IMG/VR virus record: IMGVR_UViG_3300037882_001356
Location: 1-59,691 of that record
Length of the DNA: 59,691 nt
Source of the DNA: a virus
Taxonomy: Duplodnaviria > Caudoviricetes
Direction: 5' to 3' (one strand)
A model generated the notes under the pieces. The model did no database searches, had not been told where the DNA came from, and worked only from the letters and a program-made list of their open reading frames with translations. A program made the translations under genes and the position numbers. Below are positions 1-59,691 of the stretch, piece after piece (the stretch's first letter is position 1; each line of letters starts with the position of its first letter).

Positions 1-2
1 AT

Positions 3-170
3 ACCGGGAAGCTGATCGGCGTGAACGATACCTGTGTGCTGTTGCAGGATGCCGCGATTGTCTACGAGACAGGCGCGTTTACGGATAGCAAGTGGAAGGA
101 CGCGCAAAGCCTGCCGCAGCCGGTGTACGTGATGGTGTCGGCGGTGGAGTCCTTCACGGTGATCCGGTGA
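3..170 (+). CDS. 5'-truncated small Sm/LSm-like beta-barrel protein (not in ORF track)
   Basis: Frame +3 is open from the window edge: TGKLIGVNDTCVLLQDAAIVYETGAFTDSKWKDAQSLPQPVYVMVSAVESFTVIR*. The GxLxxV-x3-VLLxDA pattern resembles the Sm1 motif. Confidence 0.55.
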   Translation, partial: TGKLIGVNDTCVLLQDAAIVYETGAFTDSKWKDAQSLPQPVYVMVSAVESFTVIR

Positions 171-235
171 CGATTCGCAGCCAGAAGGGCCGCTATCGGT
201 CGGGGTCGGGGTCGCGGTCGCGGTCGGGGTCGTAA
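167..235 (+). CDS. 22-aa Ser/Arg/Gly-repeat peptide
   Basis: GTG start overlaps the upstream TGA (GTGA). Translation MTIRSQKGRYRSGSGSRSRSGS*. Confidence 0.45.
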   Translation: MTIRSQKGRYRSGSGSRSRSGS

Positions 236-258
236 TTCAACACAAACAAGGAAAATCA

Positions 259-534
259 ATGCTCATTTGCTCAAACTGTCAGGGGGTGATGAAACCGCTC
301 GCCCACACAAAACCGGGCATCATCGCCGAATGGTGTCCCCGGTGCGGTTGCTACGTGGACTACACCGATGGCGAGTCGGGTTACATCTCACAGACGCCGC
401 GACTCGTTGAGGAAGTTGGTTCCTACTTGGAAAAACTCCGAGAGGATCATGCTAACCGTGAACGGGATCGCTCGCCGACGACGGTACTCGCCAACGCCAT
501 CAAGTGTTTGGCGTCGTTCATTCGCCGGAACTGA
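259..534 (+). CDS. Zn-ribbon hypothetical protein
   Basis: CSNC...CPRC; RBS aacaagga upstream. Confidence 0.65.
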   Translation: MLICSNCQGVMKPLAHTKPGIIAEWCPRCGCYVDYTDGESGYISQTPRLVEEVGSYLEKLREDHANRERDRSPTTVLANAIKCLASFIRRN

Positions 535-914
535 TTCACCGTTGACACACCATGATTTGCACCCTTGAGTTAACCGTCGCCCGTCCTTCCTAACTCATTG
601 CGTGAACTATGCTTATCGAGAATTGGGACGCTTACGCTGTCCTCATAGGTCTGTGCGTGTCCATCTGGTTGACCGCACAAGTGGTTCGCTGTCTGTTGAA
701 CCGCCACGAACACAAGCAACGCATCTCCGTCAAACATGCGGAACGTTGCCGCCGAGGTCGTCCAACATGCTCCTGAACTACCTTCTATTTCAGTCCGTTG
801 TTTGTACTATTGGGCTATCGTTACTATTGATTTTTTCCATGTGCCAAGCCGCTGCACAAGCGGATCGAATGTCGGAACGTACGTACTGGCAACTCAACAC
901 AACAAGGAACTTGC

Positions 915-1286
915 ATGAAAAACCCGAAACAAATCGCCACCGTCCACCGCGTCAATGGGTACATCGACGAAGACGGCGAACCGATGGGCAAAATTGAACT
1001 CATCGGAGACTGCCCCATCTTCATCGCCGACAAGTTCATCCTTGCCGTTGCGGAGTCGATGGAAGATTACGAAGGTCAATTGATTATCGCCTGCGACTAC
1101 GAAGGTACGATTGTCGCACAAACCAAGATTGCCAACACAACAACGGAACAGTTACGATGGAACGACGCTACCGAGTGCTTGTACTCAATGACTCCTATTG
1201 TCCGACGTGGAACCTTACAAAAACGGTTTACGAAGATGCCGCCGAAGCCGCTGTATTCGCTGAAGGGTTACAGGCGATTGAGATAA
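915..1286 (+). CDS. hypothetical protein
   Basis: RBS caacaagga before ATG; the 3' part overlaps the next ORF. Confidence 0.55.
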   Translation: MKNPKQIATVHRVNGYIDEDGEPMGKIELIGDCPIFIADKFILAVAESMEDYEGQLIIACDYEGTIVAQTKIANTTTEQLRWNDATECLYSMTPIVRRGTLQKRFTKMPPKPLYSLKGYRRLR

Positions 1287-1756
1287 CGGCGAAGTGGATG
1301 GAAGAACAATCTGCGATTGAGTTCATCAAGAGCTACGCCCCTGTACCACGGCAACGCCCGACGATTTACGAGATGCGACGACGTAACGTTCAGATGTCGG
1401 AAGAGGAACGCAAGCGACGTAACAACGATATTGTTCACGACATTATGAACACGTCGATGAGTCTCGGAAAGATTGCGGAAAAGTATGGCGTGTCCGATCA
1501 AACGGTATCGAACGTCGCCAAGAGCATACCGGGATACGATGGAAAGAAACGCGGTAGTGCAATCACGAAGCATTACGAAGGAACCGTCCCAAAGGAACAA
1601 CGCGAGGAAATTTATCGTCGGTTCCTTGCGGGCGAAAAGCAACAAGACATCGGCAACGATTACGGGGTTGATAATTGGGTTATCAGCTACATTTGCCGCC
1701 AGATGAGAGCCAAACAAAGGAAAGAACAACATGCCACTGACACAACAACAAATTGA
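1157..1756 (+). CDS. tandem helix-turn-helix DNA-binding protein (start uncertain)
   Basis: Two HTH motifs: SLGKIAEKYGVSDQTVSNV and KQQDIGNDYGVDNWVISYI. Confidence 0.7.
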   Translation: MERRYRVLVLNDSYCPTWNLTKTVYEDAAEAAVFAEGLQAIEITAKWMEEQSAIEFIKSYAPVPRQRPTIYEMRRRNVQMSEEERKRRNNDIVHDIMNTSMSLGKIAEKYGVSDQTVSNVAKSIPGYDGKKRGSAITKHYEGTVPKEQREEIYRRFLAGEKQQDIGNDYGVDNWVISYICRQMRAKQRKEQHATDTTTN

Positions 1757-2495
1757 CCTCGCCAACGCCTTGAAGGAACCGTTCCCCGCCGATGTTCTCG
1801 GATGGAAACCTCAATCGGTAAAAGGTAATCGTGCCCTTGCGGTCTGCTTTATCGATGCCCGAGACGTGATGAACCGTCTCGATGAAGTGTTCGGTGTTGA
1901 CGGTTGGCAAGACGCCTACGCTCAACAGCCAAACGGTTCCGTGATGTGTCAATTGCGGGTCAAGGTCGATGGCCAATGGATCGAGAAATGCGACGTAGGG
2001 AACGAGTCCGATCAACCAGATAGCGGCGACAAGTTCAAGTCGGCGGTATCGGACTCGTTGAAGCGGGCGGCGGTCAAGTTGGGAATTGGTCGTTACTTGT
2101 ACTCATTGCCGTTGCAGTGGCACGACTACGACCCAACGAAAAAGCAATTCGCTAGCCCGCCACGCTTGCCACCTTGGGCCTTGCCGAAAGGGGCGAAGCC
2201 ACAACCCGCACCACAACAACAGCCTGCAACAACACCACCCGTACAGCCAACGCCTCAGACCGCACCGAACGCGGAGACGATGACGGGTCCGAAGCTACTG
2301 GCTACGTTGAGCGACTACGAGAAGAAGCTCGCGGGCGAAGGACTATGCTCGTTGGGCGATGTGATGTCGAAAGTGGCCGAGCGTACCGACGAATGGGTTG
2401 AGTCGCCTGATAAATGGTCGAAGGAACAAGTCGAAGACGTACGACTGTTTGCGAAGGGGATCGTTGAGAAGATCAAAGCGAAAAAGGGGAAGTGA
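1731..2495 (+). CDS. Rad52/Rad22-family (Sak-like) single-strand annealing protein
   Basis: LKEPF..., FIDARDVMNRLDEVFGVDGW and KSAVSDSLKRAAVKLGIGRYLY motifs, followed by a Pro/Gln linker. Confidence 0.9.
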   Translation: MPLTQQQIDLANALKEPFPADVLGWKPQSVKGNRALAVCFIDARDVMNRLDEVFGVDGWQDAYAQQPNGSVMCQLRVKVDGQWIEKCDVGNESDQPDSGDKFKSAVSDSLKRAAVKLGIGRYLYSLPLQWHDYDPTKKQFASPPRLPPWALPKGAKPQPAPQQQPATTPPVQPTPQTAPNAETMTGPKLLATLSDYEKKLAGEGLCSLGDVMSKVAERTDEWVESPDKWSKEQVEDVRLFAKGIVEKIKAKKGK

Positions 2496-2496
2496 T

Positions 2497-2910
2497 ATGA
2501 CGCCATCAGATTTAAGAGTCTGTGCTTTGCAAGTTGAGGAGTCACTGTTAGAAACTGGCGATCCATTTTCCGGCGATGACTGGTCCGCGATGCAGGTTGT
2601 TCGTGCGTATCTCGCCGAGCATCCCGCCGACGATGACGAACCAATCACGGCGAAATGGTTGGAGTCATGCGGATTCCGACTAAGTTGGTCCACCACAAAA
2701 ACAACAAAGTTGGACAATTACAACCAGTCGCTAGGCGATGATGTGACTCAATCATTCATTGAAGTTACGATCAGCAGTGACCGATCAAAAATTGATTTCT
2801 ACGGCATTGACAACCACGAGCTAGGAGTAATGAAGCCGTTAGTAACCCGTGGAGAATTCAAGATGATGGCAAAGATTGTCGGTATAGAATGGAAGGAGTT
2901 AACGAAGTAA
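2497..2910 (+). CDS. hypothetical protein
   Basis: ATG directly after the Rad52-like stop. EHPADDDEPITAKWLE is only weakly like the TIGR02996 motif. Confidence 0.6.
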   Translation: MTPSDLRVCALQVEESLLETGDPFSGDDWSAMQVVRAYLAEHPADDDEPITAKWLESCGFRLSWSTTKTTKLDNYNQSLGDDVTQSFIEVTISSDRSKIDFYGIDNHELGVMKPLVTRGEFKMMAKIVGIEWKELTK

Positions 2911-3026
2911 TGTCGCCACTCGAATTTATCGCCCTGTGCGTCGTGACGCTCGCCCTGTTCGGGTTCGCCTACGTCGCCGTGAGTTTGCCCAAACCGAAGG
3001 ATTAACAACAACCAACAAGGAAGATC

Positions 3027-3605
3027 ATGGAAGGTACAGAAGCAATCACTTGGGAAGTGTACAACGTCGGGATGAGGATGTTCCGCAAGCGGTGGAGTCT
3101 GCTCAAGAGCAAATACCCGATGGTGTACGAACATCTTGATAACCGCGTTCATACGTATTTACTCAACGCTTCCATACGTCACGATCCACGGGGCATGTCC
3201 GTATGGGAATATGCCCGCAACGCTGTGTACTTTGCTCTGTCCAAAGGGATCAACAGCAATCGAGTCAATGGGTTCAGCGACCGCAACACGGTCAAGGGAG
3301 TTCACCAAAAAGACTTCCTTGTTACCGGCGATGATGGTAGACAGTATGACCCAATCGACTATTACGCGGTCGATACCATCAATTGCCCGCAACGATCCAC
3401 GATGGTACGAGACTGCATTGAACGCATCAAGAGCATGCTACCGGAACGATCCTACAAAATCATTCGTATGCACTACATCGACGGCAAGACGCTCGAAGAA
3501 ATTGGCAAAGAGTTGAATTTGACTCGCCAGCGGATTCAGCAGATCGAAGATGCCGCCATGCAACGAGTGCGTGAGAAGTTGCCCCATTTACTTGATGGAG
3601 AATGA
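3027..3605 (+). CDS. sigma-70-like factor (region 4 HTH)
   Basis: LPERSYKIIRMHYIDGKTLEEIGKELNLTRQRIQQIEDAAMQRVR is a typical sigma-70 region 4. Confidence 0.8.
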   Translation: MEGTEAITWEVYNVGMRMFRKRWSLLKSKYPMVYEHLDNRVHTYLLNASIRHDPRGMSVWEYARNAVYFALSKGINSNRVNGFSDRNTVKGVHQKDFLVTGDDGRQYDPIDYYAVDTINCPQRSTMVRDCIERIKSMLPERSYKIIRMHYIDGKTLEEIGKELNLTRQRIQQIEDAAMQRVREKLPHLLDGE

Positions 3606-3691
3606 AGATGCGTCAGACCATTGACCGGGATGAGTACGAAGAACCGGATTGCGATGTTGACCTTGGCGGTGAGTCGGGCGGTGCGTGAGTG

Positions 3692-3736
3692 TCTTACAAA
3701 GAATGTTGTTGACTATTCAGGATGAGCGTGTATGAT
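3692..3736 (+). promoter_or_regulatory. sigma-70-type promoter with conserved upstream box
   Basis: TTGACT(3709)-16 nt-TATGAT(3731). The segment TCTTACAAAGAATGTTGTTGAC is 19/22 identical to 59011-59032. Confidence 0.6.
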
Positions 3737-3756
3737 AGCGGGACCAACAAAGGAAG

Positions 3757-6174
3757 GTGATGACGATGGAATACACGGAGTTTATTGAGTCGAAGACTCA
3801 ACTAGGAGGGATGACGGGATTCAATCCGCATTGGATTCCCGACTTCCTGTTTGACTTTCAGAAGTATTTGGTTGACTGGTCGATCCGTAAAGGGTGTTGT
3901 GCTACGCTTGCTGATTGCGGACTCGGAAAAGGATTACGCCCAGATTGCCCAGTTCTTACTCCTAAAGGGTTCGTTCCTTTAGGTTCATTATCAGTTGGCG
4001 ACAACGTGATTGGGTCTGATGGTAAAGAAACAAAAATTACTGGCGTTTTCCCACGCGGTATTCAACCTCTTTATCAAGTGACATTTTCTGACCAATCTTC
4101 TGTTGTGTGCGACTCTGACCATTTGTGGAATGTTAAATCGCAGAATGACAAATCGCGTGGCAAAGATTGGCGTACTTTAAGCACCGAAGAGTTGTCAAAA
4201 TCAAACTTACGTTATGGACATGACGGCAAGAGTCGAACATGGCACATACCTATGGTTGATCCTGTTCGTTATCCAAAACAACAACTTCCAATTGACCCAT
4301 ATTTTCTTGGTGTCCTCTTGGGAGACGGAAGTATTTGTAATAACTCCGTCTCTTGGTGCAAAAACGACGCAGAAATATCTGAGCGTATTTGTCAAGTAAT
4401 ACCGGATGAATTAGAGCTAGTACGTGTTGACTCTGAAGAACGAGCAACCGTCTGGAAGGTTGTTGGAGTAAAAGGAAAGCCAAATAAAGTAATGGGATAT
4501 TTGCGAGACTTGGGTCTTAGCGAATCTCGGTCTTGGGAAAAATTTGTACCAGAACAATATCTTATTTCAGACGTAGATGACCGCATTGCTTTATTGCAAG
4601 GTCTTATGGACACGGACGGATACGCTGGTGAATCACCAGAATTTACCAGTTCATCAGAAAAACTTGCGTTAGCAGTTCGTTGTATCGTCGAATCTCTTGG
4701 TGGAACAGCTTCGATTTCTATCAAAGAACATCCAACATACACATACAAAGAAGAACTTCGGACAGGAAGGCCATGTTATCGCGTAGTAATGACATTGCCG
4801 CAATTTGTTAATCCTTTTCACCTGAAGAGAAAGGCAGACAAATATAGAACGGCATCACGTGGTCTTGGTCGTTGGATTGATTCAATCGAGCGATGCGGAG
4901 AAGGTGAAACTATTTGTATTAAGGTTGAAGCAGAAAACGGGTTGTTCGTTATTGATCGACATATTGTTACCCACAATACGATTCTGCAATTAGTGTGGGC
5001 AGAGAACATTGTCCGCGAGACGAACAAGCCTGTCCTGATTCTCACTCCTCTCGCCGTTGCTTCACAAACGGCACGGGAGGCGGAAAAGTTTGGCATCGAG
5101 TGCCAAGTATCTCGCGACGGCAAAGCCACGTCGAAGATCGTAGTGACCAACTACGAACGGTTGCACTACTTTAACCCGTCCGATTACGTCGGGGCCGTGT
5201 GCGACGAGTCCAGTGCGATTAAGCACATGGACGCCAAGCGTACTCGTGGTATCACCGAGTTTATGCGATTGCTGCCGTATCGGTTCCTGTGTACTGCAAC
5301 ACCTGCCCCCAACGATTACGTCGAACTTGGTACGTCTGCCGAAGCGTTGGGCGAGATGGGGTTTCAGGACATGGTAACGAAGTTCTTCAAGAAGAACACT
5401 AAAGGCGGACAACATGGGTGGGCACGGTTGAAGTACGAACTCAAGGGACACGCCCACAAAGACTTTTGGCGGTGGGTCTGTTCGTGGGCGAGAGCAGTAC
5501 GCAAGCCATCGGACCTAGGTTTCGAGGATGGAAAATTTGAGTTGCCGGAACTCATCACCCATGAGCATGTGGTCGAAGCTAAAACGAAGCGTCCGGGGTT
5601 CCTGTTCGACATGCCCGCGATTACGCTCGAAGAACAACGGGAAGAACGGCGGCGGTCGATGCCAGAACGCTGCGAACAAGTGGCGGAACTGGTCAAAGAC
5701 AAAGAAATCTCGCTCGTGTGGTGTCACCTGAACAACGAAGGAGACTTACTCGAAAAGATCATCCCAGACGCGGTCCAAGTGTCTGGATCGGATAGCGACG
5801 AGAAGAAAGAGGAATTGTTCCTTGCATTCTCGTTAGGTCAAATCAAACGACTGGTAACGAAGCCAGTTCTTGCAGGATGGGGCTTGAACTTCCAAGTGTG
5901 CAACCATGAAACGTTCTTCCCGTCCCATAGTTTTGAGCAATACTATCAAGGTGTGCGACGGTGCTGGCGATTCGGTCAGACGAAACCTGTCACCGTTGAT
6001 ATTGTTACGTCGGAAGGTGAACGCGGTGTATTGGAAAACTTGCAACGCAAAGCCGATGCCGCCGATGTGCTGTTTAGCAAGCTGGTCGAACTGATGAACG
6101 ACCACTTGAAGATTGCCCGCTCTAATCCATTTACCAAACAGTCGACGCTTCCGTCGTGGCTGGTAAACAACTAA
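3757..6174 (+). CDS. SNF2/SF2-type helicase interrupted by an intein
   Basis: Walker A DCGLGK|T is split by the intein. DESS (motif II), TATP (III), GWGLN (V) and QGVRRCWRFGQ (VI) are present. Confidence 0.9.
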   Translation: MMTMEYTEFIESKTQLGGMTGFNPHWIPDFLFDFQKYLVDWSIRKGCCATLADCGLGKGLRPDCPVLTPKGFVPLGSLSVGDNVIGSDGKETKITGVFPRGIQPLYQVTFSDQSSVVCDSDHLWNVKSQNDKSRGKDWRTLSTEELSKSNLRYGHDGKSRTWHIPMVDPVRYPKQQLPIDPYFLGVLLGDGSICNNSVSWCKNDAEISERICQVIPDELELVRVDSEERATVWKVVGVKGKPNKVMGYLRDLGLSESRSWEKFVPEQYLISDVDDRIALLQGLMDTDGYAGESPEFTSSSEKLALAVRCIVESLGGTASISIKEHPTYTYKEELRTGRPCYRVVMTLPQFVNPFHLKRKADKYRTASRGLGRWIDSIERCGEGETICIKVEAENGLFVIDRHIVTHNTILQLVWAENIVRETNKPVLILTPLAVASQTAREAEKFGIECQVSRDGKATSKIVVTNYERLHYFNPSDYVGAVCDESSAIKHMDAKRTRGITEFMRLLPYRFLCTATPAPNDYVELGTSAEALGEMGFQDMVTKFFKKNTKGGQHGWARLKYELKGHAHKDFWRWVCSWARAVRKPSDLGFEDGKFELPELITHEHVVEAKTKRPGFLFDMPAITLEEQREERRRSMPERCEQVAELVKDKEISLVWCHLNNEGDLLEKIIPDAVQVSGSDSDEKKEELFLAFSLGQIKRLVTKPVLAGWGLNFQVCNHETFFPSHSFEQYYQGVRRCWRFGQTKPVTVDIVTSEGERGVLENLQRKADAADVLFSKLVELMNDHLKIARSNPFTKQSTLPSWLVNN
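3931..4977 (+). mobile_element. 349-aa class-3-type intein with LAGLIDADG homing endonuclease
   Basis: Starts GLRPDCPVLTP and ends HIVTHN/T. Block B DHLW, block F TICIKV; LAGLIDADG motifs YFLGVLLGDG and LLQGLMDTDG. Visibly more AT-rich than the flanks. Confidence 0.9.
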
Positions 6175-6190
6175 CAACAAAGGAAGTTCC

Positions 6191-7189
6191 ATGAATGTGC
6201 TAGATCAGAAAGTTACCGATAGGTACGCCATCTACAATGGTGACTGTATTGAGGTTATCAAGGGAATACCTGATAAAACAGTCCATCTTTCCTTGTACTC
6301 ACCCCCATTTTGCGGGCTTTTCCACTATTCCTCTTCCGAACGGGATATGAGTAATTGCCGTAGCTACGAAGAGTTCTTCGTTCACTACGGGTTCCTTGTC
6401 AGCGAGTTGCACCGCATCACGTTACCAGGACGTTTGACCGGGGTTCATTGCATGGACGTGCCGAGTAACGGAGCGAACTTAGGCGGGAAGTTAATTGACT
6501 TCCCCGGCGATATTATCCGCCTGCACGCCGAACTAGGGTTCGATTACGTGGCTCGTTACTGCGTGTGGAAGGAACCTCTTGCCGTGCGTAATCGGACGAT
6601 GGCGAAAAGCCTTGCTCATCGACAACTGACGGAAGACTCGAGCTTGTGTGACAATGCGTCGGCGGATTACCTGTTGATGTTCCGCAAGCGTGGGGAGAAC
6701 AAAATCCCCATCACGCACACGACGGGGTTAGCAACGTATGCGGGGTCACGTCCCATTCCGCCAGAGTTATTGAAGTACAAGAACTACAAAGGAAACCAGA
6801 TCAAAAATCGTTACTCGCATTGGATTTGGCGACAATATGCGTCCGCGTTTTGGGATGATGTTCGCATCGAGCGTGTGTTGCCGTACCGAGAATCACGCGA
6901 ACCGGAAGACGAGAAGCACATGCACCCGCTGCAATTGGACGTTATTGAGCGTTGTTGCGTGTTGTGGTCCAACCCCGGCGAGACAGTTTTGACTCCGTTT
7001 ATGGGTGTGGGTAGCGAGGTCTATGGTGCGTTGATTAACGGACGCAACGCTATCGGCATCGAGTTGAAGCCGAGTTACTACAAGCAAGCGGTGAAGAACG
7101 TGGAACTAGCGTTTGCCGAACAAGTGGTACAAGAAGACTTGTTCGCTCAAATGGTCGATGCGGAATCCAACCCCGATGAGGCGGAATGA
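6191..7189 (+). CDS. N4/N6 DNA methyltransferase (beta class)
   Basis: Catalytic SPPF precedes SAM-binding VLTPFMGVGSE; also NGDCIE and GIELKPSYY. Confidence 0.9.
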   Translation: MNVLDQKVTDRYAIYNGDCIEVIKGIPDKTVHLSLYSPPFCGLFHYSSSERDMSNCRSYEEFFVHYGFLVSELHRITLPGRLTGVHCMDVPSNGANLGGKLIDFPGDIIRLHAELGFDYVARYCVWKEPLAVRNRTMAKSLAHRQLTEDSSLCDNASADYLLMFRKRGENKIPITHTTGLATYAGSRPIPPELLKYKNYKGNQIKNRYSHWIWRQYASAFWDDVRIERVLPYRESREPEDEKHMHPLQLDVIERCCVLWSNPGETVLTPFMGVGSEVYGALINGRNAIGIELKPSYYKQAVKNVELAFAEQVVQEDLFAQMVDAESNPDEAE

Positions 7190-7692
7190 TGATCGACCCA
7201 CAACAACTGATAGCGTCGATGGCCGAAAAGATCTACGTGATGTCCACCCACCTAACAACCGTTGCGGAGCGTAAGATGAAGCACAACCCACCACTTGACG
7301 CCACCTACGATGATATAATCAAGTGGGCTTTCCGTCGTGCTTATATTCACGAGGATGGCAATTTGAACAAGGTTTCCAAGCGGCTAGGAGTGTCCCTCAA
7401 GACCTTGTATAATTGGCGAAATAAATGGGGCATTTGTGAGTCAATAAAAGATGGCCGCGAGATTATCCATTTCGGAGGCGATAGCGGCGGGTATCGAGAT
7501 ACCGCCCCTGAACGAACCGGCGAAGTTGCTCAAGAAACGGGCCAAGTTGACGGGGGCGTTCGATTGTGCGGACACGTTGGGGCAAGTCCTGAACATGGTG
7601 AAAATCTACGGGTGGGTGAGGGACTTCCGCTTCCATCCGTCCCGCAAGTGGGAACTGGACATTGCATGGCCGGAGTTGATGATCGCGGTTGA
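7186..7692 (+). CDS. Fis/NinH-like HTH protein (boundaries uncertain; 3' end overlaps the nuclease)
   Basis: GNLNKVSKRLGVSLKTLYNW. Confidence 0.55.
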   Translation: MMIDPQQLIASMAEKIYVMSTHLTTVAERKMKHNPPLDATYDDIIKWAFRRAYIHEDGNLNKVSKRLGVSLKTLYNWRNKWGICESIKDGREIIHFGGDSGGYRDTAPERTGEVAQETGQVDGGVRLCGHVGASPEHGENLRVGEGLPLPSVPQVGTGHCMAGVDDRG

Positions 7693-7888
7693 AGTTGATG
7701 GGGGTCAGTTCATCGAAGGAGGTGGACGCCACCAACGCGGCAAGGGATACGAAGCCGATATTGAGAAGTTAAACGAGGCGATGTTGTTGGAGTGGTCCGT
7801 TCTTAGGGTCACTCCCGCACACGTCAAAGATGGTCGAGCGTTACAGTGGATTGAGCGAATGTTGAAACAAAATGAACGAACGTTATGA
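7451..7888 (+). CDS. Vsr/DUF559-like PD-(D/E)XK endonuclease
   Basis: FRFHPSRKWELDIAWP-IAVEVDGG-GRH-D-EKLN-WSVLRVT. Confidence 0.85.
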   Translation: MAARLSISEAIAAGIEIPPLNEPAKLLKKRAKLTGAFDCADTLGQVLNMVKIYGWVRDFRFHPSRKWELDIAWPELMIAVEVDGGQFIEGGGRHQRGKGYEADIEKLNEAMLLEWSVLRVTPAHVKDGRALQWIERMLKQNERTL

Positions 7889-8507
7889 CCTATACGCTGT
7901 GGTTGTAGACAACCCCTTTGACGATGCCCCGCGTCTTATTTTCGCTGATTACTTGGAAGAGCGTGATCAGGAAGAGTTTGCTCACTTCATTCGCACGACG
8001 ATAAAAATTCACTCGAAAAACTTATCCCCAGATGACCGCTATACTCTTGGCGGTCAAGTGATCCTGAATCGTTCGTCTTGGTTCCCTGATGCCCACAACG
8101 CAGGGCAGATTATTTTCAACCATAAAGAGCCGCCTTATATAACTCGAACATGGCCGTTATTCAACGTGCTTCGCGGATTCCCTACCGAGTGCAACCTAAC
8201 CCTGCATCAATTTGTTACTCAAAGAAAAGACATTGTTGCAACAAACCCCATTTGCAAATGGACAATATCTGATCGCCTTCCTCAATGGAGAGAGTCAAAC
8301 AATTGGGATCAAGAATATTCCGATGGCTATGAATTTGAATTTGGCTCAGACAAGGAAATACCAGAACGACCATATCTTCCTTGGAAGTGGCTTGAGTACG
8401 CGGAGAGCTACGGCCTGAATTTAGAGCAACGCTTTGACGATAGTAGACAAGCTAATTTGAAGCTAGAAAAATTTCTTTGGTTGTACGCAAGAGATGGTAC
8501 AAAATAA
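7872..8507 (+). CDS. TIGR02996-domain protein
   Basis: N-terminal VVDNPFDDAPRLIFADYLEERDQEEFAHFIR; later RGF...NPI..W.ISDRLP. Confidence 0.85.
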   Translation: MNERYDLYAVVVDNPFDDAPRLIFADYLEERDQEEFAHFIRTTIKIHSKNLSPDDRYTLGGQVILNRSSWFPDAHNAGQIIFNHKEPPYITRTWPLFNVLRGFPTECNLTLHQFVTQRKDIVATNPICKWTISDRLPQWRESNNWDQEYSDGYEFEFGSDKEIPERPYLPWKWLEYAESYGLNLEQRFDDSRQANLKLEKFLWLYARDGTK

Positions 8508-8539
8508 AACCCCGCTAGCGGAAGGAAGGCTAGCGGGGT
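8502..8539 (-). terminator. rho-independent terminator (minus strand)
   Basis: 11-bp stem ACCCCGCTAGC/GCTAGCGGGGT, followed on the minus strand by a T-run. Confidence 0.7.
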
Positions 8540-8585
8540 CCAACAAGGAAGCAACGGAGGTTGCTACTTAGTTCATCGTCACTTC

Positions 8586-8930
8586 TCAGCGTCTTGCACA
8601 ATTTCCGTTGGGACAGTTTTGATAAATCACTCGCGAACCTACCGGATATGCCGTAGGCGTTGACTGTACGGCATTGCAACGCCCGTTGGAACAGTTTGCT
8701 GGTTGTGACGCGATGATTGGGCTAGTACCGCTTTGCTTCGCTGCGATGTGGGCTTTCAACGCCTCAACCATCCCTGCCGGACATTTGAACGTCCCGCCGT
8801 CCGTGGGGTCCAGAACGTCCACAATCGTATCGGGATTGGTCGCTGGCAACGTTTTTGGGGCATCTTTGGCGACGGGGGTTTGTGCGTTCAGGAATCCAGC
8901 ACTGAGGCACAACACAAACAGGATACGCAT
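8586..8930 (-). CDS. secreted protein with CxNGxC motifs
   Basis: Signal peptide MRILFVLCLSAGFLNAQ; CSNGRC and C-terminal CPNGNCARR. Confidence 0.7.
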   Translation of the reverse strand: MRILFVLCLSAGFLNAQTPVAKDAPKTLPATNPDTIVDVLDPTDGGTFKCPAGMVEALKAHIAAKQSGTSPIIASQPANCSNGRCNAVQSTPTAYPVGSRVIYQNCPNGNCARR

Positions 8931-9399
8931 AACACTACTCCTTTGTCCGGGTGAGAAGTTCACCCGGTCGGAAAAGTGTATCGGTTGTTTGACGGACGAA
9001 CAAGAGCAAAAGTTTTTGAACTATTTTCTACAACGTGGCTTGCATCTGACAACGATAATGGTAGGATATGACGTATCGCCTAACAAATACAAAGAGGAAG
9101 ATGATGGGTAGTAAAAAGTTGAGTCATGTAACATTGCCTCAGGCCCTTGAGTATTTCAGCGGCCATTCAGGGGGAGCGGCTCACAACCATCCTTGTGTGG
9201 GTGCTTCTTCTGCTGGGATAACAGTGTCATGCAAAAAAGTATCAATGACATTCCGCTTAGATCAATTCGATATGGCAATGAGTTTTTACAAGTTCTGTTT
9301 GGCAGAAAGCGGCTACAAAGTGTAAACAGAAAAACCTTCCGGCGACTCGCCCACTATCACCGGAAGGCCAAAGGAAGTCCGCCCGGATGAGGAGCGTAC

Positions 9400-9846
9400 A
9401 TGATTAGCCTAATCGAAGTGTTGCGACGTGTCAACGGTCAGCCGCAAAATGTGCAGATTCTCGTCGGCTACGAAGCGGATACGGGCATTCTGACCATCGG
9501 CACGGACATCCGCAAGAGTCGCACGACAGGGGCCAAACGTCCCGCGACACTCGAAACGTACGCCGTTGAGGAGTACCCAAGCTACGACGGCACAAAGAAG
9601 CCGGAAGTGCCCGGACGTTCGTTTCACCTCAAGAAGCAATCGAACGGCGAATTGTACAGCGTATTCATCTCGGAGACGGGGAACGCCGAACTGGACGATA
9701 TCAAGAATTTGTGCGTGTGTATGGGGTTCATGCACACGGGCATTTGCAAGCATTGCGATTCTGTGAAATACCTTGTCAAAAATGGACTCATCGCCGATCC
9801 AAAAGAGTATGCGGAATCTGTTTTCAGCGAAGAACTAGGGTTTTAA
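9400..9846 (+). CDS. SWIM Zn-finger protein
   Basis: CVCMGF-x5-CKH; RBS gaggag. Confidence 0.75.
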   Translation: MISLIEVLRRVNGQPQNVQILVGYEADTGILTIGTDIRKSRTTGAKRPATLETYAVEEYPSYDGTKKPEVPGRSFHLKKQSNGELYSVFISETGNAELDDIKNLCVCMGFMHTGICKHCDSVKYLVKNGLIADPKEYAESVFSEELGF

Positions 9847-9860
9847 CAAAGGGAGTAGAA

Positions 9861-10376
9861 ATGGTAGAGTTGTTTGTTGTAGCTGGGGCACTTCTTGTTT
9901 TTGGATTTATAGCGCTTATTTGCATTTTAGGTGCGGACGAATGCGAAAAGAAAAACGAGGCACTTGAGGAGGTTAAACTACTGAAAAAAAAACTTGTTGA
10001 CGCCGAGGACATTTGGAAGAAGTATCAACAATCCGAGTCGCAAATAAAGGTTCTCACAAGAGAAGTTACGTTAGCGGAAGAGGAAATAAATCGTCTTGTC
10101 CGAGTAAAAGAACACCACGAACAAACGCTGGAACAACTACGAATTCAGATTCGGAAGTACGAAGAAGACATTGACTCGCCAGAGGTTAAAGACCTGCAAG
10201 ATACCATCGAGAAGATGCGTCTGCGACACGCCGAAGAATTAAGCATCGTTGAGGAAAACCGCTACGATTTGAACAAGGTGATCGAAGGAATCTCGAAGGA
10301 ATTGCGTCTTGCTGCCGGTCGCCTTGATGGGTTGTGCATCCCGTTCTGGCCAACAAAAAAGGGTGGGTCAAAGTGA
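9861..10376 (+). CDS. membrane-anchored coiled-coil protein
   Basis: N-terminal TM helix then an E/K-rich heptad region; RBS aaagggag. Confidence 0.7.
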   Translation: MVELFVVAGALLVFGFIALICILGADECEKKNEALEEVKLLKKKLVDAEDIWKKYQQSESQIKVLTREVTLAEEEINRLVRVKEHHEQTLEQLRIQIRKYEEDIDSPEVKDLQDTIEKMRLRHAEELSIVEENRYDLNKVIEGISKELRLAAGRLDGLCIPFWPTKKGGSK

Positions 10377-10383
10377 CCCACCC
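10355..10383 (-). terminator. rho-independent terminator ending the late operon
   Basis: Perfect 10-bp stem GGGTGGGTCA/TGACCCACCC plus T6 on the minus strand. Confidence 0.75.
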
Positions 10384-10413
10384 TAGCGAAGCCAGCCCAC
10401 GGCGTAACGTGGA

Positions 10414-10965
10414 TTAACGTCGGAATCCCGACCCGATAATGCTACCAATTGCCGAGCCAATGACCGCTCCAGCCAAGCCCGCCCCCGGCCCGGCTAATGC
10501 CGTTCCTGCAACCGCACCTGCTGCCCCGCCAAGAGTTTGAGGATCGAATAAGGCGTTGGCGAAGTTAGCGAAGTTCCCGCCACCGCCCGAACCGAATCCC
10601 CCACGATTCCCGCTGAACCGATCCCCTTGCGAAAATTGGCGTTGGGTGCCGTAGAACTGTTGACCTTGGAACTGTTGTGCGTAATGCACTTGGTTGACTT
10701 GGCGAACTACTTGTACTTGGCGAACCGCGTAAACAGGTTGCTGAACCGCCACGACTTGACGAACAGCGTACACCGGCTGAACGGCTTGGAACTGTACCGA
10801 TTGTTGGTACTGCACCGGAGCGGCGAACGATTGCACCGCTTGGCATCCACCAGAAGCAAAGTTGTTGCCGTAGCCACCGCTAAACGAGTTCGTGACTGCA
10901 TGGCATTGGCCAAACGACACGCTACCGAACACGGCGACAACCGCGATAGACAAGAGGCATTTCAT
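10414..10965 (-). CDS. secreted Gln/Val/Gly-rich protein with glycine-zipper C-terminus
   Basis: Signal peptide, repeated QPVYAVRQV, C-terminal GAAGAVAG...GAVIGSAIGSIIG. Confidence 0.75.
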   Translation of the reverse strand: MKCLLSIAVVAVFGSVSFGQCHAVTNSFSGGYGNNFASGGCQAVQSFAAPVQYQQSVQFQAVQPVYAVRQVVAVQQPVYAVRQVQVVRQVNQVHYAQQFQGQQFYGTQRQFSQGDRFSGNRGGFGSGGGGNFANFANALFDPQTLGGAAGAVAGTALAGPGAGLAGAVIGSAIGSIIGSGFRR

Positions 10966-11013
10966 AACTGGTTACTCCTAGGATTGTTACCACGTCATTA
11001 TACAGATAACGGG

Positions 11014-11667
11014 CTAGTTGCTGGATTCTTCATACGCCCATTGTTGAATCGAACGAATTTCAGCAAGAGCGAGCTTCGGCATCTTCAAAGGCATCGCCTT
11101 CGTGTCCTCATCATGTCGCACGGACGCAAGGATTTTCAAACGCCCTACCTTACCGATAGACGCCGGATACGACAGGTTCAACTTATCACCTTGGCCGTGG
11201 CATTTCGTGCAATGGGAATTGAAGATATTGCCCACAACCCCACCACTCGATGCCGTGTACTTGTTACCGCTTGTGCTGATTGGAACGTCTCCAAGCGGGT
11301 CGGTCGATTCAGCCTGCGGCTTATCGGGTAAACGCTGGTTCTGTTGCAACTTGCCCGCTTCGTCTTGCAATTCTTTCTTGAACTCGTTGAGGGCTTCTTT
11401 GGCCCCCCTCTTCGCTGCATCCTCAGCAATGACCTGATTGACCCGCGTTTGGGCTAAATCGGGTGCGACTTGATACAGCGTTTGGATCGGGATTGCCACC
11501 GGGTAAACGGCATTGTACGCCACCACGGGAGCGACGTACGCATTGTTGTGGTACGTCGGAGTCACGTAGCCCGACCGAATCACCCGGCATCCGTCCGCGT
11601 AGGACGTGACGGGGAGCGTGAGGAACGTACCGACGACGCAAACGGAAAGGCGATAGAGGTAGGTCAT
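11014..11667 (-). CDS. exported mono-heme c-type cytochrome (planctomycete cytochrome C-like domain)
   Basis: Signal-like N-terminus; IFNSHCTKCHG...AMP...LALAEIRSIQQW (CxxCH plus distal Met-Pro). Confidence 0.75.
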   Translation of the reverse strand: MTYLYRLSVCVVGTFLTLPVTSYADGCRVIRSGYVTPTYHNNAYVAPVVAYNAVYPVAIPIQTLYQVAPDLAQTRVNQVIAEDAAKRGAKEALNEFKKELQDEAGKLQQNQRLPDKPQAESTDPLGDVPISTSGNKYTASSGGVVGNIFNSHCTKCHGQGDKLNLSYPASIGKVGRLKILASVRHDEDTKAMPLKMPKLALAEIRSIQQWAYEESSN

Positions 11668-11855
11668 GTGTTCTCCAAATTCTTGAGTAATTTTATCGAG
11701 GCATCAACTGCATAAAACAACGTTGTTAAAATCACTGGGTAAGCAATAAGCAAGACGCTTGCGTTGTCTTTTTCGTACGACACAAGAATAATCAACACCA
11801 ATAACGCTGTCCAAAAAACAGACGCCCAACAAAAATAAAACTTTTGGTCACTCAT
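11664..11855 (-). CDS. small 2-TM membrane protein
   Basis: Two hydrophobic helices; ATGA coupling; AT-rich. Confidence 0.6.
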   Translation of the reverse strand: MSDQKFYFCWASVFWTALLVLIILVSYEKDNASVLLIAYPVILTTLFYAVDASIKLLKNLENT

Positions 11856-12110
11856 TTCTGCACCTTCCCTTTTCGCAACAACTCAGATTGTTTTTCTGCA
11901 AGTTCAAATATTTCAAGGTCTTCGGGATTGTCAAATCCAATCTTGCAGCGAATAAGTGTCTCAATTCGACGTAGTTTGTCCATCTGCTCTTGGTGTCGTT
12001 TTGCTTGACATGTTTCCGCTAAACAAAACATTCCGAGTAACGCAATCATGGTCAAAACAAACAAAAGATAATCGCTCATTTCTGCACCTTCCCTTTTCGT
12101 AACAACTCAG
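11851..12110. repeat. 36-bp direct repeat (11851-11886, 12075-12110)
   Basis: CTCATTTCTGCACCTTCCCTTTTCG(C/T)AACAACTCAG with 1 mismatch; both ORFs end ELLRKGKVQK. Confidence 0.95.
11852..12079 (-). CDS. small membrane-anchored protein
   Basis: N-terminal TM helix; lies between the 36-bp repeats. Confidence 0.6.
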   Translation of the reverse strand: MSDYLLFVLTMIALLGMFCLAETCQAKRHQEQMDKLRRIETLIRCKIGFDNPEDLEIFELAEKQSELLRKGKVQK

Positions 12111-13914
12111 GTAGTAGCCACGCAAACAACGGCGATGGACTCTCTGCGTTCCGCATCACGGATAACGTCAACGCCAGCTTGCGGTACAGCACATCATCCC
12201 ATTCCGCCCGTGGGATCGATTCGCCCATGAACAAGTTCTGAGTGTCCAACCCGCCATCCTGCATACAGACCAGCATCATCGCCAATCGTGGCACGCCCAA
12301 TTCCACGGCGGCTTGTTCCAGCGAAACAGGGGCATCGTACCAGTCGCGGAACCGGATCGTTTCGTCAGCGAACTTTTGACCAGTCCAGCCAAGATTATCC
12401 GGTCGAGTGGTCAGTGTTCGCAAGGCTTTTTTGTAGGGCAGTCGCCAATACTCCGTATCCTCTTCCCATCCCACGAAGAACGCAGCTAACGCATCCGCGA
12501 CGTGTGGGTCAGCGTCAAGCAACCCGCCTTGGTTCGTCTTCGGACTCCGCAAGCGACGGATGCCGTCCTTTACTTTGGTGTTCGACGGGTCAAGAACGCC
12601 GAACGATGGAGCGTGACAGATCGCACAACTAAACTGCGTCTTGACCACACCGAACGACGGGTCTTTCGACGAGTGAACGACTTCCGCGTCCCCGAACTCT
12701 ACCCGCTTGCGTCCGTCCTTCGCCCCGCCCGTCAGGAATGCCGTTTGCAGTCCGCTAGGAAGCGTTACAAGGTGTTCGCCCGCGTCCTCTTGCAAGTCGC
12801 CAATCGCTACGCCCCGTGGATCGTTCGCGGGGTTGCTCTTGCCCGAAGTCTTGCGGAAGTCTCGCGTCCGCATCGACGGGAACCCACCGGCGAGAACAAG
12901 TATCTCAATCACCCGGTCGTTGTACGCCACGAACGAACCATTCTTGACGTTCCGACTTCCTCCGACCACTTCGCCTCGTTTGGCGAATATTCTCTCCCTG
13001 TCGAGCGTCTTCTGAGCGTCGGTGATGCCCCAACGGTCTTGGAACTGCGTCAAATCTTCGGGGAAGTCTTTGATAACCTTCGTGCTGACTTTCTGCTGCC
13101 CCACGATGGTAAAGGAAGGGACGGACGCAATGCCAACGGGTTCGTCAACTTCGTACTCTTCCTTGTGGTTGAACGAACCCGCTGCGTAGAATTTACCATC
13201 TTCGGGCCAGATGCCACCCTTCCACGGCACTTCGCGTATCTTCTGGACCTTCTTCGTCGTCTGTATCGCTTCGGTAAACGATTGCTTCAGGTAACTGAAC
13301 TGAGTCTTCCCGAAGCGTTCTTCTGGGTAGGTGAGGTTGTACAACAACGCCGTACGCCCACCCGGTTCCATCAACTCACGCATGAACCACTCGAGCGGAA
13401 CCATCACGTCAACGTGGAATGTAACGGGGTCTTGTTGCACGCCGATCAACTGCCGTGCCCGTTCCGCGAGGATGGGATCGCAATGCGGTTCCCGAAACTT
13501 TTGATCTTCCCGCACCGATGCCGTCCACGCTTCGACGGTCCAGCGTGTTTTGCGTAAGTCGATGGCCAGCAGTCGTTTATCGCCGCCGACGTTCGGCAAG
13601 AACCGTGCCAGCGTGTTCGCCGTGTTCGCGGTGTTGTAGTACGTCTCCGAGAGCGTCGTACGTTCCGTGAGCAACGGGTCAGGGGTTGCATGTGCCGCGA
13701 CAAACCGCGTAAAGAGGCGGTCCTGTTCGGGGAGCTTTTCTAGGTGAGCGATTGCTAGCTTAAGGTAAGCGTCGGGGTGCGTAATCGTGGTAGCGAACAG
13801 CTTCACGGGTTGAGCGACGGGAGCGGAACGGGATGGCTTCGCTTCGCCATGCAAATACGGATTGTCGGGAACTGGTCCCTGTGCCAACAAGCACGCTAAG
13901 AGAAGATAGTTCAA
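12076..13914 (-). CDS. large exported CxxCH (heme c-binding) protein
   Basis: TTG start after SD AAGGTG; hydrophobic N-terminus; DAGEHLVTLPSGLQ...SCAICHAP. Confidence 0.7.
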   Translation of the reverse strand: MNYLLLACLLAQGPVPDNPYLHGEAKPSRSAPVAQPVKLFATTITHPDAYLKLAIAHLEKLPEQDRLFTRFVAAHATPDPLLTERTTLSETYYNTANTANTLARFLPNVGGDKRLLAIDLRKTRWTVEAWTASVREDQKFREPHCDPILAERARQLIGVQQDPVTFHVDVMVPLEWFMRELMEPGGRTALLYNLTYPEERFGKTQFSYLKQSFTEAIQTTKKVQKIREVPWKGGIWPEDGKFYAAGSFNHKEEYEVDEPVGIASVPSFTIVGQQKVSTKVIKDFPEDLTQFQDRWGITDAQKTLDRERIFAKRGEVVGGSRNVKNGSFVAYNDRVIEILVLAGGFPSMRTRDFRKTSGKSNPANDPRGVAIGDLQEDAGEHLVTLPSGLQTAFLTGGAKDGRKRVEFGDAEVVHSSKDPSFGVVKTQFSCAICHAPSFGVLDPSNTKVKDGIRRLRSPKTNQGGLLDADPHVADALAAFFVGWEEDTEYWRLPYKKALRTLTTRPDNLGWTGQKFADETIRFRDWYDAPVSLEQAAVELGVPRLAMMLVCMQDGGLDTQNLFMGESIPRAEWDDVLYRKLALTLSVMRNAESPSPLFAWLLPELLRKGKVQK

Positions 13915-14031
13915 ACTGCACCTTTTCCAAATCGTTGCACCGGAGCGGGAAGGCTGACGCCGGAAGGTGCAGTCCACAACGCCCCTTCAAACCGCCCCGG
14001 TCACAACGCTGCACCTTGGAGTTTTAACACC

Positions 14032-14832
14032 TTACGCCGTCAATGGGTTAACCCGATAGGGAACCCAAAAGTCACTCGCTAACTGTGGATTCAACGCATA
14101 CTCAAGAGGGATCGTACCGTAGCCGTCTGAACCCCAACTTGTATCCCAACTGTTGCGAATGATGAGGTTGTTTTGATCGTAGCCTACTACCGCGATGTCA
14201 TGACCGCCGATTGGACCGTTGCGAAGGTCGTTCTGCGTCGGCATCGGGATATTGCCCGTCCGTGCCGTCGAATCGGTCATCAACGATGGGTACACGCTGA
14301 ACCCGAAGATAAACGGACGCCCCTGATATTGACTGTTGCCAGCCAAGCACGCCTTGAACGAGTTGAGCGATTGCGGAACTGCCCGATACTCGGCAATCTT
14401 GTTCTTCGCTGCTTCGGCGAACGCTTCATCCGAAGGACGTTCGCGGAAACGACTGGTATCGTAGGGCATCATTCGTTCGGGGAAGAAGCCGAACTTGTTC
14501 AACGCCTTCATCAGATTGCGGTTATCAACGCCCGAATCTTGGTTGACCGTTCCCATCAGCGACCGGACCATCCAGTACAACCCCAAACGCGACGGCATTT
14601 CGACTTCGACGCCATCCGCCTCGGTGGAGTACAAGACGCAAAATAACGCCGTATGCGGCCCGCAACTTCCAATGTCAAGTTGTGACCATGCGGGGTTAAT
14701 AGGACCGCTCAACGCCTTGACGGGGAGCAGGAAACTTGACGGGTATTCTTCCGCCGTTTCGGGTGCGGAGAAGATGCGGTCTTGTGCGTCAAAGGCTTGT
14801 TTGACAAAGCCAGAGATATTGTACTGTGGCAT
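14032..14832 (-). CDS. papain-like cysteine peptidase (C1A)
   Basis: Q-x3-GSC, GGHDIAVVGY and IRNSWDTSWGSDGY give the catalytic Cys/His/Asn. Confidence 0.92.
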   Translation of the reverse strand: MPQYNISGFVKQAFDAQDRIFSAPETAEEYPSSFLLPVKALSGPINPAWSQLDIGSCGPHTALFCVLYSTEADGVEVEMPSRLGLYWMVRSLMGTVNQDSGVDNRNLMKALNKFGFFPERMMPYDTSRFRERPSDEAFAEAAKNKIAEYRAVPQSLNSFKACLAGNSQYQGRPFIFGFSVYPSLMTDSTARTGNIPMPTQNDLRNGPIGGHDIAVVGYDQNNLIIRNSWDTSWGSDGYGTIPLEYALNPQLASDFWVPYRVNPLTA

Positions 14833-14841
14833 GAATGCACC

Positions 14842-15552
14842 TTATTTGCCGTATTTCTGGAACAACTCAAGAATCTTCCCCGGAGCGTCCGGCGAAGTTC
14901 CTTCCCAAAGTAATTTTGCCTGTCCCTCAACCTTCGTGAAGATCGCTAGATAAGGTAGGCGATTACCCTTATCCTTCCACGATTTCGCCAGTTGAGCGTA
15001 ACGAGCGAAATTGGGGTCATTGGTGTTCAGTGGCAACGCCGCTACAAAATGCTTCCCCGCATCCTGAAACTTACGCAACGGTAGCCCCGCTGCGAACAAC
15101 GCCCCACGAATGTCTACCGCATCCTCGGTGGCCTCAACGAAGTAGATATACAACTGCGACTTGGCAACAGGTTCAGGCGGGGCAGGAGGAACAGGGATCG
15201 GTGGGGTAGGAGGTTCTGGTGGAAGCGGTGCGGGGTCCGGTTTCCACGGAACAACCGTTACCTTACGCTTGATCTTGACGCCTTCGCCATCGGCGGAGAT
15301 GGCTACCGCAGTAAGTGTGTACTCGCCAACTGTCTTACACGTGATTTGCGGTTCCGTCTTGGAAGCAAGTTTGTCTTGCGGAGTGAACTCAATCGCGTCG
15401 GGAGCGTCCCAGATGATCGTCTTCGCGTCCGTCTTGACCACGATGAACGTGGGCGTACAAGCCTTGATGGTAATGGGGTCGAAGTCAATCTTTGGAGGAG
15501 CCGCGAACGTGACCGACACAAACAATAACAGACCGCAAAAAGCGTTACGCAT
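14842..15552 (-). CDS. secreted protein: beta domain, Pro-rich linker, C-terminal alpha/beta domain
   Basis: Signal peptide MRNAFCGLLLFVSVTFAAP; PDPAPLPPEPPTPPIPVPP linker. Confidence 0.75.
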   Translation of the reverse strand: MRNAFCGLLLFVSVTFAAPPKIDFDPITIKACTPTFIVVKTDAKTIIWDAPDAIEFTPQDKLASKTEPQITCKTVGEYTLTAVAISADGEGVKIKRKVTVVPWKPDPAPLPPEPPTPPIPVPPAPPEPVAKSQLYIYFVEATEDAVDIRGALFAAGLPLRKFQDAGKHFVAALPLNTNDPNFARYAQLAKSWKDKGNRLPYLAIFTKVEGQAKLLWEGTSPDAPGKILELFQKYGK

Positions 15553-15613
15553 CGCTGCACCTTTCAAGAAAAGAATGTCTACATTGTATCATAAACACAA
15601 TGACATTGCCATG

Positions 15614-15841
15614 TTAAGCGTTGGCCCAAACCGGACGGCCTAACAACAAGCTATACTTGAGAATCGCTTCGTCAACTTCCGGTGGAGCAAGCAACGTGTA
15701 ATTGAATCCATCCCAATAAAGAATTTCACCGGGGACCGACCCAGTTGGAACGTACGTCATACCCGGAGGCGGAGTGGTTCGCGTCGGACCACTACCTACT
15801 ACCTTTTCACCCATTGGTACTTCGTCCATAGGATCACTCAT
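15614..15841 (-). CDS. small hypothetical, possibly structural
   Basis: PTGSVPGEILYWDG resembles fibre repeat units. Confidence 0.5.
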   Translation of the reverse strand: MSDPMDEVPMGEKVVGSGPTRTTPPPGMTYVPTGSVPGEILYWDGFNYTLLAPPEVDEAILKYSLLLGRPVWANA

Positions 15842-16259
15842 GCGTAAATTCCTGTTACTATTTGTCATTGTCATTGCCGGATGCGAAACGCCACTTACCC
15901 CACCCGTCGAGCCTCTTGCCGTCCGTCCGATTGATTTGGTACACGGATATCGTGACCAAACCACAATTGCACAAACCGCTTACGATAACATCACAATTTC
16001 TCTATCGTTGCCATCAGGTTCCTACACCGTGTCGGGGAATACAATTTGCTGGCATCTTGCCAGCAAAGAGTTCCCGCCCGTTATCGTGTTCCACTTCAAG
16101 GAACCACCCGCCAAGACACATCGATCCTTGACAATTATCGGCGTGTGTCAGGGGCGACACGACGACAACAAAGACCGCGAGTTTATGGGCTTCACGTTCT
16201 GTATTACCGTGAGCGAATGTCGGTTTGCAAATCCGCCAGCATTGCCCGCACCTCGTTAA
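15840..16259 (+). CDS. lipoprotein, possible OB-fold, antisense to the late operon
   Basis: Lipobox MRKFLLLFVIVIAG-C; LTIIGVCQG...ITVSECRF. Confidence 0.65.
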   Translation: MRKFLLLFVIVIAGCETPLTPPVEPLAVRPIDLVHGYRDQTTIAQTAYDNITISLSLPSGSYTVSGNTICWHLASKEFPPVIVFHFKEPPAKTHRSLTIIGVCQGRHDDNKDREFMGFTFCITVSECRFANPPALPAPR

Positions 16260-16401
16260 CGTCCCGCAAGTATCTCGCCTGAATGATCCGCTGGTCAGAC
16301 CGCGACTGGATCATTTGTAGCGATACCAACACAATTAGAACGATGAACACAAGCCACGATGATTCGGTTGCACTGTCCCGCCGAATGTCATTTCGCACCA
16401 T
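16204..16401 (-). CDS. single-TM protein of the lysis module
   Basis: WLVFIVLIVLVSL followed by a short helical region. Confidence 0.55.
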   Translation of the reverse strand: MVRNDIRRDSATESSWLVFIVLIVLVSLQMIQSRSDQRIIQARYLRDVNEVRAMLADLQTDIRSR

Positions 16402-16693
16402 TTGCCCCTCTGGGCTGTTCGCCGTTGCGGAACGGTCGAAAGGCGATACAGTACCCACCCAAGATTCCGAGGGCCAAATTCAGGTAGTACGCAGACTGAC
16501 TAATACCTGCCGTGTTGTCGGCAATGGCTCCGAGGACCGCATACACGCCCCAAAAGCCAATAATCGGACCCATGACAAACAAGGCAATTTTCGCCTTCAA
16601 TTTGTGGAACTTGTGTAACAGATCGTGATGGACCACCACGAACCCACTCATAGCGACAAAGAAGGCGAGTCCTGATGAAAGATTAACCCCCAT
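16388..16693 (-). CDS. 3-TM membrane protein (holin/antiholin-like)
   Basis: Three hydrophobic segments; adjacent to the holin. Confidence 0.6.
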   Translation of the reverse strand: MGVNLSSGLAFFVAMSGFVVVHHDLLHKFHKLKAKIALFVMGPIIGFWGVYAVLGAIADNTAGISQSAYYLNLALGILGGYCIAFRPFRNGEQPRGANGAK

Positions 16694-17021
16694 TCTTTTT
16701 CCCCTTCGCAATGAGCGTGAGTAGTTCGGCGATTTTCTCCAATGGCTTTTCCCTAAAGCCTCGAAACAACGCAAAAATTCCGCCCGAAATCATTAGTCCA
16801 CCTAACCCAATGAGGAAGTGAATACAGGCCGTCATCTTGTTGGAGAATGCGAAATACTCACCCACAACTGGAGCAACAAAAATGGCGGTCAGAGTGCCAA
16901 CAATGACCGCCCCGACTCTCTTCCACAAATCCAATTTCTGCAAATGGGCAAGACTCACCATACCACCCGCAAGAGCGGCGAGAGCGTACCAAACGTCATT
17001 AGGAATCGCATCCATTGGCAC
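16683..17021 (-). CDS. putative holin
   Basis: 112 aa, 3 TM segments, basic C-terminus, directly after the tail genes. Confidence 0.7.
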   Translation of the reverse strand: MPMDAIPNDVWYALAALAGGMVSLAHLQKLDLWKRVGAVIVGTLTAIFVAPVVGEYFAFSNKMTACIHFLIGLGGLMISGGIFALFRGFREKPLEKIAELLTLIAKGKKNGG

Positions 17022-17045
17022 GCTCCGTTTATTGATATTAACAGG

Positions 17046-17384
17046 CTACTCAGGGGGCTGATACACCCCTTCGGCAATCACCACTTGCCCACTTGAAATC
17101 GGGTACTCGTCATCGGTATTCGTTCGCCAAATGTCCCAAACGTATTTGCCTTTGGATAATGAGGCGGTCTGTGTTTCCGTCAATGACACGGTGAACGTCC
17201 CCGCTGAGGCATCGACAATAACCGCGTCCGCTTCTTCAAGGACTGTCGAACCGGCTTTGCGACTGATGTAAAACGTCATTGTCCAGCCGGTAATATCGGT
17301 ATCGGCTTGATTGGCCGATGGTCCGAGTGTCGCAGTCCAGTCTTGCCCGCGATAAATCGTGAACGGTCGATTGTTGACAGCCAT
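17046..17384 (-). CDS. BppU-N-like Ig-fold virion protein
   Basis: IYRGQDW...DITGWT...AGTFTVSLTETQTASL..GKYVWDI. Confidence 0.7.
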   Translation of the reverse strand: MAVNNRPFTIYRGQDWTATLGPSANQADTDITGWTMTFYISRKAGSTVLEEADAVIVDASAGTFTVSLTETQTASLSKGKYVWDIWRTNTDDEYPISSGQVVIAEGVYQPPE

Positions 17385-17579
17385 TTATTGTTCCTCCCAA
17401 AGTAGCACGGTCGGAACAGGTTCCTGCCACGACAAAGCAACACCCGCTGCGGACGTTGACCAGAACGGGGTTGCTTGGCGGGGCAACTCCCATTTCAAAT
17501 CGGCGACGGATGGAGGCGGTTCTTCCCCCAAGCCAAACGGCTTCACCAACCGATACAGCATGTAGCGGATTAGGTTCAT
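17385..17579 (-). CDS. small hypothetical virion-module protein
   Basis: Translationally coupled within the operon. Confidence 0.55.
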   Translation of the reverse strand: MNLIRYMLYRLVKPFGLGEEPPPSVADLKWELPRQATPFWSTSAAGVALSWQEPVPTVLLWEEQ

Positions 17580-18793
17580 GTTGGGGTAATGCTCGCAATC
17601 GTTTCGGCCCCGGTGGTTGTCGTTGCCGTGAACAGTTCTGTTGAGTCGTTAGTTCCGTAAACCGTTATTGTAGTTCCAGTTGTAACAACCTTGTTCATCC
17701 CGCCTTGCCAGAAGTATGCCGCCGTTCGACCGTTGCCGATGTTGTATCCTGCAATCGCCGTAGCAATCGTGGCCGTTGTTAACCCCGTCACACTGCCAAC
17801 AGAACCGGACAGGTTGCCAGTGATATTGGCCGTTAGTGCGGACGTAATTGAGGTTGCGGCATTAGTCCCGGCGATGAACAAGCCACCCGATCCACCCGGC
17901 ACAACTCCTGCGGTGTAAAGTGATTTTCCAATCGAACTTGCAACCGTGAAATGCCCTGCGGTCGTGTCCTGCCAAACCGCCGCCGGTAAATTGTCAACGC
18001 TTGTTTGACTTGATCGCGTGTCAATAGACGCCAGGACCGTTAACAGTCCAGCGGCGGTAGCTAACCCAGTTTGAATCTCCGTAATCGCATCGGCAGTGAA
18101 GGCAGCGTCCGTGATTGAATCAGTGCCGAGTAGCGTTACTTGATCTACAAGCGTTACACGAGCCAACGTTGCGGACTTTTGGGTTGTCGTGAAGTCCAGT
18201 GCGGCATTGAACGCAAAAGACGCAGAGTTGAGGGCGTACGCTCCACCTGTAACTTGAGTTTGCGTTAGTGTCGAGAGCGTTGCCCCAGCACTACCGAGCG
18301 ACCACGCACCGATGCCGGTGATTGTGCCAGCACCGCCGCCGAGGACTTTGCCTGCGACGTCGCCGTTTACGCTGCCAATAACGTCAGTAACTTGGCCGAA
18401 TGTTGTAGTGTCGAGAATGACTGCCGTTGATTGGTTTTCTACGTTGCCCCAATTAATCCCCACCGTCCCGCCAGCGGTGATTTCTAACAAGGAAAGATTA
18501 GCCGGGACTGTGTAAACCAACACACCCACCATCGCCACATTCGCCGTCGAACTCTTGCCAGTGAAGTTCAACGCGACAGCATCCGTTTCGCCTTGCGTCA
18601 GGTCAAACGAGTACCAACCGGGAGCATTCGTCGAACTCAGTTCGGTTGCACTCGTATCGCCGAGGACCGTGACGCCTCCCCAATCCTTGTTCACGTAGGC
18701 GGTCAGGTTCGCTGCATCGCCAGTTTTGGGAGCCCCCGTGCTGTAGTCAAAACAGAACAGGGCGATTTTTTGGGAGCCAACATTACGATCCAT
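17576..18793 (-). CDS. tail fibre/spike-like protein
   Basis: T/A/G/S-rich with GNLSGSVGSVTG-type repeats; start MDRNV is coupled (TAATG) to the upstream stop. Confidence 0.7.
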   Translation of the reverse strand: MDRNVGSQKIALFCFDYSTGAPKTGDAANLTAYVNKDWGGVTVLGDTSATELSSTNAPGWYSFDLTQGETDAVALNFTGKSSTANVAMVGVLVYTVPANLSLLEITAGGTVGINWGNVENQSTAVILDTTTFGQVTDVIGSVNGDVAGKVLGGGAGTITGIGAWSLGSAGATLSTLTQTQVTGGAYALNSASFAFNAALDFTTTQKSATLARVTLVDQVTLLGTDSITDAAFTADAITEIQTGLATAAGLLTVLASIDTRSSQTSVDNLPAAVWQDTTAGHFTVASSIGKSLYTAGVVPGGSGGLFIAGTNAATSITSALTANITGNLSGSVGSVTGLTTATIATAIAGYNIGNGRTAAYFWQGGMNKVVTTGTTITVYGTNDSTELFTATTTTGAETIASITPT

Positions 18794-19632
18794 TAGAATG
18801 GTCTCCCGATGATTTGTTGAGCGTAATACTGAAAGCCGATCTTCGGTGTTGCCCCGCCGACCGTTGAATAACTTCGCGTCGAAACCCACCGCAACGGCGA
18901 ATCAGGAGTGCGATAGCCAACCCGCGAAGCGTTGTAATCCAAAGCAACTTCAGCAGCAGATAAAGCACGATTATGAACGCTAACATCTCTAATAAATCCG
19001 CCAAAAGGGATCGCCCCAGATGACGATCTTGCACCAATACCAGAAGTCCCTCCTGATGCTGGATTAGTTGCTGTGGTAGTCGATCCTGCTAAGACACCGT
19101 TCAGGTATAAAGAAACAGTCCATGACCCAGTTGACCCAGACCTAACACACACAACACGATTCCATTTTCCAGCTTCAATTACTCCCGTGCCGGTGAGAAT
19201 CAACGAGTTGTTCCATACCACGCTATTACGACCGCTAGTTCGTCCAACTTCTAGGACAAAACTGGTGGCATGGCCACCAGTTTCCTCACCCATAATTGCT
19301 TGATTGCTCGCAACAGAAGTAGCAAAAAACCATGCCGAAGCGGTCATAGTAGAAAGCCAATAAGAAGTCCCAAATCCGCTTGGTAACGCAACGACATCGT
19401 TCGTCCCATCAAAAAAAACCGACGGGGTGTCGGTTTGAACAGAATTATTCCACTTCGCTCCGTTAGTCAGAGTGCCGTGATTATTCTTTGCAATATCTAG
19501 GAGCCGTGAGCCAGCCCCCAACCCCATTGGGGTGTGCCACCAAGCAACTCGTCCCTTATTCAATGGATGATCCCAATCGACGGCGTTGCCAGCGTCGATG
19601 CAGGAATACCGAATTGGCGGATGGAAGTTCAT
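18793..19632 (-). CDS. LamG/concanavalin A-like lectin domain protein (receptor-binding candidate)
   Basis: FDGTNDVV, TASAWF, GKWNRVVCV, LYLNGVL, FGGFIRDVSVHNRALSAAEV. Confidence 0.85.
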   Translation of the reverse strand: MNFHPPIRYSCIDAGNAVDWDHPLNKGRVAWWHTPMGLGAGSRLLDIAKNNHGTLTNGAKWNNSVQTDTPSVFFDGTNDVVALPSGFGTSYWLSTMTASAWFFATSVASNQAIMGEETGGHATSFVLEVGRTSGRNSVVWNNSLILTGTGVIEAGKWNRVVCVRSGSTGSWTVSLYLNGVLAGSTTTATNPASGGTSGIGARSSSGAIPFGGFIRDVSVHNRALSAAEVALDYNASRVGYRTPDSPLRWVSTRSYSTVGGATPKIGFQYYAQQIIGRPF

Positions 19633-20234
19633 TACGTGATTGTATCCGATGCGTAGGTGATCGCATCAACGCCCATGATAAGAGTCTGCCCGCTGTTATT
19701 GACAGGAGTTATTTCCCAAATATCACCGCCCGGAATCCACACCGCACCCACATCCGCACCCCATGTGATCGTATCACCGGAGTTGTGCGTCAGCCTGAAC
19801 CCAGTGCTACGATCAATGGTTAGGGTGCTGGTGGTCAAGTCGTCCACTTGGCAGAACTCAATTCGTGAACCAGACGAGTTCATGCAAATCGTTTGCCCTG
19901 CCGCAAATCCCGTCGCCGTGGTCAGCACAATCGTCGTCGTGCCGCTATTCGACGCCCCGTTGAGCGTCGTCGCATTGACTGCCGTAGTACTGGACTGGAA
20001 GTCGTAATTCGTGTTAGGAACGTTGAGCGTATTATTGACTGTGCGACGGATAGCAATGTAGCCAAATCGAGTCAACGCCGTCGCCGCGTTGCGTCCGATT
20101 CGGCATACGAGCCACGCCCCAAACTTTGTTAGCAAATCCAATTGCACCGTCGTCCCCGGCGTTGCGGACGTTGCAAACGATGCCGCCGTAATCGGCGTAG
20201 AGAATGTCGGGCTTGTTGGTGTTACAGTTGCCAT
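19632..20234 (-). CDS. virion structural protein
   Basis: Thr-rich beta protein, TTLNGA...TTIVLTTATGF. Confidence 0.65.
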   Translation of the reverse strand: MATVTPTSPTFSTPITAASFATSATPGTTVQLDLLTKFGAWLVCRIGRNAATALTRFGYIAIRRTVNNTLNVPNTNYDFQSSTTAVNATTLNGASNSGTTTIVLTTATGFAAGQTICMNSSGSRIEFCQVDDLTTSTLTIDRSTGFRLTHNSGDTITWGADVGAVWIPGGDIWEITPVNNSGQTLIMGVDAITYASDTIT

Positions 20235-20731
20235 TACGGTAGATTCCTCGCAGTTTCACAATCAACGGGAGCAATCGGACTGGTATAGCCAACCGTTGCC
20301 GGACCATCGCCCGCCGCATCACACACGGTTCCATTGCCAGCGATTTTGAGCAACTTTTCCGCCACCGTTGCCGGTCGGAAACAGTGCAAGTACACTGCCG
20401 CCCGCACCGCTAAATCGGCTGCGGTTCCCACCCACACCGCATTAATTCCCGCCCGCACATTGGCAAGAACTGGGTTGATCGTCCGCCCTTGTGGATCGGC
20501 TTCGATCATCCATTCCCAGATACGAGCTTTGCCAACGCTGAGATTGTCAACTCGGGTCCAGTCGAACCCATTAGTCATAATCCCGGACATGGGAACCGAC
20601 GAACGATAGACGTAGTACGTCGGCGTAGCGACGGCATTGAGCAAGTCGGCGGCTTCGCCATCACTTAGTCCGGCGGCATTGGTTGCCATCCACGACTTGA
20701 TAAGTTGCAATTGTGGCGTTGTCAGTGGCAT
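20234..20731 (-). CDS. hypothetical virion-module protein
   Basis: Coupled ORF in the late operon. Confidence 0.65.
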   Translation of the reverse strand: MPLTTPQLQLIKSWMATNAAGLSDGEAADLLNAVATPTYYVYRSSVPMSGIMTNGFDWTRVDNLSVGKARIWEWMIEADPQGRTINPVLANVRAGINAVWVGTAADLAVRAAVYLHCFRPATVAEKLLKIAGNGTVCDAAGDGPATVGYTSPIAPVDCETARNLP

Positions 20732-20809
20732 CGTAGCGAACCCCAATGGTAGTTTTGGCCATGCGACGTACCGGCATTTTATTTGCTTTAGCTACGAATT
20801 GCAAAGCAT

Positions 20810-21481
20810 TTACGACTTTTGTGCCACAACCAATTGACCCGCATCCCAAACAAGCGTCGTCACGATGCGACACTTCCGCTTTACGATAGCATGCTGTAAC
20901 TCCAAATGGCTTGGAATTTGCAGATGCCCCATGATGTACACGTTGGCGTACGTGTGCCACGGCCGGGGGGTTTGGATTTGAATAATCCCCTTCGGCGATA
21001 GGGCAAGGATTAACTCGTCTAGGAACGTATGGAAGTCGGGAACGTGTTCGATTACTTCCCGGCATTGAATCGCCCCGTATTGTCGCGGGAACAACGACGC
21101 CTTGAATTCAGGGGCAATCGTCGTGTGCGGTCCCATATCGCAGCAAGGGACGACATCGAAACCGTGGACCGCGTATCCTTCGTCCTGCATGTTGGCGAGT
21201 GCCGCCCCGTCACAATGCCCAACGTCAAGGAAGTCCAGATTCGGGCAGAGGTGCTTGTAGCGGGTGAAGTAGCCAACGTTGGTTGTTTGTTGGTTGCGTG
21301 ACTCGTCGAAGTTTACGCCCGTTTGGAGTCGATAAACTTCTAGGTAGTTGGTGTAGAGGTCAGGGTTGTAGACTTCTTCACTGCTGGACGAATTGCACTC
21401 GAAGCAATGCCACCACGGACCACCGGGAGCGTGATGGTGAATGCGGGTCGTGTTGGGCGAGTGACAGATTTTGCAATTCAT
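20810..21481 (-). CDS. class I SAM-dependent methyltransferase with N-terminal Zn finger
   Basis: CKIC..CFEC; FLDVGHCDG, GFDV, CREVIEHVPD, IQTP. Confidence 0.85.
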   Translation of the reverse strand: MNCKICHSPNTTRIHHHAPGGPWWHCFECNSSSSEEVYNPDLYTNYLEVYRLQTGVNFDESRNQQTTNVGYFTRYKHLCPNLDFLDVGHCDGAALANMQDEGYAVHGFDVVPCCDMGPHTTIAPEFKASLFPRQYGAIQCREVIEHVPDFHTFLDELILALSPKGIIQIQTPRPWHTYANVYIMGHLQIPSHLELQHAIVKRKCRIVTTLVWDAGQLVVAQKS

Positions 21482-22128
21482 TTTGAGCGACTCGGCACGA
21501 AGAGGGCACGCTTCCGCGTTGCCGTAGGTCGTGCGGGAGCGAGATAATACACCGCGATGGTATGACGCGACTGCGGTCCTGTCACCACTTCGCATCCGTG
21601 GAACGACGTATCAGTAGGTTCCCACAACACCAACCGCCCCCGCTTCGGATAGATTCGGGTCACGACTTTGTTGCCCATGTCGTCATAGAAGCACAACGCC
21701 CCACCCCATTGCTCTTGCCAATCGTCAAGGAACAAGATGGCGTTTAGTCGTCGTTCCATGTTGGGAATGTGCGGATGTAGTGCGTAGTCGATGTGCGGGG
21801 CAAGGAACCCACCGGGATCGGTAACGTGAAGACCGCCACCGTGGAGCGTGTCGTCGCCGCGAATTCCGTCAATGTCAAACTTGAAATCGACACACAACGA
21901 TTGAGCAACTTCTTTTTCTAGTAATGTTTTTACGGCGACGTTGACCGACAACGGCAAGTTGTCCAAGTCATTGCATGATCGTTTGCGTTCGTGATCGTTG
22001 GCGTACACGGCCCATTTCCCCGAGTACTTTGGGAGCGATACAAGAAATTGATTGCCAATGTTGTAGGCATTATCAATTACCCAATGACGGAAAGGTGTTT
22101 CGCATTCTGTTGCTTCCAGTTCACCCAT
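21478..22128 (-). CDS. 2OG-Fe(II) oxygenase
   Basis: HxD (HID), RRLNAILFL, WGGAL, distal H (SFHG) and R (SRHTIAVYY). Confidence 0.88.
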   Translation of the reverse strand: MGELEATECETPFRHWVIDNAYNIGNQFLVSLPKYSGKWAVYANDHERKRSCNDLDNLPLSVNVAVKTLLEKEVAQSLCVDFKFDIDGIRGDDTLHGGGLHVTDPGGFLAPHIDYALHPHIPNMERRLNAILFLDDWQEQWGGALCFYDDMGNKVVTRIYPKRGRLVLWEPTDTSFHGCEVVTGPQSRHTIAVYYLAPARPTATRKRALFVPSRSK

Positions 22129-23183
22129 TCGCTTTGCACCTTTGAAAAGTAGGACGTATTGTACAAGTCAAACCGCTTGCCATCGTGAAAAACAACGCCC
22201 GCATCCGCTGCCTTAAAATTGGTTCCCGGCCACGACTCCGTGCCGTACCACTTGGCGTCAATCTTCCCAATTTTGGGAACCGCACTGCCGTATCGTACCC
22301 AATACATCCCACCCGAATAATGGAACTCCGTTCCAGCAAAGTCTTTACATACTTTCTTGAACGATCCGGCAACGGGGAACCGCTGCAATTGTTCTTCGAC
22401 CAGTGGCCAATAATCCAACAGTGATTCGTATAGCATCTCAGTCCATCGCCATGTTGACGGACCACGAACGACGCTCTTGGCGTGACCGTAGAATACGCTG
22501 TCATTCGAGTTCGGTTCTGTGGCTTTGAGTGATTCCCACAACGCCGCCCATGTTGCCGTTTCGCGTTTCTCCTTGACGTTCTTGGCTTCGAGGACCGTGA
22601 AGCCCATGTCAAGGAACCGCTGGCGTGCGGAATCGTAGTCGTCGATGGTTGTGCCGTTATGAGCGATGGCGACGATACGCTTGCCGTTGAACAGGTCGAT
22701 TCGCTTGGCGAGTTCGTCGGCGTTGCGTTGCCACATTCCATTGCCGCGAACGGGCCAACAGTGGTAGAGGATGTGCCGAAACCCGGACAAATGGAATCGT
22801 TGTGGTGGGGCAGGTTTTACCTTATCAACGCATATCCTGCAGGTCTTGATCGGCTTGCCGTTCTCTTCGGAGATGACCCGATCCGGCGAACATTTCCCAT
22901 GCACGGAACAACCATATACTGGGGCTTGCGTCGTCTTGTCGCCGCACGATTTGCAAGGACGCATCTCGCCCGTTGGTTTACCCCGATGAATGCACTCGTT
23001 CATCGTGATTTGGAACGTTCGTGCCGCGTTGCCCTTTGACTTGGCTTTCTCTCTCTCTTGTGACACTTGTGCTTTGTGTTCGTCCGAGGTCCGAACCCAA
23101 AACCAGCACGTCTTGCACTGCCCCACTTCGTAGGGTTGCATCGGGTCGAGTGTCGGCGTATGTCCACAGGTTGGTAGCATCAT
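22077..23183 (-). CDS. Cys-rich N-domain plus putative glycosyltransferase-like domain
   Basis: N-terminal CxxC clusters; C-terminal VFYGHAKS, HYSGGMYW and ESWPG. The glycosyltransferase assignment is by recalled resemblance only. Confidence 0.5.
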   Translation of the reverse strand: MMLPTCGHTPTLDPMQPYEVGQCKTCWFWVRTSDEHKAQVSQEREKAKSKGNAARTFQITMNECIHRGKPTGEMRPCKSCGDKTTQAPVYGCSVHGKCSPDRVISEENGKPIKTCRICVDKVKPAPPQRFHLSGFRHILYHCWPVRGNGMWQRNADELAKRIDLFNGKRIVAIAHNGTTIDDYDSARQRFLDMGFTVLEAKNVKEKRETATWAALWESLKATEPNSNDSVFYGHAKSVVRGPSTWRWTEMLYESLLDYWPLVEEQLQRFPVAGSFKKVCKDFAGTEFHYSGGMYWVRYGSAVPKIGKIDAKWYGTESWPGTNFKAADAGVVFHDGKRFDLYNTSYFSKVQSEWVNWKQQNAKHLSVIG

Positions 23184-24655
23184 GGTCTAGTGATCGTTAT
23201 GTCGGGGTTGACGCCATCGGTAAACGTATTTGGTCCAGCACAATCAAACGACGCATCTGGCATCGTGTACGTGACGGGCGAACCGCCAAACGGATTATAC
23301 AATACCCACTCGCTCAATGCTGTGTCGTGCCACAATGACCAACCTACGACGGTTGAACCAAACTGAGTAAAAATGCAGTCGAGGTCGCCAGTTGGCGTAC
23401 CGCAATTTAATGGGTAAAAATCATCACCTTCAACTATCCACGAATCGCCATCAGGACAAGGTACGCATGCTGTGCATTCACTAGTGGGGTCGCAGTCACC
23501 CGCCACGGTGGGTTCAATCGTGAAGCCAAACACGGACCCTTCTGGGAAATCAATCGACGGTAAGCAAAGTCCCGATCCTTCCAAAAATAGCGGTTCGCAC
23601 ACGCATGGACAAGCTGCAACTCCGTAGTTGCATATTGTCAATTCCAGTGCTTCGTTTAGAAAGAAAAATCGAACCGCCCCGGTCGAACGGAAACATGCCG
23701 GAATTGTGTCACTATTGTAAGTGTGAGCAGAAAAATTCAGTCCGTCACAAACAATTGGCGGAGCTGTAATTTCTGTGTATGTTCCCGGCGATGATGGGAA
23801 ACATCCGTATTGACGCAATACCAAATGGTTTCTGAAGATGCCCGTTGTTATTAAAGAGTACTCGTCTGCGGAACTGGATATTGGAACCCATCCGCCAACA
23901 TAGCCATCTACCGCACCGGGAGCGTCCGCACATTCAATAGCCGTTGTGCTGTACTCGTAGCAAATCTTAATGCCATTCAAACATGAAAAAGCTACCTCAC
24001 CTTGCATGGTGAGGGTAAATTGCGAAGGAACAGGGATGTCGCCACAGCAGGGAACCAAAATATCAATGTCATCGCAACAATCTTCGGGGTTCAGTTCGCA
24101 CGATGGATCGTAGATCGGTTCGCCGAACAGGGACCACAATTGGCTTTCGACGGTAATCCCTGTCACCATGCCGGAAACAATCGTCGGGCAAACGCCTGTG
24201 ACGATGCGAACGACACTCGACTGAGCAAGAAAGATGATCTCATATTCCTTGGAGTTCTTGTACTGTGTGACCCCCTTTTCCACCATCACACATTGCACGG
24301 GGTTGTAGGGGGAAACGTCGCTCGGCACGGGCAACCCCGGCATCAGTTTCGCCGGTTGCAATAGGTAGGTCCCCGACCGTCCAAACGGCTTATCGTATGG
24401 TGCACCCCCCGAAGCAACTTCGTACGTCTGCTCAATCCAGTCAAAGTAACCCGTAGCCTCATCGTAGCCCGTGAGTTTCGCTCGAAACATGTTGAGCGAC
24501 GGGTACATCAACGCAATCGTGTTGAGGTTGTTGTTCAGTCCATTATTGGAGGCGTTACGCTTTTGCGACTGCAAAAGTTGGTACATCTCGTTCAACGCAT
24601 TGGCTTGCGAACCGGAAATGAACCCCGCCGAAAATGGTCCGTTGGCGTTCGTCAT
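23180..24655 (-). CDS. Cys-rich tail tip/baseplate-associated protein
   Basis: Position after the distal tail gene; many CC/CxC motifs in the acidic C-terminal half. Confidence 0.6.
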   Translation of the reverse strand: MTNANGPFSAGFISGSQANALNEMYQLLQSQKRNASNNGLNNNLNTIALMYPSLNMFRAKLTGYDEATGYFDWIEQTYEVASGGAPYDKPFGRSGTYLLQPAKLMPGLPVPSDVSPYNPVQCVMVEKGVTQYKNSKEYEIIFLAQSSVVRIVTGVCPTIVSGMVTGITVESQLWSLFGEPIYDPSCELNPEDCCDDIDILVPCCGDIPVPSQFTLTMQGEVAFSCLNGIKICYEYSTTAIECADAPGAVDGYVGGWVPISSSADEYSLITTGIFRNHLVLRQYGCFPSSPGTYTEITAPPIVCDGLNFSAHTYNSDTIPACFRSTGAVRFFFLNEALELTICNYGVAACPCVCEPLFLEGSGLCLPSIDFPEGSVFGFTIEPTVAGDCDPTSECTACVPCPDGDSWIVEGDDFYPLNCGTPTGDLDCIFTQFGSTVVGWSLWHDTALSEWVLYNPFGGSPVTYTMPDASFDCAGPNTFTDGVNPDITITRP

Positions 24656-25689
24656 TAATCGCCCCCTGCATACTGGAACGCCAAATTCCAATCGTACAAC
24701 TTGAACAGACGACGCTCATCATCCGGCAGAGATTCGGACGAATTGACGGCCGGATAATACTTGCCGTTGAACGCAGGCACAAGGTTATGACCAAAACATT
24801 CAAACTGATTCAGTTCATCGGGAACCGCCGATTCCGGGCTAAAGTGCGTGAGCGTGAACTTGATGTCGTAGAAATACATCTCCCGCTCTTGGATCAACGA
24901 CACTAACGGCATCGTGTACCGTTCGCCGAGGTCGATGTCTTCACAAAACAACGTTTGCCATGTGTATCCCGTTGCGTCTTTGATAAAAGAAAAGTCGTTG
25001 GCGTTGACCGTCTTATCCATCGCTAGCAACCGCGACGGAGTGCCCGCTGAATCCAGAATGAAGTCTTCAGGTACTTGATACCACGTCATGAAAATGTTGG
25101 TCTTTTTCATGACGATCCGCGTTTGTGGTGCGGATATTTGAGCCTGGTCGAACGATTCGCCCGGGGCAAAGAAGTAGAACGCTCCATTGTCGTAAGTGAA
25201 AATCTGCGAATTGGGCTTCATCGAATATTGCACGTACCGCTGATATTCCGGGTGCGGGAATGGTGCGTAGTCATTGACGAACACATCCCACTGAATGCCC
25301 CACGGCAACGGCTCGTAGGCCACGGTCAAACGGCAGTACGTGTAATCCGCGTAGGCTAACCCCGGTGGATCGTAAGGACTATCCAACTTGCCCGTAAAGT
25401 GAATCGCCGTAGCTTCAACGATTGTGGTTGCCCACATGTAATCGTAGATCGGATGATATGCTGGAACGACACGAGCGAGGTTGTCGCTGTCAACGAACGA
25501 ATACCCAACAAAGTAAAGGATCGCGGCCCGTAGCTTTGAGAACGGGATGTAGCCCGTCATGGTGCAATAGCTTTTACGAGTCGTGATGTTCGACGTTGAT
25601 TGACTGTACAACGCGACGGCTTCCAGCCAATCGTCCGCTGTGAACACCAAAGGGAATTGCTCGAATTCAGTAATTACTGCTAGTGGCAT
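24655..25689 (-). CDS. distal tail/baseplate hub-like protein
   Basis: Immediately downstream of the tape measure; aromatic beta-rich. Confidence 0.55.
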   Translation of the reverse strand: MPLAVITEFEQFPLVFTADDWLEAVALYSQSTSNITTRKSYCTMTGYIPFSKLRAAILYFVGYSFVDSDNLARVVPAYHPIYDYMWATTIVEATAIHFTGKLDSPYDPPGLAYADYTYCRLTVAYEPLPWGIQWDVFVNDYAPFPHPEYQRYVQYSMKPNSQIFTYDNGAFYFFAPGESFDQAQISAPQTRIVMKKTNIFMTWYQVPEDFILDSAGTPSRLLAMDKTVNANDFSFIKDATGYTWQTLFCEDIDLGERYTMPLVSLIQEREMYFYDIKFTLTHFSPESAVPDELNQFECFGHNLVPAFNGKYYPAVNSSESLPDDERRLFKLYDWNLAFQYAGGD

Positions 25690-25692
25690 TTA

Positions 25693-26745
25693 TCACCTTG
25701 TGAAAATAGACTCGGCAATGCCACGCCCAATCCGCTGAGCGATATTGACTCCCGAACCGCCCAGCATTCCTAACCCCATCCCTATTCCGCCAACTCCAGC
25801 CGCCCCTACATGTCCGATACCACCACCAGCTGCTTGCCCCGCTTGCATTCCAATCCCGCCCCCGCCTTGACCAACTGCCACCCCACCCCATTTATTATTC
25901 AGAAACTCAAGGATTTGAGTTTGGATGGATAATTGCTCGTCTTGCACTGTCTTTTTTTTCTCCGTCCCTGAAGAGGCTTGAAGAGCCGCTAGTGCTGCCG
26001 GATTGTAAACCTCTTCACTGCGATTGGCAATACCCGGTGGCTGAACGGCTCGCGTGTTTTGGTTCGGATCGAACACCGGACCGCCGCCTTTTATGCGTCG
26101 CTTTATCTCCCCAATCATTCCGGGTATTCCACCTATCAAGAATCCACCACCGGGCAAATCGCTTAACGAGCCGATTGTTTTGGCCAGCAGATTGAGTATT
26201 GGCAATGACTCACGAAACGCATCCGTGAGCGTGGCAATACCTGAAGCATAATCGCGAACGACTTTCGCCCCGTCTGGACCCATCTCCTCAATTGTCTTCC
26301 CAAGTTCAGTAAGGAACTTCTCAAAAGCCTCTGTCGCTGGCTTAATGACTGAACCCATACCCGAAATGACTCGATTAAACGAATTGACTAGGTTCGTAGT
26401 CCCTCTCAACACGGGTTGTAAATGCTTCCCGATGGATGCCATCAAGTTTTGCACCGCCAAATCCGCTTGCCGGGCTTGACCAGGATTCACCAACCGAACC
26501 AACGACGATAACCGCGACGAACGAGCCGCTAGTTGATCCATTGGTTCAATGAGAGATTGGATTGGATTTTTCAACCGATGAGCTGACAGACCAAGCTGAT
26601 TCATCACCCGTTGAACTTGCTGAACGCCACCCCCACCCGTTCGCAGGTTGTACGCCCCTTGTGCCGCTGAACCAATCCCTTGAGAAATCCCTCTCCCCAC
26701 ACTGCTTAGTAACCTTGCTGCTGCTGCCACAATTTGCGGTATCAT
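25693..26745 (-). CDS. short tape measure protein
   Basis: Follows the frameshifted chaperone pair; amphipathic A/G/L-rich helices. Confidence 0.7.
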   Translation of the reverse strand: MIPQIVAAAARLLSSVGRGISQGIGSAAQGAYNLRTGGGGVQQVQRVMNQLGLSAHRLKNPIQSLIEPMDQLAARSSRLSSLVRLVNPGQARQADLAVQNLMASIGKHLQPVLRGTTNLVNSFNRVISGMGSVIKPATEAFEKFLTELGKTIEEMGPDGAKVVRDYASGIATLTDAFRESLPILNLLAKTIGSLSDLPGGGFLIGGIPGMIGEIKRRIKGGGPVFDPNQNTRAVQPPGIANRSEEVYNPAALAALQASSGTEKKKTVQDEQLSIQTQILEFLNNKWGGVAVGQGGGGIGMQAGQAAGGGIGHVGAAGVGGIGMGLGMLGGSGVNIAQRIGRGIAESIFTR

Positions 26746-27218
26746 GACACACCGCCTTGATTGTTAGGCTTAGGTTTGGGGTTTGGCTTGAAGCCCGTTT
26801 GCCCTGGTTTCTTTGTCGTCCGACGCTGCTGCTGTTGCTGTTGTTGTTTGGCTTGTTGTGCTCTCATGCGGGCAACAAGTGCTTCGCCGCCCGAACGGTC
26901 AAAATCCTTACCGTAGGATTCAAAGAACGCCTTCGACGCTTGGTCGGGAGTGACTTTCCCTTTCGCCAATAGCATCGAAAGTGCCAGCATATTCTCGTGT
27001 TGTCCTTGTGGGTCGGTTGGTACGTCGCCTTGTTTCGCTTGTTCGGAATCCTTCGACAACCGCTCCAATAACGGGTCGAGATAGTACTGCCTTGCGTCAT
27101 GCCAAGTCATCCCATCAATATCCGCTTGCGACTTGAAAAACGGCTCCCCGCTCAATTCGGCGACGAACTCACCGTATCCGGTGGGTCCGGTGTAACGGTA
27201 GGTCCAACCGACTTTTTT
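26742..27218 (-). CDS. tail assembly chaperone T-part, reached by -1 frameshift
   Basis: The -1 frame is open from A_AAA_AAG (27218-27212) through ORF 26742-27155. Confidence 0.8.
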   Translation of the reverse strand, partial: KKVGWTYRYTGPTGYGEFVAELSGEPFFKSQADIDGMTWHDARQYYLDPLLERLSKDSEQAKQGDVPTDPQGQHENMLALSMLLAKGKVTPDQASKAFFESYGKDFDRSGGEALVARMRAQQAKQQQQQQQRRTTKKPGQTGFKPNPKPKPNNQGGVS

Positions 27219-27637
27219 TCGGCCATATGTTCCTCCAATTCGGGGAACCGCTTCTTCATCACCAGCGTAAAGGCTTGATACAGCGACGACGTTTCGTCTT
27301 TGATCGTTTCATATAGCTTGTCAAAATCAGCGTGAGTCAAGTTCTTGATCGCTTCCCCAAAACACAATCGGACAAGATGTTTTGTGCCTTCATCGGATTG
27401 GAAGACGCCAATCACCCCATCGGACATGCTTCCTTCATTCCAGAATTCTTTGCCCGAACACAAGTATGAAATGTAGGATTGCAGTTGCAAACTACCCAAG
27501 AATTTGCGAGATTCATCAAGCAATTTCATCTTGGCGAAGCTAACAAACTGCTGCTCAATCCCCACCGTAATATGCGAAAGAGAAAGGAGCGTGTCGTTGC
27601 CTGCCGAGTCCTTATACCGAACCAATTCGCTGCCCAT
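27152..27637 (-). CDS. tail assembly chaperone (G-like)
   Basis: Between tail tube and tape measure; GAA AAA AAG near the 3' end; SD AAGGTG. Confidence 0.8.
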   Translation of the reverse strand: MGSELVRYKDSAGNDTLLSLSHITVGIEQQFVSFAKMKLLDESRKFLGSLQLQSYISYLCSGKEFWNEGSMSDGVIGVFQSDEGTKHLVRLCFGEAIKNLTHADFDKLYETIKDETSSLYQAFTLVMKKRFPELEEHMAEKKSVGPTVTPDPPDTVSSSPN

Positions 27638-27649
27638 TTGTTGCACCTT

Positions 27650-28141
27650 TTAGAACGGCGATGGATTGATACCAGTTGTGGTAAACTCCACGCCGGTAAT
27701 ACGAAAACTGAAGTTGTACATACCGCCTGACGTTTGCGTAATGCCTTGCAAGGGGTTGTTCCCCGTCATCACGTATTGGCAAATCAGACCGACGAGATTG
27801 GTGAACCCCAGATAAACGACTCCAGTTCCGTTGAATACCCCATCAGCACCTAATCCATCGTTCGCAAGGTACAACGCCAGAGAATTTGACACCCCGTGAT
27901 TGGCGTCCAAGTCCATCTTGGCGGAAATTCGCCCCGTCCCGCGTGCGAAGCCGGTAATCACCGCTGGCCAATAAAGTCCATATTGGTCAATATCCATGTT
28001 GAAGTGAGGAATATCGCCCTCTTCGACTTCAAGCTGTGCGTCCCAATCGTCGCCGTAGAGCGAGAAAATGTCACCGTTCGCCCCAGCGATGCCGATTACC
28101 CCACGTTTCCCGGCTGCTGGCACAATTACTGTTCCGGCCAT
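27650..28141 (-). CDS. major tail tube protein
   Basis: Synteny, size and beta-rich pattern (DWDAQLEV...ITGFARGTGRIS...YNFSFRITG). Confidence 0.65.
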   Translation of the reverse strand: MAGTVIVPAAGKRGVIGIAGANGDIFSLYGDDWDAQLEVEEGDIPHFNMDIDQYGLYWPAVITGFARGTGRISAKMDLDANHGVSNSLALYLANDGLGADGVFNGTGVVYLGFTNLVGLICQYVMTGNNPLQGITQTSGGMYNFSFRITGVEFTTTGINPSPF

Positions 28142-28152
28142 ATGTTCCGTCC

Positions 28153-28629
28153 TCAACCGTTACGCGGTTCGCTGGTAAAAAACCCTACGGCAAATCGACT
28201 GACTTCAACCCCGGCTTTGAATGGCTGATTTTCCCATTCATAGTTGTTTTCAATCAGGTCCGTGTCAAACACTTCCGGCACATACGCACTCACACCAAAC
28301 GGCGGGTACGTATTCAACGCTTGCTTCGCTTGCAGGATAAACGACGGGTTCACATCATCGCCCGCTAAATCCGCCAAGTTTGACCCGTAGACCGTAATCC
28401 CAATCGTGTAACCCTTCTGCACGCTGCCCGCATATTGCGGAGTTGACACGCCACCTAAGGAGCCGCGATTCGTTTGTGATTCCGGTCCGTTGGTCACAAT
28501 CACAATGGTCGTGGGGTCACGCGATTCCATCGCATCGGTTTTCCGCCAGACACACGGGCAACCACTTGGCGTCATCCCCGAAAGGATCGTCACCACGGCT
28601 TCGGCGATAGATGAGGAGTATGATGGCAT
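28153..28629 (-). CDS. tail terminator/completion protein
   Basis: Synteny upstream of the tube gene; 158 aa. Confidence 0.55.
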   Translation of the reverse strand: MPSYSSSIAEAVVTILSGMTPSGCPCVWRKTDAMESRDPTTIVIVTNGPESQTNRGSLGGVSTPQYAGSVQKGYTIGITVYGSNLADLAGDDVNPSFILQAKQALNTYPPFGVSAYVPEVFDTDLIENNYEWENQPFKAGVEVSRFAVGFFTSEPRNG

Positions 28630-28632
28630 CGG

Positions 28633-29295
28633 TTATTCATACCCCACGTTACTCGTAATTGACCATCCCGTTGTTGGTGGATCAGAATCTCCACACGACA
28701 TGAATACCTTTCCTACCGTCACGCCCGCAAACGGGTTCGTAACGTCCGACACCGACGTTGCAATCCACGGGACTGCTGCTCGATACGTCGAGGGGATGAG
28801 GTAGGTAGCAATCACGGTGTTATCGGATTGGGTGAACGTGATTCGACTTGAGGCCGTGGTGCAAAGCGATTGACAGAAAATCCATTGAGCGTTATTTCCC
28901 GTGATCGCCGTCGTCTCCGAGTTAGGGACCATCGCCGTTAACGCTGTGTTCGCGACCGGAAGATTGTCACCTGCTCCGAGGTCAATTGGCACACTCACCC
29001 CTGAGACGGTCCCTACCGTGACTTGGTATCGTGACCCATCGGCCCAATAAATGTCCAGTTTCGCACCGGTTGTTATCGTGTGGGCAGGGTCCGTGATCGT
29101 AATCGTTCCCGTGTTATCGTCCGTCCGCGTTGTCAATGCACCTGCCCATGCGGGATCAATTGCCGACTCGGATGTTCCGCCCACGACGACGGACACAGGC
29201 CATGAAGCATTGGCGGACACTTCCCCCGTTGGAACGCAGGAGAATGACTGCCCGTTCACACTGGTCTGAAGATTAATCGTTGGTGTAATCGGCAT
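28633..29295 (-). CDS. virion structural protein
   Basis: Thr-rich beta protein in the neck region. Confidence 0.6.
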   Translation of the reverse strand: MPITPTINLQTSVNGQSFSCVPTGEVSANASWPVSVVVGGTSESAIDPAWAGALTTRTDDNTGTITITDPAHTITTGAKLDIYWADGSRYQVTVGTVSGVSVPIDLGAGDNLPVANTALTAMVPNSETTAITGNNAQWIFCQSLCTTASSRITFTQSDNTVIATYLIPSTYRAAVPWIATSVSDVTNPFAGVTVGKVFMSCGDSDPPTTGWSITSNVGYE

Positions 29296-29304
29296 CGCTC
29301 ACCC

Positions 29305-29661
29305 TCAAGCATTGGTCAGTTTCGTTACAACACAATCGTAAACCGCATAACTCATTGCCTCATCAGCATTTAAGCGAGAGGTAACTTTCGTAATCAAGTA
29401 CGCCGTCCCATCGGCGAGCGTCCACGTATCATCCGACTTCGGCGGGTATGTCTCGCCTTCCCGATAGGCGGTAATCATGTCGCCACTCACGGGATAACCA
29501 CTGCCACCGATGCCGCTGGTGTCGGGGTTCGGCCACACGTAGAGGTATTGGTAGGCTACCGTCGTCGTGTGGTCGGGGTTCAGTGCCAGCGTACCCGTAA
29601 CGAGTTTCCAGCCCTGTTTCGAGCGGTCAGCAATCACGGTTCCAGCGTCCCCAAACGGCAT
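29305..29661 (-). CDS. head closure/stopper-like protein
   Basis: 118 aa; PKSDDTWTLADGTAYLITKV pattern; synteny. Confidence 0.55.
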   Translation of the reverse strand: MPFGDAGTVIADRSKQGWKLVTGTLALNPDHTTTVAYQYLYVWPNPDTSGIGGSGYPVSGDMITAYREGETYPPKSDDTWTLADGTAYLITKVTSRLNADEAMSYAVYDCVVTKLTNA

Positions 29662-29664
29662 TAA

Positions 29665-29883
29665 CTACCTCAATATTGCTTTTACCTTCTGATCAAAAGA
29701 CAACTTAGACCACTCGATGTATTTCTTAATTTGCCTCTCCATACAGAGCGATGCTTTTTCTGGAGAAGAACAATAGTAAGCGACAACCCATTCGCCGAAG
29801 TGGAGGCGTTGCACCTGATGTGATGGTTTGGCCACCACGCGGTACAATTTTCTTGCCTCTCGCTCAACCTTTGTCATATCCAC
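29665..29883 (-). CDS. small hypothetical insert
   Basis: Basic 72-aa ORF filling the gap between neck genes. Confidence 0.5.
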   Translation of the reverse strand: MDMTKVEREARKLYRVVAKPSHQVQRLHFGEWVVAYYCSSPEKASLCMERQIKKYIEWSKLSFDQKVKAILR

Positions 29884-30948
29884 TTATCCTAGCAACATTT
29901 CCGCCGAACGGTAGTTGTTTACGACCATCTGCACGGAACCAAGTTTCTTTTCCTCATCCGTGTACGGTCCCAACGAGTAGGAATACCCTTCGCCCGACTC
30001 GCTCACGAACGACGCCCCACGACTGACAATGTTCAGCCGGTCACGGACAATCGTAAAGACTGCCAGTTTCACATCTTCGGGAACAAGTTGGTAGCCCGCC
30101 GCGTACGTGACCTGAATACAGCCCGGCAAACGCATCGGAATCTTCGTCAGTGTCGCCCACGAACGATTGTATGCCGAACCAAATGAGCCATCCGACGCCC
30201 AGCCCCACGGTAACGTTTGCGGGAGCGTGGATTGTTGGTTGTAGTTGTTGAACCTCAGAATCCCCGAATAACTCGCCCCGTCGTTACGAAAGCTATTCAG
30301 GTCAATCGAGTAGTTCCCTTCCTCAACGATGGTATCTTCGCCAAACGTGTCGGGAATCTGACCATACCCTCCGTTCTGGTCAACCTTTACTTCGTTGATG
30401 CACCACACGGGCTGCCGTCGTAATTGGATGCCGCCGTCCGGCCACGAATCGAAATACTCCACGATGTCAGGATCGTAGGTTAACTTGCGTCCAATGGCGT
30501 TCGTGAGTGCCGATTCTGCCGCTCCGAGTAGTTGCAACGTTTGACGTAGGAACGTGTCGGTAATCGTCCCCGTCATGCCCAGAAACGCCATGTACTCGGA
30601 GAAGTTCGTGAGTGTTGGTCCACCGAGTTCACCCGATTGCCGAATCTGGAACCCCGAAACGTCCACGATGGGAGCTTGACTACCCGTATCCGTTCGCCAG
30701 AAGTCCCAGCAGTACAAGCCCTGCAAGTCGAGGTCTTCACCGCTCCACGCAATCGACCATACGCCCGTTGCGGTGTTCGTCGCCGTGACGGTTCCCGTGG
30801 CAAGGATGGGACCGCCTGCGTAGGAGTAGAGGTTCGCCGACACGTCCCAGCCAACGATGGATTGTGCCGTCGCCAGCGTGACCGTATTGGTCAGGTCTTG
30901 CCCACGGTCGGCAACGATGTACGACGATGCTACGGTTGCCAAGCCCAT
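29884..30948 (-). CDS. head-tail adaptor (gp6-like) with N-terminal BppU-like domain
   Basis: C-part IQVTYAAGYQLVPEDVKLAV...SESGEGYSYS; N-part resembles 17046-17384. Confidence 0.75.
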   Translation of the reverse strand: MGLATVASSYIVADRGQDLTNTVTLATAQSIVGWDVSANLYSYAGGPILATGTVTATNTATGVWSIAWSGEDLDLQGLYCWDFWRTDTGSQAPIVDVSGFQIRQSGELGGPTLTNFSEYMAFLGMTGTITDTFLRQTLQLLGAAESALTNAIGRKLTYDPDIVEYFDSWPDGGIQLRRQPVWCINEVKVDQNGGYGQIPDTFGEDTIVEEGNYSIDLNSFRNDGASYSGILRFNNYNQQSTLPQTLPWGWASDGSFGSAYNRSWATLTKIPMRLPGCIQVTYAAGYQLVPEDVKLAVFTIVRDRLNIVSRGASFVSESGEGYSYSLGPYTDEEKKLGSVQMVVNNYRSAEMLLG

Positions 30949-30957
30949 TTCGGAACC

Positions 30958-31539
30958 TTATGGGACGTAAGTAAACGCGGTCGGAGTAATGTAACAACCA
31001 AGTCGCGTAATCGTGCTAATGTTCGTGATCATGATGTAGTACCACGTCGCCCGCGATACGTCCATTTGCAGCTGAACGGGTTGATCGTTTTCCGTGCCGC
31101 CGATGAGGTTGAACAACTGCCCCTGCTGTTGTGCTCCCGTAATCGTCGAGAGGTCGAACAATCGCCACGTTACTGATGCCGTTGCTTCGCCCGTATACGG
31201 GTTAACGTTCGCGACGGTTCCCGCTGTGGTGATGCTCTTGAGCGAATCAGACGCGAACGGCTGAGCCAATGCCCCCGACGCCTGAATCAAGCCAAACTCT
31301 ACCGCCACAGTTACATCTGCCGCCCCGACGCCCGCAAAGTCAATCAGGATGGCGGGGACGCTTGCCCTCGGAGCGTACACCCCGCCGATCGTTGCCCCGG
31401 AACCGTTGAGGATCGGAGCAACCTGGTTACTTCCTGCACTCGGAAGCGTGCAAGTATTCGTGCCGGGAAAGAGCAAGTTCGCCAGCGTTGTACCCGCTGC
31501 GGTTGCGTCGAAAAGCGTGATAGGTGCTTGTCGGAACAT
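30958..31539 (-). CDS. virion protein, paralog A
   Basis: Shares NTCTLP, API.NGSGATIGGV and YITPTAFT with 31546-32154. Confidence 0.7.
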   Translation of the reverse strand: MFRQAPITLFDATAAGTTLANLLFPGTNTCTLPSAGSNQVAPILNGSGATIGGVYAPRASVPAILIDFAGVGAADVTVAVEFGLIQASGALAQPFASDSLKSITTAGTVANVNPYTGEATASVTWRLFDLSTITGAQQQGQLFNLIGGTENDQPVQLQMDVSRATWYYIMITNISTITRLGCYITPTAFTYVP

Positions 31540-31545
31540 CGTTTC

Positions 31546-32154
31546 TCACGCTGCTGGAGGTAAGGGGATGAAGGTAAACGCGGTGGGGGTGATGTATACG
31601 GACAATTGGCTTACGGTAAAATCCGCCACGGAAATTGCATAGTACCAGCTAAATTGACTCACGTCTATTTGCGATAAGCATAGAGATTGCACTAACGCGT
31701 CGGAGGTTAGCAAATAAACAGGGTCATAGTTCCCGTATTCGGTAATCAAAGAAGACGCCTCGGAAAAGCACAGATTCCATATCCCGCCGTCATCTGATTC
31801 GCCAGTTACAGGATTTATGTCTTCAAATTGTTGTGCCGTCGCCGTAAACTGGAATTTGACTAGCGGCTGAGACATACCACCAGACGCCAACAATCCGCCA
31901 AATTCTACCGCCCCGACTTGATCGTCACCGCTCACAACACAAATCGCATTGATTACAGCACTTGGGGTATTGTTGCTTGCAGCCCAAACGCCTCCAATCG
32001 TTGCCCCACTACCGTTGACAATCGGAGCGACTCCGCCACTTCCAAACGCTGGCAACGTGCAAGTATTACCGCTTCCGGGGAAGATGGTCTTAGCAAGACT
32101 ACTCCCCGCAGCGGTGGCACGAAACCATTCAGTCGGTTGTGGCGGTCGAAACAT
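31546..32154 (-). CDS. virion protein, paralog B
   Basis: Tandem paralog of 30958-31539. Confidence 0.7.
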   Translation of the reverse strand: MFRPPQPTEWFRATAAGSSLAKTIFPGSGNTCTLPAFGSGGVAPIVNGSGATIGGVWAASNNTPSAVINAICVVSGDDQVGAVEFGGLLASGGMSQPLVKFQFTATAQQFEDINPVTGESDDGGIWNLCFSEASSLITEYGNYDPVYLLTSDALVQSLCLSQIDVSQFSWYYAISVADFTVSQLSVYITPTAFTFIPLPPAA

Positions 32155-32162
32155 GTCGTCCC

Positions 32163-32336
32163 CTACGTCGGGTTCACTTCCGGTTCGTACTTCTTCTTCA
32201 ACTCTTGCACGTCATTCAACGCCTGAACCGTAGACTCTTGAGATTTCCTTAACTTGTCCCGCAGCAACTCGTTTTCAATTGCCATACGGCCAATTTTCTC
32301 AAACAATTTCTCCTCTTCAATATTCGACGGTTCCAT
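32163..32336 (-). CDS. small coiled-coil protein
   Basis: SD-like AGGGTG before ATG. Confidence 0.55.
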   Translation of the reverse strand: MEPSNIEEEKLFEKIGRMAIENELLRDKLRKSQESTVQALNDVQELKKKYEPEVNPT

Positions 32337-32350
32337 GTATTGCACCCTAC

Positions 32351-32389
32351 AAAGAAAAAGCCAGCGACGGACGACGCCGCACGCTGGCT
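32351..32389 (-). terminator. rho-independent terminator after the capsid genes
   Basis: AGCCAGCG/CGCTGGCT stem plus a T-rich tail on the minus strand. Confidence 0.65.
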
Positions 32390-32406
32390 AACGTAATCAA
32401 TTTTGC

Positions 32407-32850
32407 TTAGGCTTCGTAGTTGGCGTTGTCGTTGACCCACCCACCGAAATCGGAAGGCAAGTACTTTTGCTGTGCGATAAACCAGCTAACGACGTTGATC
32501 GACGTACCGCTGTTGAGCGTCCCGAACAACCGCACGTATCGCTGTACCACGTTGAACGACAACACTTGGTACGTTTGCACAGCGGTAAATGCCGTGGTTG
32601 CAACCGTGTTTCCCAAATTGTCGGTGAGGTCTGTCCACGTCGTGCCGTCAATCGACTGTTGCACTTTGAACGTGACATTCCCCGCACCCGTAACCGTGGT
32701 ACAGAAGATTGCAACCGAGATTCGATCCGCACCCGCGTCATTGAGGTCAACCGTGGTCAAACCAGCGGTCGAGCTAACGGCGGAACTCCATGTATTGCCG
32801 CTTGTGTTGGCAACCACGAGGTTTTTCACATCTTCGATGATGTTTGGCAT
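32407..32850 (-). CDS. capsid decoration protein candidate
   Basis: Directly after the major capsid gene; VTFKVQQSIDGTTWTD...QRYVRL jelly-roll pattern. Confidence 0.65.
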   Translation of the reverse strand: MPNIIEDVKNLVVANTSGNTWSSAVSSTAGLTTVDLNDAGADRISVAIFCTTVTGAGNVTFKVQQSIDGTTWTDLTDNLGNTVATTAFTAVQTYQVLSFNVVQRYVRLFGTLNSGTSINVVSWFIAQQKYLPSDFGGWVNDNANYEA

Positions 32851-32902
32851 GCTATGTACCTACTGGTTAATGACTTACGATAACTCAACGCCGGTTTATT
32901 TC

Positions 32903-34342
32903 TTAGTTGGGCAAAACATCATCGTACCGAACGAATGCACCCGGATAACGGAAGGCCACGTCGCCGTAGGCAATCCCACGAATACCCGTTTGATCCGCGA
33001 AAAACATCTGTTCGCCAACTGCCCGGCTGAACTCAACAGCCCCGAACATCCCGATAAGACATTGGTTCCACATCCCGCCCCAAATCTGGGTCAGGTTGGT
33101 TGCCCCACCCTTCGCAGCGGTGTTCGTGACTTGTGCCGAGCGAACCACGTCCATCCCCGCCCAACGCGAGGCGACAGGATCGCCAAACGCCTTGAGGATT
33201 TCGACATACGTTCCGCTTTGATCCCCAGCGGTCACGGCATCAGCCCGCGTTGCCGCGAGTGAACGCCACCGACCACCACGCATGACCCACTTGAACCCGT
33301 TGTCCACATCGAAGTTTCGATCTTCGAGATAGCCCATCATGATGTCGCCGTCTTGCGGCAATGGCGTATTACCATTGGCCCCAATCCCACCCGGAGCCGG
33401 TGTTTGGGCTTCATATTGCAGCAATTCGTTCGTGCCCGTGTACATGCTCAGACCCTTCGGACGCCCGTTACCGGGACCGTAAAGGGTTGCGTAGTCGAAG
33501 GTCAACGCCAGCGTGAGAGCCATGTCGCCTTGGAACAGAGCATCGGCAGACTCCGACGCGAACCGGAATAGGTCGTTTGGCACAACCATCGCAATGCCGA
33601 GTTTCTTGGCTTCCAACATCACTTGACCCGTTTTGATGGTAGTCAAGTCAATCGTCGTATTTTCAACAATCCAGTGAGCCACGGACGCGGTTTGTTGCGA
33701 AGCAAAGACTGCTTTGCCCTGTGGCGGGAGACTGATGAACTGTGCCCCGGCCCGGTCCATCATCGATTGGTTCCGCATCAATGGGATCAAACCCATATAT
33801 TCGGGTGGTTTGACCAACGCCCCACCGTAGCTATTATCAAGCCACGATTCGGCGGGAGTTAACGCTGCACGGGCAATCTGTTCGCCACGGTTCCATCCCA
33901 TCCGGCGTGCCATCCACTGCATTTCGGCGGGATCGGCATTGCCAGCGGGAGCCATCGCCGCACGAAGCAAGGAACATTCTTGCGTTTCCGTGACCGAGGC
34001 GGGAAGGTCAGCGAAGGAGATTGGCAACGAGCAAAGGTCGCTTTCGCTATCGAGCGAGTAGCGGCTGTTGGTCGTCGCAGAAAGTGTTTTGTTGAACGCC
34101 TTGAGGAGTTCGTATTCGGGTTTGGCGTTTTCTTTGTTGACTCGTCCCACCATCAAGCCCATCATCTTCACGAAGGACAGACGGCGAGATGTGTTGGCGT
34201 TTTCGCCGCGACGTACCGAAGGAACGCCCCGTGTGCCAGACCCGGTCACATCAGCGGGGTTCGCTGCATACACCGGCTTTGCCATTTCGGTGCGTAAAGA
34301 CTTTACTTCATTGAGAAGTTTCGTCACTTCTGATTCTGCCAT
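32903..34342 (-). CDS. major capsid protein (HK97 fold) with N-terminal extension
   Basis: GGALVKPPE, AHWIVEN, LEAKKLG, DYATLYGPGNGRPKGL, DQTGIRG...DVAFRYPGAF. Confidence 0.92.
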   Translation of the reverse strand: MAESEVTKLLNEVKSLRTEMAKPVYAANPADVTGSGTRGVPSVRRGENANTSRRLSFVKMMGLMVGRVNKENAKPEYELLKAFNKTLSATTNSRYSLDSESDLCSLPISFADLPASVTETQECSLLRAAMAPAGNADPAEMQWMARRMGWNRGEQIARAALTPAESWLDNSYGGALVKPPEYMGLIPLMRNQSMMDRAGAQFISLPPQGKAVFASQQTASVAHWIVENTTIDLTTIKTGQVMLEAKKLGIAMVVPNDLFRFASESADALFQGDMALTLALTFDYATLYGPGNGRPKGLSMYTGTNELLQYEAQTPAPGGIGANGNTPLPQDGDIMMGYLEDRNFDVDNGFKWVMRGGRWRSLAATRADAVTAGDQSGTYVEILKAFGDPVASRWAGMDVVRSAQVTNTAAKGGATNLTQIWGGMWNQCLIGMFGAVEFSRAVGEQMFFADQTGIRGIAYGDVAFRYPGAFVRYDDVLPN

Positions 34343-34377
34343 ATCTTTCTCACCGTAAATGGTTATCAATCAACACG

Positions 34378-35787
34378 TTATGAACGGTTTGCATTAGCCA
34401 ATTGTCGCCGACGAATCGCTTGCATGTTTCGCAACTCAAGCCGCAAGGCTGCAAGGTCTTCGGGGCTAAGTTTGTCTTCTGGTTTGGCGGTCGGAACAAC
34501 TGCCGCCTTAATCACGCCGAAGCGTGCCGGACGATAATTGAACGCCGTTTTTGTCGCCTTCATGATGTCCGCCACTGCTTCCATCTTTTCGGGATTGCTA
34601 GCGGGTTTGGCTTTCTTGCACATGGCCCGCAGTTCTTCCGTCGCCATCGCTGCGGGTCCGCCCTTAACACCTTTGGCTAACAACACATCCGTAAAAATCT
34701 GTTCGATTTGGTGCAAGTGGTCTTGGATATCAGCGAAGGCGGCTAGACCTTGCTCGTCTTCAATGCCCGCTTCGGTCTGGAGTAAGTTGGTGCGAAGGTC
34801 GCGGATCATTTGGTGTCCGTCCATCGCCGCTCGTGGGGTAGGCTTGAGGTCTTCAGGGTCGGCGGATTCGGCTTTCTCAACTTCGCCTTCGTTTTCGTCA
34901 CCGTTGCCTTCTACGTCCGTCTCTGATTCAGCCTCGTCGGGAGTCTCGTCGCCAGACGGGTTCGGTTTTTCCATCTCGTCGTCAACTTCTTCGTTGATCG
35001 ACTCATCTTCGCGGTCTTTGTCTTCTTCGTAATCCATGCTCTCGCCCCGCTTGATGGTAACACCGTTTGACTGAACCTTAGGTGTTAGCATAAACGGGCT
35101 TAGGTCACGTTGCAAGACTTTGTGAAATTTTTCACTAATTATCTTGCCACTCTGTAACGCGACTGTTAGGCGGTCGCGATCAACGAACGATGCTCGTTGA
35201 ACTGATGTCGCAAGTGCTTCGGGGTTAACAGGCAACGCCGTCGCCGAATATTCTTTCAGGAACCATTGCCCGTATTCAAAGCAAGGCTTGCGTTGTCCAC
35301 CAGGAAGAATCTTGTCTTCGATCCGTTTCCATGTTCCGGGAATTGGTAGGGCATTGACGGAAAAGCCGCGAAGGATTTTCTCCGCGTAAAGTGCGAATAC
35401 TTGCTGTGCAAATTGCGACGACTGAGAAAACTTGGTAGCAGCGGTGACGAGCAACGGAGTAACGTTCACCCCGTATTGGCCTTGCTCGTCTTCCGCTTTC
35501 CCAACAGGAAGAATGTAACCGGGTGAATCAGGACCGCCCACTCCGATACCATGGTGATACATCACGACGGGGTTGATGCGGTGATAATCGGTGAGGCATC
35601 CACCCGGTACAACGATATCGCCCGCGTTGTCAACGATGTCCGTGCAGATGTCCGCGACAACGATGCACTTGGACTCGTCGATGTTCCGAACGATGGCGGG
35701 AGAATCACCCAGCGGATTGCTAGGGGAAGCGTAAGAGGATAGTTCGTCACTGGTTAGGAGTTGGTCCATTTCTACCAGTGTACACAA
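34378..35787 (-). CDS. HK97-family prohead protease fused to acidic scaffold
   Basis: DNAGDIVVPGG, VMYHH, PVGK, RGFSV, LKEYSATALPVNPEA; D/E-rich C-half. Confidence 0.88.
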   Translation of the reverse strand: MCTLVEMDQLLTSDELSSYASPSNPLGDSPAIVRNIDESKCIVVADICTDIVDNAGDIVVPGGCLTDYHRINPVVMYHHGIGVGGPDSPGYILPVGKAEDEQGQYGVNVTPLLVTAATKFSQSSQFAQQVFALYAEKILRGFSVNALPIPGTWKRIEDKILPGGQRKPCFEYGQWFLKEYSATALPVNPEALATSVQRASFVDRDRLTVALQSGKIISEKFHKVLQRDLSPFMLTPKVQSNGVTIKRGESMDYEEDKDREDESINEEVDDEMEKPNPSGDETPDEAESETDVEGNGDENEGEVEKAESADPEDLKPTPRAAMDGHQMIRDLRTNLLQTEAGIEDEQGLAAFADIQDHLHQIEQIFTDVLLAKGVKGGPAAMATEELRAMCKKAKPASNPEKMEAVADIMKATKTAFNYRPARFGVIKAAVVPTAKPEDKLSPEDLAALRLELRNMQAIRRRQLANANRS

Positions 35788-35820
35788 AATGAAGGCGACT
35801 TTGTGAAAAAAATCACAAAG

Positions 35821-38724
35821 TTATTTTGTGGCGGGTTCGGGGTAGTATTTTTCAAAGGATTTGTCTTCGAGGAAGATGTTGTAATACATGCCGGTGAGGT
35901 CGTCGTATTTCTCTTTAATCTTCTCATCCAAGCTGCTTAAAACTTCTTCTCGATCACCCCGCAAATCGTAGAGTCGGTCGTTCGCTCTCTCGGCTTTTCT
36001 TTCTTCGGCACGAGCCATCTTTTCAACTTGGGAATTTCTCTCTTCAGTCAATCGCTCAAATTGACTTTCTACCTTGTCTTTTGTTGCTTCCCATTCCTTT
36101 TGAGCCGCTTGATATTCGAGCCATTCGGGGGTTGGGGTATCTTCCAACTCGTCGAAGTCGGCATCTTCGGGAATGCCAAAATCGTAGGTGTTTGGCTCTT
36201 CGGGAATATGGTTCGCAAAAAATTCTTCTTCGTTTAACTCCGGGATTTTTTCGCTGGCCCACTCTTCAAAATCAAACGAACTAGGATCGTCTGTAAGCAA
36301 ATCCTTTTGTATGGTGGCGATTTGTTCGTCTATTTTTGCGACCTTCTCAGATGCCCGATCAATCGTGGTCGCAATTGATTTCAACCCCGCATCTGCTTTT
36401 CGATTCGCTTTGTCCACGGCCTTATCCGCACCATACTTGCGTAGCGTATCGGCGTATTGCTTCACATCTGCGACGAGTGCTTGGGGAATCTTTTCTTTCA
36501 ACTCAGACAAGGTTTCTGTAGTCACTGTTTCGTACTGTCCTAAATCCGTTTCTAACAACGACAACGCATCGTCTAGACTTTCATTGCTAACGCCATCCGT
36601 TAAAAAATCGTCATCTACCGGGTCAAGTTTGTCCGGCGATTCAGTGTATTCTTTCTTGCTTGCTTGTTCTTGTTGTGTGCCAAGTTCTTTTTCTAGTTTC
36701 GCCCGCTGTTCGGGATCGGTCACGCGGGAAAGCAATTCCTCAGCCTTGTCAGGGTCATTTTTCGCCGCGTCCATTTCATCCTTTGACACGAACCGCCCAT
36801 GATCGTCGCGGGGATGATCGGATTCGCTGAACGCCTTGAGAACTCCATTTGTGTAACCGTTCGCGTGGCTGTTTTTACCCACGACTATCGCCTTTTTCAC
36901 TTTGCCTTCGGACGGCATGTGTTGCTTAATCAACGCCACGATTTCATCCGTACTCATCTTTCTCTTCGTGCCGTCTTCAAACTCTACCTCAGAGTAGGTT
37001 TTGCCAGTCTTGAGGTCAAATTGCGGCTTGCCTCGTTTCATGCCAATATCTGACAACGCACCATTCACTTGGTCTACGGACCATTTCTTGGAATTTTTGG
37101 GCAAGAATACTTTGATTTGTTTCTTACCCCCTTCTTTCTTCTCGCCACTTGATCCACCGCCTCCCGTCTCAGAAAACTGACCTTCATCGTCACGCTTAAT
37201 CTTCGACTCATCGAACGCCCGCAACACGCTTTCTCGCCCGTTGAGTTGATGGGACCGCATCGCCCCACCTAACGCACCTTTGCCCGCTGTGTTGACGGGT
37301 GGCGTGCCTGCCCCGTCGTCACCTTCGGATGGCATACCATTCTTGGCCTGAACACGTTCCGCTTGCATCTGGTTCTTCTGTGCGGAAATGGTCAATTCCT
37401 TTTCCTTCATCTCGCGTTCTGCCGCCGAGGGATCGCCCGCAATCTCGTCGTCGCGTTCGTCGCCAAACAACGGCAAACCGAGCAGGGAGTTGAGTTTCCC
37501 CTTCGTGATGCTCTTGGCTTTGATGGCGATGTCCAAGCGTGCCCGTTGTTCTTCTTTGTCGTCAATCGCCGGCGGGTCGATCTGGACGCGGTAATCCGGC
37601 CCCCAGAACGGCAGGATCAATTCCCGCGTCCAGAATTGGCCACGCTTGCGACATTCAGGTAATAGGGTGTTCGTATAAAACTGTTTCAACGCTGCGAAGT
37701 ACGTCGCGTAGGTAGTGGCCGATACAAGGCCAACAATCTCTTTCGGGATGTTCATCACCGAACAGAGGAACGTAACGAGTTGTTCCCATACTTCCACGCC
37801 TCCGAGGTCGTTGAGCGTTCGTGACCACGGACTGAACTTCGCCCCGCCCATCAGGACGGGAATTTTACCGCTGTTCTTCGCCCCAGCGTAGACTTGCTCA
37901 ATCTTCAATTGCAATTGCTTCACGGCATCGGCGTTAGTTCCAACGGGTGTCTCGATGAACCCGGTCGGATTGACCCCCTGATTCGACGAGGCGAGTCGTG
38001 CGATGTCGATTTGGGCAAGGATGTCACGCTGTACCGAAGTCGCTTGGAGCGTCGAGTATCCGTCCCACTGTGCCCACGGATGCGGGTTGCGGTTCACCAT
38101 CACCTGTTCGGCGGGGAGAACGGTTCCGGTTGCCTGTGACGTGACTGGCGACGACGTAAACTGACCGTACAACGCCGGTTGCGTGACTCGCCACGCCCCA
38201 TGCGGATAGTACTGCGAGATCGGGAACGGTTGCGTGAGGCACGTTGGGACCACGTATAATTCGCACGGTTCGCCGTAGCCGTTCGGTACTTTCCATGTGT
38301 AATCGGAACCTGTCAGCAAGAATTGCATGCAAGATTCGTGCAACACGTCCCCGATGGATTGACGGGGATTCGGTCGCTCGAAAATCTTGCATTGATGGTA
38401 AATGTCATCGTTCTCGTCGACGGGTTCCCATTTGTCGTCAGTTTCCTGACCGCCCGCTTGCGTCATGGCCTTTTTGATCGACGTAGTAGCCTTTGCTTGG
38501 GTGCGTTTCCGCTTCATGATCGTCACGTTGGACGACGACATGGCCCGGCACAGGCTGTTAACGATGGGGTAGAGGACGCCGTAGTAGGCTTGCGATTCAG
38601 CCCAGTGGTTGGTGATCCAATTGGAGGGCGGAATCTGCTTGATGGTTTCCAAGTAGCGTTCCCGTTGTTGACGGTCGCTATCGGAGCCTGATGAGGACGC
38701 GAGGAAATCGAGTTCGGTATCCAT
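35821..38724 (-). CDS. portal protein with ~500-aa C-terminal extension
   Basis: ERPNP, LTGSDY, GYSTLQ, NQGVNPTG, GAKNSGKIPVLMGGAKF, MNIPKEIVG in the first ~430 aa. Confidence 0.9.
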   Translation of the reverse strand: MDTELDFLASSSGSDSDRQQRERYLETIKQIPPSNWITNHWAESQAYYGVLYPIVNSLCRAMSSSNVTIMKRKRTQAKATTSIKKAMTQAGGQETDDKWEPVDENDDIYHQCKIFERPNPRQSIGDVLHESCMQFLLTGSDYTWKVPNGYGEPCELYVVPTCLTQPFPISQYYPHGAWRVTQPALYGQFTSSPVTSQATGTVLPAEQVMVNRNPHPWAQWDGYSTLQATSVQRDILAQIDIARLASSNQGVNPTGFIETPVGTNADAVKQLQLKIEQVYAGAKNSGKIPVLMGGAKFSPWSRTLNDLGGVEVWEQLVTFLCSVMNIPKEIVGLVSATTYATYFAALKQFYTNTLLPECRKRGQFWTRELILPFWGPDYRVQIDPPAIDDKEEQRARLDIAIKAKSITKGKLNSLLGLPLFGDERDDEIAGDPSAAEREMKEKELTISAQKNQMQAERVQAKNGMPSEGDDGAGTPPVNTAGKGALGGAMRSHQLNGRESVLRAFDESKIKRDDEGQFSETGGGGSSGEKKEGGKKQIKVFLPKNSKKWSVDQVNGALSDIGMKRGKPQFDLKTGKTYSEVEFEDGTKRKMSTDEIVALIKQHMPSEGKVKKAIVVGKNSHANGYTNGVLKAFSESDHPRDDHGRFVSKDEMDAAKNDPDKAEELLSRVTDPEQRAKLEKELGTQQEQASKKEYTESPDKLDPVDDDFLTDGVSNESLDDALSLLETDLGQYETVTTETLSELKEKIPQALVADVKQYADTLRKYGADKAVDKANRKADAGLKSIATTIDRASEKVAKIDEQIATIQKDLLTDDPSSFDFEEWASEKIPELNEEEFFANHIPEEPNTYDFGIPEDADFDELEDTPTPEWLEYQAAQKEWEATKDKVESQFERLTEERNSQVEKMARAEERKAERANDRLYDLRGDREEVLSSLDEKIKEKYDDLTGMYYNIFLEDKSFEKYYPEPATK

Positions 38725-38761
38725 GCGTTAAGTTTATCAGCGTAACGGTTTGCGTGCTATA

Positions 38762-39151
38762 TTATTTGCTCTCCAACGCAAGTTCTACCTCCTTCAGAAG
38801 ATCGAGCCGCATCATAATTCTTTCTTCATCATCAAACCAACCGAGGAAATGATGGATGCCCGCGTCCGGTCCCGTACCGAGCAACTCCCCCGCCTTCATA
38901 CACACATCGTAGAACGCATCCGTCACTTTCCCCACCGTGTCAAGTCCTTCACCCTTCCACGTCGCGTAGCCAATCGCACAACCCGCTTCGCACTTGCTGG
39001 GCAGGTTAAGCAACGCTGGAAACGGTATCACCGTCGCCCCCTGAATCAAGGCTTCGTCGTCGTCCAGCAAGCCTTGCCGCAACGCCTCTAACGCCTTCTT
39101 GCTCAGTACGGGTGCAAAACCCTCACGCCAACAGGTTCTCCATGATTCCAT
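38762..39151 (-). CDS. conserved hypothetical protein
   Basis: MESWRTCWREGFAP...LEALRQGL.DDD..LIQGAT resembles, from recollection, a Gemmataceae hypothetical family. Confidence 0.7.
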   Translation of the reverse strand: MESWRTCWREGFAPVLSKKALEALRQGLLDDDEALIQGATVIPFPALLNLPSKCEAGCAIGYATWKGEGLDTVGKVTDAFYDVCMKAGELLGTGPDAGIHHFLGWFDDEERIMMRLDLLKEVELALESK

Positions 39152-39152
39152 C

Positions 39153-39856
39153 TCATTCTCCCTTGTTAAGTGTGCCTTGTTTGGCCATGCGGATCAGAGT
39201 TGACGAGAGATTTTCGTAGGCGTCTTGTTTGGACACCGAGCAGCGGAACCCATTAACCCAAACGCCAGTCAAAGATTCGTAGACATCTCGCGGTACGTTG
39301 TAAGATTCCTGTTGCAATCCTTGTGATCTGAAGTTCCACCCGAATTCATTTAAGGGACTAACAGCGATTGGTGACTTCCCCACAATCCGCACCTCCTCAA
39401 TCGGGAAGTTCTGCACCAGATTCGACCCAAACTTCCGCCACACGGCAAACGACGTGTGTATAGCGGAAACGAACCCCCGCGACACACAGATGTAAATTCT
39501 GTCTAAATCTGCAATGGAAGTCGGCCCAGTGCCATCACGATAAAAAATATGTGCTGAATACCCGATTACTTCGCGAAGTTCATCGTAACAAATTCCCGTT
39601 GTCGAATGGTTCATCCCATTTGCAACGTCAACACATGCCAACGAGCGAATCCTCTTTCTCAAGACATCCGTTCCTTGTCGTTTCTTTTTCGTTCTTCCAG
39701 CTCAATCCCCAACCGAATCAACTCTGCCCGTGCGTCGTTTTCCTCTGTACCCCGTTCTTCCAGCCAATCCGCGTAGATCAACCGTGGGGCATCGTCTGCC
39801 GGGTTCGCAATGATGGCTTGCACGAAGGCGTGGCGGTCGCTGGTCAACGTTACCAT
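39153..39856 (-). pseudogene. TIGR02996-domain gene split by a 1-nt frameshift
   Basis: 39856-39659 has AIIANPADDAPRLIYADWLEE. 39662-39153 (-1 frame) has the RGFV..I...P.E.V C-domain seen in intact paralogs. Confidence 0.75.
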
Positions 39857-39947
39857 TTGCTCTCCTTGTCTCTCCTTGTCTTACAACATTGTTTGTAGCA
39901 CATCCGTTCGCACTGTCAACGTACGTTCTGAAAGATTCTCGGAAATT

Positions 39948-39979
39948 CTACTTGCTTTGTTGTTGGACGATGGTAAGAT
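39948..39979 (+). promoter_or_regulatory. repeated promoter (family with 44658, 50732)
   Basis: CTACTTGCTTTGTTGTTGGA...TGGTAAGAT. Confidence 0.7.
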
Positions 39980-40001
39980 GAGGTTGCCCAACAAAGGAGA
40001 G

Positions 40002-40331
40002 ATGATGCCGAAGATTATTGAGCTAGAAGTCACCGTCGAGCAGTCCACTACCATTTTGGTAACGGTCCCCGACGATACGCCACTGAACAATCTGTATCGC
40101 CACAATTACGGCGATGCGATTCGCAAGGCCATCAGAGAACAAGACCCAGAATGGGAAACGGACGACTATTTTTGCCACTCGCTTGATGTCCAAAGTATCA
40201 AAGAAGTGACAGAAGATGAGGCGGACGATTACGAAGTCACTGACATTTGTGCGGAAATCGAAGCCGCCAAACTGGATGAACAAAAGAAAAAGGAAGAGTA
40301 CGAAGCCAGCAAGAAAGCAGAAGGAGCCTAA
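40002..40331 (+). CDS. acidic hypothetical protein (moron-like)
   Basis: Own promoter and RBS caacaaaggag; antisense to the late operon. Confidence 0.7.
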   Translation: MMPKIIELEVTVEQSTTILVTVPDDTPLNNLYRHNYGDAIRKAIREQDPEWETDDYFCHSLDVQSIKEVTEDEADDYEVTDICAEIEAAKLDEQKKKEEYEASKKAEGA

Positions 40332-40334
40332 CCC

Positions 40335-40547
40335 ATGCCGCGTACCTTAGTAACCTTCCGAAGCGTCCGGGTGTATGTGGACTACCGACAAATCGCAACG
40401 CATTGGACGCCAATCGGTCCAGCGTTCGACATCGAATGGACCTTCGTGAACCCCATGCTCGAAGACCTTATTCTCTCCGAGGCGGAATCGGACGACATCA
40501 CCGAGCAACTACGGAACTGCGACGACGCCGGAGACGTGAACCCATGA
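40335..40547 (+). CDS. small acidic hypothetical protein
   Basis: RBS aaggag; coupled. Confidence 0.6.
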   Translation: MPRTLVTFRSVRVYVDYRQIATHWTPIGPAFDIEWTFVNPMLEDLILSEAESDDITEQLRNCDDAGDVNP

Positions 40548-40663
40548 CTAACGACCGTGACGCCATTTACAACGCCATCCTTGCTAATCCTCTGGCGGTT
40601 CAAAGTAGAATCGGAACGCTAGAAGAACACGTCCACATCAGGAACTACACTTCTCAGGCGTGA
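40544..40663 (+). pseudogene. truncated TIGR02996 N-terminus
   Basis: MTNDRDAIYNAILANP, then runs into the terL 3' end. Confidence 0.5.
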
Positions 40664-42121
40664 ACAGATGTACCTAAAACTATCCATGAGGTGGAAAGTT
40701 TCCTTGTCCGTGATGGACTCAAGCACGTTGCCGCTCTCGTCAGTGTCTCTCACGTAGTCGCCGATTTGAGCGATGAATTGTTTGCAGTGACTGGATACCA
40801 TCAAGCCCGGCGTCGTGCCAATACCACCAGCTTTAATCTGAGCGTAACACCTTGCAATACCAACGTTAACATCAGGTTGATCGGGTTCGAGGATTGGGTA
40901 TCCGCCATCCTCAAAGTCGAGACGCCATTGGTTTTCACCCTTGCTACCACCACAGCACAAATCAGGTAGTGCCGTCTCGCCTTCCATAAGCGAGACAATG
41001 TGTTCGCGGGAAGTCTTGGACTCTTTAGGAAGGTACTCCCGATAAAGAATCAATCGACCGGAAAGAATCTCTTTCCCCGGTTCAGCGTCGTCGGGGATCA
41101 TCTCCGCAGCGTAGAACGTCGCCGCAAAGTTCGGTGCTCCAAAGTCGATCCCCACGTATCGCGGCCAATGTGATGGCGGATGATTGTTCTGACAGTCGCC
41201 GAAATACTTGATAGGGTCATAAACCATTCCGGTGTTCAAGCCGTCGCATAAGTTAGGATCGAACACATCGAATATCTGCCCCGGTGGTCGGGTGAGGATG
41301 CCACGGTAAAATAAGTCGAACTTGTACGTCGGTAACGTCTGCCTAGCTCTATCCCACTCCTCCATCGGGAAGAGCGGATTCGCCCGCGACTCGAACGACA
41401 CGACACGATAGTTCTTGTCCTTCGGCTGCTCGTTGACCGTGCCCCTACGCTTCCACGAGTCGAAAATCTCGGTCTTGATCCAGTGGCTTAGCATGTACGG
41501 CGTCGTGGTCATCAACGCCCGACCCTCATCAATGGCAAGGCGTCGATTGATCGCTTCCCACGAATCGGACTTGAACCCCTTTTGACCCGCCTCATCCAGC
41601 CATGCGGCTTTGTACTCAGCGGCTTCGAGTGAATCGGGAGCAGCGGCGTGACCGAATACCACCCGCGACGGTTCATGCTCGTTGTACGGGATGTTCGGCC
41701 AAATCATCGAGTGACCGCGTTCCGACACCACGAAGTAACCGGACGCCCCGCCGACGATCCGGCCTAACTTTAGTTCGGAACAGAAGATGCGACGTAACGC
41801 CTTGTAGATGCCCTTTTCCAGAATCTTGAACGACGGGGCAACGGCGAGATATTCACCCGGACCTTTCCGCATCATCTCCTTGAGAAGCCAAAACGGGCCG
41901 CCAAGAGTCTTGCCCGAACGCGACCCAGCCATGACGAGTACAAATCGTTCCGTCGCGTCGTAGGCTTCTTTCTGTGCTTTGTGGAAGTTGCCGGTCAGCG
42001 TGCCGTCTTCCCATGACAGGAACTTATCGGAACGCTTCTCGATGACCGCGAACAGTGGCTTCGTTCGCGGCTCGACCTTCTTCGGCTTGAGGAAGTGATT
42101 AACTAAATCGGCGTACTTCAT
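40619..42121 (-). CDS. terL: terminase large subunit
   Basis: Walker A AGSRSGKT, Walker B AWLDEAG, TTTP, nuclease GIDFG and HLMDSFRY. Confidence 0.93.
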   Translation of the reverse strand: MKYADLVNHFLKPKKVEPRTKPLFAVIEKRSDKFLSWEDGTLTGNFHKAQKEAYDATERFVLVMAGSRSGKTLGGPFWLLKEMMRKGPGEYLAVAPSFKILEKGIYKALRRIFCSELKLGRIVGGASGYFVVSERGHSMIWPNIPYNEHEPSRVVFGHAAAPDSLEAAEYKAAWLDEAGQKGFKSDSWEAINRRLAIDEGRALMTTTPYMLSHWIKTEIFDSWKRRGTVNEQPKDKNYRVVSFESRANPLFPMEEWDRARQTLPTYKFDLFYRGILTRPPGQIFDVFDPNLCDGLNTGMVYDPIKYFGDCQNNHPPSHWPRYVGIDFGAPNFAATFYAAEMIPDDAEPGKEILSGRLILYREYLPKESKTSREHIVSLMEGETALPDLCCGGSKGENQWRLDFEDGGYPILEPDQPDVNVGIARCYAQIKAGGIGTTPGLMVSSHCKQFIAQIGDYVRDTDESGNVLESITDKETFHLMDSFRYICSRLRSVVPDVDVFF

Positions 42122-42417
42122 TCACCAATCTCTGCTAATGCGTTGTTCATGTCCGTATCACGCAATCGCTCATAGGCCAACGCCGCCATGTGCCAGCACA
42201 TCAGCTCTTGTGGGTGACAAGACAAATCAAAGCGAAATCCCTTGCGGCACTTATAGCCCATGATACTGTAAAACTCGCCCGCTAGTTCATTGCACTCCAT
42301 CACCAATTCAAGTTCAGTTTTCATGCGACCTCCTTTTAGAGTCTGCAATCTCATTCGCAAACGTGCAATACAACTCTGCCCGCAGTGCTCGCACTTGACT
42401 AAATCGCGGTACTTCAT
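42118..42417 (-). CDS. hypothetical protein; starts with a copy of the TerL N-terminus
   Basis: MKYRDLV vs TerL MKYADLV; internal GGAGG RBS before MKTELE. Confidence 0.6.
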   Translation of the reverse strand: MKYRDLVKCEHCGQSCIARLRMRLQTLKGGRMKTELELVMECNELAGEFYSIMGYKCRKGFRFDLSCHPQELMCWHMAALAYERLRDTDMNNALAEIGE

Positions 42418-42434
42418 GACCGCATTTTAGAGAA

Positions 42435-43181
42435 TTAGCTTTCTTCATTCTTCTTGGACAACTCAAATTCCTTGAGCGACTGGCGTAGTCGTTGCCGTCT
42501 CTTTTTGAACTCAGAAACCGACTTACTACGGGCAATATCCCTTGCAGCGTGCCAAACATCCATGAGCAAACCAATATGGACGCTCAAAATATGCAACGCA
42601 AACTTGGGAGATATCTCCAATGGCTGACTTTTTTCCAACCATCGATTCAGGTCACGAAGCTCTGAGGTTATCTCGATTTTCTTTTGTTTCGCCAAGGTAA
42701 TTTGTCGTTGGTCGTTTCTCTTTTTTGCCAACGCCAATAACTCTTCGGTTGACTCGACGCTATCTCGCAAAGATGTCTTGCGGCTAAGTGCTTCGTCGCG
42801 GGTTCTTGGCTCAACAAAAACACGCTTGGCATCCGTTGTTATCGTCCCCACATTACTCGCCTTCCTTTTCTTTGGCTTCGTGCTTACTGGTTCTGGCTTC
42901 ACTTCTGGCAGAGGAACGGCTTCCTCTGGTGGTAATTCGACAGCTTTCTTGACCATCGAATCAAACTCAACGCGAACAATTGCCCGTAGCGACTTTGGTT
43001 TCAGTGAGCGATGGTTATGCCCAACGTGTAACAATTGGCAATGCTCGCACTGGTACACGTTGAGATTACCAACATCTTCCTTTAGCTTTATCGCAACACG
43101 TTCGGCGTAATGCAGGGCATGGTAATTGTCTTCAAATCCCCGCTTGCCTGTTTCCTGACAGAGAACTATGCCGCTACCCAT
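42435..43181 (-). CDS. Zn-finger/coiled-coil protein
   Basis: C..TGKRGF...VYQCEHCQLLHVGH. Confidence 0.7.
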   Translation of the reverse strand: MGSGIVLCQETGKRGFEDNYHALHYAERVAIKLKEDVGNLNVYQCEHCQLLHVGHNHRSLKPKSLRAIVRVEFDSMVKKAVELPPEEAVPLPEVKPEPVSTKPKKRKASNVGTITTDAKRVFVEPRTRDEALSRKTSLRDSVESTEELLALAKKRNDQRQITLAKQKKIEITSELRDLNRWLEKSQPLEISPKFALHILSVHIGLLMDVWHAARDIARSKSVSEFKKRRQRLRQSLKEFELSKKNEES

Positions 43182-43641
43182 TGCCGTTCCCCTGTGTCGG
43201 GTCCGTGTCGTCGATCACAAAGAGCGGTTCGGCTTGTTCAAGTCGAGTCAGTTCCTCATCGAATCCCACCGTTTCCGCCGTGGCGTCGTGAATGTCAACG
43301 TCGCTTTCTAATCGTCCTGCGGCAACCCGCGAAAGGATGGTGGATTCACTACCCATTGGGTAATCCCATTGCACAAACGGGTGCGGCGTGTTGTTGAAAA
43401 CGCACGGCACAATCGACCCCGACACGTTCCGCACCATTGGGGCATACTCCACCGGGAACCCCTTCCACGTCTCATCCCACGTCGCCACGCCATACGCCCG
43501 GAGCTCTTCCCGCTGGCATTCGCTCAAATCGTCCCATCGTGGCAACGATCCGAGCGGGCAATCGCTCCGCATGATGCTCGCCCCAACGCAGTACGTTTGG
43601 TACGCGGTTTGGCCGAGGTAGTTACGCTGTTGGTCGGTCAT
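43174..43641 (-). CDS. hypothetical protein
   Basis: Coupled ORF; RBS aaggag. Confidence 0.6.
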   Translation of the reverse strand: MTDQQRNYLGQTAYQTYCVGASIMRSDCPLGSLPRWDDLSECQREELRAYGVATWDETWKGFPVEYAPMVRNVSGSIVPCVFNNTPHPFVQWDYPMGSESTILSRVAAGRLESDVDIHDATAETVGFDEELTRLEQAEPLFVIDDTDPTQGNGNG

Positions 43642-43901
43642 TGAACTTGCTCCTTTAACAAACTCGCAAGAAACGACATCACCCACCAATCAGGGACATC
43701 AAGTTCCTCAGGATCATACTCGTCAAGGCTGTTGTTGCGTTTGTGCATCATCTTAACAAACTTCTGTTTTTCTTTCTTTGTCCAGTTTGCTGGAAATTCC
43801 CAGTCATTACACCCATGCTTCGAGAACTCATCTGAGGCAAGCTCAAGAAAATCACTGGCAATTAACATCATCTTTCGTGCAAGAACTTTGTCTTCCATCA
43901 T
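43638..43901 (-). CDS. hypothetical protein
   Basis: Coupled ORF; RBS aagggg. Confidence 0.6.
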   Translation of the reverse strand: MMEDKVLARKMMLIASDFLELASDEFSKHGCNDWEFPANWTKKEKQKFVKMMHKRNNSLDEYDPEELDVPDWWVMSFLASLLKEQVQ

Positions 43902-44248
43902 TTCCCCTTCGTTTGTACAACCCACTTCGGCATCGTCCATTGCGTAGCGGGTTCGGTTAATACTTCCGCCTCTTGCTTCGGTAGTGTGCCATCAAGCTCC
44001 GCACACAACGCTACCGAATCTCTATCGGCTTTCTGTTGCAGCACATCCATCGCCTTCCGTAACGCTTCGGAGTATGACGCTACTGTGTAGAGCGTACCAC
44101 GTTCGCCTTCGATGCGTGAGCAAAGTAGCTCGATGGACTTGCCATCCTCAGGCGGGTAAATCACCCCGTGCAACTTGTCGCGTGAGACAAGCCGCACGGC
44201 AGGCAACGCCCCGCGTGTGTGGTAATTGGTCTTCACGGCCACGATCAT
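43898..44248 (-). CDS. hypothetical protein
   Basis: RBS ggaggg; coupled. Confidence 0.6.
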   Translation of the reverse strand: MIVAVKTNYHTRGALPAVRLVSRDKLHGVIYPPEDGKSIELLCSRIEGERGTLYTVASYSEALRKAMDVLQQKADRDSVALCAELDGTLPKQEAEVLTEPATQWTMPKWVVQTKGK

Positions 44249-44354
44249 TGCTTACCCTCCATGTGCTTCATAAATTTCGTCAACAAGATAAAGACGAGCA
44301 TACAAAACGATACTCCAAACAACACAATTGCACCAGTCATTGCACATAACTTTG

Positions 44355-44573
44355 TTAATGCCGCTCTACCACGGTAGAAACGTGTGTGATCATTTCCTTA
44401 ACTTGGCCATAAGTCTCATTGACGCGAATCTCTTTGTTGCCGTTTGCGGTTATGTTTGCGTCAATGTAAATTTCCGTTGTGGTGGTGGTTTCACAAAACA
44501 AAATAATTTGTGAAACTGGCACGCAAATAGCCTTTCCATTAGTCGCCATGTGCAGTTCAATAAACGCATTCAT
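44355..44573 (-). CDS. small FlbD-like protein
   Basis: FIELH...I.V...I......TEI...IRVNETYGQVKEMI. Confidence 0.55.
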   Translation of the reverse strand: MNAFIELHMATNGKAICVPVSQIILFCETTTTTEIYIDANITANGNKEIRVNETYGQVKEMITHVSTVVERH

Positions 44574-44595
44574 ACACTCTCCTTTGGTTGGGCTA

Positions 44596-44689
44596 CCATA
44601 TCCTACAACACTGTACGTAGGATAGCAAGAGCGAAAACTTCCCTTTCTCAAATAATCCTACTTGCTGCGTTGTTGGATTGTGGTAGGAT
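44596..44689. promoter_or_regulatory. divergent promoter pair
   Basis: Minus: TTGCTA-17-TAGGAT. Plus: TTGCTG-16-TAGGAT (44684). Confidence 0.7.
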
Positions 44690-44722
44690 ATGGGTATCCC
44701 AAGAAATAAGGAGTATCTAGCC

Positions 44723-45070
44723 ATGACGACCACTACACCCGCCCCGACGCTCGACCTCTGGGGCAAGCAACTCGATGAGTTGTTCCGTACCATCCGGTTA
44801 GTGATGGATCAACCCCGCATGGAAGACCGCGAAAAACTCGCCGCACTCCGCGACTACGCCGCCACAATTGGCGACGACACCGCATCCGCCTTTGAGCGAT
44901 TTTTACAACTTCAATGCAGTGACAACTCCCTCTTCGCCGCCGCTCCCGATCTTCTGGACGTGTGCAAGGCGATGGTGGGGGAACTGGACCAAGTCCTCGG
45001 CGTGTTCTCCGAGTTCGGCCTGCGTGACCAATTACGTGCTGCAATCGACAAAGCGGAAGGAAAATCATGA
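44723..45070 (+). CDS. hypothetical protein with AAPDLL...AAIDKAEG motif
   Basis: RBS taaggag; common phage C-terminal motif. Confidence 0.7.
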   Translation: MTTTTPAPTLDLWGKQLDELFRTIRLVMDQPRMEDREKLAALRDYAATIGDDTASAFERFLQLQCSDNSLFAAAPDLLDVCKAMVGELDQVLGVFSEFGLRDQLRAAIDKAEGKS

Positions 45071-45354
45071 CCCACATTGAAACCACGATGGCCGACTGGC
45101 TAGCCAACGGTCCCCGGTACGTGTCGGAGGGGGTCACGTCAGTACGGATCATTAACAAAGAGCCTGCCACGAGTGTTAAAGGTGAACGGTATTGGTGTCC
45201 AGATACCGCCGGAATCCCAGAGTCGTACTACGATATCCCGCGATTGATCGCCCCGAAAATCAGCTTTCACGCCACCCGCGAAGATGCCAACGCCTTCCTC
45301 AGTGAGTCGTGTATCATCTGGGCACGGCAACAACTCAAGGAGAAAGCGTCATGA
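45067..45354 (+). CDS. stand-alone C-terminal domain of the TIGR02996-family phage proteins
   Basis: WLANG..V...VTSVRIINKEP...DIP...REDANAFLSESCIIWAR aligns with the C-terminus of 48240-49004. Confidence 0.65.
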   Translation: MTHIETTMADWLANGPRYVSEGVTSVRIINKEPATSVKGERYWCPDTAGIPESYYDIPRLIAPKISFHATREDANAFLSESCIIWARQQLKEKAS

Positions 45355-45635
45355 GTATCCTAGACGGGGCTCGACTGTTCCAACGCATGCTCGATACGCC
45401 CGACGACAACGCGGCACGGCTGATACTGGCCGATTGGTTGCAAGAGAATGGCCGCGAAGGACTGGCGGAGCAGTTCCGGCTTGCCGATCCGCAACGGGTT
45501 CATGAGATGAGGATTGCACGGTTGAGTTCTGCAACGTCTATTTACGCTGGATGGCTATCTGGTCCTAGTACCAGCATAGGTAATAACAACCCATTGACAC
45601 GTGCCATCAAAATACTTGACGAGGAACTTTCATGA
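45351..45635 (+). CDS. short TIGR02996-domain protein
   Basis: MLDTPDDNAARLILADWLQENGREGLAE. Confidence 0.8.
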   Translation: MSILDGARLFQRMLDTPDDNAARLILADWLQENGREGLAEQFRLADPQRVHEMRIARLSSATSIYAGWLSGPSTSIGNNNPLTRAIKILDEELS

Positions 45636-46024
45636 CCCTCACCGACCTCATGCCGTTCCTGAACACGTTCGCGGACAATCCCGCAGACTGGTTCGTTTGG
45701 AAAGCGATGGCCGACTACTTTTCCGATCATGGTGATGATGTTGGGGAAGAATGGGCGTTGTGGGTGGAAGAGAAGCGGGTTTTTGTCATCAAGAGCAAAA
45801 TTGGCGACCAATACCGATGGTATTTCAACGAGAATGGGTCAGTGCTCCCATAAAAACTATGGAATACTTACATTAGAATTGATTTTGGCGACTGGTGGTG
45901 CGGTCGTCTTAATCCTCAGGAATGCTACCTGTTCCTACTCGCCGCTTGGCGTCAATCAACCCACAACCAACGGAATAAGTACAAGGAATGGTGTTCAGCG
46001 CCCCAAACACATGCCGACGTATGA
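45632..46024 (+). pseudogene. divergent TIGR02996-like gene with in-frame TAA at 45851-45853
   Basis: ADNPADWFVWKAMADYFSDHG; the frame stays open past the TAA (LP*KLW...YLFLLAAWRQ) to TGA 46024. Confidence 0.6.
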
Positions 46025-46177
46025 GCCACTGACCCACAGGAACAGCGGGTCGAGAGCGTACAGGACGCCTAGGGCGAACCCGGCGAGTATCCATAGGCCG
46101 TAGCGAGTTGATTGTTGACGCATGATGGGTCCCCGTGAGTCGTCACGGGGATATTGTAGACAACAAAGGAATCTGAT

Positions 46178-46831
46178 GTGAAAAAAGACCGTTCGAAAAA
46201 CAATTTGTCTCATAAAGAACGATTGGATTTAGTCGCTAGCGTAAATGATTTCTGTCACCGAATGGCTAAGAAGTTTGGGCGGAATGTCCCAAATGACCGA
46301 GACGACCTGTTTCAATTGGCATGGCTAGCGGCCTACGACGCTGCTGTTCATTATATCCCCAACGAAACGTCGTCCTATTTCACTTACGCATTTGTGGTCA
46401 TCCGTGGGGCGATGCTTAATCACCATCGCCAACAACGGCAACGAAAGATGGGGGCAATAATCAATGATGAACTATGGGATGGGGAGAGAAAATTTGACGG
46501 TCAATTTGAATGGCAAGAAGTGGCCAAAATGGTAAGCAATCTTGTTCGACGCTCTTTGCCAAACAAATCCCACCGCAACATATTTTGGAGCTACTACTAC
46601 GAAGAAGTTCCGACGGAAATCATTGCCAAGTCATACGGGATTAGCACCACAAGAGTGCGACAATTAAACCATCGTTCGATGAAAACGATACGAGAACGGA
46701 TCGACAACGAGATTATGTTATTTCTTGAGGACAGCAACAAAAACTACTTCTCGCCTTCTAATTCATTCCTCTACAACGATGGCGAAACGTCCCAAGAGAA
46801 CGCCATTCGCCTGATGGAAGATTCCGTTTGA
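46178..46831 (+). CDS. sigma-70-family factor (regions 2 and 4)
   Basis: DRDDLFQ.A...A..Y......YFTYA...IRGAM; EIIAKSYGISTTRVRQL. Confidence 0.82.
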   Translation: MKKDRSKNNLSHKERLDLVASVNDFCHRMAKKFGRNVPNDRDDLFQLAWLAAYDAAVHYIPNETSSYFTYAFVVIRGAMLNHHRQQRQRKMGAIINDELWDGERKFDGQFEWQEVAKMVSNLVRRSLPNKSHRNIFWSYYYEEVPTEIIAKSYGISTTRVRQLNHRSMKTIRERIDNEIMLFLEDSNKNYFSPSNSFLYNDGETSQENAIRLMEDSV

Positions 46832-46856
46832 CACGCTTCCCGTCGCCAAGTAGACT
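46828..46856 (+). promoter_or_regulatory. sigma-70 promoter upstream of the structured region
   Basis: TTGACA-17 nt-TAGACT. Confidence 0.6.
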
Positions 46857-46864
46857 AGGGGAAT

Positions 46865-47450
46865 GAAAATGCCGCACTCAATTGCTAGTTGATGCGGCGT
46901 GGCTGTTTGGAGTTTGCGGAACACAGCGAAATCATCTTAGCATTTCGTTTGTCCCAAATCAACTACGAACTACCGAAAAGTGTACTAGCCGAGCGTTTGT
47001 GATCCGTGCAGGGGTCAACGGTTATCTTTCGAGCAGGTTTCTCCGTAAAAAGAAGCTCGTAAAAGATCGTCGCACGGTTATAAGCTCCCGTGCGGTTCGT
47101 AAGGTTAGGAACCTTAACAGTCCTGAGGGTGATAATCGCGTCCGGTGTGGGGTCATGTCCACGCTGGTTGTCCGGGCAACGGAGTGGTAGTCGATCCACA
47201 ATAGCACCTACGTCCCGGTCCAACTTCTCGGTGAGATACTACCGAGCCGCATGAACGAAAACGCGAGCCGAATCATCCGCTGACGAACCTGCAAAGACTC
47301 ATTCAGTACCAATACCTACCTGCACTGAACTAGACCAAGAGGGTCTGTATAAGGTTCATGCGGAAAAGTAGGGAAGGTGCTGTATTGCCTTAGACTACCA
47401 GTAACCTGACTTGCTTGTTCGGGGTCAATCCGTACCCACCATTGCCGGGA
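46865..47450 (+). ncRNA. candidate large structured RNA or structured leader
   Basis: No credible CDS; at least 10 hairpins and nested long-range stems (47185-92/47393-400, 47203-09/47375-81, 47247-56/47354-63). Confidence 0.6.
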
Positions 47451-47484
47451 ATGTTTTTGTTGTTTTAACCAAAGGAGAGTTCAG

Positions 47485-47778
47485 ATGGGAGTTTCGATGA
47501 AAGTAACGATCAGCAGCTTCAAGGATGATGATTCAACTTACCAATGCCAAGGAACAAACGACATCGGAATCAAAGTGAATTTCCACATTGAAAAGGGGGC
47601 TGGCTTTGCAAGCTTACGATTTATTCAGTTCTCCAAAGATGGATGGGGCAATATGGATGATCGTTTCTGTGAAATACTTAATGTGGGCGATCTGAAATCA
47701 CTACGGTCATTTTGCGAACATGCAATATCTCGGATCGAATCCGATATCGCCGAACAGATTGGGGAGAGTCATGACTGA
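47485..47778 (+). CDS. hypothetical protein
   Basis: RBS aaaggag. Confidence 0.65.
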   Translation: MGVSMKVTISSFKDDDSTYQCQGTNDIGIKVNFHIEKGAGFASLRFIQFSKDGWGNMDDRFCEILNVGDLKSLRSFCEHAISRIESDIAEQIGESHD

Positions 47779-48037
47779 GCAAGAAGCGAGAGCGTGGATA
47801 AATAAGGCAGTCAAATTAGGTTTCGACCGCCAATCACCAATCAATTCAAGTTTATCCGCGTTGAGATACGAATGTTATTCTCTGCGTGAATCGCTTGGTC
47901 AAAATGTAATTGTATTCGGGGAAATACCCATCAAGCGTCTCATCGCCCACCTCATCCGCTTCCGTGTCCGTGTCCGCACCCCGACCCCTGACGATGGGTT
48001 CAACTGGCTCACGGGGCGGCAGGAGAACGAACAATGA
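47771..48037 (+). CDS. hypothetical protein
   Basis: RBS ggggag; coupled. Confidence 0.6.
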   Translation: MTEQEARAWINKAVKLGFDRQSPINSSLSALRYECYSLRESLGQNVIVFGEIPIKRLIAHLIRFRVRVRTPTPDDGFNWLTGRQENEQ

Positions 48038-48243
48038 ATGAATTTGCAATCATACTATCAAATTTACGTGACGAAAACGACATGATGAACGCTCTTCGTC
48101 GCACGCTGACAATTGAGCAATACATTGCCATCCTCAGAGACAAGACCGCCATGCAGCTTATCTCAAACTTGATGGTAAATGATTTGGACAATGGCCTGCG
48201 TAACGTTGCCAATGACCGAGTGACTGAGCTGTTGGATGGCTAG
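48034..48243 (+). CDS. hypothetical protein
   Basis: RBS aggag; ATGA coupling. Confidence 0.6.
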   Translation: MNEFAIILSNLRDENDMMNALRRTLTIEQYIAILRDKTAMQLISNLMVNDLDNGLRNVANDRVTELLDG

Positions 48244-49004
48244 GATTTGGCCCATGCGAGTAGGGCACGGGAGAGGTCTTCAATAGCGTACTCTGATAAT
48301 TCATAGCCACGCCAAGATGATTGCGTTCCATCCTTGAGATGGCAAAACACTTCGCTCGGAATGTTTGGTGATTCGATTGACGACGTGACACGATGCCGCC
48401 ACCACGCAAACCGATTCTCTTTTTCGCACAAGAGACGCTGGAACGGTTTTTTATCCGTTGCCATCACTTTCGTCACCGGATGCTCCCGCACAATGTCCTT
48501 GCCGTGGTCGAGCCATTGTTGTAGGGTGCAGTGAATTTCATCGACGAATCCACGCCGAACAATGCCAACGATACCATCAGGGCGTTGCTTGTTCCACACC
48601 CAATTTCCGTCTTGAGTCGCAGCGAATTCATCTTTGCAGTGAGATGATTTCAGCCACGACAAGGCGTCGAGATAACCGTCTTCATTTTTGTTAGCCGATT
48701 CCATCCACGTATCATCGCCAAACCATCTTGGATGTTTGATTTGACAGCGGATCAACGCGGCCCGCTCCGCAAAGCCGTTGGAGACTCGGCCAGTGCCGTG
48801 GCAATTACCGCATGGGATAATATCCGTTTTGAATCCGTACACGCTTTCTATCTTTCCGCCGAGGCCATCGCAAATAAAGCAACACGATTCCACCACATTC
48901 TCATCCAACCAATCGGCGAAAATCAGTCGCGGGGCATCATCTTCCGGGTTGGCGATGATCGCGTTGAGCAACGCCAGTTGGGTGATGTCGGTGATCGTGT
49001 TCAT
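48240..49004 (-). CDS. TIGR02996-domain protein with DnaJ-type Zn-finger insert
   Basis: LLNAIIANPEDDAPRLIFADWLDE; CFICDGLG..CGNCHGTG; RRGFVDEI..HPVTKV. Confidence 0.88.
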   Translation of the reverse strand: MNTITDITQLALLNAIIANPEDDAPRLIFADWLDENVVESCCFICDGLGGKIESVYGFKTDIIPCGNCHGTGRVSNGFAERAALIRCQIKHPRWFGDDTWMESANKNEDGYLDALSWLKSSHCKDEFAATQDGNWVWNKQRPDGIVGIVRRGFVDEIHCTLQQWLDHGKDIVREHPVTKVMATDKKPFQRLLCEKENRFAWWRHRVTSSIESPNIPSEVFCHLKDGTQSSWRGYELSEYAIEDLSRALLAWAKS

Positions 49005-49264
49005 TTCGCTCGTCCCTCATCCAGTAACGCGTCCACGGTCGAATCAAACTCGCTCGCCAACTCCGGCCACTTCGCCCGGATCGCCTTGGCGAGCAGCTTG
49101 TTCCCGTCCTCAAGAGCACATTGGTAATCGGTGATAATCATCTCGGTAGCGGTGCGGAACTTGTCGCCACCGTTGTAAGTGATTTCCTGATAGATGATTC
49201 GGTCGGATCGTGACAGGGAGGCCACAATCCGACGCGTCAAGTCCCGTTTCTCGGCGTTGGTCAC
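49001..49264 (-). CDS. hypothetical protein
   Basis: Coupled ORF chain. Confidence 0.6.
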   Translation of the reverse strand: MTNAEKRDLTRRIVASLSRSDRIIYQEITYNGGDKFRTATEMIITDYQCALEDGNKLLAKAIRAKWPELASEFDSTVDALLDEGRAK

Positions 49265-49521
49265 GACTCATACCTCACCAGTTCCAGCTCATAGCCAGCG
49301 AGTATACTCGTGATGTCTGTGGACGTTACGTGACCGCCTTTCGCGGCACACTCCATCAGGGCTTGCATCCCGGCGTTACTGGCTTTCAGGAGTTCTACTT
49401 TGGGCCGAAGAGTATTTAGTTCGTCGATGAGCGGCTCTCGTCCGACCTGTATCTCTCGCCTCAGGTGGGCGATTAATTCTTTCGCCCACACCGGCAGTTT
49501 TTCTTCCCGTGGGTCACTCAT
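49261..49521 (-). CDS. hypothetical protein
   Basis: KLPVWA motif; RBS ggagg. Confidence 0.65.
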   Translation of the reverse strand: MSDPREEKLPVWAKELIAHLRREIQVGREPLIDELNTLRPKVELLKASNAGMQALMECAAKGGHVTSTDITSILAGYELELVRYES

Positions 49522-49714
49522 GACATATCCTCCAGTGGCTACACTGGCCCCCGATTTCTCTGATCATTTCTTCAAGTCCATCCAAAAACAATTGGCGATC
49601 ACTTTTAGCAAGCGTCTCCAGCAACGGTACCATTTTCCAGACAGCATTGATGAGTTCCGCGTTCGCCTTGTAGTTCAGTTGCCACAATGACCTTCTAAAT
49701 TGTCTCCGTGTCAT
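49514..49714 (-). CDS. hypothetical protein
   Basis: Coupled ORF chain. Confidence 0.55.
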   Translation of the reverse strand: MTRRQFRRSLWQLNYKANAELINAVWKMVPLLETLAKSDRQLFLDGLEEMIREIGGQCSHWRICHE

Positions 49715-49874
49715 TGTGGCAACCCCTCATGACCGGGTACTCTTTGACGTTTCAATTGCTCCTTCTCTTTGGCCAGCAAAGAACGCAACACCTGAATCAT
49801 ACTGTCAGGCAATCCATCCTCAATTGCCTCACGCAAAGCGATTTTAAGCCTTGCAACCGTCTCTTGTTGTGCAG

Positions 49875-50105
49875 TCATCCCATCACCTCCACTGGCATCC
49901 CAAACGGGTCCAGTCCACCCACCACAACCGGCTGCGTCGTGTGGATTTGCTGGTAGCCGTCCTCATGGTGAATATACATCGTTTCCCACGGTCGGGAGTA
50001 GTCGGTAATCGACTTTCGCATGATGGTAACGGCGTGGGAGACAAGCTCCACGGCCCATCCCCGGCTCTGTGCGGCGATGATGGCGTCAAGTGCGGCGGTG
50101 TGCAT
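49875..50105 (-). CDS. hypothetical protein
   Basis: RBS aagggg. Confidence 0.5.
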   Translation of the reverse strand: MHTAALDAIIAAQSRGWAVELVSHAVTIMRKSITDYSRPWETMYIHHEDGYQQIHTTQPVVVGGLDPFGMPVEVMG

Positions 50106-50343
50106 TACTTATCCCCTTTGACTGATTCAACGATTTTCATGGCGTTCCGCAATCCGCGAAGGATGCCAATTTCGTAAGCATCGGACGACTTTGAGTCTCG
50201 TTCTTCGGCTATCGCAATCTCTAAACGGGCGATGATCCGCGAGACAATGACGAGCTGTTCTGGGGTCAAACTTTGATCGTGCATCGGAGGTTCCTTTGTT
50301 GTGCAAGTGTGGGGGCGAATGAGGGGACGAATGAATGAGGGGA

Positions 50344-50601
50344 CTACGATTGAATCTTATCGGCGGTCAACACGGGGCACATTGAATGAACGCCATGAGG
50401 ATAAAGGGACTCAATCCCGTTGTTCCATGCGGTCAGTTTTTGATTGATCCGCCACGTCTTGCCGCATTCCGTTTTGACGGTCTTCTCGGTGCGGCTGACG
50501 ATCTTGTACGTCCAGATACATTCGTGGTCGCAGACGCTACGACAGTAGTAGGTGTTACCGACTTCAAACTTCTTGACTTGCGTTTCGGTTTCCATCGTCA
50601 T
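50344..50601 (-). CDS. hypothetical phage protein
   Basis: FEVGNTYYCRSVCDHECIW..VSRTEKTV; own promoter. Confidence 0.7.
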   Translation of the reverse strand: MTMETETQVKKFEVGNTYYCRSVCDHECIWTYKIVSRTEKTVKTECGKTWRINQKLTAWNNGIESLYPHGVHSMCPVLTADKIQS

Positions 50602-50799
50602 TCCCCTTGTGTTGTTTGTCATACACCATCATCCTACCACGAATAGCGTAGGTGTCAACGCCATCACTCAGATAATCGGAAAGATTTTCAAAGATTCCCA
50701 TTCGTGAGAATCTGTAACTATTTCCGATTGCCTACTTGCTTTGTTGTTGGATGAGGTTATATTGAAGGTGTCGAACGAGAAACAACACAAGGGGAATGA
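50598..50799. repeat. perfect 20-bp inverted repeat enclosing two divergent promoters
   Basis: AAACAACACAAGGGGAATGA at 50780-50799 (+) and 50617-50598 (-). Inside: TTGACA-16-TAGGAT (-) and TTGCTT-16-TATATT (+). Confidence 0.9.
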
Positions 50800-50802
50800 G
50801 AG

Positions 50803-51012
50803 ATGATCGTAGCTAAAAAGAATGGCCGCATGGTTTACAGCGTTGTGGTCAGTGGCAAATGGTATCACACAACAATTGAGACTCCGTTCGAATTCGAGTC
50901 TCTTGCTGATGCCGGATGGATTCGCGTTACTCATTGCGGTGATGAGAATTGCTATTTCGACTTCAAAGATGATGGCGGTGAAGAGCATACGGGATACTGC
51001 AAGTGCTTCTAA
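50803..51012 (+). CDS. small hypothetical protein
   Basis: Own promoter and RBS. Confidence 0.65.
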   Translation: MIVAKKNGRMVYSVVVSGKWYHTTIETPFEFESLADAGWIRVTHCGDENCYFDFKDDGGEEHTGYCKCF

Positions 51013-51017
51013 CACTC

Positions 51018-51602
51018 TCACATCCGACCACCCACCGCCTCCCTCGCATCGGCTTCCGCTTTCTTGTGGGCCTGATACACTTTCCACAATTCCTCGAGCC
51101 ACGGCTTATCCTTGCCCCATCGATCCGGGTAGGTACGTTCGAGTTTCCATGCAGCGGCTTGCCATTGGGACGGCAACACGTCCTCGGTAACGGTGGTTGT
51201 GGTGTTTCCCTCTCTATCTACCTTGGTCACTTCGATACGCCGTGTAACACTTCCCCCCATCGCTGCTAGGCGTACCTTATCGACATACCACGACTCACTT
51301 ACGGCTTCCGCCTTTTTAACTTTGTGCATAAAGGGAATGTACAATTCATCACCTTCTCTTCCAAGTCTGATCCAACGTCGCAGAGTATCGTAGCTAATCC
51401 CGGAGGAAAGAGCCGAGACACGGCGTGAGTTCCCGGCTTCGAGTAGCTCAATAATCTTGTCCGCGACTTCGGTAGTGATCTTGGGAATTGGTCCCTTGCG
51501 GGTCTTCTTTGGTTCGTAGGGGAGTGGATCGGCGTCGTTAGTCTTATCTTCCCCCATTGACCCCCATAGCGTCTGGATCGGCTCATCGTCGTGTGCGGCC
51601 AT
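51018..51602 (-). CDS. putative terminase small subunit (HTH)
   Basis: GPIPKIT..V..KII.LL.AGN...GISYDTLRRW...WQAAAWKLER.YP..WG pattern. Confidence 0.65.
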   Translation of the reverse strand: MAAHDDEPIQTLWGSMGEDKTNDADPLPYEPKKTRKGPIPKITTEVADKIIELLEAGNSRRVSALSSGISYDTLRRWIRLGREGDELYIPFMHKVKKAEAVSESWYVDKVRLAAMGGSVTRRIEVTKVDREGNTTTTVTEDVLPSQWQAAAWKLERTYPDRWGKDKPWLEELWKVYQAHKKAEADAREAVGGRM

Positions 51603-51686
51603 GTGTGCGTTCCGTAACGTGGTTATTGTGCTGATGATCGGGCTATCGTCGTCAGTGGAGATTGTACACGATTTCGGGGCAGGGGA

Positions 51687-51743
51687 ATTATTTTGAATTA
51701 TTTTCCGATTGACGATTGACACCAACGACCAATCAGGTAAGAT
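51687..51743 (+). promoter_or_regulatory. strong promoter, duplicated at 52378-52434
   Basis: ATTATTTTGAA..TTCCGATTGAC..TTGACA-16-TAAGAT in both copies. Confidence 0.75.
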
Positions 51744-51783
51744 GATTTGGACGAGACGAAAACAACCAAACAGGGGAATCAAA

Positions 51784-51954
51784 ATGAGCCAAGAACAACT
51801 CGACATTTACGCGAACATTTTAGCCGCGTTGGAATTAGAAGTGATGAGTGAAGAAAAGAAAAAGTCTTACGAACCATACGATCTTGGTTATGTTCGCGGT
51901 TTGAAACGTTCAATCAATATGATCGACAAGATCATGGAAGATAACGATAAATAG
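51784..51954 (+). CDS. small hypothetical protein
   Basis: RBS agggga after the promoter. Confidence 0.6.
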   Translation: MSQEQLDIYANILAALELEVMSEEKKKSYEPYDLGYVRGLKRSINMIDKIMEDNDK

Positions 51955-51961
51955 CCCTCAC

Positions 51962-51999
51962 TCCGCTCACGGCTCGCCGGTTCAACTCCGGCCAGCGGA
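51962..51999 (+). ncRNA. tRNA T-arm-like element 1
   Basis: TCCGCT/AGCGGA outer stem; CACGGCTC; GCCGG-TTCAACT-CCGGC. Confidence 0.65.
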
Positions 52000-52033
52000 T
52001 TCCGCCCGAACCAACCAAAAAGGAAGACTTGAG

Positions 52034-52330
52034 ATGCCGAAGAACAAAACAGAGTCCGGGTCATTCGTCGCCATATTGACCGACGGGACGCACATCACAG
52101 GTTCCGGCGAATGTTCGGACAATGACTCATTCGGCAATCACGTGCGATGCGCGTTAGACGGACGGCAGTACGACATCGTGACGTTCTTTTACGCTTACGG
52201 GCCGTCCGAAGCTCAAATGTACTCGCGGGATGAGGTGTTGGAAGTGTTTTACGGTGAGGACATGAATTTCGTCGGCAAAGTAAGAGCTGCCGCGTTCCAA
52301 GCAAAAAAATTACTGCGTGGCCACAAGTAA
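52034..52330 (+). CDS. hypothetical protein
   Basis: RBS aaagga. Confidence 0.65.
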   Translation: MPKNKTESGSFVAILTDGTHITGSGECSDNDSFGNHVRCALDGRQYDIVTFFYAYGPSEAQMYSRDEVLEVFYGEDMNFVGKVRAAAFQAKKLLRGHK

Positions 52331-52337
52331 CTGCCTC

Positions 52338-52379
52338 ATCCGTGCATGGTTCGTGGGGTTCGATTCCCCACACACGGAT
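52338..52379 (+). ncRNA. tRNA T-arm-like element 2
   Basis: ATCCGTG/CACGGAT outer stem; CATGGTTC; GTGGGG-TTCGATT-CCCCAC. Confidence 0.65.
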
Positions 52380-52485
52380 TATTTTGAAATAAATTCCGAT
52401 TGACCGTTGACACCTACACATTCCGTGGTAAGATACCTACATGATCGCTGACACAACGCCAGCGACAAACAAAGGATGAAGAATC

Positions 52486-52833
52486 ATGACCGCAACGAAA
52501 ACACTTGCAGAAATTTTTAAGGTCAACGGCCAAACGGATGACATGGAGCCGTGGACTGCAGCCGATGATTGCGAAATCATCGAAATCAACGGTGAAGACA
52601 TCCTTGCACTCGCCGAAGATGGCGTTGCGATCTGGGATAACAGCGAGCGGGAATGGAGGGAGGTGCCAGCATCAGACGCGGCAAAGATCGCTATGTTGGT
52701 TTTTGGATCGGGGTTCCGAGCCAATTCCGAAAAGAAGCGAAGCCAAGTCGAAACACTGCTCGACCACATGAGCAAGACGCACCCATACGCCGACGTCCCG
52801 ACTCATATCTCGGTGCTGTCGGAAGTCGAATAA
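52486..52833 (+). CDS. acidic hypothetical protein
   Basis: Own promoter (52407-52434) and RBS aaagga. Confidence 0.7.
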   Translation: MTATKTLAEIFKVNGQTDDMEPWTAADDCEIIEINGEDILALAEDGVAIWDNSEREWREVPASDAAKIAMLVFGSGFRANSEKKRSQVETLLDHMSKTHPYADVPTHISVLSEVE

Positions 52834-52875
52834 TCAGCATCGGGGGTAGGAGGGGTTCCACTCCCCTCCGGCTGA
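52834..52875 (+). ncRNA. tRNA T-arm-like element 3
   Basis: TCAGC/GCTGA outer stem; GGAGGGG-TTCCACT-CCCCTCC. Confidence 0.55.
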
Positions 52876-52983
52876 ATCTGGGAGTTGCCGCCGAAGTGAA
52901 CGTTGGCGGCCAACGATACCGCTGTAGCGAATGAACACCACCCCCGCGACCCTCGCCCCGTCGCGGCCCTGCAACAAAATTGT

Positions 52984-53516
52984 CACCGCTCCGATAGGGG
53001 CGGTGTATTACATGAGCCACCGAATTGGAGCAAGACATGACCGAATCCTATTATGACGTCGGGGATGGAACACGCTGTGCTGTCCGCGAATGGGAATCAT
53101 GTAGCGTGTATGGCCACTGCTACGAGATCGACTTCCTCGTAGACGACTGCATTTATTGTCTTCGGCTTTCGCCGCGCTGCCACGCGGAGCATTATGCGTA
53201 TTTCCACGATATACTCAATCGTGGCCAGCGTGCCCCATGCGGATTCTTGCAGGGCATGAAGGACCTGCTCATTGAGACGCTCGACGAGCCGACTAACGAT
53301 CATCCCGGCGCAACGGATTTCACGCCTCGGATGACCAAAAACTGTCTGCCGGGCAAAATCTGGCACAGCAGGAATGCAATTGTGACGACACCGTGCTGCG
53401 GTCACTCAATCGTCTTGCCGCGTGGCTCGGTGTACGTGTGTTGCGAGCGGACACGTATCGCAGAGGATGGTCACTAATGAGCCGCTGCCACCCTGACACC
53501 GCTCCGAGAGGGGCGG
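52984..53516. repeat. 20-bp hairpin-forming direct repeat (52984-53003, 53497-53516)
   Basis: CACCGCTCCGA(T/G)AGGGGCGG flanks ORF 53037-53477. Confidence 0.85.
53037..53477 (+). CDS. Cys/His-rich hypothetical protein
   Basis: RBS ggag; many Cys. Confidence 0.55.
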   Translation: MTESYYDVGDGTRCAVREWESCSVYGHCYEIDFLVDDCIYCLRLSPRCHAEHYAYFHDILNRGQRAPCGFLQGMKDLLIETLDEPTNDHPGATDFTPRMTKNCLPGKIWHSRNAIVTTPCCGHSIVLPRGSVYVCCERTRIAEDGH

Positions 53517-53549
53517 CGGGCGTCGTTATTCACGACGCCATCGCAATCG

Positions 53550-53632
53550 AATAGGAACGCATTACAGACGCTTTTAATATAAGACGTGGAATTGATCGAC
53601 TAATATTATCGTGTCTGTAATGCGTTCCTATT
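53550..53632. repeat. perfect 20-bp inverted repeat with 43-bp AT-rich spacer
   Basis: AATAGGAACGCATTACAGAC ... GTCTGTAATGCGTTCCTATT. Confidence 0.92.
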
Positions 53633-53924
53633 GCGTCCTAGTAATGAGTGTACGTATTAACAATCCCATAGGTCGTTCTTGTGACCGTTAGAATGATTTG
53701 TGAAAATTTTCACAAAAAAATCCGGAAAATTTCCCGATTTTTCGGCTGTTTGTTCAACGATGACCAGCTACTTTTTCTTGTTCTTCGCTCTCGCTCCCAT
53801 TCGAGCGATGCGGGATCGTTCCGACGCGGTGAGGACTTTAGCCCGTGCGGGTCCGCCCACTTTGCCGCCCTTATTGCCGAGTGCGACCGCGTTGGGGTCT
53901 TTTCCTGATTTGTTCGCCATGTTT

Positions 53925-54119
53925 TTAACTCTCATTAAGTTGTTGCGTTAGGTCCGCTTGACTGTTCAAGCTATATTGTACACGGTTCAGGTTATCCCGC
54001 AAGACTTTCGCCTGATGTGCGTTGAACGTGATCGGCGTTGGTTTCTTCTTGCCAAGCTGTTGGGCGTCGTGCATCTCGAACACGCCACGGAGGAAGGTGC
54101 AGAATTGTTCGGGGGTCAT
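53925..54119 (-). CDS. hypothetical phage protein
   Basis: MTPEQFCTFLRGVFE pattern; RBS gagga. Confidence 0.65.
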   Translation of the reverse strand: MTPEQFCTFLRGVFEMHDAQQLGKKKPTPITFNAHQAKVLRDNLNRVQYSLNSQADLTQQLNES

Positions 54120-54286
54120 TCGTCGTATTCCTCTTGCTTCGAGTAGTTGATTAAACCGCGTGGCATTGGTTGCGTATCGTCGCCATCAAGTACCAAGCGT
54201 TCTTCTTCGTGATGAATTTGTTCCACGATGGACGCATCTTGTCCGCAAGACGATCCGCGATTATTTTTTCCATCTCGTTCATATTT

Positions 54287-54562
54287 CACCTTGCTTGACC
54301 GCTCTTGTTAAACGGTTCCTTTGCCTGTTTCTGTGCGTAACAAATCAAGCTGATACTGTTCAATATCGCCCAGCAACGAATTGACTTGGCTGATTAGTTC
54401 CGGGGTCTTGTTGTCGCTGGGTAAGAAGGTTATTAAGCCAACCACCCACTGAGCAATACGAACTCGCTCCAAGTTCTGCGAGAAGTTCTGCGAGCGACTT
54501 ATAATTTGACTTATAATTAGGTCTTCGTTCATGCTGCACCTTGCTTGACCGCTCTTGTTAAA
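54287..54562. repeat. 26-bp perfect direct repeat (54287-54312, 54537-54562)
   Basis: CACCTTGCTTGACCGCTCTTGTTAAA, which is stop + leader + SD on the minus strand. Confidence 0.95.
54308..54532 (-). CDS. hypothetical protein between direct repeats
   Basis: SD AAGGTG; AT-rich. Confidence 0.65.
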   Translation of the reverse strand: MNEDLIISQIISRSQNFSQNLERVRIAQWVVGLITFLPSDNKTPELISQVNSLLGDIEQYQLDLLRTETGKGTV

Positions 54563-54820
54563 TGGTGTTCGCCGAGACTCCTGTGTGCCGATAATAGACT
54601 CGCTACTCGGTTGCGTTCACCGGCTGGATACTGCCACAGCAGACCACAGAACTAGGTTAGTCAAAAGCTAACCACGAACACCAACCGCCTGCAACAGTCA
54701 CCACAAACTTTCGCTTGCAGCAACTGTCTCACCCTTTCGGGTCGCTTCAAAATGCCATCCCCATCGCTCCCCAATTCACTCGATCCCGTCAACCGAGCGA
54801 AAACAATGAGGATGGCAATG

Positions 54821-55390
54821 CTACTTGTTCGCATCCACTCGACGTTGCAACGCTGCACCGTGATAGAGTTGGCCGCGTACCGTCGTGTAATCGCTCTTAC
54901 GCGACCACGAATACATCCACTTACCATGCGACGGCGAATGGTAAAAGTCCAAGAAATCCCGACTCGTCGTGTTCTGGAATAGGGCCACGAAACCATCCGT
55001 GTACTCTACGCTCATGTCCCCGTTTCCGTCACGTTGCGACGGGTACGGGTCGAACCGTATCGCCATGATCCACGACGATTGCATGGGTATCCAGTGACCC
55101 ACCAACGCCGCCATTTCGGGGTTCGTCCAGCGTAGTATCTGCTCTGGATCACCCGCATCCGGCGAGGGCGTGTACGTGCCGTAGTCCGTCACTTCCGGCA
55201 ATTGGTTCGCGATGGGCAAGCCGTTCGGCGTGTACTCCTGAGCGAATCCCGCTTCCGGCAAGACCGCGTGTCGGGCGATGGGTAACGCCATCGGCAAGCG
55301 TGATTGCGGGCGTTGCGTCACGGGTCGAGCCGTGGACGCAGGGGCCGGGGCACGGTGGAATAAACGCATGATCGCCGCACGAATGCTCAT
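54821..55390 (-). CDS. KTSC-domain protein
   Basis: PMQSSWIMAIRFD...SVEYTDG...F....F..SPSHGKW. Confidence 0.7.
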   Translation of the reverse strand: MSIRAAIMRLFHRAPAPASTARPVTQRPQSRLPMALPIARHAVLPEAGFAQEYTPNGLPIANQLPEVTDYGTYTPSPDAGDPEQILRWTNPEMAALVGHWIPMQSSWIMAIRFDPYPSQRDGNGDMSVEYTDGFVALFQNTTSRDFLDFYHSPSHGKWMYSWSRKSDYTTVRGQLYHGAALQRRVDANK

Positions 55391-55399
55391 GCCATCATC

Positions 55400-55525
55400 C
55401 TACGTTGTGGGTTGTAGGTTGTCTACGTCAGTTCGCGGCGAAAGTTCGGCGAAGCGTGGGGCATCGTCGGCGGGATTGTCGAGTATCGCCCGCAAGAGAA
55501 CGTCGGCATCGGTGTACGTGGTCAT
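55400..55525 (-). pseudogene. truncated TIGR02996 domain
   Basis: MTTYTDADVLLRAILDNPADDAPR, then the motif is lost. Confidence 0.7.
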
Positions 55526-55764
55526 CAAATCCCCTTTGGGAAAACTAGGCCGCATGACAAGCACTCGGTGTGCTCGTCGATCTTTCGTGTGTTTTGGTGC
55601 GGACAGAACGATCGGAGCGTGGCGATACTCTTGTGAGTTTCTTCCATCTGTTGCTGCACGCTGAGAATTAGCCCTTCCCACTTCGACAAGTGTGCGACCA
55701 TCTTTCGATAGCACGCCGCAACACGTTGCTCACGTTCCTTGCTGGTCATTTCTTCTTCCCCCAA
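55525..55764 (-). CDS. hypothetical protein with C-terminal Cys motif
   Basis: CPH...CLSCG. Confidence 0.55.
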   Translation of the reverse strand: MGEEEMTSKEREQRVAACYRKMVAHLSKWEGLILSVQQQMEETHKSIATLRSFCPHQNTRKIDEHTECLSCGLVFPKGI

Positions 55765-55825
55765 TTGGAGCGTAGATAGCTCTCGTAGCTGAAGAATCCT
55801 AGTTTCGCTAACCGTTGCTTAAATG

Positions 55826-56308
55826 TCATTGGAAAGTATCCTTCTGTGAGTCGTTCCACCGTTTCATGAATGCCGCTGATATTTTCGCAACCTCTTCACG
55901 AACTTCTGGAAGAGATCCGTACTCCTTCTCTCGTTGTCGTTCTTCTGCCTCTTTTTGTGACTTTCGTTTGTTGGCACACTCAACTACCATCGACGCCATA
56001 TCCGGCATCAAGTCCCATACGCCGTGATGGTTCATCGTACGTCGAGCAGATTGCAACCGATCCGTGATGCCAATGAACTCGTCGAGAGTCAAACCGTCCT
56101 TGTACATCCAGCCCAACAACTCCGAGATGAACGCGGAACGGTTTTTGATGAGCGTAGCCTTTTGGATGCAAAACGCACCAACCGGGACACGCCACGGAAC
56201 GGGGAGATACTCAAACGGGTTGACCTTCTTTCCCGAATCTTCTTCGACGATAAGTCGAGCAATTGCTTTCGACTTAGCCGAATAGGTAGCCATCGTCTGT
56301 TGATCCAT
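55826..56308 (-). CDS. replication-module protein (loader-like position)
   Basis: Follows the initiator; RBS aaggag before MDQQT. Confidence 0.55.
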   Translation of the reverse strand: MDQQTMATYSAKSKAIARLIVEEDSGKKVNPFEYLPVPWRVPVGAFCIQKATLIKNRSAFISELLGWMYKDGLTLDEFIGITDRLQSARRTMNHHGVWDLMPDMASMVVECANKRKSQKEAEERQREKEYGSLPEVREEVAKISAAFMKRWNDSQKDTFQ

Positions 56309-57248
56309 TGCCTTCTCCTTTATCGTTAAGTGAATTGTCAATACGGGTTGCCGCTTCTCGAGCCGCGTCTTTCGCGTTTGCTTCTTGAATCTCTCGAAGG
56401 ATGTCCATCGTGGGATCGTTGCGGTTTTGATAGCCGTTGGTGTAACCGTTGTGTGATGATGTTGGTTCCTGTAACCCCGTCCAGCCTTTTCCGATGGTGT
56501 GATAAATCGCGGCGATAGAGCGTTCCTCACCCCATGCCAAGAACTCTTTGAAGTTCTGTTCGATAGTTACCTGTGTAAGAATTGCACGCTTCTGTTTGCG
56601 ATGCAATTCCCACTTCCCCCACGCTTCCGCAAACTCCTTCGATGGGAACGGCAACGACGTAACAACGCCGGGAGATTTCTTAGGACGCTTGGACTTAGTA
56701 GGTTCTTGCTTCCCATCTTCCCCCTTTGGGGGGTTAGGGGGGTATTCTTGCTCTTGCTCTTGCTCTTGCTCTTGCTCTTGATTAGGGCAAGCCTTAAGGA
56801 AAGGCTTTCTTATAGCCTCAATGAAAGCCTTATGGAAAGACTCCTTGTAAGACTTTAATTCCGCTAAAATGCGGTGATATGCGATGATTTTCAACTCGCA
56901 TTCGGGCAATTCTTCCCAAGCATTTTTCCAAGATGTGACGACATTAGGAGACTCTGGAAGGTTGTACTTGAGAGCGTTTGGAACCCATAATAATCGTGAC
57001 TCCCAATCGACCTCAACCATACCTTCCCGGAAGACTTCGTTAAAGGCTTCCCGAAAGGCTTTCAAAGGCCATCCAAGTTGTTCCGCGAATGCTGCTTCGC
57101 CGATGCAAGATAAACCGGGTATGATGCCAGTGTGTTGACCTGCTAGAAGATGCCACCAAAGCATCTGGCCACATGGTTGAGATTTGGACAGACGACGATA
57201 CTTTGCATCCGCATGAATGCGTAAGTCGATCTTTCGATGCCGTGCCAT
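56274..57248 (-). CDS. phage replication initiator/replisome organizer
   Basis: N-terminal wHTH-like region, (EQ)6-YPPNPPKG linker, FAEAW..W..HR...SI...I.KGWTGL C-domain. Confidence 0.85.
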   Translation of the reverse strand: MARHRKIDLRIHADAKYRRLSKSQPCGQMLWWHLLAGQHTGIIPGLSCIGEAAFAEQLGWPLKAFREAFNEVFREGMVEVDWESRLLWVPNALKYNLPESPNVVTSWKNAWEELPECELKIIAYHRILAELKSYKESFHKAFIEAIRKPFLKACPNQEQEQEQEQEQEYPPNPPKGEDGKQEPTKSKRPKKSPGVVTSLPFPSKEFAEAWGKWELHRKQKRAILTQVTIEQNFKEFLAWGEERSIAAIYHTIGKGWTGLQEPTSSHNGYTNGYQNRNDPTMDILREIQEANAKDAAREAATRIDNSLNDKGEGNGSTDDGYLFG

Positions 57249-57746
57249 ATGCGATTCCCTACGCTAAGGCCAAAAGTCCATTATCTGCACATAAAGACAA
57301 AGCCAATTTCGGATGTATTTTGAGTTGCTGGAGTTGAAAATGCGTAGGATCGCGGTTAAGATACCACCATCAAACGCTGTTTCGACACAAAACAGCTTCT
57401 CAAGGGCATTGCAGCTAGTCACTGCATGCCCTTTCTTTTTGCTTCCAACATCCTATAAATGCGTCTGCCAAATTACAAGAGAAACGAGGACGCTTTATCA
57501 AGGACGCGACCAATCGCCGTGGGTAGCCAGTCAAACCACCCGACAACGTGTAACACGTTCATGCCTAAGTACGCGATTAGTACCATGACAATCGCACTGT
57601 CGAAATATCCCATTACTTCCCCCAGTAGCCAGTTACGGCAATCAGCCAAACGACAATCAGGGCCGTGCCTAAGATGCCCGTGAACAGCCCTGTTAGGTAC
57701 GATACTGCTTCGGGGCGAAGGTCGGGGATCGCGTTGCGTAATCGGT

Positions 57747-58097
57747 TCATTTCCAAACTCCTGTTGCTTCTACAATACCGCCTAGCATATGCCCTTGCAT
57801 GATGCCGTAGCCGGTCTTGCGGTTGAAGTGGACTGTAAGCGATTGTATTACGGGCGGTTGCGTCGAATCGTTACCGAGCGTCACGCCCTGTATGCGGGCA
57901 ATCGTCACATGGTCCCGAATCTCCACCCGCATTGACGTAACACGTCCCTCAACCTTGAACGGTAGCTCCAGCTTCATCCCACCGAGTTTGGCGGCATTCA
58001 ACGCGGCGGTGAGGCTGATGTTCTTGAACTGCAACGCCATCGGACGCGGCGGTAGTATGGCGAAGATCAGGGCGAGAGCGAATGATGGGGCGGTCAT
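57747..58097 (-). CDS. hypothetical protein
   Basis: Coupled ORF chain. Confidence 0.55.
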   Translation of the reverse strand: MTAPSFALALIFAILPPRPMALQFKNISLTAALNAAKLGGMKLELPFKVEGRVTSMRVEIRDHVTIARIQGVTLGNDSTQPPVIQSLTVHFNRKTGYGIMQGHMLGGIVEATGVWK

Positions 58098-58318
58098 TCT
58101 GTTTTCTCGCACATGTCAAGGATTGACTGCTGCATTTCCGAGAGTATTACCGCTGGTATCGGAACCATTTCTGGTATCAAAAATTCAGGTATGTTCTCGT
58201 AAATGTTCATTACCTTTTTGCATGCTGAAAGAACCTTCCTAACCAAGATTGGGTTATGAATGCCTTGCATTGCATCAATGCACTCTTGGACTCGTTTGTC
58301 ATAATCTGCGTCGATCAT
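58094..58318 (-). CDS. hypothetical protein
   Basis: ATGA coupling. Confidence 0.6.
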   Translation of the reverse strand: MIDADYDKRVQECIDAMQGIHNPILVRKVLSACKKVMNIYENIPEFLIPEMVPIPAVILSEMQQSILDMCEKTE

Positions 58319-58560
58319 TTCCCTTCCTCTGGTTGCACGCCATCAAGTAGGCGTTGGGTTGCCAAGGAGATTGCTTCCTGTGCGTAAATGTGCCGCTTGC
58401 CGACGACAAGGGGCGTTTGCTGGACGACAGCGGCACACTTGGAACGAGCGTTCCCGACCATGTTCTCAACGAGCTCGAGAATCTCTTGCCCTAGAAAGTC
58501 GTTGATCTCGCCCGTGTCGATGGCTCCATTGATGTAGCCGCGAAATTCTTCCATCGTCAT
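58315..58560 (-). CDS. hypothetical protein, first gene of the leftward early operon
   Basis: RBS gagga; downstream of a TTGCAT..TATACT promoter. Confidence 0.6.
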   Translation of the reverse strand: MTMEEFRGYINGAIDTGEINDFLGQEILELVENMVGNARSKCAAVVQQTPLVVGKRHIYAQEAISLATQRLLDGVQPEEGK

Positions 58561-58650
58561 ACGCTTTCCTCTTACAAAGTGTGTCGTTAGTTGCTAGTAT
58601 AATAGCTACGTCCGAATATGCAACAATAAACTTTGTAGGATTGTCAAATA

Positions 58651-59001
58651 ATGGCCAAGAAACAAGAACAAGAACCCGCTAAGCCAAAGAGCAAAGCCAA
58701 GTTCTTCATCAAAAACGTCGGGCACGTACTGCGTGATATTCGCATTGAGCTTGAACTCAATCAGGCCACGCTTGAGAAACGGAGCCGAATCAAGCAACAG
58801 TCGATTGCCCGCATCGAACAAACCGGGTCCGCACGGTTTCACGTCGTACGGCAACTCGCCTACGCTCTGGGCGTGTCACTGGATGAGATTTCCCGCCGTA
58901 TGGGACCGATTATCCCCGGCGACATGAAAGTCGAGAACGCGGAGGGAATTTTCTTCCGCGATTGGGACAGCTACAACGCTGACCGATGGGCTGCCAGATA
59001 A
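58651..59001 (+). CDS. XRE-family HTH transcriptional regulator
   Basis: LRDIRIELELNQATLEKRSRIKQQSIARIEQ...LAYALGVSLDEI. Confidence 0.85.
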   Translation: MAKKQEQEPAKPKSKAKFFIKNVGHVLRDIRIELELNQATLEKRSRIKQQSIARIEQTGSARFHVVRQLAYALGVSLDEISRRMGPIIPGDMKVENAEGIFFRDWDSYNADRWAAR

Positions 59002-59010
59002 AATTCGTAG

Positions 59011-59055
59011 TCTTACCAAAATTGTTGTTGACAATATGGAATGACGTGGTACATT
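59011..59055 (+). promoter_or_regulatory. early rightward promoter
   Basis: TTGACA(59028)-16-TACATT with the TCTTAC box. Confidence 0.65.
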
Positions 59056-59089
59056 TTACTTTGTCGACAACAACAAAGGAAACGATGCG

Positions 59090-59347
59090 ATGGAAATTGG
59101 AAGCAACTATTTTATCAGGACTGATACGGACCATTGGCTAGGACGTTTAGTTTCAGTTGATGGTCCGTACACCGTGACGCTCGAAGACTTCGCATGGGTA
59201 GCAAGTGCGGGAAGGCTTAATGAGTTCCTAAACAAAGGAACGGCGAATGAAATGGAAATTGAGCATGCACCTGATGGCATGCGTATAACGTTGAATTGGC
59301 GTGCGTGCATCACATGGCCACATGATTTGATTCGGAGGACGGTGTAA
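59090..59347 (+). CDS. small Sm/LSm-like beta-barrel protein
   Basis: IGSNYFIRT...GRLVSV....VTLEDFAWVASAGR. Confidence 0.6.
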   Translation: MEIGSNYFIRTDTDHWLGRLVSVDGPYTVTLEDFAWVASAGRLNEFLNKGTANEMEIEHAPDGMRITLNWRACITWPHDLIRRTV

Positions 59348-59535
59348 TGCTGCCTTATCCAACACCGACGTATGCAGTTCAACTCGCGGCGGCAGATTGG
59401 TGCTATGAAAATGGCATGGATCAATTCGCGGATCGCCTACGCGAAGTAAGACCAATGTCAACGTCATGCTTGGTTTTATATTTTTCGGGGTCGTGGTCGT
59501 GGTCGCGGTCGGGGTCGTGGTCGTGGTCGACATGA
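59347..59535 (+). CDS. peptide with ADW.xENG motif and (Ser-Trp/Arg/Gly)n tail
   Basis: TAATG coupling; AAADWCYENG...SGSWSWSRSGSWSWST. Confidence 0.55.
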   Translation: MLPYPTPTYAVQLAAADWCYENGMDQFADRLREVRPMSTSCLVLYFSGSWSWSRSGSWSWST

Positions 59536-59567
59536 CCGATCCGGGGCGATGGTATAGGAGGGAGAGA

Positions 59568-59691
59568 TGAAGGCATTGATCGACGAGTTTTTTCCCAACC
59601 GCGAAGCTGACCCTGACTGGTATGCCGCCGATATGATGTTCGACATCAACGACGCTATCTGCACGAAGCTGGATGGACGCAGCAAGGCATG
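59568..59691 (+). CDS. small ORF running to the window edge
   Basis: RBS aggagg; MKALIDEFFPNREADPDWYAADMMFDINDAICTKLDGRSKA. Confidence 0.5.

Follow-up and report, generated by a model that had tools for sequence, protein, structure and literature searches.

The family name of TIGR02996 (NCBIfam, 'rpt_mate_G_obs') describes a companion of C-terminal repeats, for example LRR, and in Gemmata-like planctomycetes it marks a paralog family that ranks among the largest, reaching 79 matches in a single genome. Viruses elsewhere make use of interaction modules from host multi-gene families: DED-only vFLIPs and poxviral pyrin-only proteins retain the host interaction module and drop the sensor or effector part. 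Few studies of planctomycete phages are known to us; our literature search on planctomycete prophages listed none on the subject, and the TIGR02996 accession was not found in the literature searched.

We analysed a tailed-phage record from IMG/VR, and the window, here and below, is that whole 59.7-kb stretch of DNA. That the record belongs to a phage was borne out, since portal, large terminase, major head protein and tape measure are all recognised; the hosts of the phage are Gemmata-like bacteria. The genes on which the comparison turns, with portal and large terminase as context, are the following:

7872..8507, plus strand, full N+C gene, 211 aa (TIGR02996 44-47 bits; C-HMM E 2e-27, seed member)
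35821..38724, minus strand, portal protein, 967 aa (phrog_12 E 5.7e-33; PF04860 E 1.7e-30)
39153..39662, minus strand, C-domain ORF of a split copy, 169 aa (C-HMM E 1.4e-14, independent)
39659..39856, minus strand, N-module ORF of the split copy, 65 aa (TIGR02996 66.8-67.3 bits)
40619..42121, minus strand, large terminase subunit (phrog_2 E 3.6e-23)
45067..45354, plus strand, C-domain-alone gene, 95 aa (C-HMM E 4.4e-10)
45351..45635, plus strand, N-half-alone gene, 94 aa (TIGR02996 36-38 bits)
48240..49004, minus strand, full N+C gene, 254 aa (TIGR02996 47-49 bits; C-HMM E 4e-39, seed member)

An earlier note on this DNA had read a recurring motif as TIGR02996, and this identification holds. 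Four sites (7872, 45351, 48240-49004 and 39659-39856) exceed the curated cut-off of 29.05 bits, with scores of 36.2-67.3 bits, and among them are all three copies, at 7872, 45351 and 48240-49004, that had been called intact. The matches lie at 39698-39838(-) with 66.8 bits, 48897-48974(-) with 47.1 bits, 7881-8006(+) with 47.0 bits and 45369-45479(+) with 36.2 bits, the domain of 39659..39856 being the top-scoring one of the window, and the same search in 14 control genomes gave zero matches over the cut-off. The domain is N-terminal, the match beginning at residue 4-11 in all four proteins, and its hairpin carries the near-invariant motif NPxDDxPRL(I/V)(F/Y)ADWLxE. No Pfam or PHROG family matched the window copies; LRR or other repeat families were not found at E<=1 in any of them, the LRR models (PF13516 LRR_6 and relatives) had no match in the phage proteins, and F-box models (PF00646, PF12937) were absent among the E<=1 matches of 10 window proteins.

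The second conserved domain proposed to follow the motif is real and was recovered by HMM. Searched against the six-frame translation, the C-domain model gave exactly four occurrences (48243-49016, 7866-8504, 39156-39701 and 45028-45351; E 4e-39 to 4e-10, the next at E 1.8), one of them without an N-domain, as had been described. Because the seed alignment included the 48243-49016 and 7866-8504 copies, only those at 39156-39701 and 45028-45351 are independent matches. We define the phage-type N+C family by two features of a single ~200-300-aa protein, a TIGR02996 hairpin and the whole RRGF C-domain (C-HMM positions ~3-115); 48240-49004 and 7872-8507 belong to it as they stand, and 39153-39856 only when read through a -1 shift. 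The 48240..49004 protein, for which we found 79 homologs, is laid out as TIGR02996 hairpin, DnaJ-type zinc-finger insert, RAALIR helix, variable linker and RRGF C-domain, while 7872..8507, without a zinc finger, lies in the early/replication module after a methyltransferase.

The 39153-39856 copy, located between large terminase and portal, is frameshifted as had been claimed: its N and C ORFs stand in different frames, the C ORF in the -1 frame, with a 4 nt overlap in which the N ORF terminates in a TGA overlapping the next ORF. The overlap zone has CGAAAAAGAAAC, and no RNA structure stands out there (z -0.38). At 45067-45635, the C-alone gene begins just past the RRGF position and its stop overlaps the start of the N-half gene (ATGA), which has the TIGR02996 hairpin, an AEQFRL helix and the linker W, without RRGF. 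A 99-aa relative of the C-alone gene (P0225) shares 67% identity and L002 holds a similar ORF. The two ORFs are intact genes, coupled by ATGA overlaps, and not broken copies.

Further sites had been put forward as broken or degenerate copies:

40544..40660, plus strand, marginal 16-residue N-like fragment (N-HMM E 0.026)
45632..45853, plus strand, weak divergent N-like ORF, 73 aa (TIGR02996 14 bits, E 0.003-0.03)
55400..55525, minus strand, truncated remnant with the first ~25 N-domain residues (N-HMM E 2.4e-6)
59347..59535, plus strand, put forward as degenerate, no significant match (0 families at E<=1; N-HMM E 3.5)

The truncation at 55400..55525 is a true remnant, since its match (55451-55510; 18.3-19.9 bits, E 1.5e-4 to 4.5e-4) covers TIGR02996 profile positions 1-20 only and then diverges and stops, with no N-domain continuation in other frames. 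The one claimed at 40544 is marginal: it was not reported by the TIGR02996 search at E<=1, and on the opposite strand it overlaps the terminase gene at its 3' end. A nonsense codon at 45632-46024 is unsupported, because the HMM search found no family-like sequence downstream of the stop codon of 45632..45853, whose own TIGR02996 match (45653-45739) is below cut-off (N-HMM E 5), and the degenerate copy at 59347 is unsupported as well. The window very probably contains two genes that are full and one that is split, together with a C-alone and N-half gene pair and at least one remnant. Its paralogs share 25-36% identity over whole proteins, and in the 26-codon core of two of them 7 codons are identical, 11 show synonymous differences and 8 change the residue. 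Since identity is this low and synonymous motif sites are largely changed, no recent birth is visible; the motif is under purifying selection and the paralogs are old. Decay is confined to a split copy and a clear remnant, one of each, and both the 'many broken copies' and their 'rapid birth and death' were overstated.

The relation to the host proteins was seen by profile comparison. Aligned by hhalign with host TIGR02996-LRR proteins, the phage family gave a probability of 99.96% and E 9.5e-39 over 127 columns, and the alignment runs through the RRGF hairpin, the following helix and the HPVxxVxLTD strand. Because the homology extends this far, the conserved unit measures 130-150 aa and the 'short helical tag' of the earlier note, which corresponds to the 45-residue model, has to be given up. 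The shared unit covers the first half of what had been called the C-domain, and only the last ~70 residues are phage-type, standing where hosts have the LRR array; the idea of tags on non-LRR bodies is right in that LRRs are missing, but the body is homologous to the host proteins over 130-150 residues. Both groups share the hairpin (NPxDDxPRLVYADWL), the RAEFIR helix, the linker W and the RRGF-helix-strand over the first 127-152 profile columns, with identity of up to 85% over a 26-residue motif stretch (L084); both look cytoplasmic, a signal peptide not being seen by eye, and both are encoded by multi-copy, often tandem genes. Hosts continue into RI/CC-type LRRs (PF13516, PF12799), whereas the phage form ends in the ~70-residue tail, and sizes differ (~380-560 aa for the host TIGR02996-LRR proteins sampled, ~200-290 aa for phage proteins). 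We are confident that the phage carries paralogs of this Gemmataceae family in LRR-less form, cytoplasmic and of ~210-250 aa per full gene. Beside the host genes no conserved neighbour was found in 79 genome loci, the commonest ones (in 8, 7 and 6 of them) being kinase- or sulfatase-like as judged by first residues only.

These N+C proteins form, with little doubt, a large family of ~200-290 aa widespread in phages and proviruses. At E<=1e-30 there are at least 223 clusters (50% identity), the best 150 listed being nearly all full-length N+C proteins of 170-300 aa, and of 90 viral stretches that matched, 74 proved to be relatives. The 50 viral records, each picked for already matching, all have matches (1-10 each; at least two in 34, at least four in 12), and 10 are of the provirus class. 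The carriers are, as proposed, Gemmataceae and other Planctomycetota, and a count of copies shows the phage to be far denser in TIGR02996 domains than the hosts (4-6 matches per 0.06 Mb vs 2-79 per 7.9-9.4 Mb). Full-length N+C copies are rare in Gemmataceae chromosomes: five host genomes with 28, 79, 56, 2 and 65 TIGR02996 matches have 2, ~3, 0, 0 and 1 full C-domains. Those of the 79-match genome sit in a prophage that also encodes capsid, portal, Erf and integrase, in Limnoglobus full N+C occurs near an integrase and transposases, and in the tree the full-length copies of hosts branch within the viral ones.

AF2 gave compact, confident models of the 48240..49004 protein (pLDDT 79.8, pTM 0.76) and of the C-domain alone (pLDDT 89.5, pTM 0.83), with no enzymatic family among them; the whole-protein pTM points to a single body in which the N and C parts pack together. 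For the C part, an ESM Atlas model aligned best with LRR_6 clusters, at TM 0.45-0.47, a lead only. The N hairpin has weak matches to TPR, Pex5 and EMC2-type helices (VIA Z 3.9-4.2) and to the PDB TPR protein PA4667 (E 0.87, the alignment spanning the motif); its conservation could serve folding, with the hairpin as a TPR-like solenoid cap, instead of binding. In the zinc-finger insert, two CxxCxGxG motifs and a local Foldseek match to DnaJ cysteine-rich domains (prob 0.98, rmsd 3.2, 40 columns) uphold the DnaJ-like Zn finger proposed for it, but at 12.4 bits (E 0.2) it stays below the PF00684 gathering cut-off of 32.7. One homolog, P0030, has PF00684 in a precomputed table, and in BFVD matches at prob 1.00 are numerous among small phage zinc-finger proteins. 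The linker is the variable region, and among homologs zinc-finger inserts occur at two different positions.

The best overall explanation, to which we assign a probability of roughly 0.35, is that these LRR-less paralogs act as putative decoys or adaptors on the host family; that action, taken by itself, is tentative and rather doubtful. Each full protein very probably runs from a TPR-like helical hairpin through the RAEFIR helix and a hypervariable linker, which may hold the zinc finger, to the RRGF hairpin-helix-strand, and the ~70-residue phage-type tail closes a compact alpha/beta domain. In action, such proteins would be non-enzymatic binders that the infected cell produces, in many cases from the late/structural operon. 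Their conserved N-module would engage the same partner or surface as the host proteins, linker, zinc finger and tail would determine what each paralog brings or blocks, and the phage copies would compete with the host family or redirect it.

The late-operon location is equally compatible with a virion or assembly role. A head-assembly or virion-borne accessory (a chaperone or ejected cargo), with host likeness reflecting common ancestry only, is an unlikely alternative that draws on gene position. The order terminase, TIGR02996 gene, portal is found in the window, where the gene is the split copy, and in L037 and L050, the gene stands directly upstream of the portal in L034 and the Gemmata prophage, and L016 and L061 have it at the same or an adjacent position; head/packaging genes are among the nearest large ORFs at 20 of 46 viral loci, a raw count with no null model, and the neighbour-ORF scan covered 108 of 188 ORFs. 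The position varies, however (before portal, before major head protein, after terminase), and accessory genes in general often lie at the terminase-portal junction. The DnaJ-type zinc finger, a chaperone-associated motif, would suit such a role, but copies also lie among early/replication genes (7872, and beside helicase or primase genes in L042, L044 and L070), and a copy number of 1-10 is unusual for core assembly genes.

About as improbable is that the N hairpin is a structural TPR-like cap only, the phage proteins being generic small scaffolds whose targets differ by paralog, unconnected with host partners. All weak matches of the N part are to TPR-type helical repeats, the domain is always N-terminal with homology unbroken into the RRGF unit, and the whole-protein pTM fits as well; caps are seldom so conserved, though (up to 85% phage-host identity along 26 residues vs <36% elsewhere), and an N-half gene alone (45351-45635) would be odd for a mere cap. 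Less likely again are lysogen-benefit or exclusion morons from prophages, independent of the host TIGR02996-LRR family, which would shield the lysogen from other phages or change the physiology of the host. The proviruses among the viral records, the copies in the Gemmata prophage and Limnoglobus and the multi-copy, variable nature of the family speak for them, but no integrase/repressor module was identified beside the window's TIGR02996 copies, which are co-oriented with the structural genes and not separate cassettes, and in PADLOC-DB 2.0 neither the 6 window proteins nor the 5 Gemmataceae-genome proteins searched (one prophage-borne) matched any family at E<=0.01. Decaying cargo, that is, pseudogenes or neutral passengers from hosts by recombination, is very improbable, for despite the split copy, the remnant and marginal fragments, an in-frame TAG within the conserved helix in another phage (L019) and long branches (2.65 for the 7872 copy, the longest, and 1.6 for another window copy; median 0.84), the motif is kept while synonymous sites are heavily changed, start-stop overlaps couple intact ORFs, hundreds of diverged full-length relatives exist and C-alone is kept at 67% identity elsewhere.

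A bolder form of the decoy or adaptor reading is a long shot: the tandem arrays of cytoplasmic TIGR02996-LRR proteins in Gemmataceae would serve innate pattern recognition, with the LRR as sensor of invaders and the N-module as adaptor for assembly or signalling, and phage N+C proteins would be adaptor-only mimics capping or poisoning assembly. In bacteria they would then parallel the DED-, CARD- or pyrin-only decoys of viruses, an arms race would drive change in the linker and zinc finger, and frequent siting beside portal and terminase, proteins recognised by other bacterial sensors, would ensure production together with them.

New here are the N+C family itself and the 130-150-residue phage-host homology. 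With a conserved unit three times the length of the curated model, the domain boundary of the family becomes defined, and the LRR-less phage versions are a natural 'module-only' set that offers a concrete virus-host hypothesis and, for planctomycete phages, a candidate family with an accessory or counter-defence role. Compared with known systems, the zinc finger shares its two CxxCxGxG motifs and local structure with the DnaJ cysteine-rich domain (PF00684), Anti-TRAP and BSD2; it differs from DnaJ in being an optional insert at two alternative positions, without a J domain. F-box/LRR proteins (eukaryotic FBXL; Ralstonia GALA effectors) likewise place a short helical N-module before CC-type LRRs, and Kajava et al. 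2008 (PMC2244805) describe GALA-like CC-LRRs in Gemmata proteins without an F-box. The window proteins differ in having no F-box match at E<=1, and the conserved unit in its 130-150 aa with a beta-alpha-beta element. We know of no Skp1-like partner in these bacteria, and the F-box/LRR likeness is best taken as an analogy of layout only. By analogy, too, the phage N+C proteins would resemble vFLIPs and pyrin-only decoys, in which the interaction module of a host multi-gene family is retained.

A regular-expression scan recovered the core motif at the places where the earlier note had read it, and a profile search identified this motif as TIGR02996, with four sites in the window exceeding the NCBIfam cut-off of 29.05 bits. 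The TIGR02996 search gave zero matches over the cut-off in 14 control genomes.

TIGR02996 matches in the window
39698-39838 (-), 66.8-67.3 bits
48897-48974 (-), 47-49 bits
7881-8006 (+), 44-47 bits
45369-45479 (+), 36-38 bits
55451-55510 (-), below the cut-off, 18.3 bits, profile positions 1-20 only
45653-45739 (+), below the cut-off, 14 bits

Separate HMMs for the TIGR02996 hairpin part (N) and for the RRGF-containing part that follows it (C) were built from an alignment of 27 full-length relatives (A2), two window copies among them. The C HMM matched exactly four ORFs in the six-frame translation (next match, E 1.8), including, outside the seed, 39156-39701 (E 1.4e-14) and 45028-45351 (E 4.4e-10), which bears out the claim of a shared C-domain that once stands alone. 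The copy described as truncated at 55400 is indeed so: the domain ends after PRF and its continuation is absent from the other frames. At 40544-40660, proposed as a further truncated copy, only a marginal 16-position fragment matched the N HMM (E 0.026), and the degenerate copy suggested at 59347 gave a non-significant E of 3.5 with the same model; the end of that claimed ORF (~59470-59535) is a simple tandem repeat, read as GRGRGR... in one frame and as SGSWSWS... in another. The proposed nonsense codon in 45632-46024 is unsupported, as a search with the C and N HMMs found no family-like sequence past the stop codon.

The 254-aa gene (48240-49004), which has both parts and lacks LRRs (N+C), retrieved 79 relatives in a protein search, many spanning 95-100% of the query, and the sole name given was 'TIGR02996 family'. 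The family alignment shows, in order, an invariant hairpin, a RAEFIR helix, a hypervariable linker, an invariant RRGF, a helix, a HPVxxVxLTD strand, a conserved W and a final LSxAxxxWA helix, with CxxCxGxG zinc-finger inserts at either of two positions. Among 1.84 billion representatives searched with a profile, 13,854 proteins matched at E<=0.001 and 223 at E<=1e-30, counts that mix N-only or N-bearing proteins with N+C proteins because the N-terminal columns of the profile (A4) came from one full-length row. The best 150 representatives were nearly all full-length matches of 170-300 aa, and a few were tandem fusions. Two metagenomic relatives, P0082 (603 aa) and P0083 (477 aa), carry two N+C units each, and another, P0093 (468 aa), has three consecutive C-domains without the N hairpin and then an unrelated C-terminal segment.

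Host proteins encoded on Gemmataceae contigs have the N hairpin, RAxFIR, W and RGF, and then LRRs. When the phage alignment was compared as a profile with that of 24 host TIGR02996-LRR proteins (A8), the two matched with a probability of 99.96% (E 9.5e-39, 127 columns), in an alignment that extends from residue 1 to RRGFVDEI...HPVTKVVLTD. Because it ends there, the region that the earlier note had called the C-domain, conserved as claimed, is half host-homologous, and its last ~70 residues alone are phage-type.

In IMG/VR, 74 of 90 pattern-matched stretches, making 72 loci, encode relatives, and in the species-genome collection at least 464 of 627 stretches do so; the best 80 of these 464 are almost all from Gemmataceae, Gemmatales and other Planctomycetota, and their carriers include Limnoglobus roseus, Gemmata sp. 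IIL30 and G. algarum. Five host genomes of 7.9-9.4 Mb contain 28, 79, 56, 2 and 65 TIGR02996 matches, and the window, with 4-6 matches in 0.06 Mb, has ~10 times the density of the richest host. Most host matches to the C profile span only its first ~40 positions, which are the shared RRGF unit, and full-length C-domains number ~2, 3, 0, 0 and 1 in the same five genomes. In Gemmata sp. IIL30 they belong to a prophage that also encodes capsid, portal, Erf, P22 AR and integrase; one copy in Limnoglobus has integrase, DUF3987 and transposase genes nearby, and one in G. algarum lies amid ordinary cellular genes. All 50 whole viral records, each preselected for having a match, contained one (16 with a single match, 34 with at least two, 12 with at least four, maximum 10), and against these the copy number of the window is towards the upper end, not exceptional. 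MAGs labelled 'uncultured Alcaligenaceae' hold dense, Gemmataceae-like tandem TIGR02996-LRR arrays (loci L088, L092, L094, L108, L114, L123, L124, L126, L131, L139, L141 and L151, the last with 7 N-bearing ORFs in 9 kb); these labels look doubtful.

The N+C proteins combine a frozen N-terminal module, which a huge host family also has, with a hypervariable middle and a compact end of the phage type, an anatomy that suggests binding proteins without enzymatic activity. The most economical mechanism that we infer, tentatively and with a probability of about 0.3, is that the N-module of the phage protein would act as a competitor for whatever the host module binds or, alternatively, would redirect that putative target, which would sharpen the earlier idea of decoys or hijackers. 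Among the 50 viral records, 10 are proviruses and 5 have terminal repeats; a moron of benefit to the lysogen would fit nearly as well.

AlphaFold2 models were obtained for the whole protein (pLDDT 79.8, pTM 0.76) and for the C-domain alone (pLDDT 89.5, pTM 0.83). Searches with Foldseek, VIA and BFVD found no solved or viral structure match beyond the zinc finger: for the whole protein, the best values were E 0.33 (Foldseek against PDB), Z 4.2 (VIA wide) and E 0.029 (BFVD, zinc-finger matches only), and for the C-domain alone E 2.9 (Foldseek) and Z 3.6, to BMC-shell-like chains (VIA). These searches establish neither a known nor a new fold for the C-domain. A PDB sequence search gave no match under E 0.7, and for these proteins Pfam, PHROG and PADLOC gave zero matches to families besides TIGR02996. 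For the C part, the Atlas model aligned best to planctomycete LRR clusters, at TM <0.5. The N part has weak matches to TPR-type helices, and a hairpin serving purely as a structural cap would fit nearly as well as competition or redirection. The complex prediction for the C-alone (A7) and N-half (A5) proteins, run without controls, scored 0.00 where the mark was 0.32, which is evidence neither way.

The window is a complete, linear IMG/VR virus record of 59,691 bases, with a CheckV completeness estimate of 64%. PHROG scans found portal, terminase and head genes, and Pfam confirmed the portal, so that the copies are correctly called phage-borne. No tRNA genes were found in the record, and a search for related phages via the terminase gave 8 pattern-matched stretches, 0 of them confirmed.

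Phage genes of the window (PHROG; portal also Pfam)
1731-2495, Erf
3027-3605 (+), sigma-factor-like gene (phrog_351)
3757-6174, helicase/primase-like gene
6191-7189, DNA methyltransferase
32903-34369 (-), major head protein
35821-38724 (-), portal
40619-42121 (-), large terminase
46178-46831 (+), sigma-factor-like gene (phrog_351)
Also head-tail adaptor and tape-measure-like genes

The two sigma-like genes matched with E 5e-14 and 7e-13, and the one at 46178-46831 sits immediately 3' of the C-alone/N-half/N-like cluster. Inside the tail/structural region are a 2OG-Fe(II) oxygenase-like gene (21478-22128(-), phrog_61, E 3.6e-8) and a peptidase-like gene (14032-14832(-), phrog_16701, E 5e-7). 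The window portal is 967 aa long, those of relatives 1117-1652 aa (L034:8390-13348, L037:7920-11273, L061:640-4365), and the Pfam portal domain spans only residues 114-402 of the window protein, leaving a large unexplained C-terminal extension. A 173-aa ORF without a family match, 39810-40331(+), lies opposite in strand to the flanking terminase/portal operon; the interval 39909-40381 is covered by contigs from three other metagenome studies, whose aligned pieces of 136-299 letters each differ at 3-15 letters (~90-98% alike), and this points to a conserved or mobile element.

The split copy of the window sits between terminase and portal, and BLAST/PHROG annotation placed N+C genes of other loci as follows.

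Position of N+C genes at other loci
Directly upstream of portal: L034
Between terminase and portal: L037, L050
Before major head protein: L016, L061
Upstream of portal: Gemmata prophage

A neighbour scan of 108 of 188 ORFs, with shorter ORFs and four loci left out, covered 46 viral loci. A head/packaging family was among the nearest large ORFs at 20 of the 46, a descriptive count without a null expectation; the neighbours were replication or methyltransferase genes at ~10 loci and transposases at 2. A head-associated or ejected protein would fit nearly as well as competition or redirection. No specific conserved neighbour was found beside the host genes. In each of two different genomes, a gene of ~1000 aa that fuses a sigma-70 domain to WD40 beta-propellers, L163:7542-10565 (genome G001) and L168:9684-12791 (G005), lies no more than 10 kb from a host full-length N+C gene, a proximity that may be chance given the many paralogs in these genomes.

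The split at 39153-39856 is real in the assembled sequence, with an N ORF and a C ORF in different frames; the N-ORF TGA overlaps the first candidate start of the C ORF, one base back, within an A-rich stretch. A programmed frameshift here is possible but not supported: a canonical X_XXY_YYZ heptamer was absent by eye at the split site, and the sequence past the A-rich site showed no outstanding RNA structure (z -0.38). Matching public contigs left the region 39655-39700 uncovered, five public runs, with no RNA run listed, shared only 5-8% of the sampled words, and a search for close relatives of the C ORF returned the window's own protein only (1 of 22 candidates).

The window paralogs are 25-36% identical among themselves, and the 254-aa gene has relatives at 63% and 54% on other contigs. 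Two paralogs aligned as DNA over the 26 codons of the motif core share 7 identical codons; another 11 differ only synonymously, and 8 encode a different residue. From the low paralog identity and these codon counts, the copies are old and the motif is under purifying selection. The earlier proposal of rapid birth and death is too strong: decay in the window is limited to one split gene and one remnant, and the age of the paralogs gives no sign of recent birth. Both the C-alone and the N-half gene are intact, with ATGA overlaps coupling them, and C-alone has a 99-aa relative at 67% identity and a counterpart in L002. An N+C gene of another phage (L019:9902-10930, record G020) has a single in-frame TAG within the conserved EFIRVQ helix, which may mark a pseudogene, reflect recoding or be a sequencing error; breakage therefore occurs elsewhere in the family. 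The three copies of the window did not come out as sisters in a quick tree built from 73 N+C proteins. An AU test did not reject a single clade for them (p 0.564; constrained tree 3.56 log-likelihood units higher), so that they may have arisen by duplication in the phage or by separate acquisition.

TIGR02996 is a known domain family of unknown function, and a search of open-access article texts found nothing on it in phages; within that literature, the N+C architecture without LRRs, the fact that it is common in phages and proviruses, and the extended homology boundary of the family appear to be undescribed. As for the F-box-like adaptor to which the earlier note had compared the host proteins, the likeness of F-box proteins to TIGR02996 proteins is in layout only. 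According to Kajava et al. (2008; PMC2244805), GALA-like LRR proteins of the CC type occur in Gemmata and carry no F-box, and for this reason the analogy is kept alive as one of layout.
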